NCBI GenBank assembly: GCA_032718475.1
Contig: JAUCBJ010005498.1
Coordinates: 1 to 64,000 of the forward strand
Direction of reading: 5' to 3'
Length of the DNA stretch: 64,000 nucleotides
Source: Nemertoderma westbladi
Lineage: Eukaryota; Animalia; Xenacoelomorpha
Shown: positions 1 through 64,000 of the stretch, piece after piece
Layout of the letters: every line of letters begins with the position of its first letter
Position numbering within the stretch: position 1 is the first letter of the stretch
Made by a program: the position numbers and the translations under genes
The notes under the pieces: generated by a model
Seen by the model: only the letters and a program-made list of their open reading frames with translations
Database searches by the model: none
Told to the model about the DNA's origin: nothing

Positions 1-487
1 CATAAAGGCCTGTAAAAGGCCATTAAAAAGGATATGGCCCCTACAAAACAATGCCCCCTGTCATAAAGGCCTGTTTACACGTGGCAACTTTTAGAGCAAC
101 TTTCTCGGCAACTAGCAACGTGTTTGGAGCAATTTAATTTAATCGCTGTTTAATGTTTACACGTGGCAACTTTACCAGCAACTTCACCAGCAACTTGGCC
201 GGAAACTTTTATAGCAACTTGGCTATTTTGACTGTAAAATAGTGGGTACTGGTTCAGTATGCATACACCCCTCACCAAATTAAATATTTACTAGCTAGTT
301 TTTGATAATTTCTTTTTTTTGAAATTTAGCCATTTTATTTTGAAAAAAATTAATATTCTAGAACAAATATTTTCTTTAGACAAAGGCCTGGTTAGTATTT
401 AAAAAGAACGGGATGGATATAATACGTATATATAATGAATAAAATAACCTTTTAGGCCGCGTTCACACTACCGAGTCAAAGTCAAAG

Positions 488-1940
488 TTAACCCTATTAA
501 ACTTGGGGTGGAGGGGGCCAATATGACCCCCCCCCCCCCGTGGTTTTTTTATTGTAATTCTGAAACAAATGCAGTTGGGAATCTGAAATTTTATGAATTT
601 TCCTAAAAATCTATTGTATTCCTAGTAGTGAAAACCGTTTTCAAAAATATTGGGTAGTTTTCGAGTTATAGCACCATTTTTTAACCCTACTTTTGGCACT
701 TTTTTTGAAACGTTTTTTGAAAATTACATTTCATTAAATATGAATTGTAACATCTCTATTTTTTATTTACACCGGTTTTTTGGTCTTAGCAATTGGATGG
801 AATTCATATAAATTGATTTAGAAATTTTAAACTTGTTTTTTTCGGCGGTTGCCAAATTTTGGTGCCAGCACCAAATTATGAAATATGTCAATTTTGTAAA
901 TTGATTGTTTGAAACTTGTTTTTTACGCAATTGGGGTTTTTTGGGGTTCTGGTTTCGATGAAATATATACGAGTTGCACCAAGCGTATCAAATTTGTATT
1001 TTTCGGTGCTTTGTGCAAATTTTGGTGCTAGCACGAAATTTTGAAAATCCATTCAATAGATAAAATTGCTTGTGACAATTTATTTCTTGCATTTTAGAGG
1101 TTTATGGCTGTTCTGAATTCAATGGAATATATTATTATCGAACTAGACATCTCAAACTTGAATTTTTCGGAAGTGGATGCAAAATGTTTTGAAAACCATC
1201 AAATATATCAATTGATTGTGCCATCTTGTTTCTTGCGTTATACGGGTTTGTTAGGGTTCTGAATTCAATGGAAACAGTAAAAATTTCATAAGAGTTTTCT
1301 AACTTGTATTTTTCGCCGGTGGGTGAAAATTGTTGTGCCAGCACCAAATTTTGGAAAATGAGTAAATTGATCAGTAGATAGTATCATCTTGTTTCTTGCG
1401 TTATACGGGTTTATGAGGGTCCTGAATCCGATGAAATCAATAAAAACAGCACTGGACATCGCAAACTTGTACTTTTTGGTGATGGGTACGAAATTTGGTG
1501 CTAGCACCAAAATTTGTCAAATTACGCCGAAAAATACAAGTAGCAATGATCTGGCATATTTGAAATGTATTCCATTAGAATCAGCGCCCTAGAAAACCTG
1601 AAAATGTGAATTTATAGCATCATATAAGTGAATTAAAAATTTTGTGTTCTAACTGAAAAGTGCTGGTTACTTGTTTTTTCATTTTTTTCCTACGCAGAGA
1701 GGACTAAACAGCCATTTATGGTAATCATATCATTTTTAAATATTTTCCAATGTATTTTGCGCCCCAGAAAACCTATTTTGAAAAACAATTAGCCGAAAAA
1801 TGTAACTTTCAAATTTTTTGAAAATTGTGCACTACTTGTAATTTTGGTGCTGCAATATTACCACCCCAGTAAATTCAGACGTTTTCGTTAATATTTGTAG
1901 ATTTTAGAGGGAGGGGTCAATATGACCCCCCCCCCCCCCT
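488..1940. mobile_element. Probable non-autonomous DNA transposon fragment (piggyBac-like TTAA-CCC left end)
   Basis: Starts TTAACCCTATT. The motif GGAGGGG(G)YCAATATGACCCCCCCCC occurs at ~511 and ~1910. The quasi-palindrome TTGGTGCYAGCACCAAA recurs at ~859, ~1022, ~1333 and ~1495. No right end seen. Confidence 0.4.
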
Positions 1941-1974
1941 GACTTATCTTTCATATTATCTTTATATATTATCA

Positions 1975-2548
1975 TATTATCTTTCAGTATTTACTGAATT
2001 ATCTTTCAGTATTTACTGAATTATCTTTTTAGTATTTACTGAATTATCTTTCAGTATTTACTGAATTATCTTTCAGTATGTACTGAATTATCTTTCAGTA
2101 TTTACTGAATTATCTTTCAGTATGTACTGAATTATCTTTCAGTATTTACTGAATTATCTTTCAGTATTTACTGAATTATCTTTCAGTATTTACTGATTCA
2201 GTAAATACTGAAAAAGATAATTCAGTAAATACTGAAAGATAATTCAGTAAATACTGAAAGATAATTCAGTAAATACTGAAAGATAATTCAGTACATACTG
2301 AAAGATAATTCAGTAAATACTGAAAAGATAATTCAGTAAATACTGAAAGATAATTCAGTAAATACTGAAAGATAATTCAGTAAATACTGAAAGATAATCA
2401 CTGAAAGATAAATACGTTACTGAAAGATAATTAAGTATTACTGAAAGATAATTCAGTAAATACTGAAAGATAATTCAGTAAATACTAAAAGATAATTCAG
2501 TAAATACTGAAAGATAATTCAGTAAATACTGAAAGATAATTCAGTAAA
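1975..2548. repeat. 22-bp tandem array (TTATCTTTCAGTATTTACTGAA) that flips orientation at ~2197
   Basis: About 10 units forward, then about 16 units of the reverse complement (TTCAGTAAATACTGAAAGATAA). Confidence 0.9.
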
Positions 2549-2892
2549 TTTTGTTGTATGCGTTATTGTAGATATATATATTTTTTAAAATATCTGCAAA
2601 GGCATTTTTGGCTGTAGAATTAAATTGATAATAAATACTATTGTTTACCGCCAGGGGTGCAAGTTAAATTCATAAGAACTAAAGGCAATTTCCTTGTAAT
2701 TGTTTATTTTGGGCCAGTATGCCTAGATTGGGCCATTTTGTTCTAGGTGGGCCATATTTGCCCTAAGAGGACGTGTACCTTTTGGGCCATCGTAGTAGGA
2801 TTAGGGCCATTGCTCCAAGCCCAAGGCCATTTAAGGGCCATTGGACCTTTAAAAGGTGGCCCTAATAGTGGGAAAGCTTATATATATATATA

Positions 2893-3145
2893 TATAATAA
2901 TATATTAAGAATTCAAAAAGTGACAACTTATATGATCAATCAGTAAAAATTTATTTTTTTATTATTAGCTTTCGATAGCTCTCTCTATCTTTTTCAAATA
3001 AATTTTTAATTTAATTTTAATTTAATAATTTTTTTTTCATTTGAAAAAGATAGAGAGAGCTATCGAAAGCTAATAATAAAAAAATAAATTTTTAGTGATT
3101 GATCATATAAGTTGTCACTTTTTGAATTCTTAATATATTATTATA
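2893..3145. repeat. Long inverted repeat (~107-bp arms, ~39-bp spacer) between (TA)n tracts; possible Penelope-like element end
   Basis: Arms 2893-2999 and 3039-3145 are reverse complements with one visible mismatch. Confidence 0.85.
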
Positions 3146-3998
3146 CTAAAACAACTTGATCTCACACCCTACAGTCATATTCCCTAACTTTCTTTACTTA
3201 ATTTAAACTTATATATATAATATATATATATTATATATTTATATGACAGGTAGTCTACGTTGTATTATAATATGAAATCTCTCATAATGAACTGAAATCC
3301 ACCTTAAATAAATTAGTCACGGACAACTGTTTTCAGAATGAATTATAAAACACAAATAAGTTTCGGCATTGTTTGTTCTTTATATATGATATTCTTTCAC
3401 CCTTTTGGGTTTTATTTATAAGGGAGAATGAATGAAGTTTACAAAGGAAGCGGTAATTGGTTATTAGCATGCCAAACCTGGCTTATGTGTAGCTTTATGA
3501 ATTTCAATTAACTTAATATCTTTTTTCCTTTACATGCGGTTATAGTTTTATATCATGCTACTATACACTAGTGGTTTAATATTCACTGCTGTGTTATACA
3601 AGGTGCTTTGCATACTGCATACTATATAAACATTAATTAATCATCGTATCGTAAAGCGATATCCTTGAGTACAGAGGGTTCATCATTCTACGGCATCTGG
3701 AATGAAACCCTTGGAACCTAAATGTTTTGTCATAAATCTATGTGCAGCATATCATTCGGAAACCCGGCTCTTCAATTCTAACACTTGAAGCTAGCCCACC
3801 ACTACTGATATCGCTGGGATGATCAGCCTGTACACGACATCGTGCTATGACACCATCCTGACACCATCCATCCATGGTTTGATTGTCAGCTATTAATTGT
3901 ATTTTTCTACCACTAAATCGCATGGACATTGGATTTGAGAATATCGACAAATTTGTATATATAGTAGTACTACAGGCGGGTTCATGGAGGTAGGGTCC

Positions 3999-6111
<2,113 letters not shown>

Positions 6112-6494
6112 ATCTGAAATTATACATAAGTTCGAGAACAGTTGATGGTCTAGGGAGGGACAGAGCCCCAGCGCGCGGGGGGTAGTGGGACTAGAAAGTA
6201 AACTAGAAGAATGTGAGTGATAGGAACTGATTGTATATCGGTATGTGTTTCTTTATTGGAATAAAAAATTTACATATTTGACATTTGTTTACGATGAGAG
6301 AATAATAAGCAGACATATGTCTGAGAGGACATAGATCTCTTCAAGCTATGCCTGTGGGATTATTTCACTGTTAAAGTAGATATCTACAGTACTACGTAAA
6401 AACTTTCTAAATCCGACGTATTTTGCCTTGATTTGTAGTAGTTGTAATATGCCTATTTCCTACCGTAGTTATAATTTCACTGGGGTTTCCATTG

Positions 6495-6565
6495 GCGCAG
6501 TGGTCGAGTAGGTTAAGGCGCGGGTTACATTCTAAGTAGGTCAGGGGTTCGAATCTGGGTCGGTA
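6495..6565 (+). other. tRNA-derived (SINE-head-like) segment with Pol III A and B boxes
   Basis: TGGTCGAGTAGG (A-box-like) and GGTTCGAATC (B box) at tRNA-like spacing; acceptor stem does not pair. Confidence 0.5.
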
Positions 6566-6964
6566 AATTTGTATTTTTGGCTATTATATTTTCGATTTCA
6601 TTAAATTGGATACGCCAATGGGGTGCGTACAACATGTGGAACGATGGGTTGGGCCAATCATAGGGCACTTGACAATTTATTGCTCCAATGTGCGTGCATA
6701 GAATGTTCTAGTTGATTCCATGCTTAGGATTTGCTATATAAGGGGTGGTTTGCCCTTCGGTTATCACTTATCACACACCTTGTAAAAACTTATTCTAACT
6801 ACTAATCATCTTGGTTACTTAGCTTATTAGTTATTACCCTTAACTTAATTTACTATCTTTAGTTTAATCCCCCTTTGTTATTTTGTAAAGTTAAGTTGAT
6901 AAGTCTTTGTCATTTTATGTTAAATATACTGCAAACTCTCAGCCATGTAGTTTTAACATATCTA

Positions 6965-7290
6965 TCCTGAGACAGCCAAACGCTTCAGAGAATGGCTGCC
7001 TAGACCGTTAGGCTTCAGCAACGCAAGGGAAAAGATGTCCACGACGCATTAGAGAGCCCACATTATCTTCGCCCACGCCCATTCAAGAGTATGCCTCACT
7101 GCCAGAAAGCGCCCACGTCAGTGGAAGGTAAGACTTTGTTCGACGCCCTTGCCCGCCGTAAGACCTTAGATCAGGGTGAAGTGTGATGCCATCCTGGGAC
7201 GCCGTAAAATGTAGGATTTAATATCTCAGATTCAGACAGGAAAAACCCCGGTCAACCTGTATCTTCTACAGGTGTGAGCTGTTGCTGTTC
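6965..7290 (+). repeat. Dispersed repeat homologous to 63120-63392
   Basis: Shared collinear blocks GAATGGCTGCCTAGACC, AAGGTAAGA, GTTCGACGC, GTAAGACCTTAGATCAGGGTGAA and TACAGGTGTG. Confidence 0.75.
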
Positions 7291-7849
7291 GTCAGTACGC
7301 GCAAGTACACTTAGGTGCGAATATCACGCTCTATAATTTGGTGATTTGCAGTACTGACAGTACAGTACCGGTTAGCTTTGTAGACCTTATAGTTTGGCTG
7401 ACCTGTCTGATTCCAAAGTATTTGATCAGGCAAGAGGCAGCTTTCTGCTACCGGCACACGTTTGGCTTAGGGAGGTTTACTAACATCCTACCGCGCCCTT
7501 GCCTCGTACTGATAGGTATTTACTGCTGACCAACGCAGTAACAAAGTTCTAGAATCGAATATATATACCAGATCAGCTATACATTACGGTAGTAAATTAA
7601 CACCTATTTCCTTATCTCATAATCAGAATCTCGTATTTGTGCCGATCACGGGTGTAGTTACTAACACCGTAACTGCCCGGTTGAGTTGTGAATGAAGGAG
7701 GAGAGAGCCCTTTTGAAGTCAGTTTGTAAGTATTGCGCCTACAGCGTGCGACTAGCTTATTTGAGTAGCTAGCACACAGTATTGTTATTTTGATTAAAAT
7801 CACCAAAACCTAGTATAACAGCGATACACCAAAATTGTTTTATTCGTAA

Positions 7850-7870
7850 CACACACACACACACACACAC
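7850..7870. repeat. (CA)n microsatellite
   Basis: Directly visible. Confidence 0.9.
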
Positions 7871-8859
7871 GCATCTTGAAATCTACTAGCTACTGATTAC
7901 AGTAAGAAATATTCTATTATTTGAGGAGATATTTGGTATTTGTTTTACTCAGGCAGGGAGGCCCCCTTTTGACTGCTATTTTCCTGTCGGCAATATTGTT
8001 TTACGCTAGTGTCGTTGACCCGCTAGCTCGTATATACCCCATATAAATCACACCGCGGTAAGTTTACAGTATTTAGGTCCATTAGCGATAGTTAGGATTC
8101 GCTACGCGGGGATTGTTTTCCTGTGAGTTTGGTCTGTATCTGTAGACTGTACATCTGCCTCACCGGTTAGAGGCCGGCCATCCTGTTCGTCTAGTTAGCC
8201 CGGGCATTTGATTAGCCCACGTATTGGAATAGACATCAGGCTCCATTCCTCGCCAATAGTAGTTTGTGTACTTAGTATCTGTTTATTTAGACACCCTGGA
8301 CTGGGATTTCTTGTCAGATACTGTACGAGCCCTGTGACGGGATCCGAAAATCCCGGTTTATCCGGTGTCTAATCTATGCATCCCCGCCGTGTGTATGTGA
8401 AAAGAGTTCTGGGTTGTTGAATAACTCTGACTATTGTTGATATATATATAGATGGAATATAAGCAAAAGTGAATAAAGGTACCGGTATAATGGCTGAATA
8501 TTGATGTACAGACGGAGATGGTGATTAGAGTTCCGGTACTGCCCTAACTAACTGACTTACTAAAGTGAATAAATGATACAATGAATGGTAGTATATATTG
8601 CACTGGTTGGCCGTATTACGTTACTCAGTGGATGCCTTCCCCCCCATTGGCTAATAACTCATTTCTCACCCTCCCATCTCTCTGGGAGTGTTTCCCCCTG
8701 CTGCTATCACTCTCTCCCTCCCGGAGGTGTAACCTCTGACCCCCGCTGTGTGTGTGTCCCTTTGGCGTTTGTCGCCCCGCTTATTGGGGTGATACAAGGT
8801 TGATTTGGTAATCAACCTTGTACTCCCAATATTGCTTAAAGCCAACTTTGTGGGGTGGT

Positions 8860-10183
8860 TAAACTCACGGAGAGAGTAGTTGCAAGACAGTTAATGCATC
8901 ATTTAACTATAAACTCACTACATGAACCTTTTCAGAGTGCCTATTGTAGCGCACAAAGTGTTGAGACCGCCTTATTGCGTACGACGTTTTACGATGCATT
9001 GATGATGGTGAGTGTTATTTTGATAATGCTAGATCTATCCACTGCTTTCGATCTGATCAATCACGATATATTGCTTTCCACTCTAAAGAGCGATTTTGGT
9101 ATCTACGGCCAGACTCTAAATTGGTTCAAATCTTATTTGTCAGATCAGACACAGAATGTTCAGATAGGCTCAGCACAATCTGCTTCCAGAACAGTTCGGT
9201 ACTTGGACCCTTGTTTTTCACACTGTATACTCGGTCACTATTTAGCGTTATTGCAAAATATGGTCTGGGGTATCATTTGTATGCCGACGATACACAAATA
9301 TATATTTTGTTCAAGCGTGAAAACTTGTCCAATGCGATACTGTTAAGTGAAAAATGTATAATTGAAGTAAAGCAATGACTAGACACAATGAGCAGACTAG
9401 ACACTGGATGAAGATGAACCCTGACAAAACAGAATTCATAGTATGTCAGTCAAAGTTCTCCCAACTAGTGCCAACTCAAAGTTTGCATATTGAAAATAAC
9501 CAGGTGTTTAATATTATATATATAATAATATATTGGCTTTGTTGTCGATCAACATATGATGTTTGATAAACAAATCTCTAATGTGGTTCGTAGTTGCTTA
9601 CTTGCTTTCATCAACTGAGAAACTTGTCGCGCATACAGTTATACCTACCTAAAAACCATCTTAAAACAGTAATTCACGCATTGATATCATCTAGATTGGA
9701 CTCCAATAATGCTCTTTACTTCGGATTATCCAATAAGTCCATAAAGCGATTACAACACGTCCAAAACTGTGCTGCGCGGTTACTACGTAAAATCGGTAAA
9801 CGCCGAGCATTCTCTATTGCGGGCCCACTAGTCTGGAATGCACTCCCGAGTGAATTGTGGCACATTAACTCATTAACACTATTTAAATCGCGTCTTAAGA
9901 CACACCACTTCATTGAAGAATACCAATCGTGAAAGGGATGCTACATTTTCGAATTTATAATTGTAATTACCTATCTCCTGCTGCGTGTTTTTAAAGTTTT
10001 TTAAATCAAATATTTATTTTAACTGAACTCACCTTAGCAGATCGCTAAATTATTTAATCTTTGGATTATTTTAAAAACTGGTACCTGGACTCATTTTTAA
10101 AAATAAAAGCGCTTAGAGCTTAAATGTTTGATTTTGGTATTAGCGCTATATAAATAAAGATATATATTATTATTATTATTATT
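8860..10183 (+). mobile_element. 5'-truncated, frameshifted L2/CR1-group LINE
   Basis: RT motifs [35 protein letters not shown]; C-terminal SRLD..N and RAFSIAGPLVWNALP; (TAT)n tail at ~10166-10183. Confidence 0.9.
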
Positions 10184-10359
10184 GTAGTATTATAGTTAAA
10201 CCTATGTTAATGTTCCACTGTAATGCTAACAGCACAGATAGCGCAATGGCGTTACGGCTACTCTATTGTAAGTATAATAATAAGTAATTACGCATTAGTT
10301 GTAATAAGTATTACATCGGCACAGGACTTTGTATTGTACTACTACTATGTAGGGCGAGC

Positions 10360-10695
10360 GAGATCGGACAGACAGTTGAAATGAGACCCTTCCAGGCTTC
10401 CCGATTCTCCTTAGTTGTCGCAATTTCGTTTCTCCCAAGTTCAGCATCCCTTTCAAGTTGATCTATATATGTTATGGCCGTTCGTCCACGGGTACGCTTT
10501 CCATGAGTTGGTTGCCAGAAAAGTAGATCTGATATGACCTCGTCTTTACTTCTCCAACAGTGCCCACTGAATCTTAATCTGCGTTGACGGAGGGTGGTTG
10601 ATACAGGTGGTATAGTACCATAAAGCTCGGCGTTTGTCATGTGTTGTCTCCAGCTGATGTTTAGGGCTGCATTTACTAGTCCTGTGTACCAACCA
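10360..10695 (-). mobile_element. RTE-like LINE 3' fragment
   Basis: TNAELY...RRLRFSGHCWR...WQP.HG.R.RGR; related to the peptide at 25647-26144. Confidence 0.8.
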
Positions 10696-10777
10696 TGGTT
10701 CAGGTTGGTTCAGGTGATTTTAGTTCGTTTTTCAATGCCTGTGTACACTAATGTAATCAACTGCTAGGTTTAGTTTT

Positions 10778-13355
10778 TTCAGCTGATATAGTTTTTAACT
10801 TTATTCAGCTGATATAGTTTGTAAGTTTATTCAACTGATATAGTTTGTAAGTTTATTCAGCTGAAATAGTTTGTAAGTTTATTCAGCAGATATAGTTTGT
10901 AAGTTTATTCAGCTGATATAGTTTGTAAGTTTATTCAGCTGATATAGTTTGTAAGTTTATTCAGCTGATATAAGTTTATTCAGCTGATATAAGTTTATTC
11001 GGCTGATATAGTTTGTAAGTTTATTCAGCTGATATAAGTTTATTCAGCTGATATAGTTTGTAAGTTTATTCAGATGATATAAGTTTATTCAGCTGATATA
11101 GTTTGTAAGTATATTCAGCTGATATAAGTTTATTCAGCTGATATAGTTTGTAAGTTTATTCAGCTGATATGGTTTGTAAGTTTATTAAGCTGATATAGTT
11201 TGTAAGTTTATTCAGCTGATATGGTTTGTAAGTTTATTAAGCTGATATAGTTTGTAAGTTATTCAGCTGATATAGTTTGTAAGTTTATTCAGCTGATATA
11301 GTATGTAAATTTATTCAGCTGTTTTATAGTTTGTAAATTTATTCAGCTGATATAGTTTGTAAGTTTATTCAGCTGATATAGTTTGTAAGTTTATTCAGCT
11401 GATATAGTTTGTAAGTTTATTCAGCTGATATAGTTTGTAAGTTTATTCAGCTGATATACTTTGTAAGTTTATTCAGCTGATATAGTTTGTAAGTTTATTC
11501 AGCTGATATAGTTTGTAAGTTTATTCAGCTGATATAGTTTGTAAGTTTATTCAGCTGAAATAGTTTGTAAGTTTATTCAGCTGAAAATAGTTTGTAAGTT
11601 TATTCAGCTGAAATAGTTTGTAAGTTTATTCAGCTGATATAGTTTGTAAGTTTATTCAGCTGATATAGTTTGTAAGTTTATTCAGCTGATATAGTTTGTA
11701 AAGTTTATTCAGCTGATATAGTTTGTAAGTTTATTCAGCTGATATAGTTTGTAAGTTTATTCAGCTGATATAGTTTGTAAGTTTATTCAGCTGATATAGT
11801 TTGTAAGTTTATTCAGCTGAAATAGTTTGTAAGTTTATTCAGCTGATATAGTTTGTAAGTTTATTCAGCTGATATAGTTTGTACGTTTATTCAGCTGATA
11901 TAGTTTGTAAGTTTATTCAGCTGATATAGTTTGTACGTTTATTCAGCTGATATAGTTTGTAAGTTTATTCAGCTGATATAGTTTGTAAGTTTATTCAGCT
12001 GATATAGTTTGTAAGTTTATTCAGCTGATATAGTTTGTAAGTTTATTCAGCTGGTATAGTTTGTAAGTTTATTCAGCTGTTATAGTTTGTAAGTTTATTC
12101 AACTGATATAGTTTGTAAGTTTATTCAGCTGATATAGTTTGTAAGTTTATTCAGCTGATATAGTTTGTAAGTTTATTCAGCTGATATAGTTTGTAAGTTT
12201 ATTCAGCTGAAATAGTTTGTAAGTTTATTCAGCTGATATAGTTTGTAAGTTTATTCAGCTGAAATAGTTTGTAAGTTTATTCAGCTGATATAGTTTGTAA
12301 GTTTATTCAGCTGATATAGTTTGTAAGTTTATTCAGCTGATATAGTTTGTAAGTTTATTCAGCTGATATAGTTTGTAAGTTTATTCAGCTGATATAGTTT
12401 GTAAGTTTATTCAGCTGATATAGTTTGTAAGTTTATTCAGCTGAAATAGTTTGTAAGTTTATTCAGCTGATATAGTTTGTAAGTTTATTCAGCTGATATA
12501 GTTTGTAAGTTTATTCAGCTGATATAGTTTGTAAGTTTATTCAGCTGATATAGTTTGTAAGTTTATTCAGCTGATATAGTTTGTAAGTTTATTCAGCTGA
12601 TATAGTTTGTAAGTTTATTCAGCTGATATAGTTTGTAAGTTTATTCAGCTGAAATAGTTTGTAAGTTTATTCAGCTGATATAGTTTGTAAGTTTATTCAG
12701 CTGATATAGTTTGTAAGTTTATTCAGCTGATATAGTTTGTAAGTTTATTCAGCTGATATAGTTTGTAAGTTTATTCAGCTGATATAGTTTGTAAGTTTAT
12801 TCAGCTGATATAGTTTGTAAGTTTATTCAGCTGATATAGTTTGTAAGTTTATTAAGCTGATATAGTTTGTAAGTTTATTCAGCTGAAATAGTTTGTAAGT
12901 TTATTCAGCTGATATAGTTTGTAAGTTTATTCAGCTGATATAGTTTGTAAGTTTATTCAGCTGATATAGTTTGTAAGTTTATTCAGCTGATATAGTTTGT
13001 AAGTTTATTCAGCTGATATAGTTTGTAAGTTTATTCAGCTGATATAGTTTGTAAGTTTATTCAGCTGATATAGTTTGTAAGTTTATTCAGCTGATATAGT
13101 TTGTAAGTTTATTCAACTGATATAGTTTGTAAGTTTACTCAGTTGATATAGTTTGTAAGTTTATTCAGCTGATATAGTTTGTAAGTTTATTCAGTTGATA
13201 TAGTTTGTAAGTTTATTCAGCTGATATAGTTTGTAAGTTTATTCAGCTGATATAGTTTGTAAGTTTATTCAGTTAATATAGTTTGTAAGTTTATTCAGCT
13301 GAAATAGTTTGTAAGTTTATTCAGAGCTGATATAGTTTGTAAGTTTATTCAGCTG
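10778..13355 (-). repeat. 26-bp tandem array (~99 units; sense strand CAGCTGAATAAACTTACAAACTATAT) starting within the last codons of the gene
   Basis: First unit overlaps GCT GAA TAA of exon 8; the unit contains AATAAA. Confidence 0.95.
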
Positions 13356-13617
13356 CCCCTTCAGTATCGCCTTCAACAGTTAGGAATATAATAATAGTTC
13401 CCACGACGAACGTGGTTGTGTACAATGCGAGACATATCCTATCGATTGTTAGTCCGACGTAACGCCAGTCTTCGTTAACCCTTTGGTACTCGTCCTCTGT
13501 TAACAGAAACTGGGTTATGTAGTTGAGGGCTGACATCGCTTGTTTAACGTCATTTCTTTGTCCCACCTTCTCTACTAGTGTCCCCAGTATCGGCTCATCT
13601 TCATCGATGTGTAACAC
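13345..13617 (-). CDS. Exon 8 (MA helix, M4, stop)
   Basis: CAG|GTG acceptor; [16 protein letters not shown]4; ends GAAE-TAA. Confidence 0.92.
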   Translation of the reverse strand: MLHIDEDEPILGTLVEKVGQRNDVKQAMSALNYITQFLLTEDEYQRVNEDWRYVGLTIDRICLALYTTTFVVGTIIIFLTVEGDTEGAAE

Positions 13618-16600
13618 CTGTATGATCCGAAGTCTTTATGTTAATTAAAGTATTAATTATTTTATTATAAATAACCTTACCAATAATACAAACATACATT
13701 AATATATAAAAGTTTCAAACTTTTTAATTTTTAGGAGGACCGATCCATTCCTTTAATTACTATTATTTTTTATTACAGATAATGTAATGTGACAGTTGAT
13801 ATAACCAGTAGACAACCTTATAAACCGTTAATATCTTTGAATTATTTACCAATACCTTATAAGACTTTATTATCTATAAATTGTTTACCAATACCTTATA
13901 AGGATTTATTATCTATGAATTGTTTACCAATACCTTATAAGACTTTATTATCTATAAATTGTTTACCAATACCTTATAAGGCTTTATTATCTATGAATTG
14001 TTTACCAATACCTTATAAGGCTTTATTATCTATGAATTGTTTACCAATACCTTATAAGGCTTTATTATCTATGAATTGTTTACCAATACCTTATAAGACT
14101 TTATTATCTCTAAATTGTTTACCAATACCTTATAAGGCTTTATTATCTATAAATTGTTTACCAATGCCTTATAAGACTTTATTATCTATAAATTGTTTAC
14201 CAATACCTTATAAGGATTTATTATCTATGAATTGTTTACCAATACCTTATAAGACTTTATTATCTATAAATTGTTTACCAATACCTTATAAGGCTTTATT
14301 ATCTATGAATTGTTTACCAATACCTTATAAGACTTTATTATCTCTAAATTGTTTACCAATACCTTATAAGACTTTATTATCTATAAATTGTTTACCAATA
14401 CCTTATAAGGCTTTATTATCTATGAATTGTTTACCAATACCTTATAAGACTTTATTATCTCTAAATTGTTTACCAATACCTTATAAGGCTTTATTATCTA
14501 TAAATTGTTTACCAATGCCTTATAAGACTTTATTATCTATAAATTGTTTACCAATACCTTATAAGACTTTATTATCTATAAATTGTTTACCAATACCTTA
14601 TAAGGCTTTATTATCTCTAAATTGTTTACCAATACCTTATAAGACTTTATTATCTATAAATTGTTTACCAATACCTTATAAGACTTTATTATCTCTAAAT
14701 TGTTTACCAATACCTTATAAGACTTTATTATCTCTAAATTGTTTACCAATACCTTATAAGACTTTATTATCTCTAAATTGTTTACCAATACCTTATAAGA
14801 CTTTATTATCTCTAAATTGTTTACCAATACCTTATAAGACTTTATTATCTCTAAATTGTTTACCAATACCTTATAAGACTTTATTATCTCTAAATTATTT
14901 ACTAATACCTTATAAGACTTTATTATCTATAAATTGTTTACCAATACCTTATAAGACTTTATTATCTATAAATTGTTTACCAATACCTTATAAGGCTTTA
15001 TTATCTCTAAATTGTTTACCAATACCTTATAAGACTTTATTATCTATAAATTGTTTACCAATACCTTATAAGACTTTATTATCTCTAAATTGTTTACCAA
15101 TACCTTATAAGACTTTATTATCTATAAATTGTTTACCAATACCTTATAAGACTTTATTATCTCTAAATTGTTTACCAATACCTTATAAGACTTTATTATC
15201 TCTAAATTGTTTACCAATACCTTATAAGACTTTATTATCTCTAAATTGTTTACCAATACCTTATAAGACTTTATTATCTCTAAATTATTTACTAATACCT
15301 TATAAGACTTTATTATCTATAAATTGTTTACCAATACCTTATAAGACTTTATTATCTCTAAATTGTTTACCAATACCTTATAAGACTTTATTATCTCTAA
15401 ATTGTTTACCAATACCTTATAAGACTTTATTATCTATAAATTGTTTACCAATACCTTATAAGGCTTTATTATCTATAAATTGTTTACCAATACCTTATAA
15501 GACTTTATTATCTATAAATTGTTTACCAATACCTTATAAGACTTTATTATCTATAAATTGTTTACCAATACCTTATAAGGCTTTATTATCTATAAATTGT
15601 TTACCAATACCTTATAAGACTTTATTATCTATAAATTGTTTACCAATACCTTATAAGACTTTATTATCTATAAATTGTTTACCAATACCTTATAAGACTT
15701 TATTATCTATAAATTGTTTACCAATACCTTATAAGACTTTATTATCTCTAAATTATTTACCAATACCTTATAAGACTTTATTATCTATAAATTGTTTACC
15801 AATACCTTATAAGACTTTATTATCTCTAAATTGTTTACCAATACCTTATAAGACTTTATTATCTCTAAATTGTTTACCAATACCTTATAAGACTTTATTA
15901 TCTCTAAATTGTTTACCAGTACCTTATAAGACTTTATTATCTATAAATTGTTTACCAATACCTTATAAGGCTTTATTATCTTTGAATTGTTTACCAATAC
16001 CTTATAAGGCTTTATTATCTATGAATTGTTTACCAATACATTATAAGACTTTATTATCTATGAATTGTTTACCAGTACCTACTTCTATTACAATAGGCCT
16101 GCTGCATTGAACCTGCACATTGAGATGCTATGCCAGCTTAAGAAAAACATTTTGTTAACACCATACAATCCACTGGCAAGCCCAATGCAGCGTGCATTAA
16201 AAATGCTATGCCGGCTTATCAACAAAATTGCACTGCCAGAAATCCCTATCCAACATGACTTTCGCGAGACTATTTTAATCACCTTATAAGGCTACTGTGT
16301 TGTCAGCTGCCTAGTGTAAGTGAATCTGTGAGCAAGCCTATATTTATTCCATATGAAAACCTTGTCAATATAACAATTACAAGGATTACAGGATTACCTG
16401 TAACAATGGCCAACAAAACTCTCAACAATCCGTTCAAGTATTCGGTCGAAAGTAAACGGCCACAGCCGTGGCTCATTGCAAGCGCTCAAAGCCGGGGACA
16501 GGTGGAATAATTCGCGTCAACGGACGCCCCATCGACGTGCTCGAACCCGCGTGCTTGCGGTACAAGTTACTTTAACCGCAGCTGTAACTCGGGAAGGAGA

Positions 16601-19600
16601 GATTCGCTGGGGTTGATATCCGTGTGCGAGTCAAGGGCAGCGGTCAGATATCGCAGGTATACGCGATACGCCAAGCGATATCCAAGCCTCTGGTTGCGTA
16701 CTATCAGAAGTTCGTGGATGAAGCGAGTAAGAAGGAGATTAAAGACATCCTAATCATGTACGATCGGACTCTATTGGTGGAGGATCCGAGACGAAACGAA
16801 CCCAAAAATTTCGGCGGACCCGGAGCCAGGGCTAGGTACCAGAAGAGTTAGTTATCGATAAGTCGCTAGCGGTTTTACGGGTATATTCTTTCAACTGTAT
16901 AGTATAATAAAATTCTTAATAAAGTTTGATTTTCTGTGTAATAAGCTAGCAATTAGGGTGTTCAGAGGCTGCGATGTAATTGAATTTGTATTGCAGCCTG
17001 TTAACTTTAATTTGGTATTTATTATACGATATAATGTATGGATTGTTTACCAATACCTTATAAGGCGTTAAATTAGAGTAAACAGTCCAGTTCATTTCAT
17101 CCAGATGTTCGTCTCTGTGTGAGTGGCTATTTGGCCGGTACAAACCGACCATCTTGGGCAGTTTGTCCACGAATATCCGTCGGAAACGCTTGGACATTGA
17201 ATGAGTGGACGGACTCCGCCAATGGACATTAATAACAACAATGGACAACATTACAGAAGCGGTTACCAGTAGCATACTGAAAATATTAAACAGAACAATA
17301 AATAGCGCTGTGCAGTAAACAATTTATATACTGTATATATTTATTTACTTTATACCTTATATAGATTACTTTTCCTTAGTTTAAATATGTTACAATTATT
17401 ATTTTTGTACCCATTACGCTTTTGGAATTATAGTTAATTTGAGATTATTTGATAAATAATACAGTATATCAATTGATATATTTCATTTAGTTTGAAAAAT
17501 AACGTTACTTTATTTTTTATTTCGCGCGATAATGAATTCGGTGCCATACATTTAATAAAACACTTATTTAATAAAATATATATATTTACTTACCAAAAAG
17601 TCAGATAAAATACAAGCAATGGAACACTGGCATTTCCCTTTGGTATAAAATCAGACAGTATGAGTAGAGGTAATGTTAGTGCGAGCAGTAAGGACACAGC
17701 AAGACTCATTTTCTCGCCTGCGTCACTTGGTAAATAGAATACCGCAATGGATAATAGGGACATTACTAACACTGGTAGCAACAGGTTGATCTGAAACGTA
17801 AACAATAAATGAGCCTAGGGACATTACTAACACTGGTAGCAACTCGTTGATCTGAAACGTAAACAAAAAAAAACAAAGAAACATAAAGATACAATAGAAC
17901 ATTTCAAAATGTCCCCCCTTTAGAGGTTCCGTAATGGTCAGTATTGGTAACATCTCGTAACAATATCGGTTATCGAGATAGGTGATAATCAGTATTGGTA
18001 ACATCTCGTAACAATATCGGTTATCGCTATAGGTGATAATCAGTATTGGTAACATCTCGTAACAATATCGGTTATCGAGATAGCTGATAATCAGTATTGG
18101 TAACATCTCGTAACAATATCGGTTATCGAGATAGGTGATAATCAGTATTGGTAACATCTCGTAACAATATCGGTTATCGCTATAGGTGATAATCAGTATT
18201 GGTAACATCTCGTAACAATATCGGTTATCGCTATAGGTGATAATTAGTATTGGTAACATCTCGTAACAATATCGGTTATCGAGATAGGTGATAATCAGTA
18301 TTGGTAACATCTCGTAACAATATCGGTTATCGAGATAGGTGATAATCAGTATTGGTAACATCTCGTAACAATATCGGTTATCGAGATAAGGTGATAATCA
18401 GTATTGGTAACATCTCGTAACAATATCGGTTATCGCTATAGGTGATAATCAGTATTGGTAACATCTCGTAACAATATCGGTTATCGCTATAGGTGACAAT
18501 TACCTCATAAAACAATGGTTTCCTTTTTATATGTATATCGTAAGTAATTGCTGAGTGATTCTCTCGGCTTCCCGGAAACTGCCACGTATGATTTCTACCT
18601 GGGAACCACGTTATATCCCATTCCGATGACGTCACGTACTGTTGCGGGTATTCCTTAGAAACTCCGGTTTCATAATCCGTGTTAATTCTAAAGCAGACAA
18701 AATGTAGTATGTATGGAGAGATATTATAGACAGACAAAATGTAGTACATATGGACAGACATTATAAACAGATAAAATGTAGCACATATAGACAGACATTA
18801 TAGACAGACAAAATGTGGTACATATGGAAAGACATTATAGACAGACAATATGTAGTACGTATGGACAGACATTATAGACAGACAAAATGTAGTACATATA
18901 GACAGACATTATAGACAGACAAAATGTATTACATATGGACAGACATTATAGACAGACAAAATGTAGTACATATGGACAGACATTATAGACAGACAAAATA
19001 TAGTACATATGGACAGACATTATAGACAGACAAAATGTAGTACATATGGACAGACATTATAGACAGACAAAATGTAGTACATATGGACAGACATTATAGA
19101 CAGACAAAATGTAGTACATATAGACAGACATTATAGACAGACAAAATGTATTACATATGGACAGACATTATAGACAGACAAAATGTAGTACATATGGACA
19201 GACATTATAGACAGACAAAATATAGTACATATGGACAGACATTATAGACAGACAAAATGTAGTACATATGGACAGACATTATAGACAGACAAAATGTAGT
19301 ACATATGGACAGACATTATAGACAGACAAAATGTAGTACATATAGACAGACATTATAGACAGACAAAATGTATTACATATGGACAGACATTATAGACAGA
19401 CAAAATGTAGTACATATGGACAGACATTATAGACAGACAAAATGTAGTACATATGGACAGACATTATAGACAGACACAATGTAGTACATATGGACAGACA
19501 TTATAGACAGACAAAATGTATTACATATAGACAGACATTATAGACAGACAAAATGTATTACATATGGACAGACATTATAGACAGACAAAATGTAGTACAT

Positions 19601-22600
19601 ATGGACAGACATTATAGACAGACAAAATATAGTACATATGGACAGACATTATAGACAGACAAAATGTAGTACATATGGACAGACATTATAGACAGACAAA
19701 ATGTAGTACATATAGACAGACATTATAGACAGACAAAATGTAGTACATATAGACAGACATTATAGACAGACAAAATGTATTACTTATGGACAGACATTAT
19801 AGACAGACAAAATGTAGTACATATGGACAGACATTATAGACAGACACAATGTAGTACATATAGACAGACACAATGTAGTACATATGGGCAGACAAAATGT
19901 AGTACATATGGACAGACATTATAAACAGATAAAATGTAGTACATATAGACAGACAAAATGTAGTATGTATGGACAGACATTATAAACAGACACAATGTAG
20001 TACATATGGACAGACATTATAGACAGAGAAAATGTAGTACATATAGACAGACAATATAGACAGACAAAATGTAGTACGTATGGACAGATATTATAGACAG
20101 ACAAAATGTAGTCTGACAGACATTATAAACAGACAAAATGTATTACATATGGACAGACATTATAGACAGACAAAATGTAGTACATATGGACAGACATTAT
20201 AGACAGACAAAATATAGTACATATGGACAGACATTATAGACAGACAAAATGTAGTACATATGGACAGACATTATAGACAGACAAAATGTAGTACATATGG
20301 ACAGACATTATAGACAGACAAAATGTAGTACATATGAACAGACAAAATGTAGTACATATGGACAGATATTATAGACAGACAAAATGTAGTACATATGGAC
20401 AGACATTATAGACAGACACAATGTAGTACATATAGACAGACACAATGTAGTACATATGGGCAGACAAAATGTATTACATATGGACAGACATTATAGGTAG
20501 ACAAAATATAGTACGTATGAACAGACATTATAGACAGACACAATGTAGTACATATGAACAGACAAAATGTAGTACGTATGGACAGATATTATAGACAGAC
20601 AAAATGTAGTACGTATGGACAGACATTATAGACAGACACAATGTAGTACATATAGACAGACATTATAGACAGACAAAATGTAGTACATATGGACAGACAT
20701 TATAGGTAGACAAAATATAGTACATATGGACAGACATTATAGACAGACACAATGTAGTACATATGAACAGACAAAATGTAGTACGTATGGACAGATATTA
20801 TAGACAGACAAAATGTAGTACGTATGGACAGACATTATAGACAGACACAATGTAGTACATATAGACAGACACAATGTAGTACATATGGGCAGACAAAATG
20901 TAGTACATATGGACAGACATTATAAACAGATAAAATGTAGTACATATAGACAGACAAAATGTAGTATGTATGGACAGATATTATAGACAGACAAAATGTA
21001 GTACGTATGGACAGACATTATAAACAGACACAATGTAGTACATATAGACAGACATTATAGACAGACAAAATGTAGTACATATGGACAGACATTATAGGTA
21101 GACAAAATATAGTACATATGGACAGACATTATAGACAGACACAATGTAGTACATATGAACAGACAAAATGTAGTACATATGGACAGATATTATAGACAGA
21201 CAAAATGTAGTACATATGGACAGACATTATAGACAGACACAATGTAGTACATATAGACAGACACAATGTAGTACATATGGGCAGACAAAATGTATTACAT
21301 ATGGACAGACATTATAGACAGACAAAATGTAGTACATATGGACAGATATTATAGACAGACAAAATGTAGTACATATAGACAGACATTATAGACAGACAAA
21401 ATGTAGTACATATAGACAGACATTATAGACAGACAAAATGTAGTACATATAGACAGACATTATAGACAGACAAAATGTAGTACATATAGACAGACATTAT
21501 AGACAGAAAAAATGTAGTACGTATGGACAGACATTATAGACAGACACAATGTAGTACTTATGGACAGACATTATAGACAGACAAAATGTAGTACATATGG
21601 ACAGACATTATAAACAGATAAAATGTAGTACATATGGACAGACATTATAGACAGACAAAATGTAGTACGTATGGACAGACATTATAGACAGACACAATGT
21701 AGTACTTATGGACAGACATTATAGACAGACAAAATGTAGTACATATGGACAGACATTATAAACAGATAAAATGTAGTACATATAGACAGACATTATAGAC
21801 AGAAAAAATGTAGTACGTATTGACAGACATTATAGACAGACACAATGTAGTACTTATGGACAGACATTATAGACAGACAAAATGTAGTACATATGGACAG
21901 ACATTATAAACAGATAAAATGTAGTACATATGGACAGATATTATAGACAAACAACATGTAGTACATATGGACAGACATTATAGACAGACAAAATGTAGTA
22001 CTTATGGACAGACATTATAGACAGACAAAATGTAGTACATATGGACAGACATTATAAACAGATAAAATGTAGTACATATAGACAGACAAAATGTAGTATG
22101 TATGGACAGACATTATAAACAGACACAATGTAGTACATATAGACAGACATTATAGACAGACAAAATGTAGTACATATGGACAGACATTATAGGTAGACAA
22201 AATATAGTACATATGGACAGACATTATAGACAGACAAAATGTAGTACATATGGACAGATATTATAGACAGACAAAATGTAGTACGTATGGACAGACAAAA
22301 TGTAGTATGTATGGACAGATATTATAGACAGACAAAATGTAGTACATATGGACAGACATTATAAACAGATAAAATGTAGTACATATAGACAGACAAAATG
22401 TAGTATGTATGGACAGACATTATAAACAGACACAATGTAGTACATATGGACAGACATTATAAACAGATAAAATGTAGTACATATGGACAGACATTATAAA
22501 CAGACACAATGTAGTACATATAGACAGACATTATAGACAGACAAAATGTAGTACATATGGACAGACATTATAGGTAGACAAAATATAGTACATATGGACA

Positions 22601-25600
22601 GACATTATAGACAGACAAAATGTAGTACATATGGACAGATATTATAGACAGACAAAATGTAGTACGTATGGACAGACATTATAAACAGACACAATGTAGT
22701 ACATATAGACAGACATTATAGACAGACAAAATGTAGTACATATGGACAGACATTATAGGTAGACAAAATATAGTACATATGGACAGACATTATAGACAGA
22801 CACAATGTAGTACCTATGAACAGACAAAATGTAGTACATATGGACAGATATTATAGACAGACAAAATGTAGTACATATGGACAGACATTATAGACAGACA
22901 CAATGTTGTACATATAGACAGACACAATGTAGTACATATGGGCAGACAAAATGTATTACATATGGACAAACATTATAGACAGACAAAATGTAGTACATAT
23001 GGACAGATATTATAGACAGACAAAATGTAGTACATATAGACAGACATTATAGACAGACAAAATGTAGTACTTATGGACAGACATTATAGACAGACAAAAT
23101 GTAGTACTTATGGACAGACATTATAGACAGACAAAATGTAGTACATATGGACAGACATTATAGACAGACAAAATGTAGTACATATGGACAGATAGTATAG
23201 ACAGACAAAATGTAGTACATATAGACAGACATTATAGACAGACAAAATGTAGTACTTATGGACAGACATTATAGACAGACAAAATGTAGTACTTATGGAC
23301 AGACATTATAGACAGACAAAATGTAGTACATATGGACAGACATTATAGGTAGACAAAATATAGTACATATGGACAGACATTATAGACAGACACAATGTAG
23401 TACATATGAACAGACAAAATGTAGTACATATGGACAGATATTATAGACAGACAAAATGTAGTACATATGGACAGACATTATAGACAGACACAATGTAGTA
23501 CATATAGACAGACACAATGTAGTACATATGGGCAGACAAAATGTAGTACATATGGACAGACATTATAAACAGATAAAATGTAGTACATATAGACAGACAA
23601 AATGTAGTATGTATGGACAGATATTATAGACAGACAAAATGTAGTACATATGGACAGACATTATAGACAGACAAAATGTAGTACATATGGACAGACATTA
23701 TAGACAGACAAAATGTAGTACATATAGACAGACAAAATGTAGTACATATAGACAGACATTATAGACAGACAAAATGTAGTACGTATGGACAGATATTATA
23801 GACAGACAACGCTGTCGTTTAGGAGGGACCGACAGACGTTTATATTATAACTGGAGTATCACTAACATTAATTGACCGATAGGATATCTCCAAGATACGA
23901 ATGTCAGTGAGCACTTCTGGCTGTCATACGGTATATATTTGGCATTTATCGTACACTTGGTTGTCGCTATTGAAGGCGGAGTCCACGATATTTTCCCATT
24001 GGAAAATACAAGCATCCTGTAACCATAACAACGTAATTGATATAAATACAAGCATCCTGTAATCAGCAGTGACGTAGTTTATAAATCTTTTTTGGAGATT
24101 GTTTTTGTTACATAGTCTCCAAACAATTTACATAGGATTTCAATGTCACGTCAAAGTCAAGTCAACTTTTTGAGTAAACAGCTATTTTGAGACGACTACA
24201 CTATTAGTGTAGTGTGGGGTATTGTGTCGAAGGTCAGAAGAGTACAGTTTAACTGACAAGTTAGGGCATGTTCGTAAGCTTATATCCAATTGGGTGCCGA
24301 ATATATATTTTCGAATATATAATTTCATTAATGACAGTTTAAGGTTTTTTTATTATTTTTATTAAATAATCAAGTATTATTTATTGTATTAATGCAATAA
24401 TCGAACCTATATTTAATATGTACGGCGTACGTAGGCACAGTCTGATATTGATAAATCACAAAACCAACATTATCACATTATTCAAATAAAGCACATTATT
24501 AAAATTTATTACGATATGTTTTAAAATAAATAAATAAGTATAGTATTATTAAGAACAACGGGTGGCAACCGGCAGGGACGTTTCAGCACTGGCTGGCAAC
24601 TACAGTAGCACTACTGGTAACCCTCGTTCTCTCATCCCACTTCGCCTACCGACCAAGCGGTTTGATGAAACAATCGGCCACGAGACACCACACTCCATCT
24701 GCTGTGCCTGCAAAAGGGGTGAAGGATATCCGGCGGTCATCACAGACTGATCTATAATGTTCTTTATTATGTCGGGTGCGCTCTTCGAGCAGGGACTCTG
24801 AAGAACAGTTGGCTTTGGTGCATGAGGTGGCGTCAGCGTTAATAATCGCTACGTCGAACGACGCCACCTGTTGATTGGCCCAAACCCCCGTGCTACGAGA
24901 TCTGTCCTAACACTCCCTATTTCTCGACCCTGTCTGCCCAAGTGGCCCTGTGAAAGGGTCAGCTCCTTCTCAACGCTAGAACCCCCAACTGCAGCAGCAA
25001 TGGGATGCCCAAAGTCCTCTACAACCTCATCGTGCCTCTTGATAATTAAACCACCGGATTTACAACAAGTGCGTGGGAGGTGGAGAAGGAGTCTCTACAG
25101 CCCTCACACTTCAAGGGGAGGTTGGGTGGAACAAGTGCATACCAAACTGTCTGGTGCCAAACTATCAAGGAATTCCTCAGGGCTGAGGTCCGTGTTGTCC
25201 AGCACAGATAGCTGTGATGTTAGCCAGCCCCCTTCCTGTTGTTGACACCCCGCTCTACTGTACGACGTTTGGCTGATGAAAGAGCATTCACTGACATCCC
25301 CAACCTGATCTTGTAGGCTGAATCCTGTTGTTCCCGAGAGATCTGGTCTGGAATGGATTGATTCAGATATTAGTGAGGTCCCCCCAACTGAAGCCTTCCG
25401 GGCTGGAACCAGCCCCCATCAATGGGTCTCGCAGACCAATTCACGTGTCGGGAGAAGGAGCAGATCTTCCTCGGGCAGTCTGTGGACACTGTTTAACTTT
25501 GAAAGTCCTCAGCAAGTCTCTGATCGGATGAGCATAAGCTCAAAGGATGGTATGCTTGAGCATGTGGACGACTTCTGTTACCTGGGATCATGGATCCGGA

Positions 25601-28600
25601 AGTCAGGTGAGGACCTTCGAATTCGTAAGGGAAAGCATGGGCAGCCTTGAATAGGCTTTCCAGGATTTGGAAGTCACCGAGAATTAATCGGAAACTTAAG
25701 GGCCGATTATTTAGAGCAGCAGTAGTTCCAGTACTCCTCTACGGGAGTCCATGCTGGGCTCTAACTGCTGAGGACACCAAGTCTCTGGATGGCACATTCA
25801 CAAGAATGCTACGCCGGGTTCATTGTATCACGTACAATGCACACATCTCCAACCAGACACTATATAACATTGGAGGTGACTCATTGGTTCCCCCAAGCTT
25901 GACACTAGAACAAAATCGCCTCCGCTTTGCAGGACATTGCTTTTGCCGTGAGGACCAGCCAGTGCATAATCTTGTACTTTGGCAGCCTCATGGAGTGAAT
26001 AAGCATGGTGGACAGCCCATGACTTTCTTGAGACGCTTCTTAAAGGACACTGGCCTTAAAGATGCGGATGATCTAGCAAATGTCATGGGTGATAGAGAGT
26101 TGTGGCGGTGCAATTTTGTTGACAAGCCGGCACAGCATTCTTAAAAATGCAGCTGCAATGCAGCATGCCGATCCTAGCAGTAGGACACTGTTTCGCCACC
26201 TCTGAGAGCTTCCCGATGCTTCTCCCCCATGCTGCCACTTTACCTTAAACTAACTCCTTCCTTCCAGTGTCTGACCCAATATATCCACCAAGGAATCGCC
26301 GATCTGTCACCACCAGGACACCAGATGGACCGAAAAGCTCCTCTGCTGCGGATTCGAGACCAGGTTTCACTACTAGGAAACTTTTAATTGGTTCCGGATT
26401 ATAGATGATCGCAGGGCCCGGTCTAGATAGTTCCTGCCACCAGCTTCAGACCCCTGGAGTGACCCAGCTGACGAAGCATCATCAGCGTACCAGCATTGGC
26501 ACTGGTCTGATGTATCCTGGATACTGGAACACTCAACTGGATGAGTTGAGGGGCTTGTTGGGTTCACTGCCGCTCATCTCAGTTTCTTGATCATTGGGTT
26601 TGTTCCTCCAGCGTATGGGAGCATGGCAAAAGTATCTCCCCGGGTCCAACCCTCCTGGTACCACAAGAGCTCGTCTGTTCCATGTTGGTAAAGGGCATGA
26701 TCTGGATGCATGGTGCCAGTGCACCCGGCAATTCAAAAGAGCAACTGGTCTAGTAACATCGCCTCTGTTCCTGATTCCTCAAAGAAAGAGGACATGGCAT
26801 GGACCACCCCCTCGATCCCTGCTTTAATACCGGTGCAGAGTTAGTCCGATCCACACTGCAGAAGTCGTTAGTTATGGATGTTTCTACAGTTAGAGGGGTG
26901 TCGGCAGAGGACTTCCCTTATACCTATTGGGCGTACCCCTGGGTGTTTATCCAGAGTGATGGCCTACAGCCCCGGAGGGCACGTATCTCAAACCAGGGCA
27001 CCATGGAGTTCACTAGGCGACGAGCTAAACCAGCAACTGCCTCACGGAGTCGGGTACTGTGTGCTTCATAGTGTATTAGTACAGCACTCCACCATTCTGC
27101 ATCCCCACCTACGGGGCTGTTGCTTCCATGGAGGGTTTGTTACACCTTCAACACTACTTGTCCCGTCACATCAACCCCCTCGAGAGGAGGATGACTGGAA
27201 CAAGTTTGTAGTGCTTTTGCTAAAACAGCCATCTGAGGAGGGTGCTTCCTTTTAAGGATGTCCAGCACAGTTTCAGATACTCCAGCCTCCACCAAGTCGT
27301 TTGGGTTGAGGACACCACCACAATCCCGGTCTGTAACTAACCGGACTGCTGCTTGGTTCATTCCAGCAAGGATCTTACGGTTGAATGTCTGTGCTTACAA
27401 ACCCTGTGTCCGACAAACCCCGTCCTTTAGGAAATTTGGCATCACACCGGCCAGTAGAGAGTCGAACTCTTCCCATTCCCACATATCCAACCGCCTTTGA
27501 ATAGTTATCCTTATATCTGGGGTCTTAACTGCCTCTGGATTACGCTGGAATACCGTGGCTATAAAGCACACTGTTCGCTCCGAGGGGAAAGTTCCATCTG
27601 TAAGTTTTTCTAGCTCTCGTGTGAGGGTGTCTACCACATTGTGCCCCAAGTTTCCTCCTGGAACGATGTAGTGGCGACTGGGGATTTGAGTGAGGCGATT
27701 GTGACGGGATTCCCATTCCGCATAAGTAGAGGGACTGGGACTGCTAAGCCAGACACCTCCAAAGGCTGTCACAAGTGTTTCTGATGTAGAGGGTGAAACA
27801 GCTTGTCCAAGGTCGTCGCTTGCCGAATCCTCTCCAAACTCGTTAGACCTCGTAATTGTAGATGGAGTATAAGTTGCGACCAGTTTAACGTTTTGGTCAT
27901 CGTCTGAGACAGGATAAAGATCCCTGGTAGGGGCAACAGGAACGGCAGTGATATTTGATCGGGTTGGAGACGGATTAATACATTTTCCTGTAGTGAGTGG
28001 GGGACAGTTTACACAGGGATGCCCTGCGAAGCGCATCCACAGAGTAGCGAGTGGGTGACAGTTTACACAGGGACGCCCTGCGAGGGCGCATCCACAGAGG
28101 ATGGTTCATCCTGTAGCGAGTGGAGGACAGTTTACACAGGGATGCCCTGCGAGGGTGCATCCACAGAGGATGGTTCATCCTGTAGTGAGTGGGGGACAGT
28201 TTACACAAGGTTGCGCTGCAGGGCGCATCCACAGAGTAGCGAGTGGGGGACAATTTACACAGGGACGCCCTGCGAGGGCGCATCCACAGAGGATGGTTCA
28301 TCCTGTAGCGAGTGGGGGACAGTTTACACAAGGTTGCGCTGCAGGGCGCATCCACAGAGTAGCGAGTGGGGGACAATTTACACAGGGACGCCCTGTGAGG
28401 GCGCATCAACAGAGGATGGTTCATCCTGTAGTGAGTGGGGGACAGTTTACACAGGGACGCCCTGCGAGGGCGCATCCACAGAGTAGCGAGTGGGGGACAA
28501 TTTACACAGGGACGCCTTGCGAGGGCGCATCCACAGAGGATGGTTCATCCTGTAGCGAGTGGAGGACAGTTTACACAGGGACGCCCTGCGAGGGCGCATC

Positions 28601-31600
28601 AACAGAGTAGCGAGTGGGGGACAGTTTACACAGGGACGCCCTGTGAGGGCGCATCAACAGAGGATGGTTCATCCTGTAGTGAGTGGGGGACAGTTTACAC
28701 AGGGACGCCCTGCGAGGGCGCATCCACAGAGTAGCGAGTGGGGGACAATTTACACAGGGACGCCCTGCGAGGGCGCATCAACAGAGGATGGTTCATCCTG
28801 TAGTGAGTGGGGGACAGTTTACACAGGGACGCCCTGCGAGGGCGCATCCACAGAGGATGGTTCATCCTGTAGCGAGTGGGTGACAGTTTACACAGGGACG
28901 CCCTGCGAGGGCGCATCCACAGAGTAGCGAGTGGGTGACAGTTTACACAGGGACGCCTTGCGAGGGCGCATCCACAGAGGATGGTTCATCCTGTAGCGAG
29001 TGGGGGACAGTTTACACAGGGACGCCCTGCGAGGGCGCATCCACAGAGTAGAGAGTGGGGGACAGTTTACACAAGGTTGCGCTGCAGGGCGCATCCACAG
29101 AGTAGCGAGTGGGGGACAATTTACACAGGGACGCCCTGTGAGGGCGCATCAACAGAGGATGGTTCATCCTGTAGTGAGTGGGGGACAGTTTACACAGGGA
29201 CGCCCTGCGAGGGCGCATCCACAGAGTAGCGAGTGGGGGACAGTTTACACAGGGACGCCTTGCGAGGGCGCATCCACAGAGGATGGTTCATCCTGTAGCG
29301 AGTGGGGGACAGTTTACACAGGGATGCCCTGCAGGGCGCATCCATAGAGTAGCGAGTGGGGGACAGTTTACACAGGGACGCCTTGCGAGGGCGCATCCAC
29401 AGAGGATGGTTCATCCTGTAGCGAGTGGAGGACAGTTTACACAGGGACGCCCTGTGAGGGCGCATCAACAGAGGATGGTTCATCCTGTAGTGAGTGGGGG
29501 ACAGTTTACACAGGGACGCCCTGCGAGGGCGCATCAACAGAGTAGCGAGTGGGGGACAATTTACACAGGGACGCCTTGCGAGGGCGCATCCACAGAGGAT
29601 GGTTCATCCTGTAGCGAGTGGAGGACAGTTTACACAGGGACGCCCTGTGAGGGCGCATCAACAGAGGATGGTTCATCCTGTAGTGAGTGGGGGACAGTTT
29701 ACACAGGGACGCCCTGCGAGGGCGCATCAACAGAGTAGCGAGTGGGGGACAATTTACACAGGGACGCCTTGCGAGGGCGCATCCACAGAGGATGGTTCAT
29801 CCTGTAGCGAGTGGAGGACAGTTTACACAGGGACGCCCTGCGAGGGCGCATCCACAGAGTAGCGAGTGGGGGACAGTTTACACAAGGTTGCGCTGCAGGG
29901 CGCATCCACAGAGTAGCGAGTGGGGGACAATTTACACAGGGACGCCTTGCGAGGGCGCATCCACAGAGGATGGTTCATCCTGTAGCGAGTGGAGGACAGT
30001 TTACACAGGGACGCCCTGCGAGGGCGCATCCACAGAGTAGCGAGTGGAGGACAGTACAGTTTACACAGGGACGCCCTGCGAGGGCGCATCAACAGAGTAG
30101 CGAGTGGGGGACAATTTACACAGGGACGCCCTGCGAGGGCGCATCCACAGAGGATGGTTCATCCTGTAGCGAGTGGAGGACAGTTTACACAGGGACGCCC
30201 TGCGAGGGCGCATCCACAGAGTAGCGAGTGGAGGACAGTACAGTTTACACAGGGACGCCCTGCGAGGGCGCATCAACAGAGTAGCGAGTGGGGGACAATT
30301 TACACAGGGACGCCCTGCGAGGGCGCATCCACAGAGGATGGTTCATCCTGTAGTGAGTGGGGGACAATTTACACAGGGACGCCTTGCGAGGGCGCATCCA
30401 CAGAGTAGCGAGTGGGGGACAGTTTACACAGGGACGCCTTGCGAGGGCGCATCCACAGAGGATGGTTCATCCTGTAGCGAGTGGGGGACAGTTTACACAG
30501 GGACGCCCTGCGAGGGCGCATCCACAGAGGATGGTTCATCCTGTAGCGAGTGGAGGACAGTTTACAGGGGGACGCCCTGTGAGGGCGCATCAACAGAGTA
30601 GCGAGTGGGGGACAGTTTACACAGGGACGCCCTGCGAGGGCGCATCCACAGAGGATGGTTCATCCTGTAGTGAGTGGGAGACAGTTTACACAGGGACGCC
30701 CTGCGAGGGCGCATCCACAGAGGATGGTTCATCCTGTAGTGAGTGGGGGACAGTTTACACATGGACGCCCTGCGAGGGCGCATCCACAGAGGATGGCTCA
30801 TCCTGTAGCGAGTGGAGGACAGTTTACAGGGGGACGCCCTGTGAGGGCGCATCAACAGAGTAGCGAGTGGGGGACAGTTTACACAGGGACGCCCTGCGAG
30901 GGCGCATCCACAGAGGATGGTTCATCCTGTAGTGAGTGGGGGACAGTTTACACAGGGATGCCCTGCGAAGCGCATCCACAGAGTAGCGAGTGGGTGACAG
31001 TTTACACAGGGACGCCCTGCGAGGGCGCATCCACAGAGTAGCGAGTGGGGGACAGTTTACACAGGGACGCCTTGCGAGGGCGCATCCACAGAGGATGGTT
31101 CATCCTGTAGCGAGTGGAGGACAGTTTACACAGGGACGCCCTGCGAGGGCGCATCAACAGAGTAGCGAGTGGGGGACAATTTACACAGGGACGCCCTGCA
31201 GGGCGCATCCACAGAGGATGGTTCATCCTATAGCGAGTGGGGGACAGTTTACACAGGGACGCCCTGCGAGGGCGCATCCACAGAGTAGCGAGTGGGGGAC
31301 AGTTTACACAGGGACGCCTTGCGAGGGCGCATCCACAGAGGATGGTTCATCCTGTAGCGAGTGGGAGACAGTTTACACAGGGACGCCCTGCGAGGGCGCA
31401 TCCACAGAGTAGCGAGTGGGGGACAGTTTACACAGGGACGCCTTGCGAGGGCGCATCCACAGAGGATGGTTCATCCTGTAGCGAGTGGAGGACAGTTTAC
31501 ACAGGGATGCCCTGCGAAGCGCATCCACAGAGTAGCGAGTGGGTGACAGTTTACACAGGGACGCCCTGCGAGGGCGCATCCACAGAGTAGCGAGTGGGGG

Positions 31601-34600
31601 ACAGTTTACACAGGGACGCCTTGCGAGGGCGCATCCACAGAGGATGGTTCATCCTGTAGCGAGTGGGAGACAGTTTACACAGGGACGCCCTGCGAGGGCG
31701 CATCCACAGAGTAGCGAGTGGGGGACAGTTTACACAGGGACGCCTTGCGAGGGCGCATCCACAGAGGATGGTTCATCCTGTAGCGAGTGGAGGACAGTTT
31801 ACACAGGGACGCCCTGCGAGGGCGCATCCACAGAGTAGCGAGTGGGGGACAGTTTACACAGGGACGCCTTGCGAGGGCGCATCCACAGAGGATGGTTCAT
31901 CCTGTAGCGAGTGGAGGACAGTTTACACAGGGACGCCCTGCGAGGGCGCATCCATAGAGTAGCGAGTGGGGGACAGTTTACACAGGGACGCCTTGCGAGG
32001 GCGCATCCACAGAGTAGCGAGTGGGGGACAGTTTACACAGGGACACCTTGAGAGGGCGCATCCACAGAGGATGGTTCATCCTGTAGCGAGTGGGGGACAG
32101 TTTACACAGGGATGCCCTGCGGGGTGCATCCACAGAGGATTGGTCAGAAACATTTGCACATGCCACAATGGTTATATTGAAAAATATCGAGACATGAAAA
32201 ATATCGAGAGTAAAAATAACGCGAGTAAAAACATCGAGTGTTGAAAAATAACGATAATATCGAGAGTTCAACAAATATCGAGAGTTAAAATATCGAGGGT
32301 AAAAATATCGAGAGTAAAAATATCGAGAGTAAATATATCGAGTGTTGAAAAATATCGAGAGTAAAAATATCGAGAGTAAATATATCGAGTGTTGAAAAAT
32401 ATCGAGAGTAAAAATATCGAGTGTTGAAAAAGATCGAGAGTAAAAATATCGAGTGTTGAAAAATGTCGAGAGTAAAAATATCGAGTGTTGAAAAATATCG
32501 AGAGTAAAAATATCGAGTGTTGAAAAATATCGAGAGTAAAAATATCGAGTGTTGAAAAATATCGAGAGTAAAAATATCGAGTGTTGAAAAATATCGAGAG
32601 TAAAAATATCGAGTGTTGAAAAATATCGAGTGTTGAAAAATATCGAGAGTAAAAATATCGAGTGTTTAAAAATATAGAATGTTGAAAAATATCGAGAGTA
32701 AAAATATCGATAGTAACAATTTTTTTTAAATAAGAGTTGTATAATAATTTTTTTTACTAAAAATGTTCTAGAACAACAATATTTATCAACATTTGGTAGC
32801 TTATACAGTACGTGTTCTAATATAATATTTAACAATATTTATAATATTTATCAAAATTTATAGCTAGCACTTATTTTATAATATTTATTAAAAAAATAGC
32901 AAAAACTAGCTAGTATAATAAATCTGGTAAATGGGTACCCAAGGTGTATTACATAATGACATTCACTTGCACTGTTGTAACCCATGCACTGCAATATTGT
33001 TCCATAATTCTAAATAAAATGCTCAAGTAAAATGCAATATTTTTACTCTCGATTTCAACACTCGATATTTTCAACACTCGATATTTTTCAACAGTCGATA
33101 TTTTTCAACACTCGATATTTTTCAACACTCGATATTTTTACTCTCGATATTTTTCAAAACTCGATATTTTTCAACACTCGATATTTTTACTCTCGATATT
33201 TTTCAACACTCGATATTTTTACTCTCTATATTTTTCAACACTCGATATTTTGGCTCTCGATATTTTTCAACACTCGATATTTTTACTCTCGATATTTTTC
33301 AACACTCGATATTTTTCAACACTCGTTATTTTCGATATTTTTCATCTCGTGTTATTTTTACTCTCGATATTTTTTAATCACGTTAATTTTCAACACTCGT
33401 TATTTTTACTCTCGATATTTTTACTCTCGTTATTTTTACTCTCGATATTTTTCAAGTCTCGATATTTTTCACCATTACCGCCACAATTGCAGCAGCGCTG
33501 CGGCATAATTCCTCTCAATTTAATAATCTCAAATAATAACAACACAGTAGAGCATCAAATTACATAAAATATTTCTTACTAGTACACAATTGATTTTAAA
33601 TAGTCGCTACAAAAAGTTCATGTGTTTAATGACAGTTTAAGGTAGGCCTAACTTATTAAGGGAAATGAGCAGGTTATAGTGGCTCAGGTTTGGTAAACAA
33701 AACAATAAGCTAAATTTAGGAACACAGTATTCCTTTTGAGCCTATACCTTCATATTTACCTTATTATTGGGTTGAATAGTTTACCTGGCTGGGTATGTTG
33801 GGTTGAAGTCTCCATTAATATCGCTAATTAGGATAACATTAGGTTGCCATAGATCATCAGCTGGTATGTGGAGATAAGTTATGTTGAAGAATTCATTGTT
33901 CTCCTCTTCGTATAAACTGTTATTATAATTCCACGTTAACCTGGAAAATAATTGTTAAAAAAAATCAACTATTGTTTTTGAAAATCTAAAATTATTTATG
34001 AGGTTTTGAAAGGATCAATATCGCTAACAATATATCTCTGGACGTTGCTATTTAACATATGTTTAACAACAGGGTCCCTTGTTACTTCTTGGAAATTTAG
34101 TTTAACTAAAGTTCTGTATAAGCTTAAAGGGCTACGCGATGATCCCAATAAACTACAGGGGAATTTCACTGCTGTGCAATCCATATAAACTCCTCACAGG
34201 TTTATTAGAGAGACGCCTACGGGAATTTCTAGAATGCAAGATACCGACCTGGCAATTCGGGTTTATGTCCGGCAGATCAACAATAGAACCTTTACGCCTT
34301 CTACTCTTACGGATCAAAGCTAACCTTTCCACGCCGACAAAACCTTTATATGCGTGTTTCATTGATTTCCAAAAGGCCTTCGACTCAGTTCCGCGGTCAA
34401 GGATCCTGCTTAAGTTAGAACACGTATTTAAAGTTAATGGTAAATTGTTAAACTTATTTAAAGCAATCCTCAGCCCAAACTACATACACATTTATGATGG
34501 TCTGCGAAAGTCAAAGTCAGTTAAACAGACTCAAGGATTTTTACAGGGCGATAGTTTGAGTCCGTTTTTGTTTACATTATATATCTGGGACCTTATAAAG

Positions 34601-37600
34601 TTTATTAAACGATCAGCTGAATCTGTAATTGCTTTCCTGTTTGCCGACGACTTGGTATTCTTCTCGGATTCCAGAGTTGCTCTACAGTCTGCTATAGATG
34701 CAACTTATACCTGGGCGTCATTGAATAGACTGACTGCAAACTTAAAGAAATCCCAAATTATCAAGTTTAGGCGGGGCGGTAGACTTTGCAACGCCGACAA
34801 ATTCTACTACAATGGCAAACCTGTAGAAATTGTCAACAACTACACGTATCTCGGTATTGTGTTACAGCCAACACTTTCTTTCAGTTTGCACGTTATAAAC
34901 ATCCAATGTAAGGCGCTTAAATCAATACATGGTATTAAAAATCCAACTATACTGTCACTCGGCACAGCAATAAAGTTATTCAACATAAAGGTTCATTAAA
35001 CATAAATCCTATAGTATTATACTGTCTCGGAGAAATCTGGCAGTTCTTAAAGGTATCAAATTTCCACGACATTGATAGAATAAAGACAAATTTTCTAAAA
35101 CGTGTACTTTCATTACACAAAACGTCTCAAAATCGATTAGTGCTGGCGATATGAAAGGAAAATTATTTGTGTGCTGATCTACAGGCGGTTTTAAATGCAC
35201 CGAAAACTGAAGAATTTTGTAAATATTTGCAGGCTGTGAAATCAAAGCAAGAGGAAATTCCCGCTAGTTTTTGGAACTCTCAGGCCTTCACAAATCAAAA
35301 GTGGAAGAACTCAAATTTTAAGAATAGACATATAATAACGCGTATGTCCATACACGGCTTCCATCACCATATTTGTAGCACTACTGATTTCCATGATCCT
35401 ACCACTGACTGTATTTGCTCGCTCTGTGGCGCAGTGGCGGACAAGTATAACCTTACAGCGTGTTCTAGAAACCATCACCCTCTATCTTATTGGGCGAACA
35501 AAATCATCACGGCAACGAAAGTAGATATTTTAAATTTATTCCATAGCTCATATAATAAACTCGATTTTACTTCGGTTTGTTTTAAATTAATTAATTTATA
35601 ATTATATAATTGTGCTTTTTATATTTAGTAGTTTGAATATTAATTCAATAGTTTTATATTAAGTTAGATTTCACATTATTGTTTGTAAAATTTAAATGAT
35701 TTAATCAATCTGCGAATAACCATTAATTTATAACTCAATTGAATTTTAGTGCCATATCGCTTAATGAATAGTATCCTTGTTAATTTTATTTGGTGCCTAA
35801 ATAACGCTAGGCTTATTGTTAAATATATAATAAATTATTTATTTACGATATTATAATACAATATTTTGTATAATTTACTTTGCTCTGTATTATAGAACAC
35901 CAACCTGTTATCTATCCAATCTACTCCTATCCATATTGCTGTATTATAGATCACCAACCTGTTATCTACACCAACCTGTTATCTATGCAATCTACTCCTA
36001 TCCATATTGCTGTATTATAGATCACCAACCTGTTATCTATCCAATCTACTCCTATCCATATTGATGTATTATAGATCACCAACCTGTTATCTATCCAATC
36101 TACTCCGATCTATATTGCTGTATTATAGATCACCAACCTGTTATCTATCCAATCTACTCCGATCTATATTGATGTATTATAGATCACCAACCTGTTATCT
36201 ATCCAATCTACTCCGATCTATATTGATGTATTATAGATCACCAACCTGTTATCTATCCAATCTACTCCGATCTATATTGATGTATTATAGATCACCAACC
36301 TGTTATCTATCCAATCTACTCCGATCTATATTGCTGTATTATAGATCACCAACCTGTTATCTACACGAATCTACTCCGATCTATATTGATGTATTATAGA
36401 TCACCAACCTGTTATCTATCCAATCTACTCCGATCTATATTGCTGTATTATAGATCACCAACCTGTTATCTATCCAATCTACTCCTATCTATATTGCTGT
36501 ATTATAGATCACCAACCTGTTATCTATCCAATCTACTCCGATCTATATTGATGTATTATAGATCACCAACCTGTTATCTATCCAATCTACTCCGATCTAT
36601 ATTGATGTATTATAGATCACCAACCTGTTATCTATCCAATCTACTCCGATCTATATTGCTGTATTATAGATCACCAACCTGTTATCTACACGAATCTACT
36701 CCGATCTATATTGATGTATTATAGATCACCAACCTGTTATCTATCCAATCTACTCCGATCTATATTGCTGTATTATAGATCACCAACCTGTTATCTATCC
36801 AATCTACTCCTATCTATATTGCTGTATTATAGATCACCAACCTGTTATCTATCCAATCTACTCCGATCTATATTGCTGTATTATAGATCACCAACCTGTT
36901 ATCTACACGAATCTACTCCGATCTATATTGATGTATTATAGATCACCAACCTGTTATCTATCCAATCTACTCCGATCTATATTGATGTATTATAGATCAC
37001 CAACCTGTTATCTACACGAATCTACTCCGATCATATATTGATGTATTATAGATCACCAACCTGTTATCTATCCAATCTACTCCGATCTATATTGATGTAT
37101 TATAGATCACCAACCTGTTATCTACACGAATCTACTCCGATCTATATTGATGTATTATAGATCACCAACCTGTTATCTATCCAATCTACTCCGATCTATA
37201 TTGATGTATTATAGATCACCAACCTGTTATCTATCCAATCTACTCCGATCTATATTGCTGTATTATAGATCACCAACCTGTTATCTACACGAACCTACTC
37301 CGATCTATATTGATGTATTATAGATCACCAACCTGTTATCTATCCAATCTACTCCGATCTATATTGATGTATTATAGATCACCAACCTGTTATCTACACG
37401 AATCTACTCCGATCTATATTGATGTATTATAGATCACCAACCTGTTATCTATCCAATCTACTCCGATCTATATTGATGTATTATAGATCACCAACCTGTT
37501 ATCTATCCAATCTACTCCGATCTATATTGATGTATTATAGATCACCAACCTGTTATCTACACGAACCTACTCCGATCTATATTGATGTATTATAGATCAC

Positions 37601-40600
37601 CAACCTGTTATCTATCCAATCTACTCCGATCTATATTGCTGTATTATAGATCACCAACCTGTTATCTACACGAACCTACTCCGATCTATATTGATGTATT
37701 ATAGATCACCAACCTGTTATCTATCCAATCTACTCCGATCTATATTGCTGTATTATAGATCACCAACCTGTTATCTATCCAATCTACTCCGATCTATATT
37801 GATGTATTATAGATCACCAACCTGTTATCTATCCAATCTACTCCGATCTATATTGATGTATTATAGATCACCAACCTGTTATCTAACCAATCTACTCCGA
37901 TCTATATTGCTGTATTATAGATCACCAACCTGTTATCTATCCAATCTACTCCGATCTATATTGCTGTATTATAGATCACCAACCTGTTATCTATCCAATC
38001 TACTCCGATCTATATTGATGTATTATAGATCACCAACCTGTTATCTATCCAATCTACTCCGATCTATATTGATGTATTATAGATCACCAACCTGTTATCT
38101 AACCAATCTACTCCGATCTATATTGCTGTATTATAGATCACCAACCTGTTATCTACACGAATCTACTCCGATCTATATTGATGTATTATAGATCACCAAC
38201 CTGTTATCTATCCAATCTACTCCGATCTATATTGCTGTATTATAGATCACCAACCTGTTATCTATCCAATCTACTCCGATCTATATTGATGTATTATAGA
38301 TCACCAACCTGTTATCTATCCAATCTACTCCGATCTATATTGATGTATTATAGATCACCAACCTGTTATCTAACCAATCTACTCCGATCTATATTGCTGT
38401 ATTATAGATCACCAACCTGTTATCTACACGAATCTACTCCGATCTATATTGATGTATTATAGATCACCAACCTGTTATCTATCCAATCTACTCCGATCTA
38501 TATTGATGTATTATAGATCACCAACCTGTTATCTACACGAATCTACTCCGATCTATATTGATGTATTATAGATCACCAACCTGTTATCTATCCAATCTAC
38601 TCCGATCTATATTGATGTATTATAGATCACCAACCTGTTATCTACACGAACCTACTCCGATCTATATTGATGTATTATAGATCACCAACCTGTTATCTAT
38701 CCAATCTACTCCGATCTATATTGCTGTATTATAGATCACCAACCTGTTATCTATCCAATCTACTCCGATCTATATTGATGTATTATAGATCACCAACCTG
38801 TTATCTAACCAATCTACTCCGATCCATATTGCTGTATTATAGATCACCAACCTGTTATCTATCCAATCTACTCCGATCTATATTGATGTATTATAGATCA
38901 CCAACCTGTTATCTACACGAACCTACTCCGATCTATATTGATGTATTATAGATCACCAACCTGTTATCTATCCAATCTACTCCGATCTATATTGATGTAT
39001 TATAGATCACCAACCTGTTATCTAACCAATCTACTCCGATCCATATTGATGTATTATAGATCACCAACCTGTTATCTATCCAATCTACTCCGATCTATAT
39101 TGCTGTATTATAGATCACCAACCTGTTATCTATCCAATCTACTCCGATCTATATTGATGTATTATAGATCACCAACCTGTTATCTATCCAATCTACTCCG
39201 ATCTATATTGCTGTATTATAGATCACCAACCTGTTATCTATCCAATCTACTCCGATCTATATTGATGTATTATAGATCACCAACCTGTTATCTATCCAAT
39301 CTACTCCGATACATATTGATGTATTATAGATCACCAACCTGTTATCTACACGAATCTACTCCGATCTATATTGATGTATTATAGATCACCAACCTGTTAT
39401 CTACACGAATCTACTCCGATCTATATTGCTGTATTATAGATCACCAACCTGTTATCTACACGAATCTACTCCGATCTATATTGCTGTATTATAGATCACC
39501 AACCTGTTATCTATCCAATCTACTCCGCTCATATATTGCTGTATTATAGATCACCAACCTGTTATCTATCCAATCTACTCCGATCTATATTGCTGTATTA
39601 TAGATCACCAACCTGTTATCTACACGAATCTACTCCGATCTATATTGCTGTATTATAGATCACCAACCTGTTATCTACACGAATCTACTCCGATCTATAT
39701 TGCTGTATTATAGATCACCAACCTGTTATCTATCCAATCTACTCCGATCTATATTGCTGTATTATAGATCACCAACCTGTTATCTATCCAATCTACTCCG
39801 ATCTATATTGCTGTATTATAGATCACCAACCTGTTATCTATCCAATCTACTCCGATCTATATTGCTGTATTATAGATCACCAACCTGTTATCTATCCAAT
39901 CTACTCCGATCTATATTGCTGTATTATAGATCACCAACCTGTTATCTATCCAATCTACTCCGATCTATATTGCTGTATTATAGATCACCAACCTGTTATC
40001 TATCCAATCTACTCCGATCTATATTGCTGTATTATAGATCACCAACCTGTTATCTATCCAATCTACTCCGATCTATATTGCTGTATTATAGATCACCAAC
40101 CTGTTATCTATCCAATCTACTCCGATCTATATTGCTGTATTATAGATCACCAACCTGTTATCTATCCAATCTACTCCGATCTATATTGCTGTATTATAGA
40201 TCACCAACCTGTTATCTATCCAATCTACTCCGATCTATATTGCTGTATTATAGATCACCAACCTGTTATCTATCCAATCTACTCCGCTCATATATTGATG
40301 TATTATAGATCACCAACCTGTTATCTATCCAATCTACTCCGATCTATATTGCTGTATTATAGATCACCAACCTGTTATCTATCCAAACTACTCCGCTCAT
40401 ATATTGATGTATTATAGATCACCAACCTGTTATCTATCCAATCTACTCCGATCTATATTGCTGTATTATAGATCACCAACCTGTTATCTATCCAATCTAC
40501 TCCGATCTATATTGCTGTATTATAGATCACCAACCTGTTATCTATCCAAACTACTCCGCTCATATATTGATGTATTATAGATCACCAACCTGTTATCTAT

Positions 40601-43600
40601 CCAATCTACTCCGATCTATATTGCTGTATTATAGATCACCAACCTGTTATCTATCCAATCTACTCCGATCTATATTGATGTATTATAGATCACCAACCTG
40701 TTATCTATCCAATCTACTCCGATCTATATTGATGTATTATAGATCACCAACCTGTTATCTATCCAAACTACTCCGCTCATATATTGATGTATTATAGATC
40801 ACCAACCTGTTATCTATCCAATCTACTCCGATCTATATTGATGTATTATAGATCACCAACCTGTTATCTATCCAATCTACTCCGATCTATATTGATGTAT
40901 TATAGATCACCAACCTGTTATCTATCCAATCTACTCCGATACATATTGATGTATTATAGATCACCAACCTGTTATCTACACGAATCTACTCCGATCTATA
41001 TTGATGTATTATAGATCACCAACCTGTTATCTACACGAATCTACTCCGATCTATATTGCTGTATTATAGATCACCAACCTGTTATCTACACGAATCTACT
41101 CCGATCTATATTGCTGTATTATAGATCACCAACCTGTTATCTATCCAATCTACTCCGCTCATATATTGCTGTATTATAGATCACCAACCTGTTATCTATC
41201 CAATCTACTCCGATCTATATTGCTGTATTATAGATCACCAACCTGTTATCTACACGAATCTACTCCGATCTATATTGCTGTATTATAGATCACCAACCTG
41301 TTATCTACACGAATCTACTCCGATCTATATTGCTGTATTATAGATCACCAACCTGTTATCTATCCAATCTACTCCGATCTATATTGCTGTATTATAGATC
41401 ACCAACCTGTTATCTATCCAATCTACTCCGATCTATATTGCTGTATTATAGATCACCAACCTGTTATCTATCCAATCTACTCCGATCTATATTGCTGTAT
41501 TATAGATCACCAACCTGTTATCTATCCAATCTACTCCGATCTATATTGCTGTATTATAGATCACCAACCTGTTATCTATCCAATCTACTCCGATCTATAT
41601 TGCTGTATTATAGATCACCAACCTGTTATCTATCCAATCTACTCCGATCTATATTGCTGTATTATAGATCACCAACCTGTTATCTATCCAATCTACTCCG
41701 ATCTATATTGCTGTATTATAGATCACCAACCTGTTATCTATCCAATCTACTCCGATCTATATTGCTGTATTATAGATCACCAACCTGTTATCTATCCAAT
41801 CTACTCCGATCTATATTGCTGTATTATAGATCACCAACCTGTTATCTATCCAATCTACTCCGATCTATATTGCTGTATTATAGATCACCAACCTGTTATC
41901 TATCCAATCTACTCCGCTCATATATTGATGTATTATAGATCACCAACCTGTTATCTATCCAATCTACTCCGATCTATATTGCTGTATTATAGATCACCAA
42001 CCTGTTATCTATCCAAACTACTCCGCTCATATATTGATGTATTATAGATCACCAACCTGTTATCTATCCAATCTACTCCGATCTATATTGCTGTATTATA
42101 GATCACCAACCTGTTATCTATCCAATCTACTCCGATCTATATTGCTGTATTATAGATCACCAACCTGTTATCTATCCAATCTACTCCGATCTATATTGCT
42201 GTATTATAGATCACCAACCTGTTATCTATCCAATCTACTCCGATCTATATTGCTGTATTATAGATCACCAACCTGTTATCTATCCAATCTACTCCGATCT
42301 ATATTGCTGTATTATAGATCACCAACCTGTTATCTATCCAAACTACTCCGCTCATATATTGATGTATTATAGATCACCAACCTGTTATCTATCCAATCTA
42401 CTCCGCTCTATATTGATGTATTATAGATCACCAACCTGTTATCTATCCAATCTACTCCGATCTATATTGATGTATTATAGATCACCAACCTGTTATCTAT
42501 CCAATCTACTCCGCTCATATATTGATGTATTATAGATCACCAACCTGTTATCTATCCAATCTACTCCGCTCATATATTGATGTATTATAGATCACCAACC
42601 TGTTATCTATCCAATCTACTCCGATCTATATTGCTGTATTATAGATCACCAACCTGTTATCTATCCAATCTACTCCGATCTATATTGCTGTATTATAGAT
42701 CACCAACCTGTTATCTATCCAATCTACTCCGATCTATATTGCTGTATTATAGATCACCAACCTGTTATCTATCCAATCTACTCCGATCTATATTGATGTA
42801 TTATAGATCACCAACCTGTTATCTATCCAAACTACTCCGCTCATATATTGATGTATTATAGATCACCAACCTGTTATCTATCCAATCTACTCCGCTCATA
42901 TATTGCTGTATTATAGATCACCAACCTGTTATCTATCCAATCTACTCCGCTCATATATTGATGTATTATAGATCACCAACCTGTTATCTATCCAATCTAC
43001 TCCGCTCATATATTGCTGTATTATAGATCACCAACCTGTTATCTATCCAATCTACTCCGATCTATATTGATGTATTATAGATCACCAACCTGTTATCTAT
43101 CCAATCTACTCCGCTCATATATTGATGTATTATAGATCACCAACCTGTTATCTATCCAATCTACTCCGATCTATATTGATGTATTATAGATCACCAACCT
43201 GTTATCTATCCAATCTACTCCGATCTATATTGATGTATTATAGATCACCAACCTGTTATCTATCCAAACTACTCCGCTCATATATTGATGTATTATAGAT
43301 CACCAACCTGTTATCTATCCAATCTACTCCGATCTATATTGATGTATTATAGATCACCAACCTGTTATCTATCCAATCTACTCCGATCTATATTGATGTA
43401 TTATAGATCACCAACCTGTTATCTATCCAATCTACTCCGCTCATATATTGATGTATTATAGATCACCAACCTGTTATCTATCCAATCTACTCCGATCTAT
43501 ATTGCTGTATTATAGATCACCAACCTGTTATCTATCCAATCTACTCCGCTCATATATTGATGTATTATAGATCACCAACCTGTTATCTATCCAATCTACT

Positions 43601-46600
43601 CCGCTCATATATTGATGTATTATAGATCACCAACCTGTTATCTATCCAATCTACTCCGCTCATATATTGATGTATTATAGATCACCAACCTGTTATCTAT
43701 CCAATCTACTCCGATCTATATTGCTGTATTATAGATCACCAACCTGTTATCTATCCAATCTACTCCGCTCATATATTGATGTATTATAGATCACCAACCT
43801 GTTATCTATCCAATCTACTCCGATCTATATTGATGTATTATAGATCACCAACCTGTTATCTATCCAATCTACTCCGATCTATATTGATGTATTATAGATC
43901 ACCAACCTGTTATCTATCCAAACTACTCCGCTCATATATTGATGTATTATAGATCACCAACCTGTTATCTATCCAATCTACTCCGATCTATATTGATGTA
44001 TTATAGATCACCAACCTGTTATCTATCCAAACTACTCCGCTCATATATTGATGTATTATAGATCACCAACCTGTTATCTATCCAATCTACTCCGATCTAT
44101 ATTGATGTATTATAGATCACCAACCTGTTATCTATCCAATCTACTCCGATCTATATTGATGTATTATAGATCACCAACCTGTTATCTATCCAATCTACTC
44201 CGCTCTATATTGATGTATTATAGATCACCAACCTGTTATCTATCCAATCTACTCCGATCTATATTGATGTATTATAGATCACCAACCTGTTATCTATCCA
44301 ATCTACTCCGCTCATATATTGATGTATTATAGATCACCAACCTGTTATCTATCCAATCTACTCCGATCTATATTGATGTATTATAGATCACCAACCTGTT
44401 ATCTATCCAATCTACTCCGATCTATATTGATGTATTATAGATCACCAACCTGTTATCTATCCAATCTACTCCGCTCATATATTGATGTATTATAGATCAC
44501 CAACCTGTTATCTATCCAATCTACTCCGATCTATATTGATGTATTATAGATCACCAACCTGTTATCTATCCAATCTACTCCGCTCATATATTGATGTATT
44601 ATAGATCACCAACCTGTTATCTATCCAATCTACTCCGCTCATATATTGATGTATTATAGATCACCAACCTGTTATCTATCCAATCTACTCCGCTCATATA
44701 TTGATGTATTATAGATCACCAACCTGTTATCTATCCAATCTACTCCGATCTATATTGATGTATTATAGATCACCAACCTGTTATCTATCCAATCTACTCC
44801 GATCTATATTGATGTATTATAGATCACCAACCTGTTATCTATCCAATCTACTCCGCTCATATATTGATGTATTATAGATCACCAACCTGTTATCTATCCA
44901 ATCTACTCCGCTCTATATTGATGTATTATAGATCACCAACCTGTTATCTATCCAATCTACTCCGATCTATATTGATGTATTATAGATCACCAACCTGTTA
45001 TCTATCCAATCTACTCCGCTCATATATTGATGTATTATAGATCACCAACCTGTTATCTATCCAATCTACTCCGATCTATATTGATGTATTATAGATCACC
45101 AACCTGTTATCTATCCAATCTACTCCGCTCATATATTGATGTATTATAGATCACCAACCTGTTATCTATCCAATCTACTCCGCTCATATATTGATGTATT
45201 ATAGATCACCAACCTGTTATCTATCCAATCTACTCCGCTCATATATTGATGTATTATAGATCACCAACCTGTTATCTATCCAATCTACTCCGATCTATAT
45301 TGATGTATTATAGATCACCAACCTGTTATCTATCCAATCTACTCCGCTCATATATTGATGTATTATAGATCACCAACCTGTTATCTATCCAAACTACTCC
45401 GCTCATATATTGATGTATTATAGATCACCAACCTGTTATCTATCCAATCTACTCCGCTCTATATTGATGTATTATAGATCACCAACCTGTTATCTATCCA
45501 ATCTACTCCGATCTATATTGATGTATTATAGATCACCAACCTGTTATCTATCCAATCTACTCCGCTCATATATTGATGTATTATAGATCACCAACCTGTT
45601 ATCTATCCAATCTACTCCGCTCATATATTGATGTATTATAGATCACCAACCTGTTATCTATCCAATCTACTCCGCTCATATATTGATGTATTATAGATCA
45701 CCAACCTGTTATCTATCCAATCTACTCCGATCTATATTGATGTATTATAGATCACCAACCTGTTATCTATCCAATCTACTCCGCTCATATATTGATGTAT
45801 TATAGATCACCAACCTGTTATCTATCCAATCTACTCCGATCTATATTGATGTATTATAGATCACCAACCTGTTATCTATCCAATCTACTCCGATCTATAT
45901 TGATGTATTATAGATCACCAACCTGTTATCTATCCAAACTACTCCGCTCATATATTGATGTATTATAGATCACCAACCTGTTATCTATCCAAACTACTCC
46001 GCTCATATATTGATGTATTATAGATCACCAACCTGTTATCTATCCAATCTACTCCGATCTATATTGATGTATTATAGATCACCAACCTGTTATCTATCCA
46101 ATCTACTCCGATCTATATTGATGTATTATAGATCACCAACCTGTTATCTATCCAATCTACTCCGATCTATATTGATGTATTATAGATCACCAACCTGTTA
46201 TCTATCCAATCTACTCCGATCTATATTGCTGTATTATAGATCACCAACCTGTTATCTATCCAATCTACTCCGATCTATATTGATGTATTATAGATCACCA
46301 ACCTGTTATCTATCCAATCTACTCCGCTCATATATTGATGTATTATAGATCACCAACCTGTTATCTATCCAATCTACTCCGATCTATATTGATGTATTAT
46401 AGATCACCAACCTGTTATCTATCCAATCTACTCCGCTCATATATTGATGTATTATAGATCACCAACCTGTTATCTATCCAATCTACTCCGCTCATATATT
46501 GATGTATTATAGATCACCAACCTGTTATCTATCCAATCTACTCCGCTCATATATTGATGTATTATAGATCACCAACCTGTTATCTATCCAATCTACTCCG

Positions 46601-49600
46601 ATCTATATTGATGTATTATAGATCACCAACCTGTTATCTATCCAATCTACTCCGATCTATATTGATGTATTATAGATCACCAACCTGTTATCTATCCAAA
46701 CTACTCCGCTCATATATTGATGTATTATAGATCACCAACCTGTTATCTATCCAATCTACTCCGATCTATATTGATGTATTATAGATCACCAACCTGTTAT
46801 CTATCCAATCTACTCCGCTCATATATTGATGTATTATAGATCACCAACCTGTTATCTATCCAATCTACTCCGCTCATATATTGATGTATTATAGATCACC
46901 AACCTGTTATCTATCCAATCTACTCCGCTCATATATTGATGTATTATAGATCACCAACCTGTTATCTATCCAATCTACTCCGCTCATATATTGATGTATT
47001 ATAGATCACCAACCTGTTATCTATCCAAACTACTCCGCTCATATATTGATGTATTATAGATCACCAACCTGTTATCTATCCAAACTACTCCGCTCATATA
47101 TTGATGTATTATAGATCACCAACCTGTTATCTATCCAATCTACTCCGCTCTATATTGCTGTATTATAGATCACCAACCTGTTATCTATCCAATCTACTCC
47201 GATCTATATTGCTGTATTATAGATCACCAACCTGTTATCTATCCAAACTACTCCGCTCATATATTGATGTATTATAGATCACCAACCTGTTATCTATCCA
47301 ATCTACTCCGCTCATATATTGATGTATTATAGATCACCAACCTGTTATCTATCCGAATCTACTCCGCTCATATATTGATGTATTATAGATCACCAACCTG
47401 TTATCTATCCAAACTACTCCGCTCATATATTGATGTATTATAGATCACCAACCTGTTATCTATCCAAACTACTCCGCTCATATATTGCTGTATTATAGAT
47501 CACCAACCTGTTATCTATCCAAACTACTCCGCTCATATATTGATGTATTATAGATCACCAACCTGTTATCTATCCAATCTACTCCGCTCATATATTGATG
47601 TATTATAGATCACCAACCTGTTATCTATCCAATCTACTCCGATCTATATTGCTGTATTATAGATCACCAACCTGTTATCTATCCAATCTACTCCGCTCAT
47701 ATATTGATGTATTATAGATCACCAACCTGTTATCTATCCAATCTACTCCGCTCATATATTGATGTATTATAGATCACCAACCTGTTATCTATCCAATCTA
47801 CTCCGCTCATATATTGATGTATTATAGATCACCAACCTGTTATCTATCCAAACTACTCCGCTCATATATTGATGTATTATAGATCACCAACCTGTTATCT
47901 ATCCAAACTACTCCGCTCATATATTGATGTATTATAGATCACCAACCTGTTATCTATCCAATCTACTCCGCTCATATATTGATGTATTATAGATCACCAA
48001 CCTGTTATCTATCCAATCTACTCCGATCTATATTGCTGTATTATAGATCACCAACCTGTTATCTATCCAATCTACTCCGCTCATATATTGATGTATTATA
48101 GATCACCAACCTGTTATCTATCCAATCTACTCCGATCTATATTGCTGTATTATAGATCACCAACCTGTTATCTATCCAATCTACTCCGCTCATATATTGA
48201 TGTATTATAGATCACCAACCTGTTATCTATCCAATCTACTCCGCTCATATATTGATGTATTATAGATCACCAACCTGTTATCTATCCAATCTACTCCGCT
48301 CATATATTGATGTATTATAGATCACCAACCTGTTATCTATCCAATCTACTCCGCTCATATATTGATGTATTATAGATCACCAACCTGTTATCTATCCAAT
48401 CTACTCCGATCTATATTGCTGTATTATAGATCACCAACCTGTTATCTATCCAATCTACTCCGCTCATATATTGATGTATTATAGATCACCAACCTGTTAT
48501 CTATCCAATCTACTCCGCTCATATATTGATGTATTATAGATCACCAACCTGTTATCTATCCAATCTACTCCGCTCATATATTGATGTATTATAGATCACC
48601 AACCTGTTATCTATCCAATCTACTCCGCTCATATATTGATGTATTATAGATCACCAACCTGTTATCTATCCAATCTACTCCGATCTATATTGCTGTATTA
48701 TAGATCACCAACCTGTTATCTATCCAATCTACTCCGCTCATATATTGATGTATTATAGATCACCAACCTGTTATCTATCCAATCTACTCCGCTCATATAT
48801 TGATGTATTATAGATCACCAACCTGTTATCTATCCAATCTACTCCGATCTATATTGCTGTATTATAGATCACCAACCTGTTATCTATCCAATCTACTCCG
48901 CTCATATATTGATGTATTATAGATCACCAACCTGTTATCTATCCAATCTACTCCGCTCATATATTGATGTATTATAGATCACCAACCTGTTATCTATCCA
49001 ATCTACTCCGCTCATATATTGATGTATTATAGATCACCAACCTGTTATCTATCCAATCTACTCCGCTCATATATTGATGTATTATAGATCACCAACCTGT
49101 TATCTATCCAATCTACTCCGCTCATATATTGATGTATTATAGATCACCAACCTGTTATCTATCCAATCTACTCCGATCTATATTGCTGTATTATAGATCA
49201 CCAACCTGTTATCTATCCAATCTACTCCGCTCATATATTGATGTATTATAGATCACCAACCTGTTATCTATCCAATCTACTCCGCTCATATATTGATGTA
49301 TTATAGATCACCAACCTGTTATCTATCCAATCTACTCCGCTCATATATTGATGTATTATAGATCACCAACCTGTTATCTATCCAATCTACTCCGCTCATA
49401 TATTGATGTATTATAGATCACCAACCTGTTATCTATCCAATCTACTCCGCTCATATATTGATGTATTATAGATCACCAACCTGTTATCTATCCAATCTAC
49501 TCCGCTCATATATTGATGTATTATAGATCACCAACCTGTTATCTATCCAATCTACTCCGCTCATATATTGATGTATTATAGATCACCAACCTGTTATCTA

Positions 49601-52600
49601 TCCAATCTACTCCGCTCATATATTGATGTATTATAGATCACCAACCTGTTATCTATCCAATCTACTCCGCTCATATATTGATGTATTATAGATCACCAAC
49701 CTGTTATCTATCCAATCTACTCCGATCTATATTGATGTATTATAGATCACCAACCTGTTATCTATCCAATCTACTCCGCTCATATATTGATGTATTATAG
49801 ATCACCAACCTGTTATCTATCCAATCTACTCCGCTCATATATTGATGTATTATAGATCACCAACCTGTTATCTATCCAATCTACTCCGCTCATATATTGA
49901 TGTATTATAGATCACCAACCTGTTATCTATCCAATCTACTCCGCTCATATATTGATGTATTATAGATCACCAACCTGTTATCTATCCAATCTACTCCGCT
50001 CATATATTGATGTATTATAGATCACCAACCTGTTATCTATCCAATCTACTCCGCTCATATATTGATGTATTATAGATCACCAACCTGTTATCTATCCAAT
50101 CTACTCCGATCTATATTGCTGTATTATAGATCACCAACCTGTTATCTATCCAATCTACTCCGCTCATATATTGATGTATTATAGATCACCAACCTGTTAT
50201 CTATCCAATCTACTCCGCTCATATATTGATGTATTATAGATCACCAACCTGTTATCTATCCAATCTACTCCGCTCATATATTGATGTATTATAGATCACC
50301 AACCTGTTATCTATCCAATCTACTCCGCTCATATATTGATGTATTATAGATCACCAACCTGTTATCTATCCAAACTACTCCGCTCATATATTGATGTATT
50401 ATAGATCACCAACCTGTTATCTATCCAATCTACTCCGCTCATATATTGATGTATTATAGATCACCAACCTGTTATCTATCCAAACTACTCCGCTCATATA
50501 TTGATGTATTATAGATCACCAACCTGTTATCTATCCAATCTACTCCGCTCATATATTGATGTATTATAGATCACCAACCTGTTATCTATCCAAACTACTC
50601 CGCTCATATATTGATGTATTATAGATCACCAACCTGTTATCTATCCAATCTACTCCGCTCATATATTGATGTATTATAGATCACCAACCTGTTATCTATC
50701 CAATCTACTCCGCTCATATATTGATGTATTATAGATCACCAACCTGTTATCTATCCAATCTACTCCGCTCATATATTGATGTATTATAGATCACCAACCT
50801 GTTATCTATCCAATCTACTCCGCTCATATATTGATGTATTATAGATCACCAACCTGTTATCTATCCAATCTACTCCGCTCATATATTGATGTATTATAGA
50901 TCACCAACCTGTTATCTATCCAATCTACTCCGCTCATATATTGATGTATTATAGATCACCAACCTGTTATCTATCCAAACTACTCCGCTCATATATTGAT
51001 GTATTATAGATCACCAACCTGTTATCTATCCAATCTACTCCGCTCATATATTGATGTATTATAGATCACCAACCTGTTATCTATCCAATCTACTCCGCTC
51101 ATATATTGATGTATTATAGATCACCAACCTGTTATCTATCCAATCTACTCCGCTCATATATTGATGTATTATAGATCACCAACCTGTTATCTATCCAATC
51201 TACTCCGCTCATATATTGATGTATTATAGATCACCAACCTGTTATCTATCACGAATCTACTCCGCTCATATATTGATGTATTATAGATCACCAACCTGTT
51301 ATCTATCCAATCTACTCCGCTCATATATTGATGTATTATAGATCACCAACCTGTTATCTATCCAATCTACTCCGCTCATATATTGATGTATTATAGATCA
51401 CCAACCTGTTATCTACACGAATCTACTCCGATCTATATTGCTGTATTATAGATCACCAACCTGTTATCTATCCAATCTACTCCGCTCATATATTGATGTA
51501 TTATAGATCACCAACCTGTTATCTATCCAAACTACTCCGCTCATATATTGATGTATTATAGATCACCAACCTGTTATCTATCCAATCTACTCCGCTCATA
51601 TATTGATGTATTATAGATCACCAACCTGTTATCTATCCAATCTACTCCGCTCATATATTGATGTATTATAGATCACCAACCTGTTATCTATCCAATCTAC
51701 TCCGCTCATATATTGATGTATTATAGATCACCAACCTGTTATCTATCCAATCTACTCCGCTCATATATTGATGTATTATAGATCACCAACCTGTTATCTA
51801 CACGAATCTACTCCGATCTATATTGCTGTATTATAGATCACCAACCTGTTATCTATCCAATCTACTCCGCTCATATATTGATGTATTATAGATCACCAAC
51901 CTGTTATCTATCCAAACTACTCCGCTCATATATTGATGTATTATAGATCACCAACCTGTTATCTATCCAATCTACTCCGCTCATATATTGATGTATTATA
52001 GATCACCAACCTGTTATCTACCGAATCTACTCCGCTCATATATTGATGTATTATAGATCACCAACCTGTTATCTATCCAATCTACTCCGCTCATATATTG
52101 ATGTATTATAGATCACCAACCTGTTATCTATCCAATCTACTCCGCTCATATATTGATGTATTATAGATCACCAACCTGTTATCTACACGAATCTACTCCG
52201 CTCATATATTGATGTATTATAGATCACCAACCTGTTATCTATCCAATCTACTCCGCTCATATATTGATGTATTATAGATCACCAACCTGTTATCTATCCA
52301 ATCTACTCCGCTCATATATTGATGTATTATAGATCACCAACCTGTTATCTACACGAATCTACTCCGATCTATATTGCTGTATTATAGATCACCAACCTGT
52401 TATCTATCCAATCTACTCCGCTCATATATTGATGTATTATAGATCACCAACCTGTTATCTATCCAAACTACTCCGCTCATATATTGATGTATTATAGATC
52501 ACCAACCTGTTATCTATCCAATCTACTCCGCTCATATATTGATGTATTATAGATCACCAACCTGTTATCTATCCAATCTACTCCGCTCATATATTGATGT

Positions 52601-55600
52601 ATTATAGATCACCAACCTGTTATCTATCCAATCTACTCCGCTCATATATTGATGTATTATAGATCACCAACCTGTTATCTATCCAATCTACTCCGCTCAT
52701 ATATTGATGTATTATAGATCACCAACCTGTTATCTACACGAATCTACTCCGATCTATATTGCTGTATTATAGATCACCAACCTGTTATCTATCCAATCTA
52801 CTCCGCTCATATATTGATGTATTATAGATCACCAACCTGTTATCTATCCAAACTACTCCGCTCATATATTGATGTATTATAGATCACCAACCTGTTATCT
52901 ATCCAATCTACTCCGCTCATATATTGATGTATTATAGATCACCAACCTGTTATCTATCCGAATCTACTCCGCTCATATATTGATGTATTATAGATCACCA
53001 ACCTGTTATCTATCCAATCTACTCCGCTCATATATTGATGTATTATAGATCACCAACCTGTTATCTATCCAATCTACTCCGCTCATATATTGATGTATTA
53101 TAGATCACCAACCTGTTATCTACACGAATCTACTCCGATCTATATTGCTGTATTATAGATCACCAACCTGTTATCTATCCAATCTACTCCGCTCATATAT
53201 TGATGTATTATAGATCACCAACCTGTTATCTATCCAAACTACTCCGCTCATATATTGATGTATTATAGATCACCAACCTGTTATCTACACGAATCTACTC
53301 CGATCTATATTGCTGTATTATAGATCACCAACCTGTTATCTATCCAATCTACTCCGCTCATATATTGATGTATTATAGATCACCAACCTGTTATCTATCC
53401 AAACTACTCCGCTCATATATTGATGTATTATAGATCACCAACCTGTTATCTATCCAATCTACTCCGCTCATATATTGATGTATTATAGATCACCAACCTG
53501 TTATCTATCCAATCTACTCCGCTCATATATTGATGTATTATAGATCACCAACCTGTTATCTATCCAATCTACTCCGCTCATATATTGATGTATTATAGAT
53601 CACCAACCTGTTATCTATCCAATCTACTCCGCTCATATATTGCTGTATTATAGATCACCAACCTGTTATCTATCCAATCTACTCCGCTCATATATTGATG
53701 TATTATAGATCACCAACCTGTTATCTATCCAATCTACTCCGATCTATATTGATGTATTATAGATCACCAACCTGTTATCTATCCAATCTACTCCGCTCAT
53801 ATATTGATGTATTATAGATCACCAACCTGTTATCTATCCAATCTACTCCGATCTATATTGATGTATTATAGATCACCAACCTGTTATCTATCCAATCTAC
53901 TCCGCTCATATATTGATGTATTATAGATCACCAACCTGTTATCTATCCAATCTACTCCGCTCATATATTGATGTATTATAGATCACCAACCTGTTATCTA
54001 CACGAATCTACTCCGCTCATATATTGATGTATTATAGATCACCAACCTGTTATCTATCCAATCTACTCCGCTCATATATTGATGTATTATAGATCACCAA
54101 CCTGTTATCTATCCAATCTACTCCGCTCATATATTGATGTATTATAGATCACCAACCTGTTATCTATCCAATCTACTCCGCTCATATATTGATGTATTAT
54201 AGATCACCAACCTGTTATCTATCCAATCTACTCCGCTCATATATTGATGTATTATAGATCACCAACCTGTTATCTATCCAATCTACTCCGCTCATATATT
54301 GATGTATTATAGATCACCAACCTGTTATCTATCCAATCTACTCCGCTCATATATTGATGTATTATAGATCACCAACCTGTTATCTATCCAATCTACTCCG
54401 CTCATATATTGATGTATTATAGATCACCAACCTGTTATCTATCCAATCTACTCCGCTCATATATTGATGTATTATAGATCACCAACCTGTTATCTATCCA
54501 ATCTACTCCGCTCATATATTGATGTATTATAGATCACCAACCTGTTATCTACACGAATCTACTCCGCTCATATATTGATGTATTATAGATCACCAACCTG
54601 TTATCTACACGAATCTACTCCGCTCATATATTGATGTATTATAGATCACCAACCTGTTATCTATCCAATCTACTCCGCTCATATATTGATGTATTATAGA
54701 TCACCAACCTGTTATCTATCCAATCTACTCCGATCTATATTGATGTATTATAGATCACCAACCTGTTATCTATCCAAACTACTCCGCTCATATATTGATG
54801 TATTATAGATCACCAACCTGTTATCTATCCAATCTACTCCGATCTATATTGATGTATTATAGATCACCAACCTGTTATCTATCCAAACTACTCCGATCTA
54901 TATTGATGTATTATAGATCACCAACCTGTTATCTATCCAATCTACTCCGCTCATATATTGATGTATTATAGATCACCAACCTGTTATCTACACGAATCTA
55001 CTCCGCTCATATATTGATGTATTATAGATCACCAACCTGTTATCTACACGAATCTACTCCGCTCATATATTGATGTATTATAGATCACCAACCTGTTATC
55101 TATCCAATCTACTCCGCTCATATATTGATGTATTATAGATCACCAACCTGTTATCTATCCAATCTACTCCGCTCATATATTGATGTATTATAGATCACCA
55201 ACCTGTTATCTATCCAATCTACTCCGCTCATATATTGATGTATTATAGATCACCAACCTGTTATCTATCCAATCTACTCCGCTCATATATTGATGTATTA
55301 TAGATCACCAACCTGTTATCTATCCAAACTACTCCGCTCATATATTGATGTATTATAGATCACCAACCTGTTATCTATCCAATCTACTCCGATCTATATT
55401 GATGTATTATAGATCACCAACCTGTTATCTATCCAATCTACTCCGCTCATATATTGATGTATTATAGATCACCAACCTGTTATCTATCCAATCTACTCCG
55501 ATCTATATTGATGTATTATAGATCACCAACCTGTTATCTATCCAATCTACTCCGATCTATATTGATGTATTATAGATCACCAACCTGTTATCTATCCAAA

Positions 55601-58600
55601 CTACTCCGATCTATATTGATGTATTATAGATCACCAACCTGTTATCTATCCAATCTACTCCGCTCATATATTGATGTATTATAGATCACCAACCTGTTAT
55701 CTATCCAATCTACTCCGATCTATATTGATGTATTATAGATCACCAACCTGTTATCTATCCAATCTACTCCGATCTATATTGATGTATTATAGATCACCAA
55801 CCTGTTATCTATCCAAACTACTCCGATCTATATTGATGTATTATAGATCACCAACCTGTTATCTATCCAATCTACTCCGCTCATATATTGATGTATTATA
55901 GATCACCAACCTGTTATCTACACGAATCTACTCCGCTCATATATTGATGTATTATAGATCACCAACCTGTTATCTACACGAATCTACTCCGCTCATATAT
56001 TGATGTATTATAGATCACCAACCTGTTATCTATCCAATCTACTCCGCTCATATATTGATGTATTATAGATCACCAACCTGTTATCTATCCAATCTACTCC
56101 GATCTATATTGATGTATTATAGATCACCAACCTGTTATCTATCCAAACTACTCCGCTCATATATTGATGTATTATAGATCACCAACCTGTTATCTATCCA
56201 ATCTACTCCGATCTATATTGATGTATTATAGATCACCAACCTGTTATCTATCCAAACTACTCCGATCTATATTGATGTATTATAGATCACCAACCTGTTA
56301 TCTATCCAATCTACTCCGCTCATATATTGATGTATTATAGATCACCAACCTGTTATCTACACGAATCTACTCCGCTCATATATTGATGTATTATAGATCA
56401 CCAACCTGTTATCTACACGAATCTACTCCGCTCATATATTGATGTATTATAGATCACCAACCTGTTATCTATCCAATCTACTCCGCTCATATATTGATGT
56501 ATTATAGATCACCAACCTGTTATCTATCCAATCTACTCCGCTCATATATTGATGTATTATAGATCACCAACCTGTTATCTATCCAATCTACTCCGCTCAT
56601 ATATTGATGTATTATAGATCACCAACCTGTTATCTATCCAATCTACTCCGCTCATATATTGATGTATTATAGATCACCAACCTGTTATCTATCCAAACTA
56701 CTCCGCTCATATATTGATGTATTATAGATCACCAACCTGTTATCTATCCAATCTACTCCGCTCATATATTGATGTATTATAGATCACCAACCTGTTATCT
56801 ATCCAATCTACTCCGCTCATATATTGATGTATTATAGATCACCAACCTGTTATCTATCCAATCTACTCCGCTCATATATTGATGTATTATAGATCACCAA
56901 CCTGTTATCTACACGAATCTACTCCGCTCATATATTGATGTATTATAGATCACCAACCTGTTATCTACACGAATCTACTCCGCTCATATATTGATGTATT
57001 ATAGATCACCAACCTGTTATCTATCCAATCTACTCCGCTCATATATTGATGTATTATAGATCACCAACCTGTTATCTATCCAATCTACTCCGATCTATAT
57101 TGATGTATTATAGATCACCAACCTGTTATCTATCCAAACTACTCCGCTCATATATTGATGTATTATAGATCACCAACCTGTTATCTATCCAATCTACTCC
57201 GATCTATATTGATGTATTATAGATCACCAACCTGTTATCTATCCAAACTACTCCGATCTATATTGATGTATTATAGATCACCAACCTGTTATCTATCCAA
57301 TCTACTCCGCTCATATATTGATGTATTATAGATCACCAACCTGTTATCTACACGAATCTACTCCGCTCATATATTGATGTATTATAGATCACCAACCTGT
57401 TATCTACACGAATCTACTCCGCTCATATATTGATGTATTATAGATCACCAACCTGTTATCTATCCAATCTACTCCGCTCATATATTGATGTATTATAGAT
57501 CACCAACCTGTTATCTATCCAATCTACTCCGATCTATATTGATGTATTATAGATCACCAACCTGTTATCTATCCAAACTACTCCGCTCATATATTGATGT
57601 ATTATAGATCACCAACCTGTTATCTATCCAATCTACTCCGATCTATATTGATGTATTATAGATCACCAACCTGTTATCTATCCAAACTACTCCGCTCATA
57701 TATTGATGTATTATAGATCACCAACCTGTTATCTATCCAATCTACTCCGCTCATATATTGCTGTATTATAGATCACCAACCTGTTATCTATCCAATCTAC
57801 TCCGCTCATATATTGATGTATTATAGATCACCAACCTGTTATCTACACGAATCTACTCCGCTCATATATTGATGTATTATAGATCACCAACCTGTTATCT
57901 ATCCAATCTACTCCGCTCATATATTGATGTATTATAGATCACCAACCTGTTATCTATCCAATCTACTCCGCTCATATATTGATGTATTATAGATCACCAA
58001 CCTGTTATCTATCCAATCTACTCCGCTCATATATTGATGTATTATAGATCACCAACCTGTTATCTATCCAATCTACTCCGCTCATATATTGATGTATTAT
58101 AGATCACCAACCTGTTATCTATCCAATCTACTCCGCTCATATATTGATGTATTATAGATCACCAACCTGTTATCTATCCAATCTACTCCGCTCATATATT
58201 GATGTATTATAGATCACCAACCTGTTATCTATCCAATCTACTCCGCTCATATATTGATGTATTATAGATCACCAACCTGTTATCTACACGAATCTACTCC
58301 GCTCATATATTGATGTATTATAGATCACCAACCTGTTATCTATCCAATCTACTCCGCTCATATATTGATGTATTATAGATCACCAACCTGTTATCTATCC
58401 AATCTACTCCGCTCATATATTGATGTATTATAGATCACCAACCTGTTATCTATCCAATCTACTCCGATCTATATTGCTGTATTATAGATCACCAACCTGT
58501 TATCTATCCAATCTACTCCGATCTATATTGATGTATTATAGATCACCAACCTGTTATCTACACGAATCTACTCCGATCTATATTGATGTATTATAGATCA

Positions 58601-61217
58601 CCAACCTGTTATCTATCCAATCTACTCCGATCTATATTGATGTATTATAGATCACCAACCTGTTATCTATCCAATCTACTCCTATCCATATTGCTGTATT
58701 ATAGATCACCAACCTGTTATCTATCCAATCTACTCCTATCCATATTGCTGTATTATAGATCACCAACCTGTTATCTATCCAATCTACTCCGATCTATATT
58801 GATGTATTATAGATCACCAACCTGTTATCTACACGAATCTACTCCGATCTATATTGATGTATTATAGATCACCAACCTGTTATCTATCCAATCTACTCCG
58901 ATCTATATTGATGTATTATAGATCACCAACCTGTTATCTACACGAATCTAATCCGATCTATATTGATGTATTATAGATCACCAACCTGTTATCTATCCAA
59001 TCTACTCCGATCTATATTGATGTATTATAGATCACCAACCTGTTATCTATCCAATCTACTCCGATCTATATTGATGTATTATAGATCACCAACCTGTTAT
59101 CTATCCAATCTACTCCGATCTATATTGATGTATTATAGATCACCAACCTGTTATCTATCCAATCTACTCCGATCTATATTGCTGTATTATAGATCACCAA
59201 CCTGTTATCTATCCAATCTACTCCGATCTATATTGCTGTATTATAGATCACCAACCTGTTATCTATCCAATCTACTCCGATCTATATTGATGTATTATAG
59301 ATCACCAACCTGTTATCTATCCAATCTACTCCGATCTATATTGATGTATTATAGATCACCAACCTGTTATCTATCCAATCTACTCCGATCTATATTGATG
59401 TATTATAGATCACCAACCTGTTATCTATCCAATCTACTCCGATCTATATTGATGTATTATAGATCACCAACCTGTTATCTATCCAATCTACTCCGATCTA
59501 TATTGATGTATTATAGATCACCAACCTGTTATCTATCCAATCTACTCCGATCTATATTGCTGTATTATAGATCACCAACCTGTTATCTATCCAATCTACT
59601 CCGATCTATATTGCTGTATTATAGATCACCAACCTGTTATCTATCCAATCTACTCCGATCCATATTGCTGTATTATAGATCACCAACCTGTTATCTATCC
59701 AATCTACTCCGATACATATTGCTGTATTATAGATCACCAACCTGTTATCTATCCAATCTACTCCGATCTATATTGATGTATTATAGATCACCAACCTGTT
59801 ATCTATCCAATCTACTCCGATACATATTGCTGTATTATAGATCACCAACCTGTTATCTATCCAATCTACTCCGATCCATATTGCTGTTTTTATCTCCTCA
59901 TCTTGTTCTGCAACGTCTACTATTTGGGTCAGAGTCAAAATGAAGTTAATAACAATCAATTCACCTAAACATATTAAATAATATAAAGTTAATAACAATC
60001 AATTCACCTAAACATATTAAATAATATAAAGTTAATAACAATCAATTCACCTAAACATATTAAATAATATATAAAGTTAATAACAATAAATTCTCCTAAA
60101 CATATTAAATATTAAATAATATATAAAGTTAATAACAATCAATTCACCTAAACATATTAAATAATATATAAAGTTAATAACAATCAATTCACCTAAACAT
60201 ATTAAATATTAAATAATATATAAAGTTAATAACAATCAATTCACCTAAACATATTAAATAATATATAAAGTTAATAACAATCAATTCTCCTAAACATATT
60301 AAATAATATATAAAGTTAATAACAATCAATTCTCCTAAACATATTAAATATTAAATAATATATAAAGTTAATAACAATTAATTCTCCTAAACATATTAAA
60401 TAATATATAAAGTTAATAACAATCAATTCTCCTAAACATATTAAATAATATATAAAGTTAATAACAATCAATTCTCCTAAACATATTAAATAATATAAGG
60501 TTAATAACAATCAATTCACCTAAACATATTAAATATTAAATAATATATAAAGTTAATAACAATCAATTCTCCTAAACATATTAAATAATATATAAAGTTA
60601 ATAACAATCAATTCTCCTAAACATATTAAATATTAAATAATATATAAAGTTAATAACAATCAATTCACCTAAACATATTAAATATTAAATAATATATAAA
60701 GTTAATAACAATCAATTCTCCTAAATATATTAAATAATAATTATTTATATAAAGTTAATAACAATCAATTCTCCTAAACATATTAAATAATATATAAAGT
60801 TAATAACAATCAATTCACCTAAACATATTAAATATTAAATAATATATAAAGTTAATAACAATCAATTCCTCTAAACATATTAAATAATAATTATTCATAG
60901 AAAGTTAATAACAATCAATTCACCTCCTAAACATATTAAACTTTATAATAATTACTATTTATTATCCGAAACAATATAATCCCAATAAAAATTAAGATTT
61001 GTGGAAAAATGGAAAGAGGGACCTGACTTTTTCAGATCTTGTCTACTGGATTGCAGTACCACAGACTTATTTATTACTGACCTTGGCTATTTACAGGCCT
61101 CGAAGACGAATCGTAATCAGCGAACAGTTTGGAAACGAGTTTCTGAGATGGAGTTTCGAATCGTGTTGTAAAAACCACAGAAATTAAACTCAATAGAAAA
61201 ACTAGGTTGAAATTCAT
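13345..61217 (-). CDS. Cys-loop ligand-gated ion channel subunit, nicotinic acetylcholine receptor-like (non-alpha); 8 exons: 61217-61082, 59964-59850, 33940-33785, 24016-23867, 18687-18504, 17790-17594, 17276-17057, 13617-13345; 476 aa
   Basis: Hand-spliced model with GT-AG introns and matching phases (1,2,2,2,0,2,0); total 1431 nt with no internal stop. Motifs in order: signal peptide, LFADY..RPV, QIVDV.E, W.D.RL.W, LWQPN, Cys-loop [33 protein letters not shown]1, [10 protein letters not shown]2, VPL-M3, [22 protein letters not shown]4. Confidence 0.93.
13815..16080 (-). repeat. 39-bp tandem array (~58 units) containing the exon-7 donor CTTATAAG|GTATTGGTAAACAAT
   Basis: 23-25 bp identity with 17043-17066. 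Confidence 0.95.
16406..16925 (+). pseudogene. RPS16: Processed pseudogene of 40S ribosomal protein S16 (uS9)
   Basis: Intronless [17 protein letters not shown]...RYKLL*P...[10 protein letters not shown]...[13 protein letters not shown]. Several in-frame stops; an AGTT duplication before the terminal TAT CGA TAA; AATAAA at ~16906 and ~16918. Confidence 0.93.
17057..17276 (-). CDS. Exon 7 (M3, MX helix, start of intracellular loop)
   Basis: [25 protein letters not shown]; TCAG|T acceptor and AAG|GTATTG donor. Confidence 0.88.
17594..17790 (-). CDS. Exon 6 (M1, M2, start of M3)
   Basis: INLLLP...[22 protein letters not shown]...VPLL; tttCAG| acceptor and TG|GTAAGT donor. Confidence 0.93.
17932..18503 (-). 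repeat. 51-bp tandem array (~11 units) starting at the exon-5 donor
   Basis: Unit TATTGTTACGAGATGTTACCAATACTGATTATCACCTATMKCGATAACCGA; the donor GTAATTGTCACC aligns with CTGATTATCACC in the unit. Confidence 0.92.
18504..18687 (-). CDS. Exon 5 (loops F and C, pre-M1)
   Basis: tttAG|A acceptor and GAG|GTAATT donor; YVTSSEWDI...[15 protein letters not shown]. Confidence 0.9.
18692..23810 (-). repeat. 37-bp tandem array (~140 units, with 24-bp deletion variants) filling intron 4
   Basis: Plus-strand unit AGACAGACAAAATGTAGTACATATGGACAGACATTAT; abuts the exon-5 acceptor. Confidence 0.95.
23867..24016 (-). CDS. Exon 4 with Cys-loop: [49 protein letters not shown]
   Basis: C-x13-C signature; TACAG|G acceptor; AT|GTTAGT donor gives the phase needed by exon 5. 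Confidence 0.92.
25490..26190 (+). mobile_element. RTE-like LINE 3' fragment nested in the CRE-like element
   Basis: [11 protein letters not shown]...LLYG...RLRFAGHC; its 5' part closely matches the reverse complement of 63395-63780. Confidence 0.85.
27988..32141. repeat. GC-rich tandem array of 69-bp and 55-bp units (often 124-bp higher-order pairs), ~65 units
   Basis: Unit GTAGCGAGTGGGGGACAGTTTACACAGGGACGCCCTGCGAGGGCGCATCCACAGA[GGATGGTTCATCCT]. Confidence 0.95.
32170..33479. mobile_element. Non-autonomous foldback DNA transposon, Merlin-like
   Basis: 8-bp TSD GCCACAAT (32162-32169 and 33480-33487); termini GGTTAT/GGTAAT. Inverted arms of 15-17-bp AAAAATATCGAG repeats (32178-32711 and 33036-33471) surround an AT-rich core. 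Confidence 0.8.
33785..33940 (-). CDS. Exon 3: (R)[51 protein letters not shown](R)
   Basis: Not in ORF track. ttcCAG|G acceptor and CCAG|GTAAAC donor; contains the loop-A LWxP motif. Confidence 0.9.
33990..35600 (+). mobile_element. 5'-truncated non-LTR retrotransposon (RT + C-terminal Cys/His knuckle; RTE-X/L2-like, clade uncertain)
   Basis: [46 protein letters not shown]; frameshifted C-terminus HHHIC..CICSLC. Confidence 0.88.
35884..59886 (-). repeat. 54/55-bp tandem array, ~24 kb, ~440 units, each made of the last ~12 codons of exon 2 + donor AG|GTTGGT + ~17 nt of intron
   Basis: Sense unit CAATATAGATCGGAGTAGATTGGATAGATAACAG|GTTGGTGATCTATAATACAG versus exon GCAATATGGATCGGAGTAGATTGGATAGATAACAG|GTTGGT. 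Confidence 0.97.
59850..59964 (-). CDS. Exon 2: (G)[37 protein letters not shown](R)
   Basis: tttAG|GTGA acceptor and CAG|GTTGGT donor; beta1-beta2 pattern QIVDV.E and loop-D Trp. Confidence 0.9.
59943..60940 (-). repeat. 43/45/52-bp tandem array (~21 units) made of the exon-2 acceptor + first ~7 codons
   Basis: Sense unit TATATATTATTTAATATGTTTAG|GWGAATTGATTGTTATTAACTT. Confidence 0.95.
61082..61217 (-). CDS. Exon 1 (signal peptide + N-terminal helix): [45 protein letters not shown](G)
   Basis: Not in ORF track. Hydrophobic leader, nAChR-type 'KL...LF..Y....RPV', donor CAAG|GTCAGT, phase 1 matches exon 2. Confidence 0.88.
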
Positions 61218-61589
61218 CGCATGTCGTTTAATATAACCAAATAAAAGGTTTTCACGAGCCTCAATGGCAGGTATGTCTTTCCAGAATAGTGGTTATATCT
61301 GGCTTCTTGTTACAGTTTCTTTTAGGTATTCGTGTCAGCTTTACATTAAACTTTGTACAAAACTTTCAGACAACTTAGTGGACCTAGTGGTCACAAGTCC
61401 CAGATAGACCATATTCTGTTTCGTGGAAATACAGGAGCTCTATACAAGACTGTAATGCATTTACACTTCGACCCCTCTCCAGTGATCACCGCCTTATTGT
61501 GGCCAAGGTAAGACTTAGTCTGCGTGCTAGCAGAACAACGAAATCTGCCTTGCCGCGGCATGACTGGTCCTCTCTGTTGCAACAGCAAG

Positions 61590-63008
61590 TGTGAGATCCA
61601 GCTTCACACTAAAGCTGAGCAACAGGTATGAGGTTCTTGCCTCTGAGGCGGCAGATCACTGTGAGGGCTATAATGCCTTCACACAAGCAGTTAATATAGC
61701 GCTGCAGAAACAGTTCCTGTATACCCTCGAAACAGGAAAAGGGCCCCCTGGACTGACAACAAAATTCAGAAGTGCCAAAATGACCTCTACAATGACCTCT
61801 ACAAGGCGCAGAAAGAGTCCCGACTCAAACAGACTCCAGCGGCCAAGAATGGAGTTAAGGCTGCATCTAGGTCCCTGAACATGGAGTACTCTGTTAATCT
61901 ACAGGAGCTAATACACCAACAGGTTGATGCCATCAATGATGCTGACGACAGCAGGCAATCATCACAGGCATGGAAATCGATCAATTTGCTTACTGGGCGG
62001 AAAAGCCAACCAACCACCAAGGTTAAGGCTGAATCACCAGCCGATCGCCTCAATGGTTGGAAGGCCTACTGAAAAGCTCCTCAATAATGACAGGGTATTG
62101 CCTGATAACTTTATAGAAGTAAAAGTGTCTGAGTCTGTACTCCCATATATTCCCATTGGCGATATCTCCTTTGCAGAAGTGAAGGCTGCTGTCAAGAGCA
62201 TTAAGACCAATCGTGCCAGTGGAGTAGATAGTGTTCCCCCTGAGGTCTTTAAAATACCTGAGTGTTTAAAGCTCATCTATCCCGTCATAGTAGACATGTA
62301 CCGAACAACAAGAGTCCCACAAGAAATGAAAACAAATAAGTTGGTGCCAGTTCCCAAGAAGGGCAACCTAACACTCTATGGTTCTTTTCGGGGAATCTCA
62401 TTGATCTCGAATCCTGCTAAGCTATACAATAGAATTCTATTAAATCGCATCAGGGATCCCATTGAGAGACTGCTCCGTGGAAATCAGAATGGGTTCCGTA
62501 AAGGTCGTGGGACCATGGAGCCCATTTTGGCACTTAGAATGATATTTGAAGAGTTATTAAAAAAGAAAGACAGGAATCTGGCTGTTATCTTTGTTGACAT
62601 CTTTAAGGCCTTTGATTCAGTCTCACGCTCACATATGTTCAGCATACTTTCATTATATGGGATTCCTGATGAAATTATTGCAGCAATCAGATCAGTATAC
62701 GATGGTTCGACAACTATTGTGTCTACTGTTGACGGTGACACAGAACCATTTGAAGTGTTATGGGGTGTCCTCCAGGGAGACACACTTGCACCATTCTTGT
62801 TCATAATTGTTGTTGACTATGTTCTACGCATGTCCTAAGATCATCACAATGATGATGGGGTGATGATAACTCAACCTACTGGCTCCAGAAGTCGAGCAAA
62901 TCCTGCCAAGTACCTAACTGAACTAGACTTTGCTGATGACTTAGGAGTACTCTCAGAATCACTAGATGGAGTCCAACGGTTCCTCAGCTCATTAGAACAT
63001 GCTGCCTC
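61590..63008 (+). mobile_element. RTE-like LINE, decayed RT region
   Basis: ASGVD, VPKKG, FRGISL, QNGFRKGR, DIFKAFDSV, GVLQGDTLAPFLF, LDFADD (~62925); internal stops. Confidence 0.9.
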
Positions 63009-63200
63009 GTAGACATTCCTCCCCCTTGCGTCGCTGTCGTCTAAAGGTCTAGGTAGCCATTCGTCAAATGTTTGGCAGGGGTTTCAGATTAGTTTTTTTA
63101 GATTAGATTTAGGTATCTAATCTGAAACCCCTGCCAAACATTTGACGAATGGCTGCCTAGACCTTTAGACGACAGCGACGCAAGGGGGAGGAATGTCTAC
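63009..63200. repeat. Near-perfect palindrome, 84-bp arms, 24-bp spacer
   Basis: 63009-63092 is the reverse complement of 63117-63200 with one mismatch. Confidence 0.92.
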
Positions 63201-63394
63201 AAGACGCATAAGGAACCCGTATTAACGCTCACACACACTCGGTTATGAACCGCAAGCACTTTAAGACTACCCACGCCAAGGTAAGAGTTCGTTCGACGCT
63301 TTTTCCCACTGTAAGACCTTAGATCAGGGTGAAATGTGAGGACATTTACACAATAGTTGGCCTGCACGATTTACAGGTGTGCGCTGGTGCTAGT

Positions 63395-64000
63395 ATATGG
63401 TTATATAGTGTCTGGTTGGAGATGTGTGCATTGTACTTGACACAATGAACCCGGCGTAGCATTCTTGTGAATGTGCCATTCAGAGATTTGGTGTCCTCAG
63501 CAGTTAGAACCCAGCATGGACTCCCATAGAGGAGTACTGGAACTACTGCTGCTATAAATAATCGGACCTTAAGTTTCCGATTAATTCTCGGTGACTTCCA
63601 AATCCTGGAAAGCCTATTCAAGGCTGCCCATGCCTTTGCCTTACGTATTCGAAGGTCCTCACCTGACTTCCGGATCCATGGTCCCAGGTAACAGAAGTCG
63701 TCCACATGCTTAAGCATACCATCCTTTGAGCTTATGCTCATTCGATCAGAGACTTGCTGAGGACTTTCAAAGTTAACTGTCAAAATTTTGGTCTTTTGGG
63801 AGTTAATAAAAAGACCAACACTAGAAGCAGCATTTTCTAATGAGCTGAGGAGCCGTTGGACTCCCTCTAGTGATTCTGATAGTACTCCTAAGTCATCAGC
63901 AAAGTCTAGATCAGTTAGGTACTTGGAACGATTTCCTCAATTTCTGGAGCTAGTAGGTGGAGTTATCATCACCCTATGATCATTATGATGATCTAAGGAC
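63395..64000 (-). mobile_element. RTE-like LINE, same family as 61590-63008 and 25490-26190, inverted; runs off the window
   Basis: Reverse complement of 63830-64000 aligns with 62832-63005; VDDFCYLG and LLYG motifs. Confidence 0.88.

What the first reader, a model, noticed from the sequence alone, without database searches (positions are those of the whole stretch)
10778..60940. Gene-wide system: tandem arrays seeded at exon boundaries multiply the gene's own RNA-processing signals
Seen: 9 of the gene's 15 boundaries (14 splice sites + stop) carry a local tandem amplification of that boundary's own sequence. These are exon-2 acceptor (~21x), exon-2 donor (~440x), exon-3 donor (2x, degenerate), exon-4 acceptor (2x), exon-5 acceptor region (~140x), exon-5 donor (~11x), exon-6 acceptor (2x), exon-7 donor (~58x) and stop/AATAAA (~99x). 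The units are unrelated (25-61 bp), so these are independent events. All stages from 2 to ~440 copies coexist, and the ORF stays intact using the exon-proximal site each time. Inference: either a splicing- or transcription-coupled duplication mechanism targets exon junctions, or originally small introns grew by boundary-spanning duplication. Either way the spliceosome must ignore hundreds of identical decoy sites. I do not know of this being described as a general mechanism, but could not search.
Basis: partly seen in the sequence, partly recalled or inferred. Interest (0 to 1): 0.92.

Follow-up and report, generated by a model that had tools for sequence, protein, structure and literature searches.

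The report
Splice-junction "mirage" repeats in receptor gene
An animal acetylcholine-receptor gene carries head-to-tail copies (2 to about 440) of six of its own splice junctions and of its stop codon, a very dense example of the "mirage" repeats already described in lancelets, likely arising by ordinary repeat growth and likely ignored by splicing.

Summary
The arrays are real features of the sequence, but the kind is known. The minus strand holds an intact 8-exon, 476-codon nicotinic acetylcholine receptor subunit gene. Seven of its 15 boundaries are copied with the junction inside the unit: exon-2 acceptor (20 copies), exon-2 donor (440), exon-3 donor (2, degenerate), exon-4 and exon-6 acceptors (2 each), exon-7 donor (58) and stop/AATAAA (about 95). 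The two exon-5 arrays only abut their sites and contain no copy of them, so 9 of 15 becomes 7 of 15. Such repeats were named 'mirages' in amphioxus (PMC3087553), and human F7 has one whose silent donors were tested (PMC1557585). Removing arrays and insertions leaves introns of roughly 100-400 bp. Against that null, 6 of 8 intragenic duplications span a junction where 2.3-3.9 are expected (P 0.009-0.13, post hoc, one selected gene). Short introns plus survival bias therefore explain much, perhaps not all. Of 516 decoy sites, 515 would bring a premature stop. Junction usage is untested: no RNA holder was listed. What stands out is density, scale (arrays are 69% of the gene) and the stop/AATAAA array.

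The parts
61082..61217 (-). Exon 1 (ATG, hydrophobic leader) of a nicotinic acetylcholine receptor-like subunit; no boundary copies
59943..60952 (-). Exon-2 acceptor array: units 43-53 bp, about 23 nt intron end plus about 22 nt exon start, 20 junction copies
59850..59964 (-). Exon 2 (115 nt); both ends are the terminal units of arrays
35897..59887 (-). Exon-2 donor array: 54-56 bp units, about 37 nt exon end plus about 18 nt intron start, 440 junction copies, 24 kb
33785..33940 (-). Exon 3
33755..33808 (-). Degenerate two-copy duplication of the exon-3 donor; decoy GT 25 nt downstream, out of frame
   Evidence: missed by the stricter tests
24004..24062 (-). Two-copy duplication of the exon-4 acceptor (period 40, 19 nt identical)
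23867..24016 (-). Exon 4 (Cys-loop)
18694..23809 (-). 37/24-bp array filling intron 4 and ending 6 nt before exon 5; copies the pyrimidine-rich intron end but not the AG (abuts, does not span)
18504..18687 (-). Exon 5
17938..18500 (-). 51-bp array, 11 copies, starting 3 nt into intron 5; no donor copy; weak likeness to the start of exon 6
17755..17870 (-). Two-copy 61-bp duplication of the exon-6 acceptor; bridged by short-read contigs of three runs
17594..17790 (-). Exon 6 (transmembrane region)
17057..17276 (-). Exon 7
16400..17029 (+). Processed, broken RPS16 copy lying antisense in intron 7, between the real exon-7 donor unit and its array
13815..16080 (-). Exon-7 donor array: 39-bp units, 10-14 nt exon end plus intron start, 57 decoys (55 with GT)
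13345..13617 (-). Exon 8 coding part, ending in a TAA that overlaps an AATAAA
10772..13355 (-). Stop/AATAAA array: 26-bp units of the last codons, stop and first 3' UTR bases; 96 AATAAA

Best explanation
These are 'mirage' minisatellites: short pieces of DNA spanning an exon edge are repeated head to tail, likely through local duplication followed by unequal exchange or slippage, and they likely persist because only the exon-side copy is predicted to be spliced. Shown: the units join exon to intron sequence, the arrays have variant blocks and ancestral-type edge units, the exon copy keeps conserved codons that the array copies have lost, and the frame is intact. Inferred: the ancestral gene was about 3 kb with introns of 100-400 bp, so a 25-61 bp duplication that is not purged (wholly exonic ones would be) has a 30-45% chance of crossing a junction. 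Inferred from F7 and exon definition: the first donor and last acceptor win, and rare errors would be removed because nearly all decoys bring a premature stop. The stop/AATAAA array is likely the same process at the end of the coding region.
For: Definition and behaviour match amphioxus mirages: units of 10-160 bp, both 5' and 3' boundaries, concerted evolution sparing cluster edges (PMC3087553 section 16; PMC3902484 passages). Variant domains and a 22-unit block repeated within the exon-2 donor array. Only 9 of 440 exon-2 donor units, the real exon and the three most distal among them, keep the TGG of a Trp conserved in nicotinic receptors. 0 of 7 spliced exon-exon 20-mers occur in the window at up to 3 mismatches, so the source was DNA or unspliced RNA. 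515 of 516 decoys with intact AG/GT give a premature stop. Target-site duplications mark a 9.3-kb and probably a 1.8-kb insertion, leaving short introns. Short-intron null expects 2.3-3.9 spanning events against 6 seen; P rises to 0.08-0.13 if exon-anchored copies stay recognisable twice as long. Downstream identical donors of human F7 are functional yet unused (PMC1557585).
Against: No duplication with a unit of 25 bp or more was found mid-intron outside mobile elements. The factor of two is my assumption, and ancestral intron lengths are hand estimates without an orthologue. The published origin of mirages is itself called unclear. Splicing was not observed here.
Confidence: 0.68

Rival explanations
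1. A process tied to transcription or splicing (pausing, R-loops or repair at exon edges, or repair templated by unspliced RNA) makes tandem duplications preferentially at exon boundaries and at the 3' end, so junctions are mutational hotspots and not just survivors.
For: 8 of 8 intragenic duplications with units of 25 bp or more span or abut a splice site, P 0.0009-0.0075 under the TE-free null; the stop/AATAAA region is also hit; about 12 kb of inserted DNA in the introns shows only arrays that seem to belong to the elements themselves; the same pattern is reported at several amphioxus loci.
Against: One gene, picked because it is extreme; spanning excess falls to P 0.08-0.13 under a modest detectability bias; inserted elements may be younger than the arrays; no spliced-junction copies; short mid-intron duplications of 14-19 bp exist; no shared sequence motif among units was found.
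Confidence: 0.22
2. The arrays have a function or a cost: they tune splicing or 3' end choice (for example the in-frame second exon-2 donor adding 18 residues, or a choice among 96 AATAAA), or the gene is recently silenced and the decoys no longer matter.
For: The first exon-2 decoy donor is in frame without a stop; each stop-array unit carries AATAAA and the array has only 8 GT in 2573 nt, so a GU-rich downstream element may lie only beyond its far end.
Against: 515 of 516 decoys give premature stops; the frame and conserved residues are intact while decoy copies have drifted; published mirages and F7 show no aberrant transcripts.
Confidence: 0.07
3. The arrays are largely assembly artefacts, single boundary sequences over-expanded by the assembler.
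For: Lengths of 2-24 kb cannot be confirmed from short-read contigs; read support for the exon-2, exon-5 and stop arrays was not obtained; run X2 showed no high-depth contig on the exon-7 unit.
Against: Units carry shared variants in domains (33 distinct pieces among 389 in the largest array, 13 among 55, 23 among 93); contigs of runs X1, X2 and X3 bridge the exon-6 duplicate, X3 differing from the window at two intron sites; contigs on the exon-7 donor unit have depth 876 and 500 against 37.6 in X3, and X1 shows a unit-to-unit joint (depth is no copy number, and X1 and X2 may be the source DNA).
Confidence: 0.03

Closest known systems
Amphioxus 'mirage' minisatellites (Adh3; globins BflGb6, BflGb9; troponin C; PGBD5). 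PMC3087553: abstract passage, section 16 in full, reference entries. PMC3902484: passages. The original Adh3 paper (PMC117041) was not held; seen only as a reference entry and through these two papers.
   Same: Tandem units spanning exon-intron boundaries, at donors and acceptors; many units keep AG/GT; unit sizes overlap (Adh3 10-72 bp); more than one array per gene (two in PGBD5; a range of unit sizes in Adh3); homogenised middle with distinct edge units.
   Different: Six splice junctions in one gene; up to 440 copies and 24 kb against 2-7 copies in the globin and PGBD5 cases; an analogous array over the stop codon and AATAAA; the animal does not appear to be a lancelet (its RPS16 piece is 86% identical to B. 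floridae, no closer than to many other animals) but is not placed; splicing and length polymorphism untested here.
Human F7 intron-7 37-bp VNTR (PMC1557585: abstract and Discussion read)
   Same: First unit spans the exon-intron boundary; identical downstream donors; the upstream site is the one that keeps the protein.
   Different: Five to nine donors there against 439 and 55 decoys here; one site per gene; usage shown by experiment there, inferred here; acceptor side not covered there.
Internal tandem repeats at exon-intron boundaries in human segmental duplications (PMC2812944: passages)
   Same: Minisatellites of about 30 bp at exon-intron boundaries, 27 intron modifications counted.
   Different: There the repeats are often kept in alternative transcripts or create introns; here no new intron or exon is evident and copy numbers are far higher.

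Membership tests
Mirage minisatellite | Repeat unit spans an exon-intron boundary of the host gene | tested here: met
   Six splice boundaries (exon-2 acceptor and donor, exon-3 donor degenerate, exon-4 and exon-6 acceptors, exon-7 donor):
Mirage minisatellite (the two exon-5 arrays) | Repeat unit spans an exon-intron boundary | tested here: not met
   One junction copy only at each exon-5 boundary; no significant unit match across the junction. They are boundary-adjacent minisatellites and are not filed as mirages.
Mirage minisatellite (stop/AATAAA array) | Boundary is an exon-intron junction | tested here: not met
   Unit spans the stop codon, not a splice site; it is built like a mirage but is not one by definition
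Mirage minisatellite | Copies carry potential duplicate AG/GT splice signals | tested here: met
   19 of 19, 439 of 439, 1 of 1, 1 of 1 and 55 of 57 decoys keep AG or GT, plus the exon-3 decoy
Mirage minisatellite | Minisatellite turnover: homogenised interior, distinct edge units | tested here: met
   Variant domains and block repeats; exon-type Trp codon in 9 of 440 units, among them the exon and the three most distal units
Mirage minisatellite | Normal splicing is not disturbed | not testable with these tools
   No RNA holder listed; intact frame and conserved residues are indirect
Mirage minisatellite | Length polymorphism or somatic instability | tested here: inconclusive
   Only short-read contigs for one 1.1-kb stretch; they cannot size arrays
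Nicotinic acetylcholine receptor subunit (Cys-loop channel), host gene | Ligand-binding domain with Cys-loop followed by the transmembrane region | tested here: met
   PF02931 on exons 3-5 (exons 3 and 5 weak, below the curated cut-off as single exons) and PF02932 on exons 6-8; C-x13-C in exon 4; no adjacent cysteine pair seen in the translation, so non-alpha type (criterion recalled)

The most novel reading that the evidence does not exclude
In this lineage exon edges and the transcript's 3' end are true hotspots of tandem duplication, driven by a transcription- or splicing-coupled process, so that genes inflate more than tenfold by copying their own processing signals; mirages would then be the trace of a general mutational mechanism, and this gene, with 516 decoy splice sites and 96 AATAAA, a natural assay of how far exon-proximal site choice can be pushed.
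Probability: 0.2. Interest if true: 0.75.

Novelty: new member of a known kind. Interest (0 to 1): 0.33.

Why it matters
As it stands it is an unusually dense and large example of a named but little-studied repeat class: arrays make up about 69% of a 48-kb gene whose ancestral form was about 3 kb, which matters for gene prediction, for intron-size evolution and for the intron-gain model proposed for mirages. A donor followed by 439 copies with the same -3..+6 core is a strong natural test of the upstream-first rule shown on five to nine sites in F7. If a genome-wide test showed real targeting of junctions, it would answer the open question of how mirages arise; my nine paper searches listed no such test by title or abstract start.

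Tried and rejected
No whole genome is held, so the genome-wide enrichment test could not be run. No RNA holder listed for exons 6-7; run X5, which has very high depth on the RPS16-like part only, does not cover these exons: neither is evidence on expression. Read support for the exon-2 arrays was not obtained and stays open. Homologue searches with single exons 7 and 6 against longer proteins found nothing at E 0.001 (weak searches), so no orthologous locus and no orthologue intron sizes. Placing the animal by the RPS16 copy failed: best named hits span annelids, a spider, molluscs and vertebrates at 83-89%; the Atlas gave only the family. Rejected: exon-5 donor and exon-5 acceptor as junction copies; a coding role for the 51-bp unit (peptide likeness to the exon 5/6 region p 0.04 locally, 0.43 against the whole protein); an origin from spliced cDNA (0 of 7 junctions); a null that counts present-day transposon DNA as target, which gives P below 1e-4 but assumes the insertions are as old as the arrays. 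The original mirage paper is not held. Look-ups of earlier notes on this genome and on look-alike stretches were empty. Supplements of the four papers read were not opened; they may hold larger copy numbers or more arrays per gene than the main texts give.

Full report
Host gene. The minus strand carries eight exons (61217-61082, 59964-59850, 33940-33785, 24016-23867, 18687-18504, 17790-17594, 17276-17057, 13617-13345). All seven introns are GT-AG and the joined frame is 476 codons with no internal stop. Exons 3-5 match Pfam Neur_chan_LBD at profile positions 66-100, 107-150 and 172-216 (exons 3 and 5 weakly), and exons 6-8 match Neur_chan_memb at 2-64, 66-121 and 176-233. Exons 2, 4 and 6 match solved nicotinic receptor chains. 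It is a nicotinic acetylcholine receptor-like subunit of an animal I could not place; an invertebrate is my inference.

Check of the observation. A 20-mer centred on each of 16 boundaries, counted at up to 3 mismatches, gave more than one copy at six: exon-2 acceptor 20, exon-2 donor 440, exon-4 acceptor 2, exon-6 acceptor 2, exon-7 donor 58, stop 93. These agree with Tandem Repeats Finder for the large arrays (20.8, 437.8, 58.1 and 100.5 copies) and exceed all 100 shuffles. The exon-3 donor duplicate was missed but is supported with gaps allowed (p 0.0004). The two exon-5 arrays do not contain their junctions. The 37-bp array stops 6 nt short of exon 5 and is almost free of AG (11 in 5116 nt). 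The 51-bp array starts 3 nt into intron 5, is not significantly like the exon-5 tail, and is somewhat like the start of exon 6 (p 0.003-0.009; 0.3-0.5% of 2654 background windows), so it may be an old, decayed exon-6 copy, which is not established. The count is therefore 7 of 15 spanned and 2 abutted. The exon-7 array is separated from the real donor by about 1 kb that holds a processed RPS16 copy.

Are the arrays real? Units carry shared variants arranged in domains, with a 22-unit block repeated in the largest array, as minisatellite turnover would give. For the one stretch laid (16880-17960), contigs of runs X1, X2 and X3 cover up to 17851 and so bridge the exon-6 duplicate; X3 differs from the window at two intron sites. 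Contigs on the exon-7 donor unit have depth 876 and 500 against 37.6 in X3 and 141.8 against 31.5 in X1, and X1 shows a unit-to-unit joint; X2 shows no such contig. X1 and X2 may be the source DNA and depth is no copy number, so this supports multiple copies, not the lengths.

What the decoys would do. Decoys with intact AG or GT number 19 (exon-2 acceptor), 439 (exon-2 donor, all with the same -3..+6 core as the real site), 1 (exon-3 donor), 1 (exon-4 acceptor), 1 (exon-6 acceptor) and 55 (exon-7 donor). Of these 516, 515 give a premature stop; the exception is the first exon-2 decoy donor, 54 nt downstream and in frame. The exon copy keeps the Trp codon of the W-I-G-x-D-W motif seen in solved receptors, whereas only 9 of 440 units, the exon included, keep it. 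This points to the exon as the original, selected copy. It does not show which site is spliced: no RNA holder was listed. The stop array has 96 AATAAA and only 8 GT on the sense strand; which, if any, is used is unknown, and the distal one is as possible as the proximal one.

Is the junction bias more than chance? A 17-bp direct repeat brackets a 9.3-kb insertion in intron 3 and an 11-bp one probably brackets a 1.8-kb reverse-transcriptase element in intron 2. Removing insertions and extra units by hand leaves introns of about 138, 121, 405, 100, 140, 317 and 228 bp; arrays add 32.9 kb (69%) and insertions 12.1 kb (25%) of the 47.9-kb gene. An unbiased scan of the 22 kb outside the large arrays found, inside the gene at score 14 or more, only the exon-4 and exon-6 duplicates and one low-complexity 19-bp repeat within the intron-3 insertion. 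A gap-tolerant scan of 9094 positions gave six clusters: three at boundaries, two AT-rich ones inside the insertion and one 14-bp mid-intron duplicate. If wholly exonic duplications are purged and the rest fall at random, 2.3 of the 8 intragenic events with units of 25 bp or more should span a junction; 6 do (P 0.009). Adding two short mid-intron duplicates gives P 0.016; assuming exon-anchored copies stay recognisable twice as long gives P 0.08-0.13. All 8 lie within 10 nt of a junction (P 0.0009-0.0075; 0.0075-0.044 with the short ones). These are post hoc figures on one gene chosen for being extreme, with estimated intron lengths. Short introns and survival explain a good part; a real bias is neither shown nor excluded.

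How it most likely works. A 25-61 bp piece is duplicated in place (inferred; none of 7 spliced junction 20-mers occurs in the window, so spliced cDNA is not the source). Copies wholly inside an exon would be purged; copies across a boundary leave an intact exon at one end and put the extra units in the intron. The pair then grows by unequal exchange or slippage (inferred). The spliceosome is predicted to take the first donor and last acceptor, and rare errors would be cleared by nonsense-mediated decay (inferred and from F7).

Comparison with what is known. Earlier notes of this scan (AI notes, unchecked) pointed to 'mirages', and I checked the papers. PMC3087553 (section 16 read in full) describes tandem repeats spanning exon-intron boundaries in amphioxus globins and Adh3, at both 5' and 3' boundaries, units of 10-160 bp, no disturbance of splicing, length instability, edge units spared from homogenisation, and calls the mechanism of origin unclear. 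PMC3902484 (passages) reports two such arrays in one gene, PGBD5, and cites troponin C. [quoted passage not shown] PMC2812944 (passages) counts boundary minisatellites in human duplicated genes. The original Adh3 paper was not held. Six of the arrays here meet the sequence definition of a mirage; the exon-5 arrays and the stop array do not, though the stop array is built the same way. Nine searches (listings and abstract starts only) showed no genome-wide enrichment test for such repeats and no stop/AATAAA array; most subscription papers are outside this library.

Verdict. Real and striking in density and scale, but a new member of a known kind. The open and worthwhile question is whether junctions are actively favoured, which needs the whole genome. 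Interest 0.33; the targeted-mechanism reading has about a 20% chance and would deserve about 0.75.

Noticed in passing
window 16400-17029 (+): Processed, broken RPS16 copy with 3' UTR, antisense in intron 7, starting right after the real exon-7 donor unit. Run X5 has depth of 15,000-50,000 on its 3' part only, and loose ends at 17029 in X2, X3 and X5 probably show the parent gene's continuation.
   Followed up: partly
window 24344-33642: 9.3-kb composite insertion in intron 3 bracketed by a 17-bp direct repeat, with an A-rich tail; holds a decayed retrotransposon-like element, a GC-rich 55/69-bp array (27990-32139) and inverted 15-17-bp arrays (32177-32720 and 33037-33471) around a 300-bp core, like a foldback element (labels recalled).
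   Followed up: partly
window 33999-35842 (+): Reverse-transcriptase element fragment (PF00078, E 2e-31) in intron 2, probably bracketed by an 11-bp direct repeat.
   Followed up: partly
window 4028-6011: Nearly perfect 6-bp repeat of 331 copies whose unit reads as an AG/GT splice-like word on the plus strand; no flanking exon recognised.
   Followed up: no
window 1976-2549, 2893-3145, 62999-63209: A 22-bp array arranged as two inverted arms, and two long near-perfect palindromes (about 250 and 210 bp).
   Followed up: no
window 17938-18500 and 17030-17070: The 51-bp intron-5 unit shares about 10 bases, on the opposite strand, with the intron part of the exon-7 donor unit; likely chance given the number of unit pairs (seen by eye, not tested).
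   Followed up: no
window 25493-25868 and 63400-63776: Two 96% identical copies of a 377-bp reverse-transcriptase element piece in opposite orientation, one in intron 3 and one upstream of the gene; further fragments at 8840-9929 and 10314-10709.
   Followed up: no

Follow-up and report, generated by a model that had tools for sequence, protein, structure and literature searches.

A minisatellite laid across exon 2's 5' splice site has repeated that site 440 times over 24 kb in a 64,000-nt stretch of Nemertoderma westbladi DNA (hereafter the window, at its full length). We conclude that the array probably started in an intact gene as one duplication, expanded by ordinary turnover and is tolerated because the first donor would be the one chosen. 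Repeats of this type have been described before in human and lancelet genes; the present array is a very large example.

The host is the complete coding region of an nAChR-like Cys-loop receptor gene, on the minus strand, with 8 exons and 476 codons. Its reading frame stays open for 1431 nt over the 8 exons, all introns are GT-AG, and a Cys-loop LBD is followed by a four-helix membrane region in this single open frame. Pfam Neur_chan_LBD and Neur_chan_memb gave collinear matches over exons 2-8 and none for exon 1, with three of the four LBD exons scoring under the Pfam curated cut-off when taken singly; the best PDB matches are nAChR subunits. The exons are as follows.

61082..61217, minus strand: exon 1 (ATG to donor), hydrophobic N-terminus; from frame and splice signals, no Pfam hit
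59850..59964, minus strand: exon 2, 115 nt, AG/GT bounded, authentic donor GT at 59849-59848; Neur_chan_LBD 26-59
33785..33940, minus strand: exon 3, 156 nt, its skipping would keep the frame; Neur_chan_LBD 66-100
23867..24016, minus strand: exon 4 (Cys-loop), acceptor duplicated once about 40 nt upstream; from splice signals and Pfam
18504..18687, minus strand: exon 5 (loop C region); from splice signals and Pfam
17594..17790, minus strand: exon 6 (TM1-TM2), acceptor duplicated once in a 61-bp unit; from Pfam, PDB match and TRF
17057..17276, minus strand: exon 7 (TM3 and loop); from splice signals and Pfam
13345..13617, minus strand: exon 8 (TM4, stop codon); from Pfam

The exon 2 Trp, in a region that we take to be loop D, aligns with the Trp of nAChR epsilon 'SVWIGIDWQD'. 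The nAChR alpha subunit is defined by a pair of vicinal cysteines in loop C; they are absent from the exon 5 translation (no CC), so an alpha identity was rejected and the subunit is non-alpha-like. TM2 (17596-17790) keeps the GEK motif, but one position that is phenylalanine in the Torpedo beta chain is proline here, a residue that may affect gating or mark a divergent subunit. Searches for homologues among longer proteins with exon 6 and exon 8 as queries, which were weak searches, returned none; a metagenome pattern scan for the junction gave 0 matches, and exon 7, scanned against metagenomes, matched 2 distant loci with 34-36% identity. A sequencing-run search with 13340-18700 listed no RNA run, a result that says nothing about expression.

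The array itself was delimited by word count and TRF.

35897..59887, minus strand: 54/55-bp donor minisatellite, 440 donor copies

A sequence-only reading had described some 440 identical 5' splice sites behind a 115-bp exon, derived from the exon-2/intron-2 junction, and both points are borne out. The word GATAACAG followed across the boundary by GTTGGT occurs exactly 440 times on the minus strand, the first G of its GT running from 59849 (first copy) to 35904 (last copy), so that the splice signal recurs in 440/440 copies of the exon-2 donor. TRF placed the array at 35897/35969-59887, with about 438 copies and 97% matches. The 439 inter-donor units measure 54 nt (183), 55 nt (235), 56 nt (19), 57 nt (1) and 17 nt (1, reflecting one 37-nt deletion) and fall into 29 distinct sequence types; since no unit is longer than 57 nt, the exact anchor missed no donor copy. 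Each unit is made of the first 19 nt of intron 2 and the last 35 nt of exon 2, and a 4-nt microhomology (ACAG) is common to both unit breakpoints. The first copy lies across the authentic exon-intron boundary, as in a boundary-spanning minisatellite with a unit of 10-160 bp, and the last copy differs at +8. Very few single-copy variants are seen across the 24 kb. Intron 2 is 25,909 bases long; the array fills 23,953 of them, with a copy number and unit order that are those of one haplotype.

We then translated the products predicted for each donor, in which two elements matter.

59796..59849, minus strand: unit 1, open; splicing at donor 2 (GT at 59795) would lengthen the protein in frame by 18 aa, to 494 aa
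59768..59770, minus strand: TAG in unit 2, first stop for donors 3-440

Translation confirmed the earlier proposals that the first copy is open, with donor 2 yielding an in-frame 18-aa addition, and that distal donors would be non-productive. Unit 1 codes Cys in place of Trp, and an open frame is predicted from donors 1 and 2 only among the 440; donors 3-440 are all predicted to reach a premature stop upstream of later junctions, as expected for unproductive splicing. The Trp codon does read TAG in most 54-bp units (171/183, the others being 8 TGG and 4 TGT). For all 438 distal donors, nevertheless, the first stop is the same single TAG, at codon 111 in unit 2; one stop serves them all, and the other 202 of the 203 TAGs are therefore redundant. 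The 55-bp variants noted earlier are indeed present, but 55 nt is the commonest length (235/439) and not a minor variant, and a +T insertion removes the TAG in 223/439 units. Redundancy and loss on this scale give no support to the idea that the TAG is kept for a purpose. A hairpin-templated mutation that rose in frequency by drift is its probable origin: TGG>TAG makes perfect an 8-bp inverted repeat formed with the unit's intron half, ranks among the 4 best-templated of 162 possible substitutions, and takes the predicted DNA fold of the first 40 nt to -4.3 kcal/mol (vs -2.3 without TAG). The same change is also a plain transition, and the templating excess over the 10 observed substitutions is marginal (P=0.046).

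Conservation within the unit bears on whether the donors are under selection. All variable sites lie within -35..-11, and the 29 nt from -10 to +19 are invariant save in the unit with the 37-nt deletion and at +8 of the last copy. The claim that the donor is invariant while the exon-derived part varies thus holds as regards the donor (exact in 440/440), but the invariant stretch extends beyond it over the whole of -10..+19. Per-position variant counts, suggested as a way to ask whether the donor is more conserved than its flanks, gave a negative answer: 20 flanking non-donor positions are spared equally, and the donor core is no more invariant than they are, which gives no support to a donor kept for a purpose. 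The probability that a 9-nt donor core stays free of events is 0.04-0.16 for 18-10 events. The clustering of variable sites depends strongly on how they are counted, with P=0.00015 when 12 sites are taken as independent, P of about 0.001-0.01 for 10-14 events, and P=0.35 when they are treated as 4 loci (two hot spots and two lone sites). In the same analysis of the other arrays in the window, confined to units near the commonest length (57/57, 11/20, 93/99, 10/10, 104/138 and 31/66), 5/6 were unclustered and 1/6 was clustered (P=0.022). Six rare variants, present in 1-7 copies each, likewise fall outside the donor half; with so few of 440 donors concerned, selection should have next to no effect, which would indicate a mutation or conversion bias. 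Templating accounts weakly for the one-sided clustering (P=0.046, 10 substitutions). The clustering counts against the tolerance reading. The exon-7 donor array of the same gene provides an internal control: 6/58 copies carry changes within -1 to +6, and in two the GT itself is hit. We dropped the idea that the invariant core is Grainyhead-like or GATA-like, as the one paper checked had the word in a primer.

The pattern along the array is ordinary repeat turnover. Units with TGG or TGT stand at positions 1, 3, 4, 21, 22, 346, 376, 381, 385, 436, 437 and 439 of 439, showing that ancestral-type units lie mostly at both array ends, where homogenisation is weaker, and derived units in the middle. 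A block of 24 units is duplicated, compared with at most 9 in 30 shuffles.

The gene as a whole is rich in such repeats. After merging of the TRF intervals, tandem repeats make up 68.6% of the window and 38,335 of the gene's 47,873 bases, leaving 129, 63, 41 and 284 non-tandem bases in introns 1, 4, 5 and 6, respectively. Of 16 coding boundaries, 6 are duplicated, the stop codon included; copies at no more than 1 mismatch number 18 for the exon-2 acceptor, 440 for the exon-2 donor, 2 for the exon-4 acceptor, 2 for the exon-6 acceptor, 58 for the exon-7 donor and 96 for the stop codon. Under a rough geometric null (with no formal test), 15-52% of the 26-54-nt duplications that are tolerated would lie across a boundary if the original introns were 150-300 nt long. 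Boundary straddling could thus follow from geometry alone and no targeting is needed; we make no claim that arrays are enriched at exon boundaries, since short original introns can account for them. The other features referred to below are these.

59943..60952, minus strand: 43-53-bp array with copies of the exon-2 acceptor; 21 acceptor-like sites when the real one is counted; from TRF
13815..16080, minus strand: 39-bp array derived from the donor junction of exon 7, with 57 additional copies
10772..13355, minus strand: 26-bp array, about 100 copies, first unit across the stop codon; from TRF
34106..34999, plus strand: LINE-like reverse-transcriptase fragment, in intron 2 but outside the array; PF00078 matches at no more than 46% identity, distant

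Exon 2 has about 20 decoy acceptors upstream, so that among some 21 x 440 site pairs the authentic pair gives the shortest exon; the 7 nearest upstream acceptor copies all give stops. The 39-bp array lies about 1 kb away from the real exon-7 donor, and the unrelated sequence in between is probably a later insertion. On the sense strand each 26-bp unit reads TGAATAAA, a stop overlapping AATAAA, which places about 100 possible polyadenylation signals right after the stop codon. Exon 5 is flanked by arrays at 18694-23809, ending 7 nt before its acceptor, and at 17938-18500, starting just after its donor; neither holds splice-site copies, and introns 4 and 5 are nearly all repeat. The 55/69-bp array of intron 3 (27990-32139) is GC-rich, shows a higher-order pattern and has a palindrome inside it, and at 32177-33471 two 15-17-bp arrays form inverted repeats facing each other across a 300-bp AT-rich core, resembling a foldback or MITE-type element. 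Downstream of the gene, 4028-6011 is a near-pure ACAGGT hexamer (about 330 copies) with AG/GT-like words on both strands, and a 22-bp array at 1976-2549 flips orientation at 2196. A long inverted repeat lies near 63.1 kb (63017-63200), and further decayed reverse-transcriptase (LINE-like) fragments are found at 8840-10709, 25629-26144 and 61900-63000.

We propose that the array likely began with a single tandem duplication spanning the exon-2 donor and that ordinary repeat turnover likely accounts for its growth. Donor 1 would be selected by exon definition or 5'-to-3' scanning, and a little splicing would leak to donor 2 (+18 aa) and to donor 3, whose product would carry a premature stop and is a predicted NMD target; NMD would then act as passive clean-up and not as a dial. 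Predicted RNA structure brings donor 1 no gain in accessibility (0.035 vs 0.006-0.038 for the next 15 donors), so any preference for it would come from its position. On this analysis, the spare donor signals are likely ignored rather than serving as a control switch. Two further points count against tolerance: the splicing precedents come from mammals and lancelets and not from the host's group, and the human ABCA7 array is not harmless, according to the part of its report available to us (PMC5954066).

These precedents are instructive in detail. The available part of the ABCA7 report (PMC5954066) describes an intron-18 VNTR of up to about 427 units, each starting with a donor GT. Retention of one unit, the sole retention reported in that part, occurs at about 2% and is NMD-sensitive (the PTC isoform is raised by cycloheximide) but not length-dependent; in-frame skipping of the next exon and lower expression, in contrast, followed VNTR length (PMC5954066). 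The likeness to the present array lies in the donor GT of each unit, the similar copy number and a next exon that can be skipped in frame. The differences are that the ABCA7 unit, as given there, is 25 bp, purely intronic and frameshifting, with arrays of at most 10.7 kb (PMC5954066), whereas ours is 54/55 bp, includes 35 nt of exon, extends over 24 kb and has a first extra unit that is in frame. In human F7, the excerpt consulted (PMC1557585) reports that only the most upstream of 5-9 identical donors of the IVS7 37-bp VNTR is used, and in the 6-16/IFI6, CBS, LMNB2 and PDGF cases, as described in the same excerpt, at most two extra sites are used. F7 resembles our gene in having its first unit across the exon-intron boundary, followed by identical pseudo-donors; the unit numbers (5-9 in F7 and up to 26 in the other cases covered by that excerpt, PMC1557585) compare with 440 here, and the roughly 20 upstream decoy acceptors are a feature of the present exon 2, unlike F7. 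The lancelet 'mirage' minisatellites of Adh3, the globins BflGb6 and BflGb9, TnC and PGBD5, in the portions of PMC3087553 and PMC3902484 that we draw on, lie on either side of exons, several per gene, and leave a normal mRNA. They share with the present array tandem exon-intron boundary repeats and end units excluded from homogenisation, but the clusters in those portions hold 2-7 units (PMC3087553, PMC3902484), so that ours is about two orders of magnitude longer. Our literature search found no description of the present locus, although an earlier report may exist.

How do other explanations fare against tolerance of a passive array? The sequence-only reading had favoured an NMD-coupled dosage dial, in which copy number would set the share of transcripts sent to distal donors and destroyed, with both donor and stop under selection. 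An open frame from just 2 of 440 donors would suit it, as would 440/440 intact donors with a predicted U1 pairing of -8.8 kcal/mol (second-strongest of the gene's 7 donors) and variants that avoid the donor half of the unit. These variants include the six rare ones, however, which would be hardly visible to selection; a donor core without events is not exceptional (P=0.04-0.16, with 20 flanking positions equally invariant), 202 of 203 TAGs have no work to do, donors of the exon-7 array have mutated, and the NMD-sensitive ABCA7 isoform was not length-dependent in the available part of that report (PMC5954066). The dial is therefore unsupported and we regard it as improbable. The other functions suggested for the array, recursive splicing (stepwise intron removal at AG/GT sites) or a U1 snRNP sink, would draw on the AG/GT in each unit and on a sense strand that has neither AATAAA nor ATTAAA throughout the array, but we consider them very improbable. 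As acceptors, the array sites have a pyrimidine fraction of 0.29-0.41 and another AG 7 nt upstream in 439/439 cases, whereas the gene's 7 real acceptors have fractions of 0.41-0.76 and no AG within 16 nt; strong acceptors are thus missing from the array and recursive splicing is disfavoured. The U1 pool of mammalian cells numbers about 10^5-10^6 copies, and a few nascent transcripts with 440 sites each would be small beside the cell's pool; on these mammalian figures the sink fails.

More mundanely, the gene could be silent or decaying, or the copy number an assembly error, leaving the array without consequence for splicing. The divergent protein, with a TM2 proline that the Torpedo beta chain lacks, would fit the former, and the scarcity of single-copy variants in 24 kb could reflect consensus polishing. 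A 1431-nt frame open over 8 exons, GT-AG introns and collinear Pfam matches argue against decay, however, and ordered variant domains and block duplications resemble real turnover, so that we hold this too to be improbable. An array of the same origin whose length has a side effect, longer alleles raising exon 3 skipping or lowering expression, is unlikely on our analysis but deserves more weight. Skipping the 156-nt exon 3 would keep the frame and yield a 424-aa product that is 52 aa short in the binding domain and would escape NMD; the array takes 23,953/25,909 bases of intron 2; and in ABCA7, as far as the available part of the report extends, exon-19 skipping and expression varied with VNTR length, unlike the donor-shift isoforms (PMC5954066). 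Against this, the ABCA7 authors, in that same part, implicate motifs in the GC-rich unit of their VNTR (PMC5954066). If the array has a real effect, exon 3 skipping would be a better candidate for it than a ladder of distal donors.

At 24 kb, the present array is the longest donor-repeat array among the cases compared (10.7 kb for ABCA7, in the part of PMC5954066 available), and it makes an extreme test case as the same exon is also flanked by decoy acceptors. It also carries a warning for annotation: gene models must span introns that are almost wholly repeat. If RNA shows that the shortest exon is chosen from the roughly 21 x 440 pairs, the gene would be a clean example, supplied by nature, of exon definition based on proximity. 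Should exon-3 skipping follow allele length, the effect seen in ABCA7 would be general. A more speculative reading, which we judge rather unlikely, and slightly more so than a mere side effect of length, is that the 29-nt invariant half is held by a bound factor or by biased conversion and that array length acts as a heritable, fast-mutating tuner of the receptor through exon-3 skipping or output. Were it true, the 24-kb array would be the invertebrate equivalent of the ABCA7 VNTR, in a gene that selects one 115-nt exon among some 21 acceptors and 440 donors.
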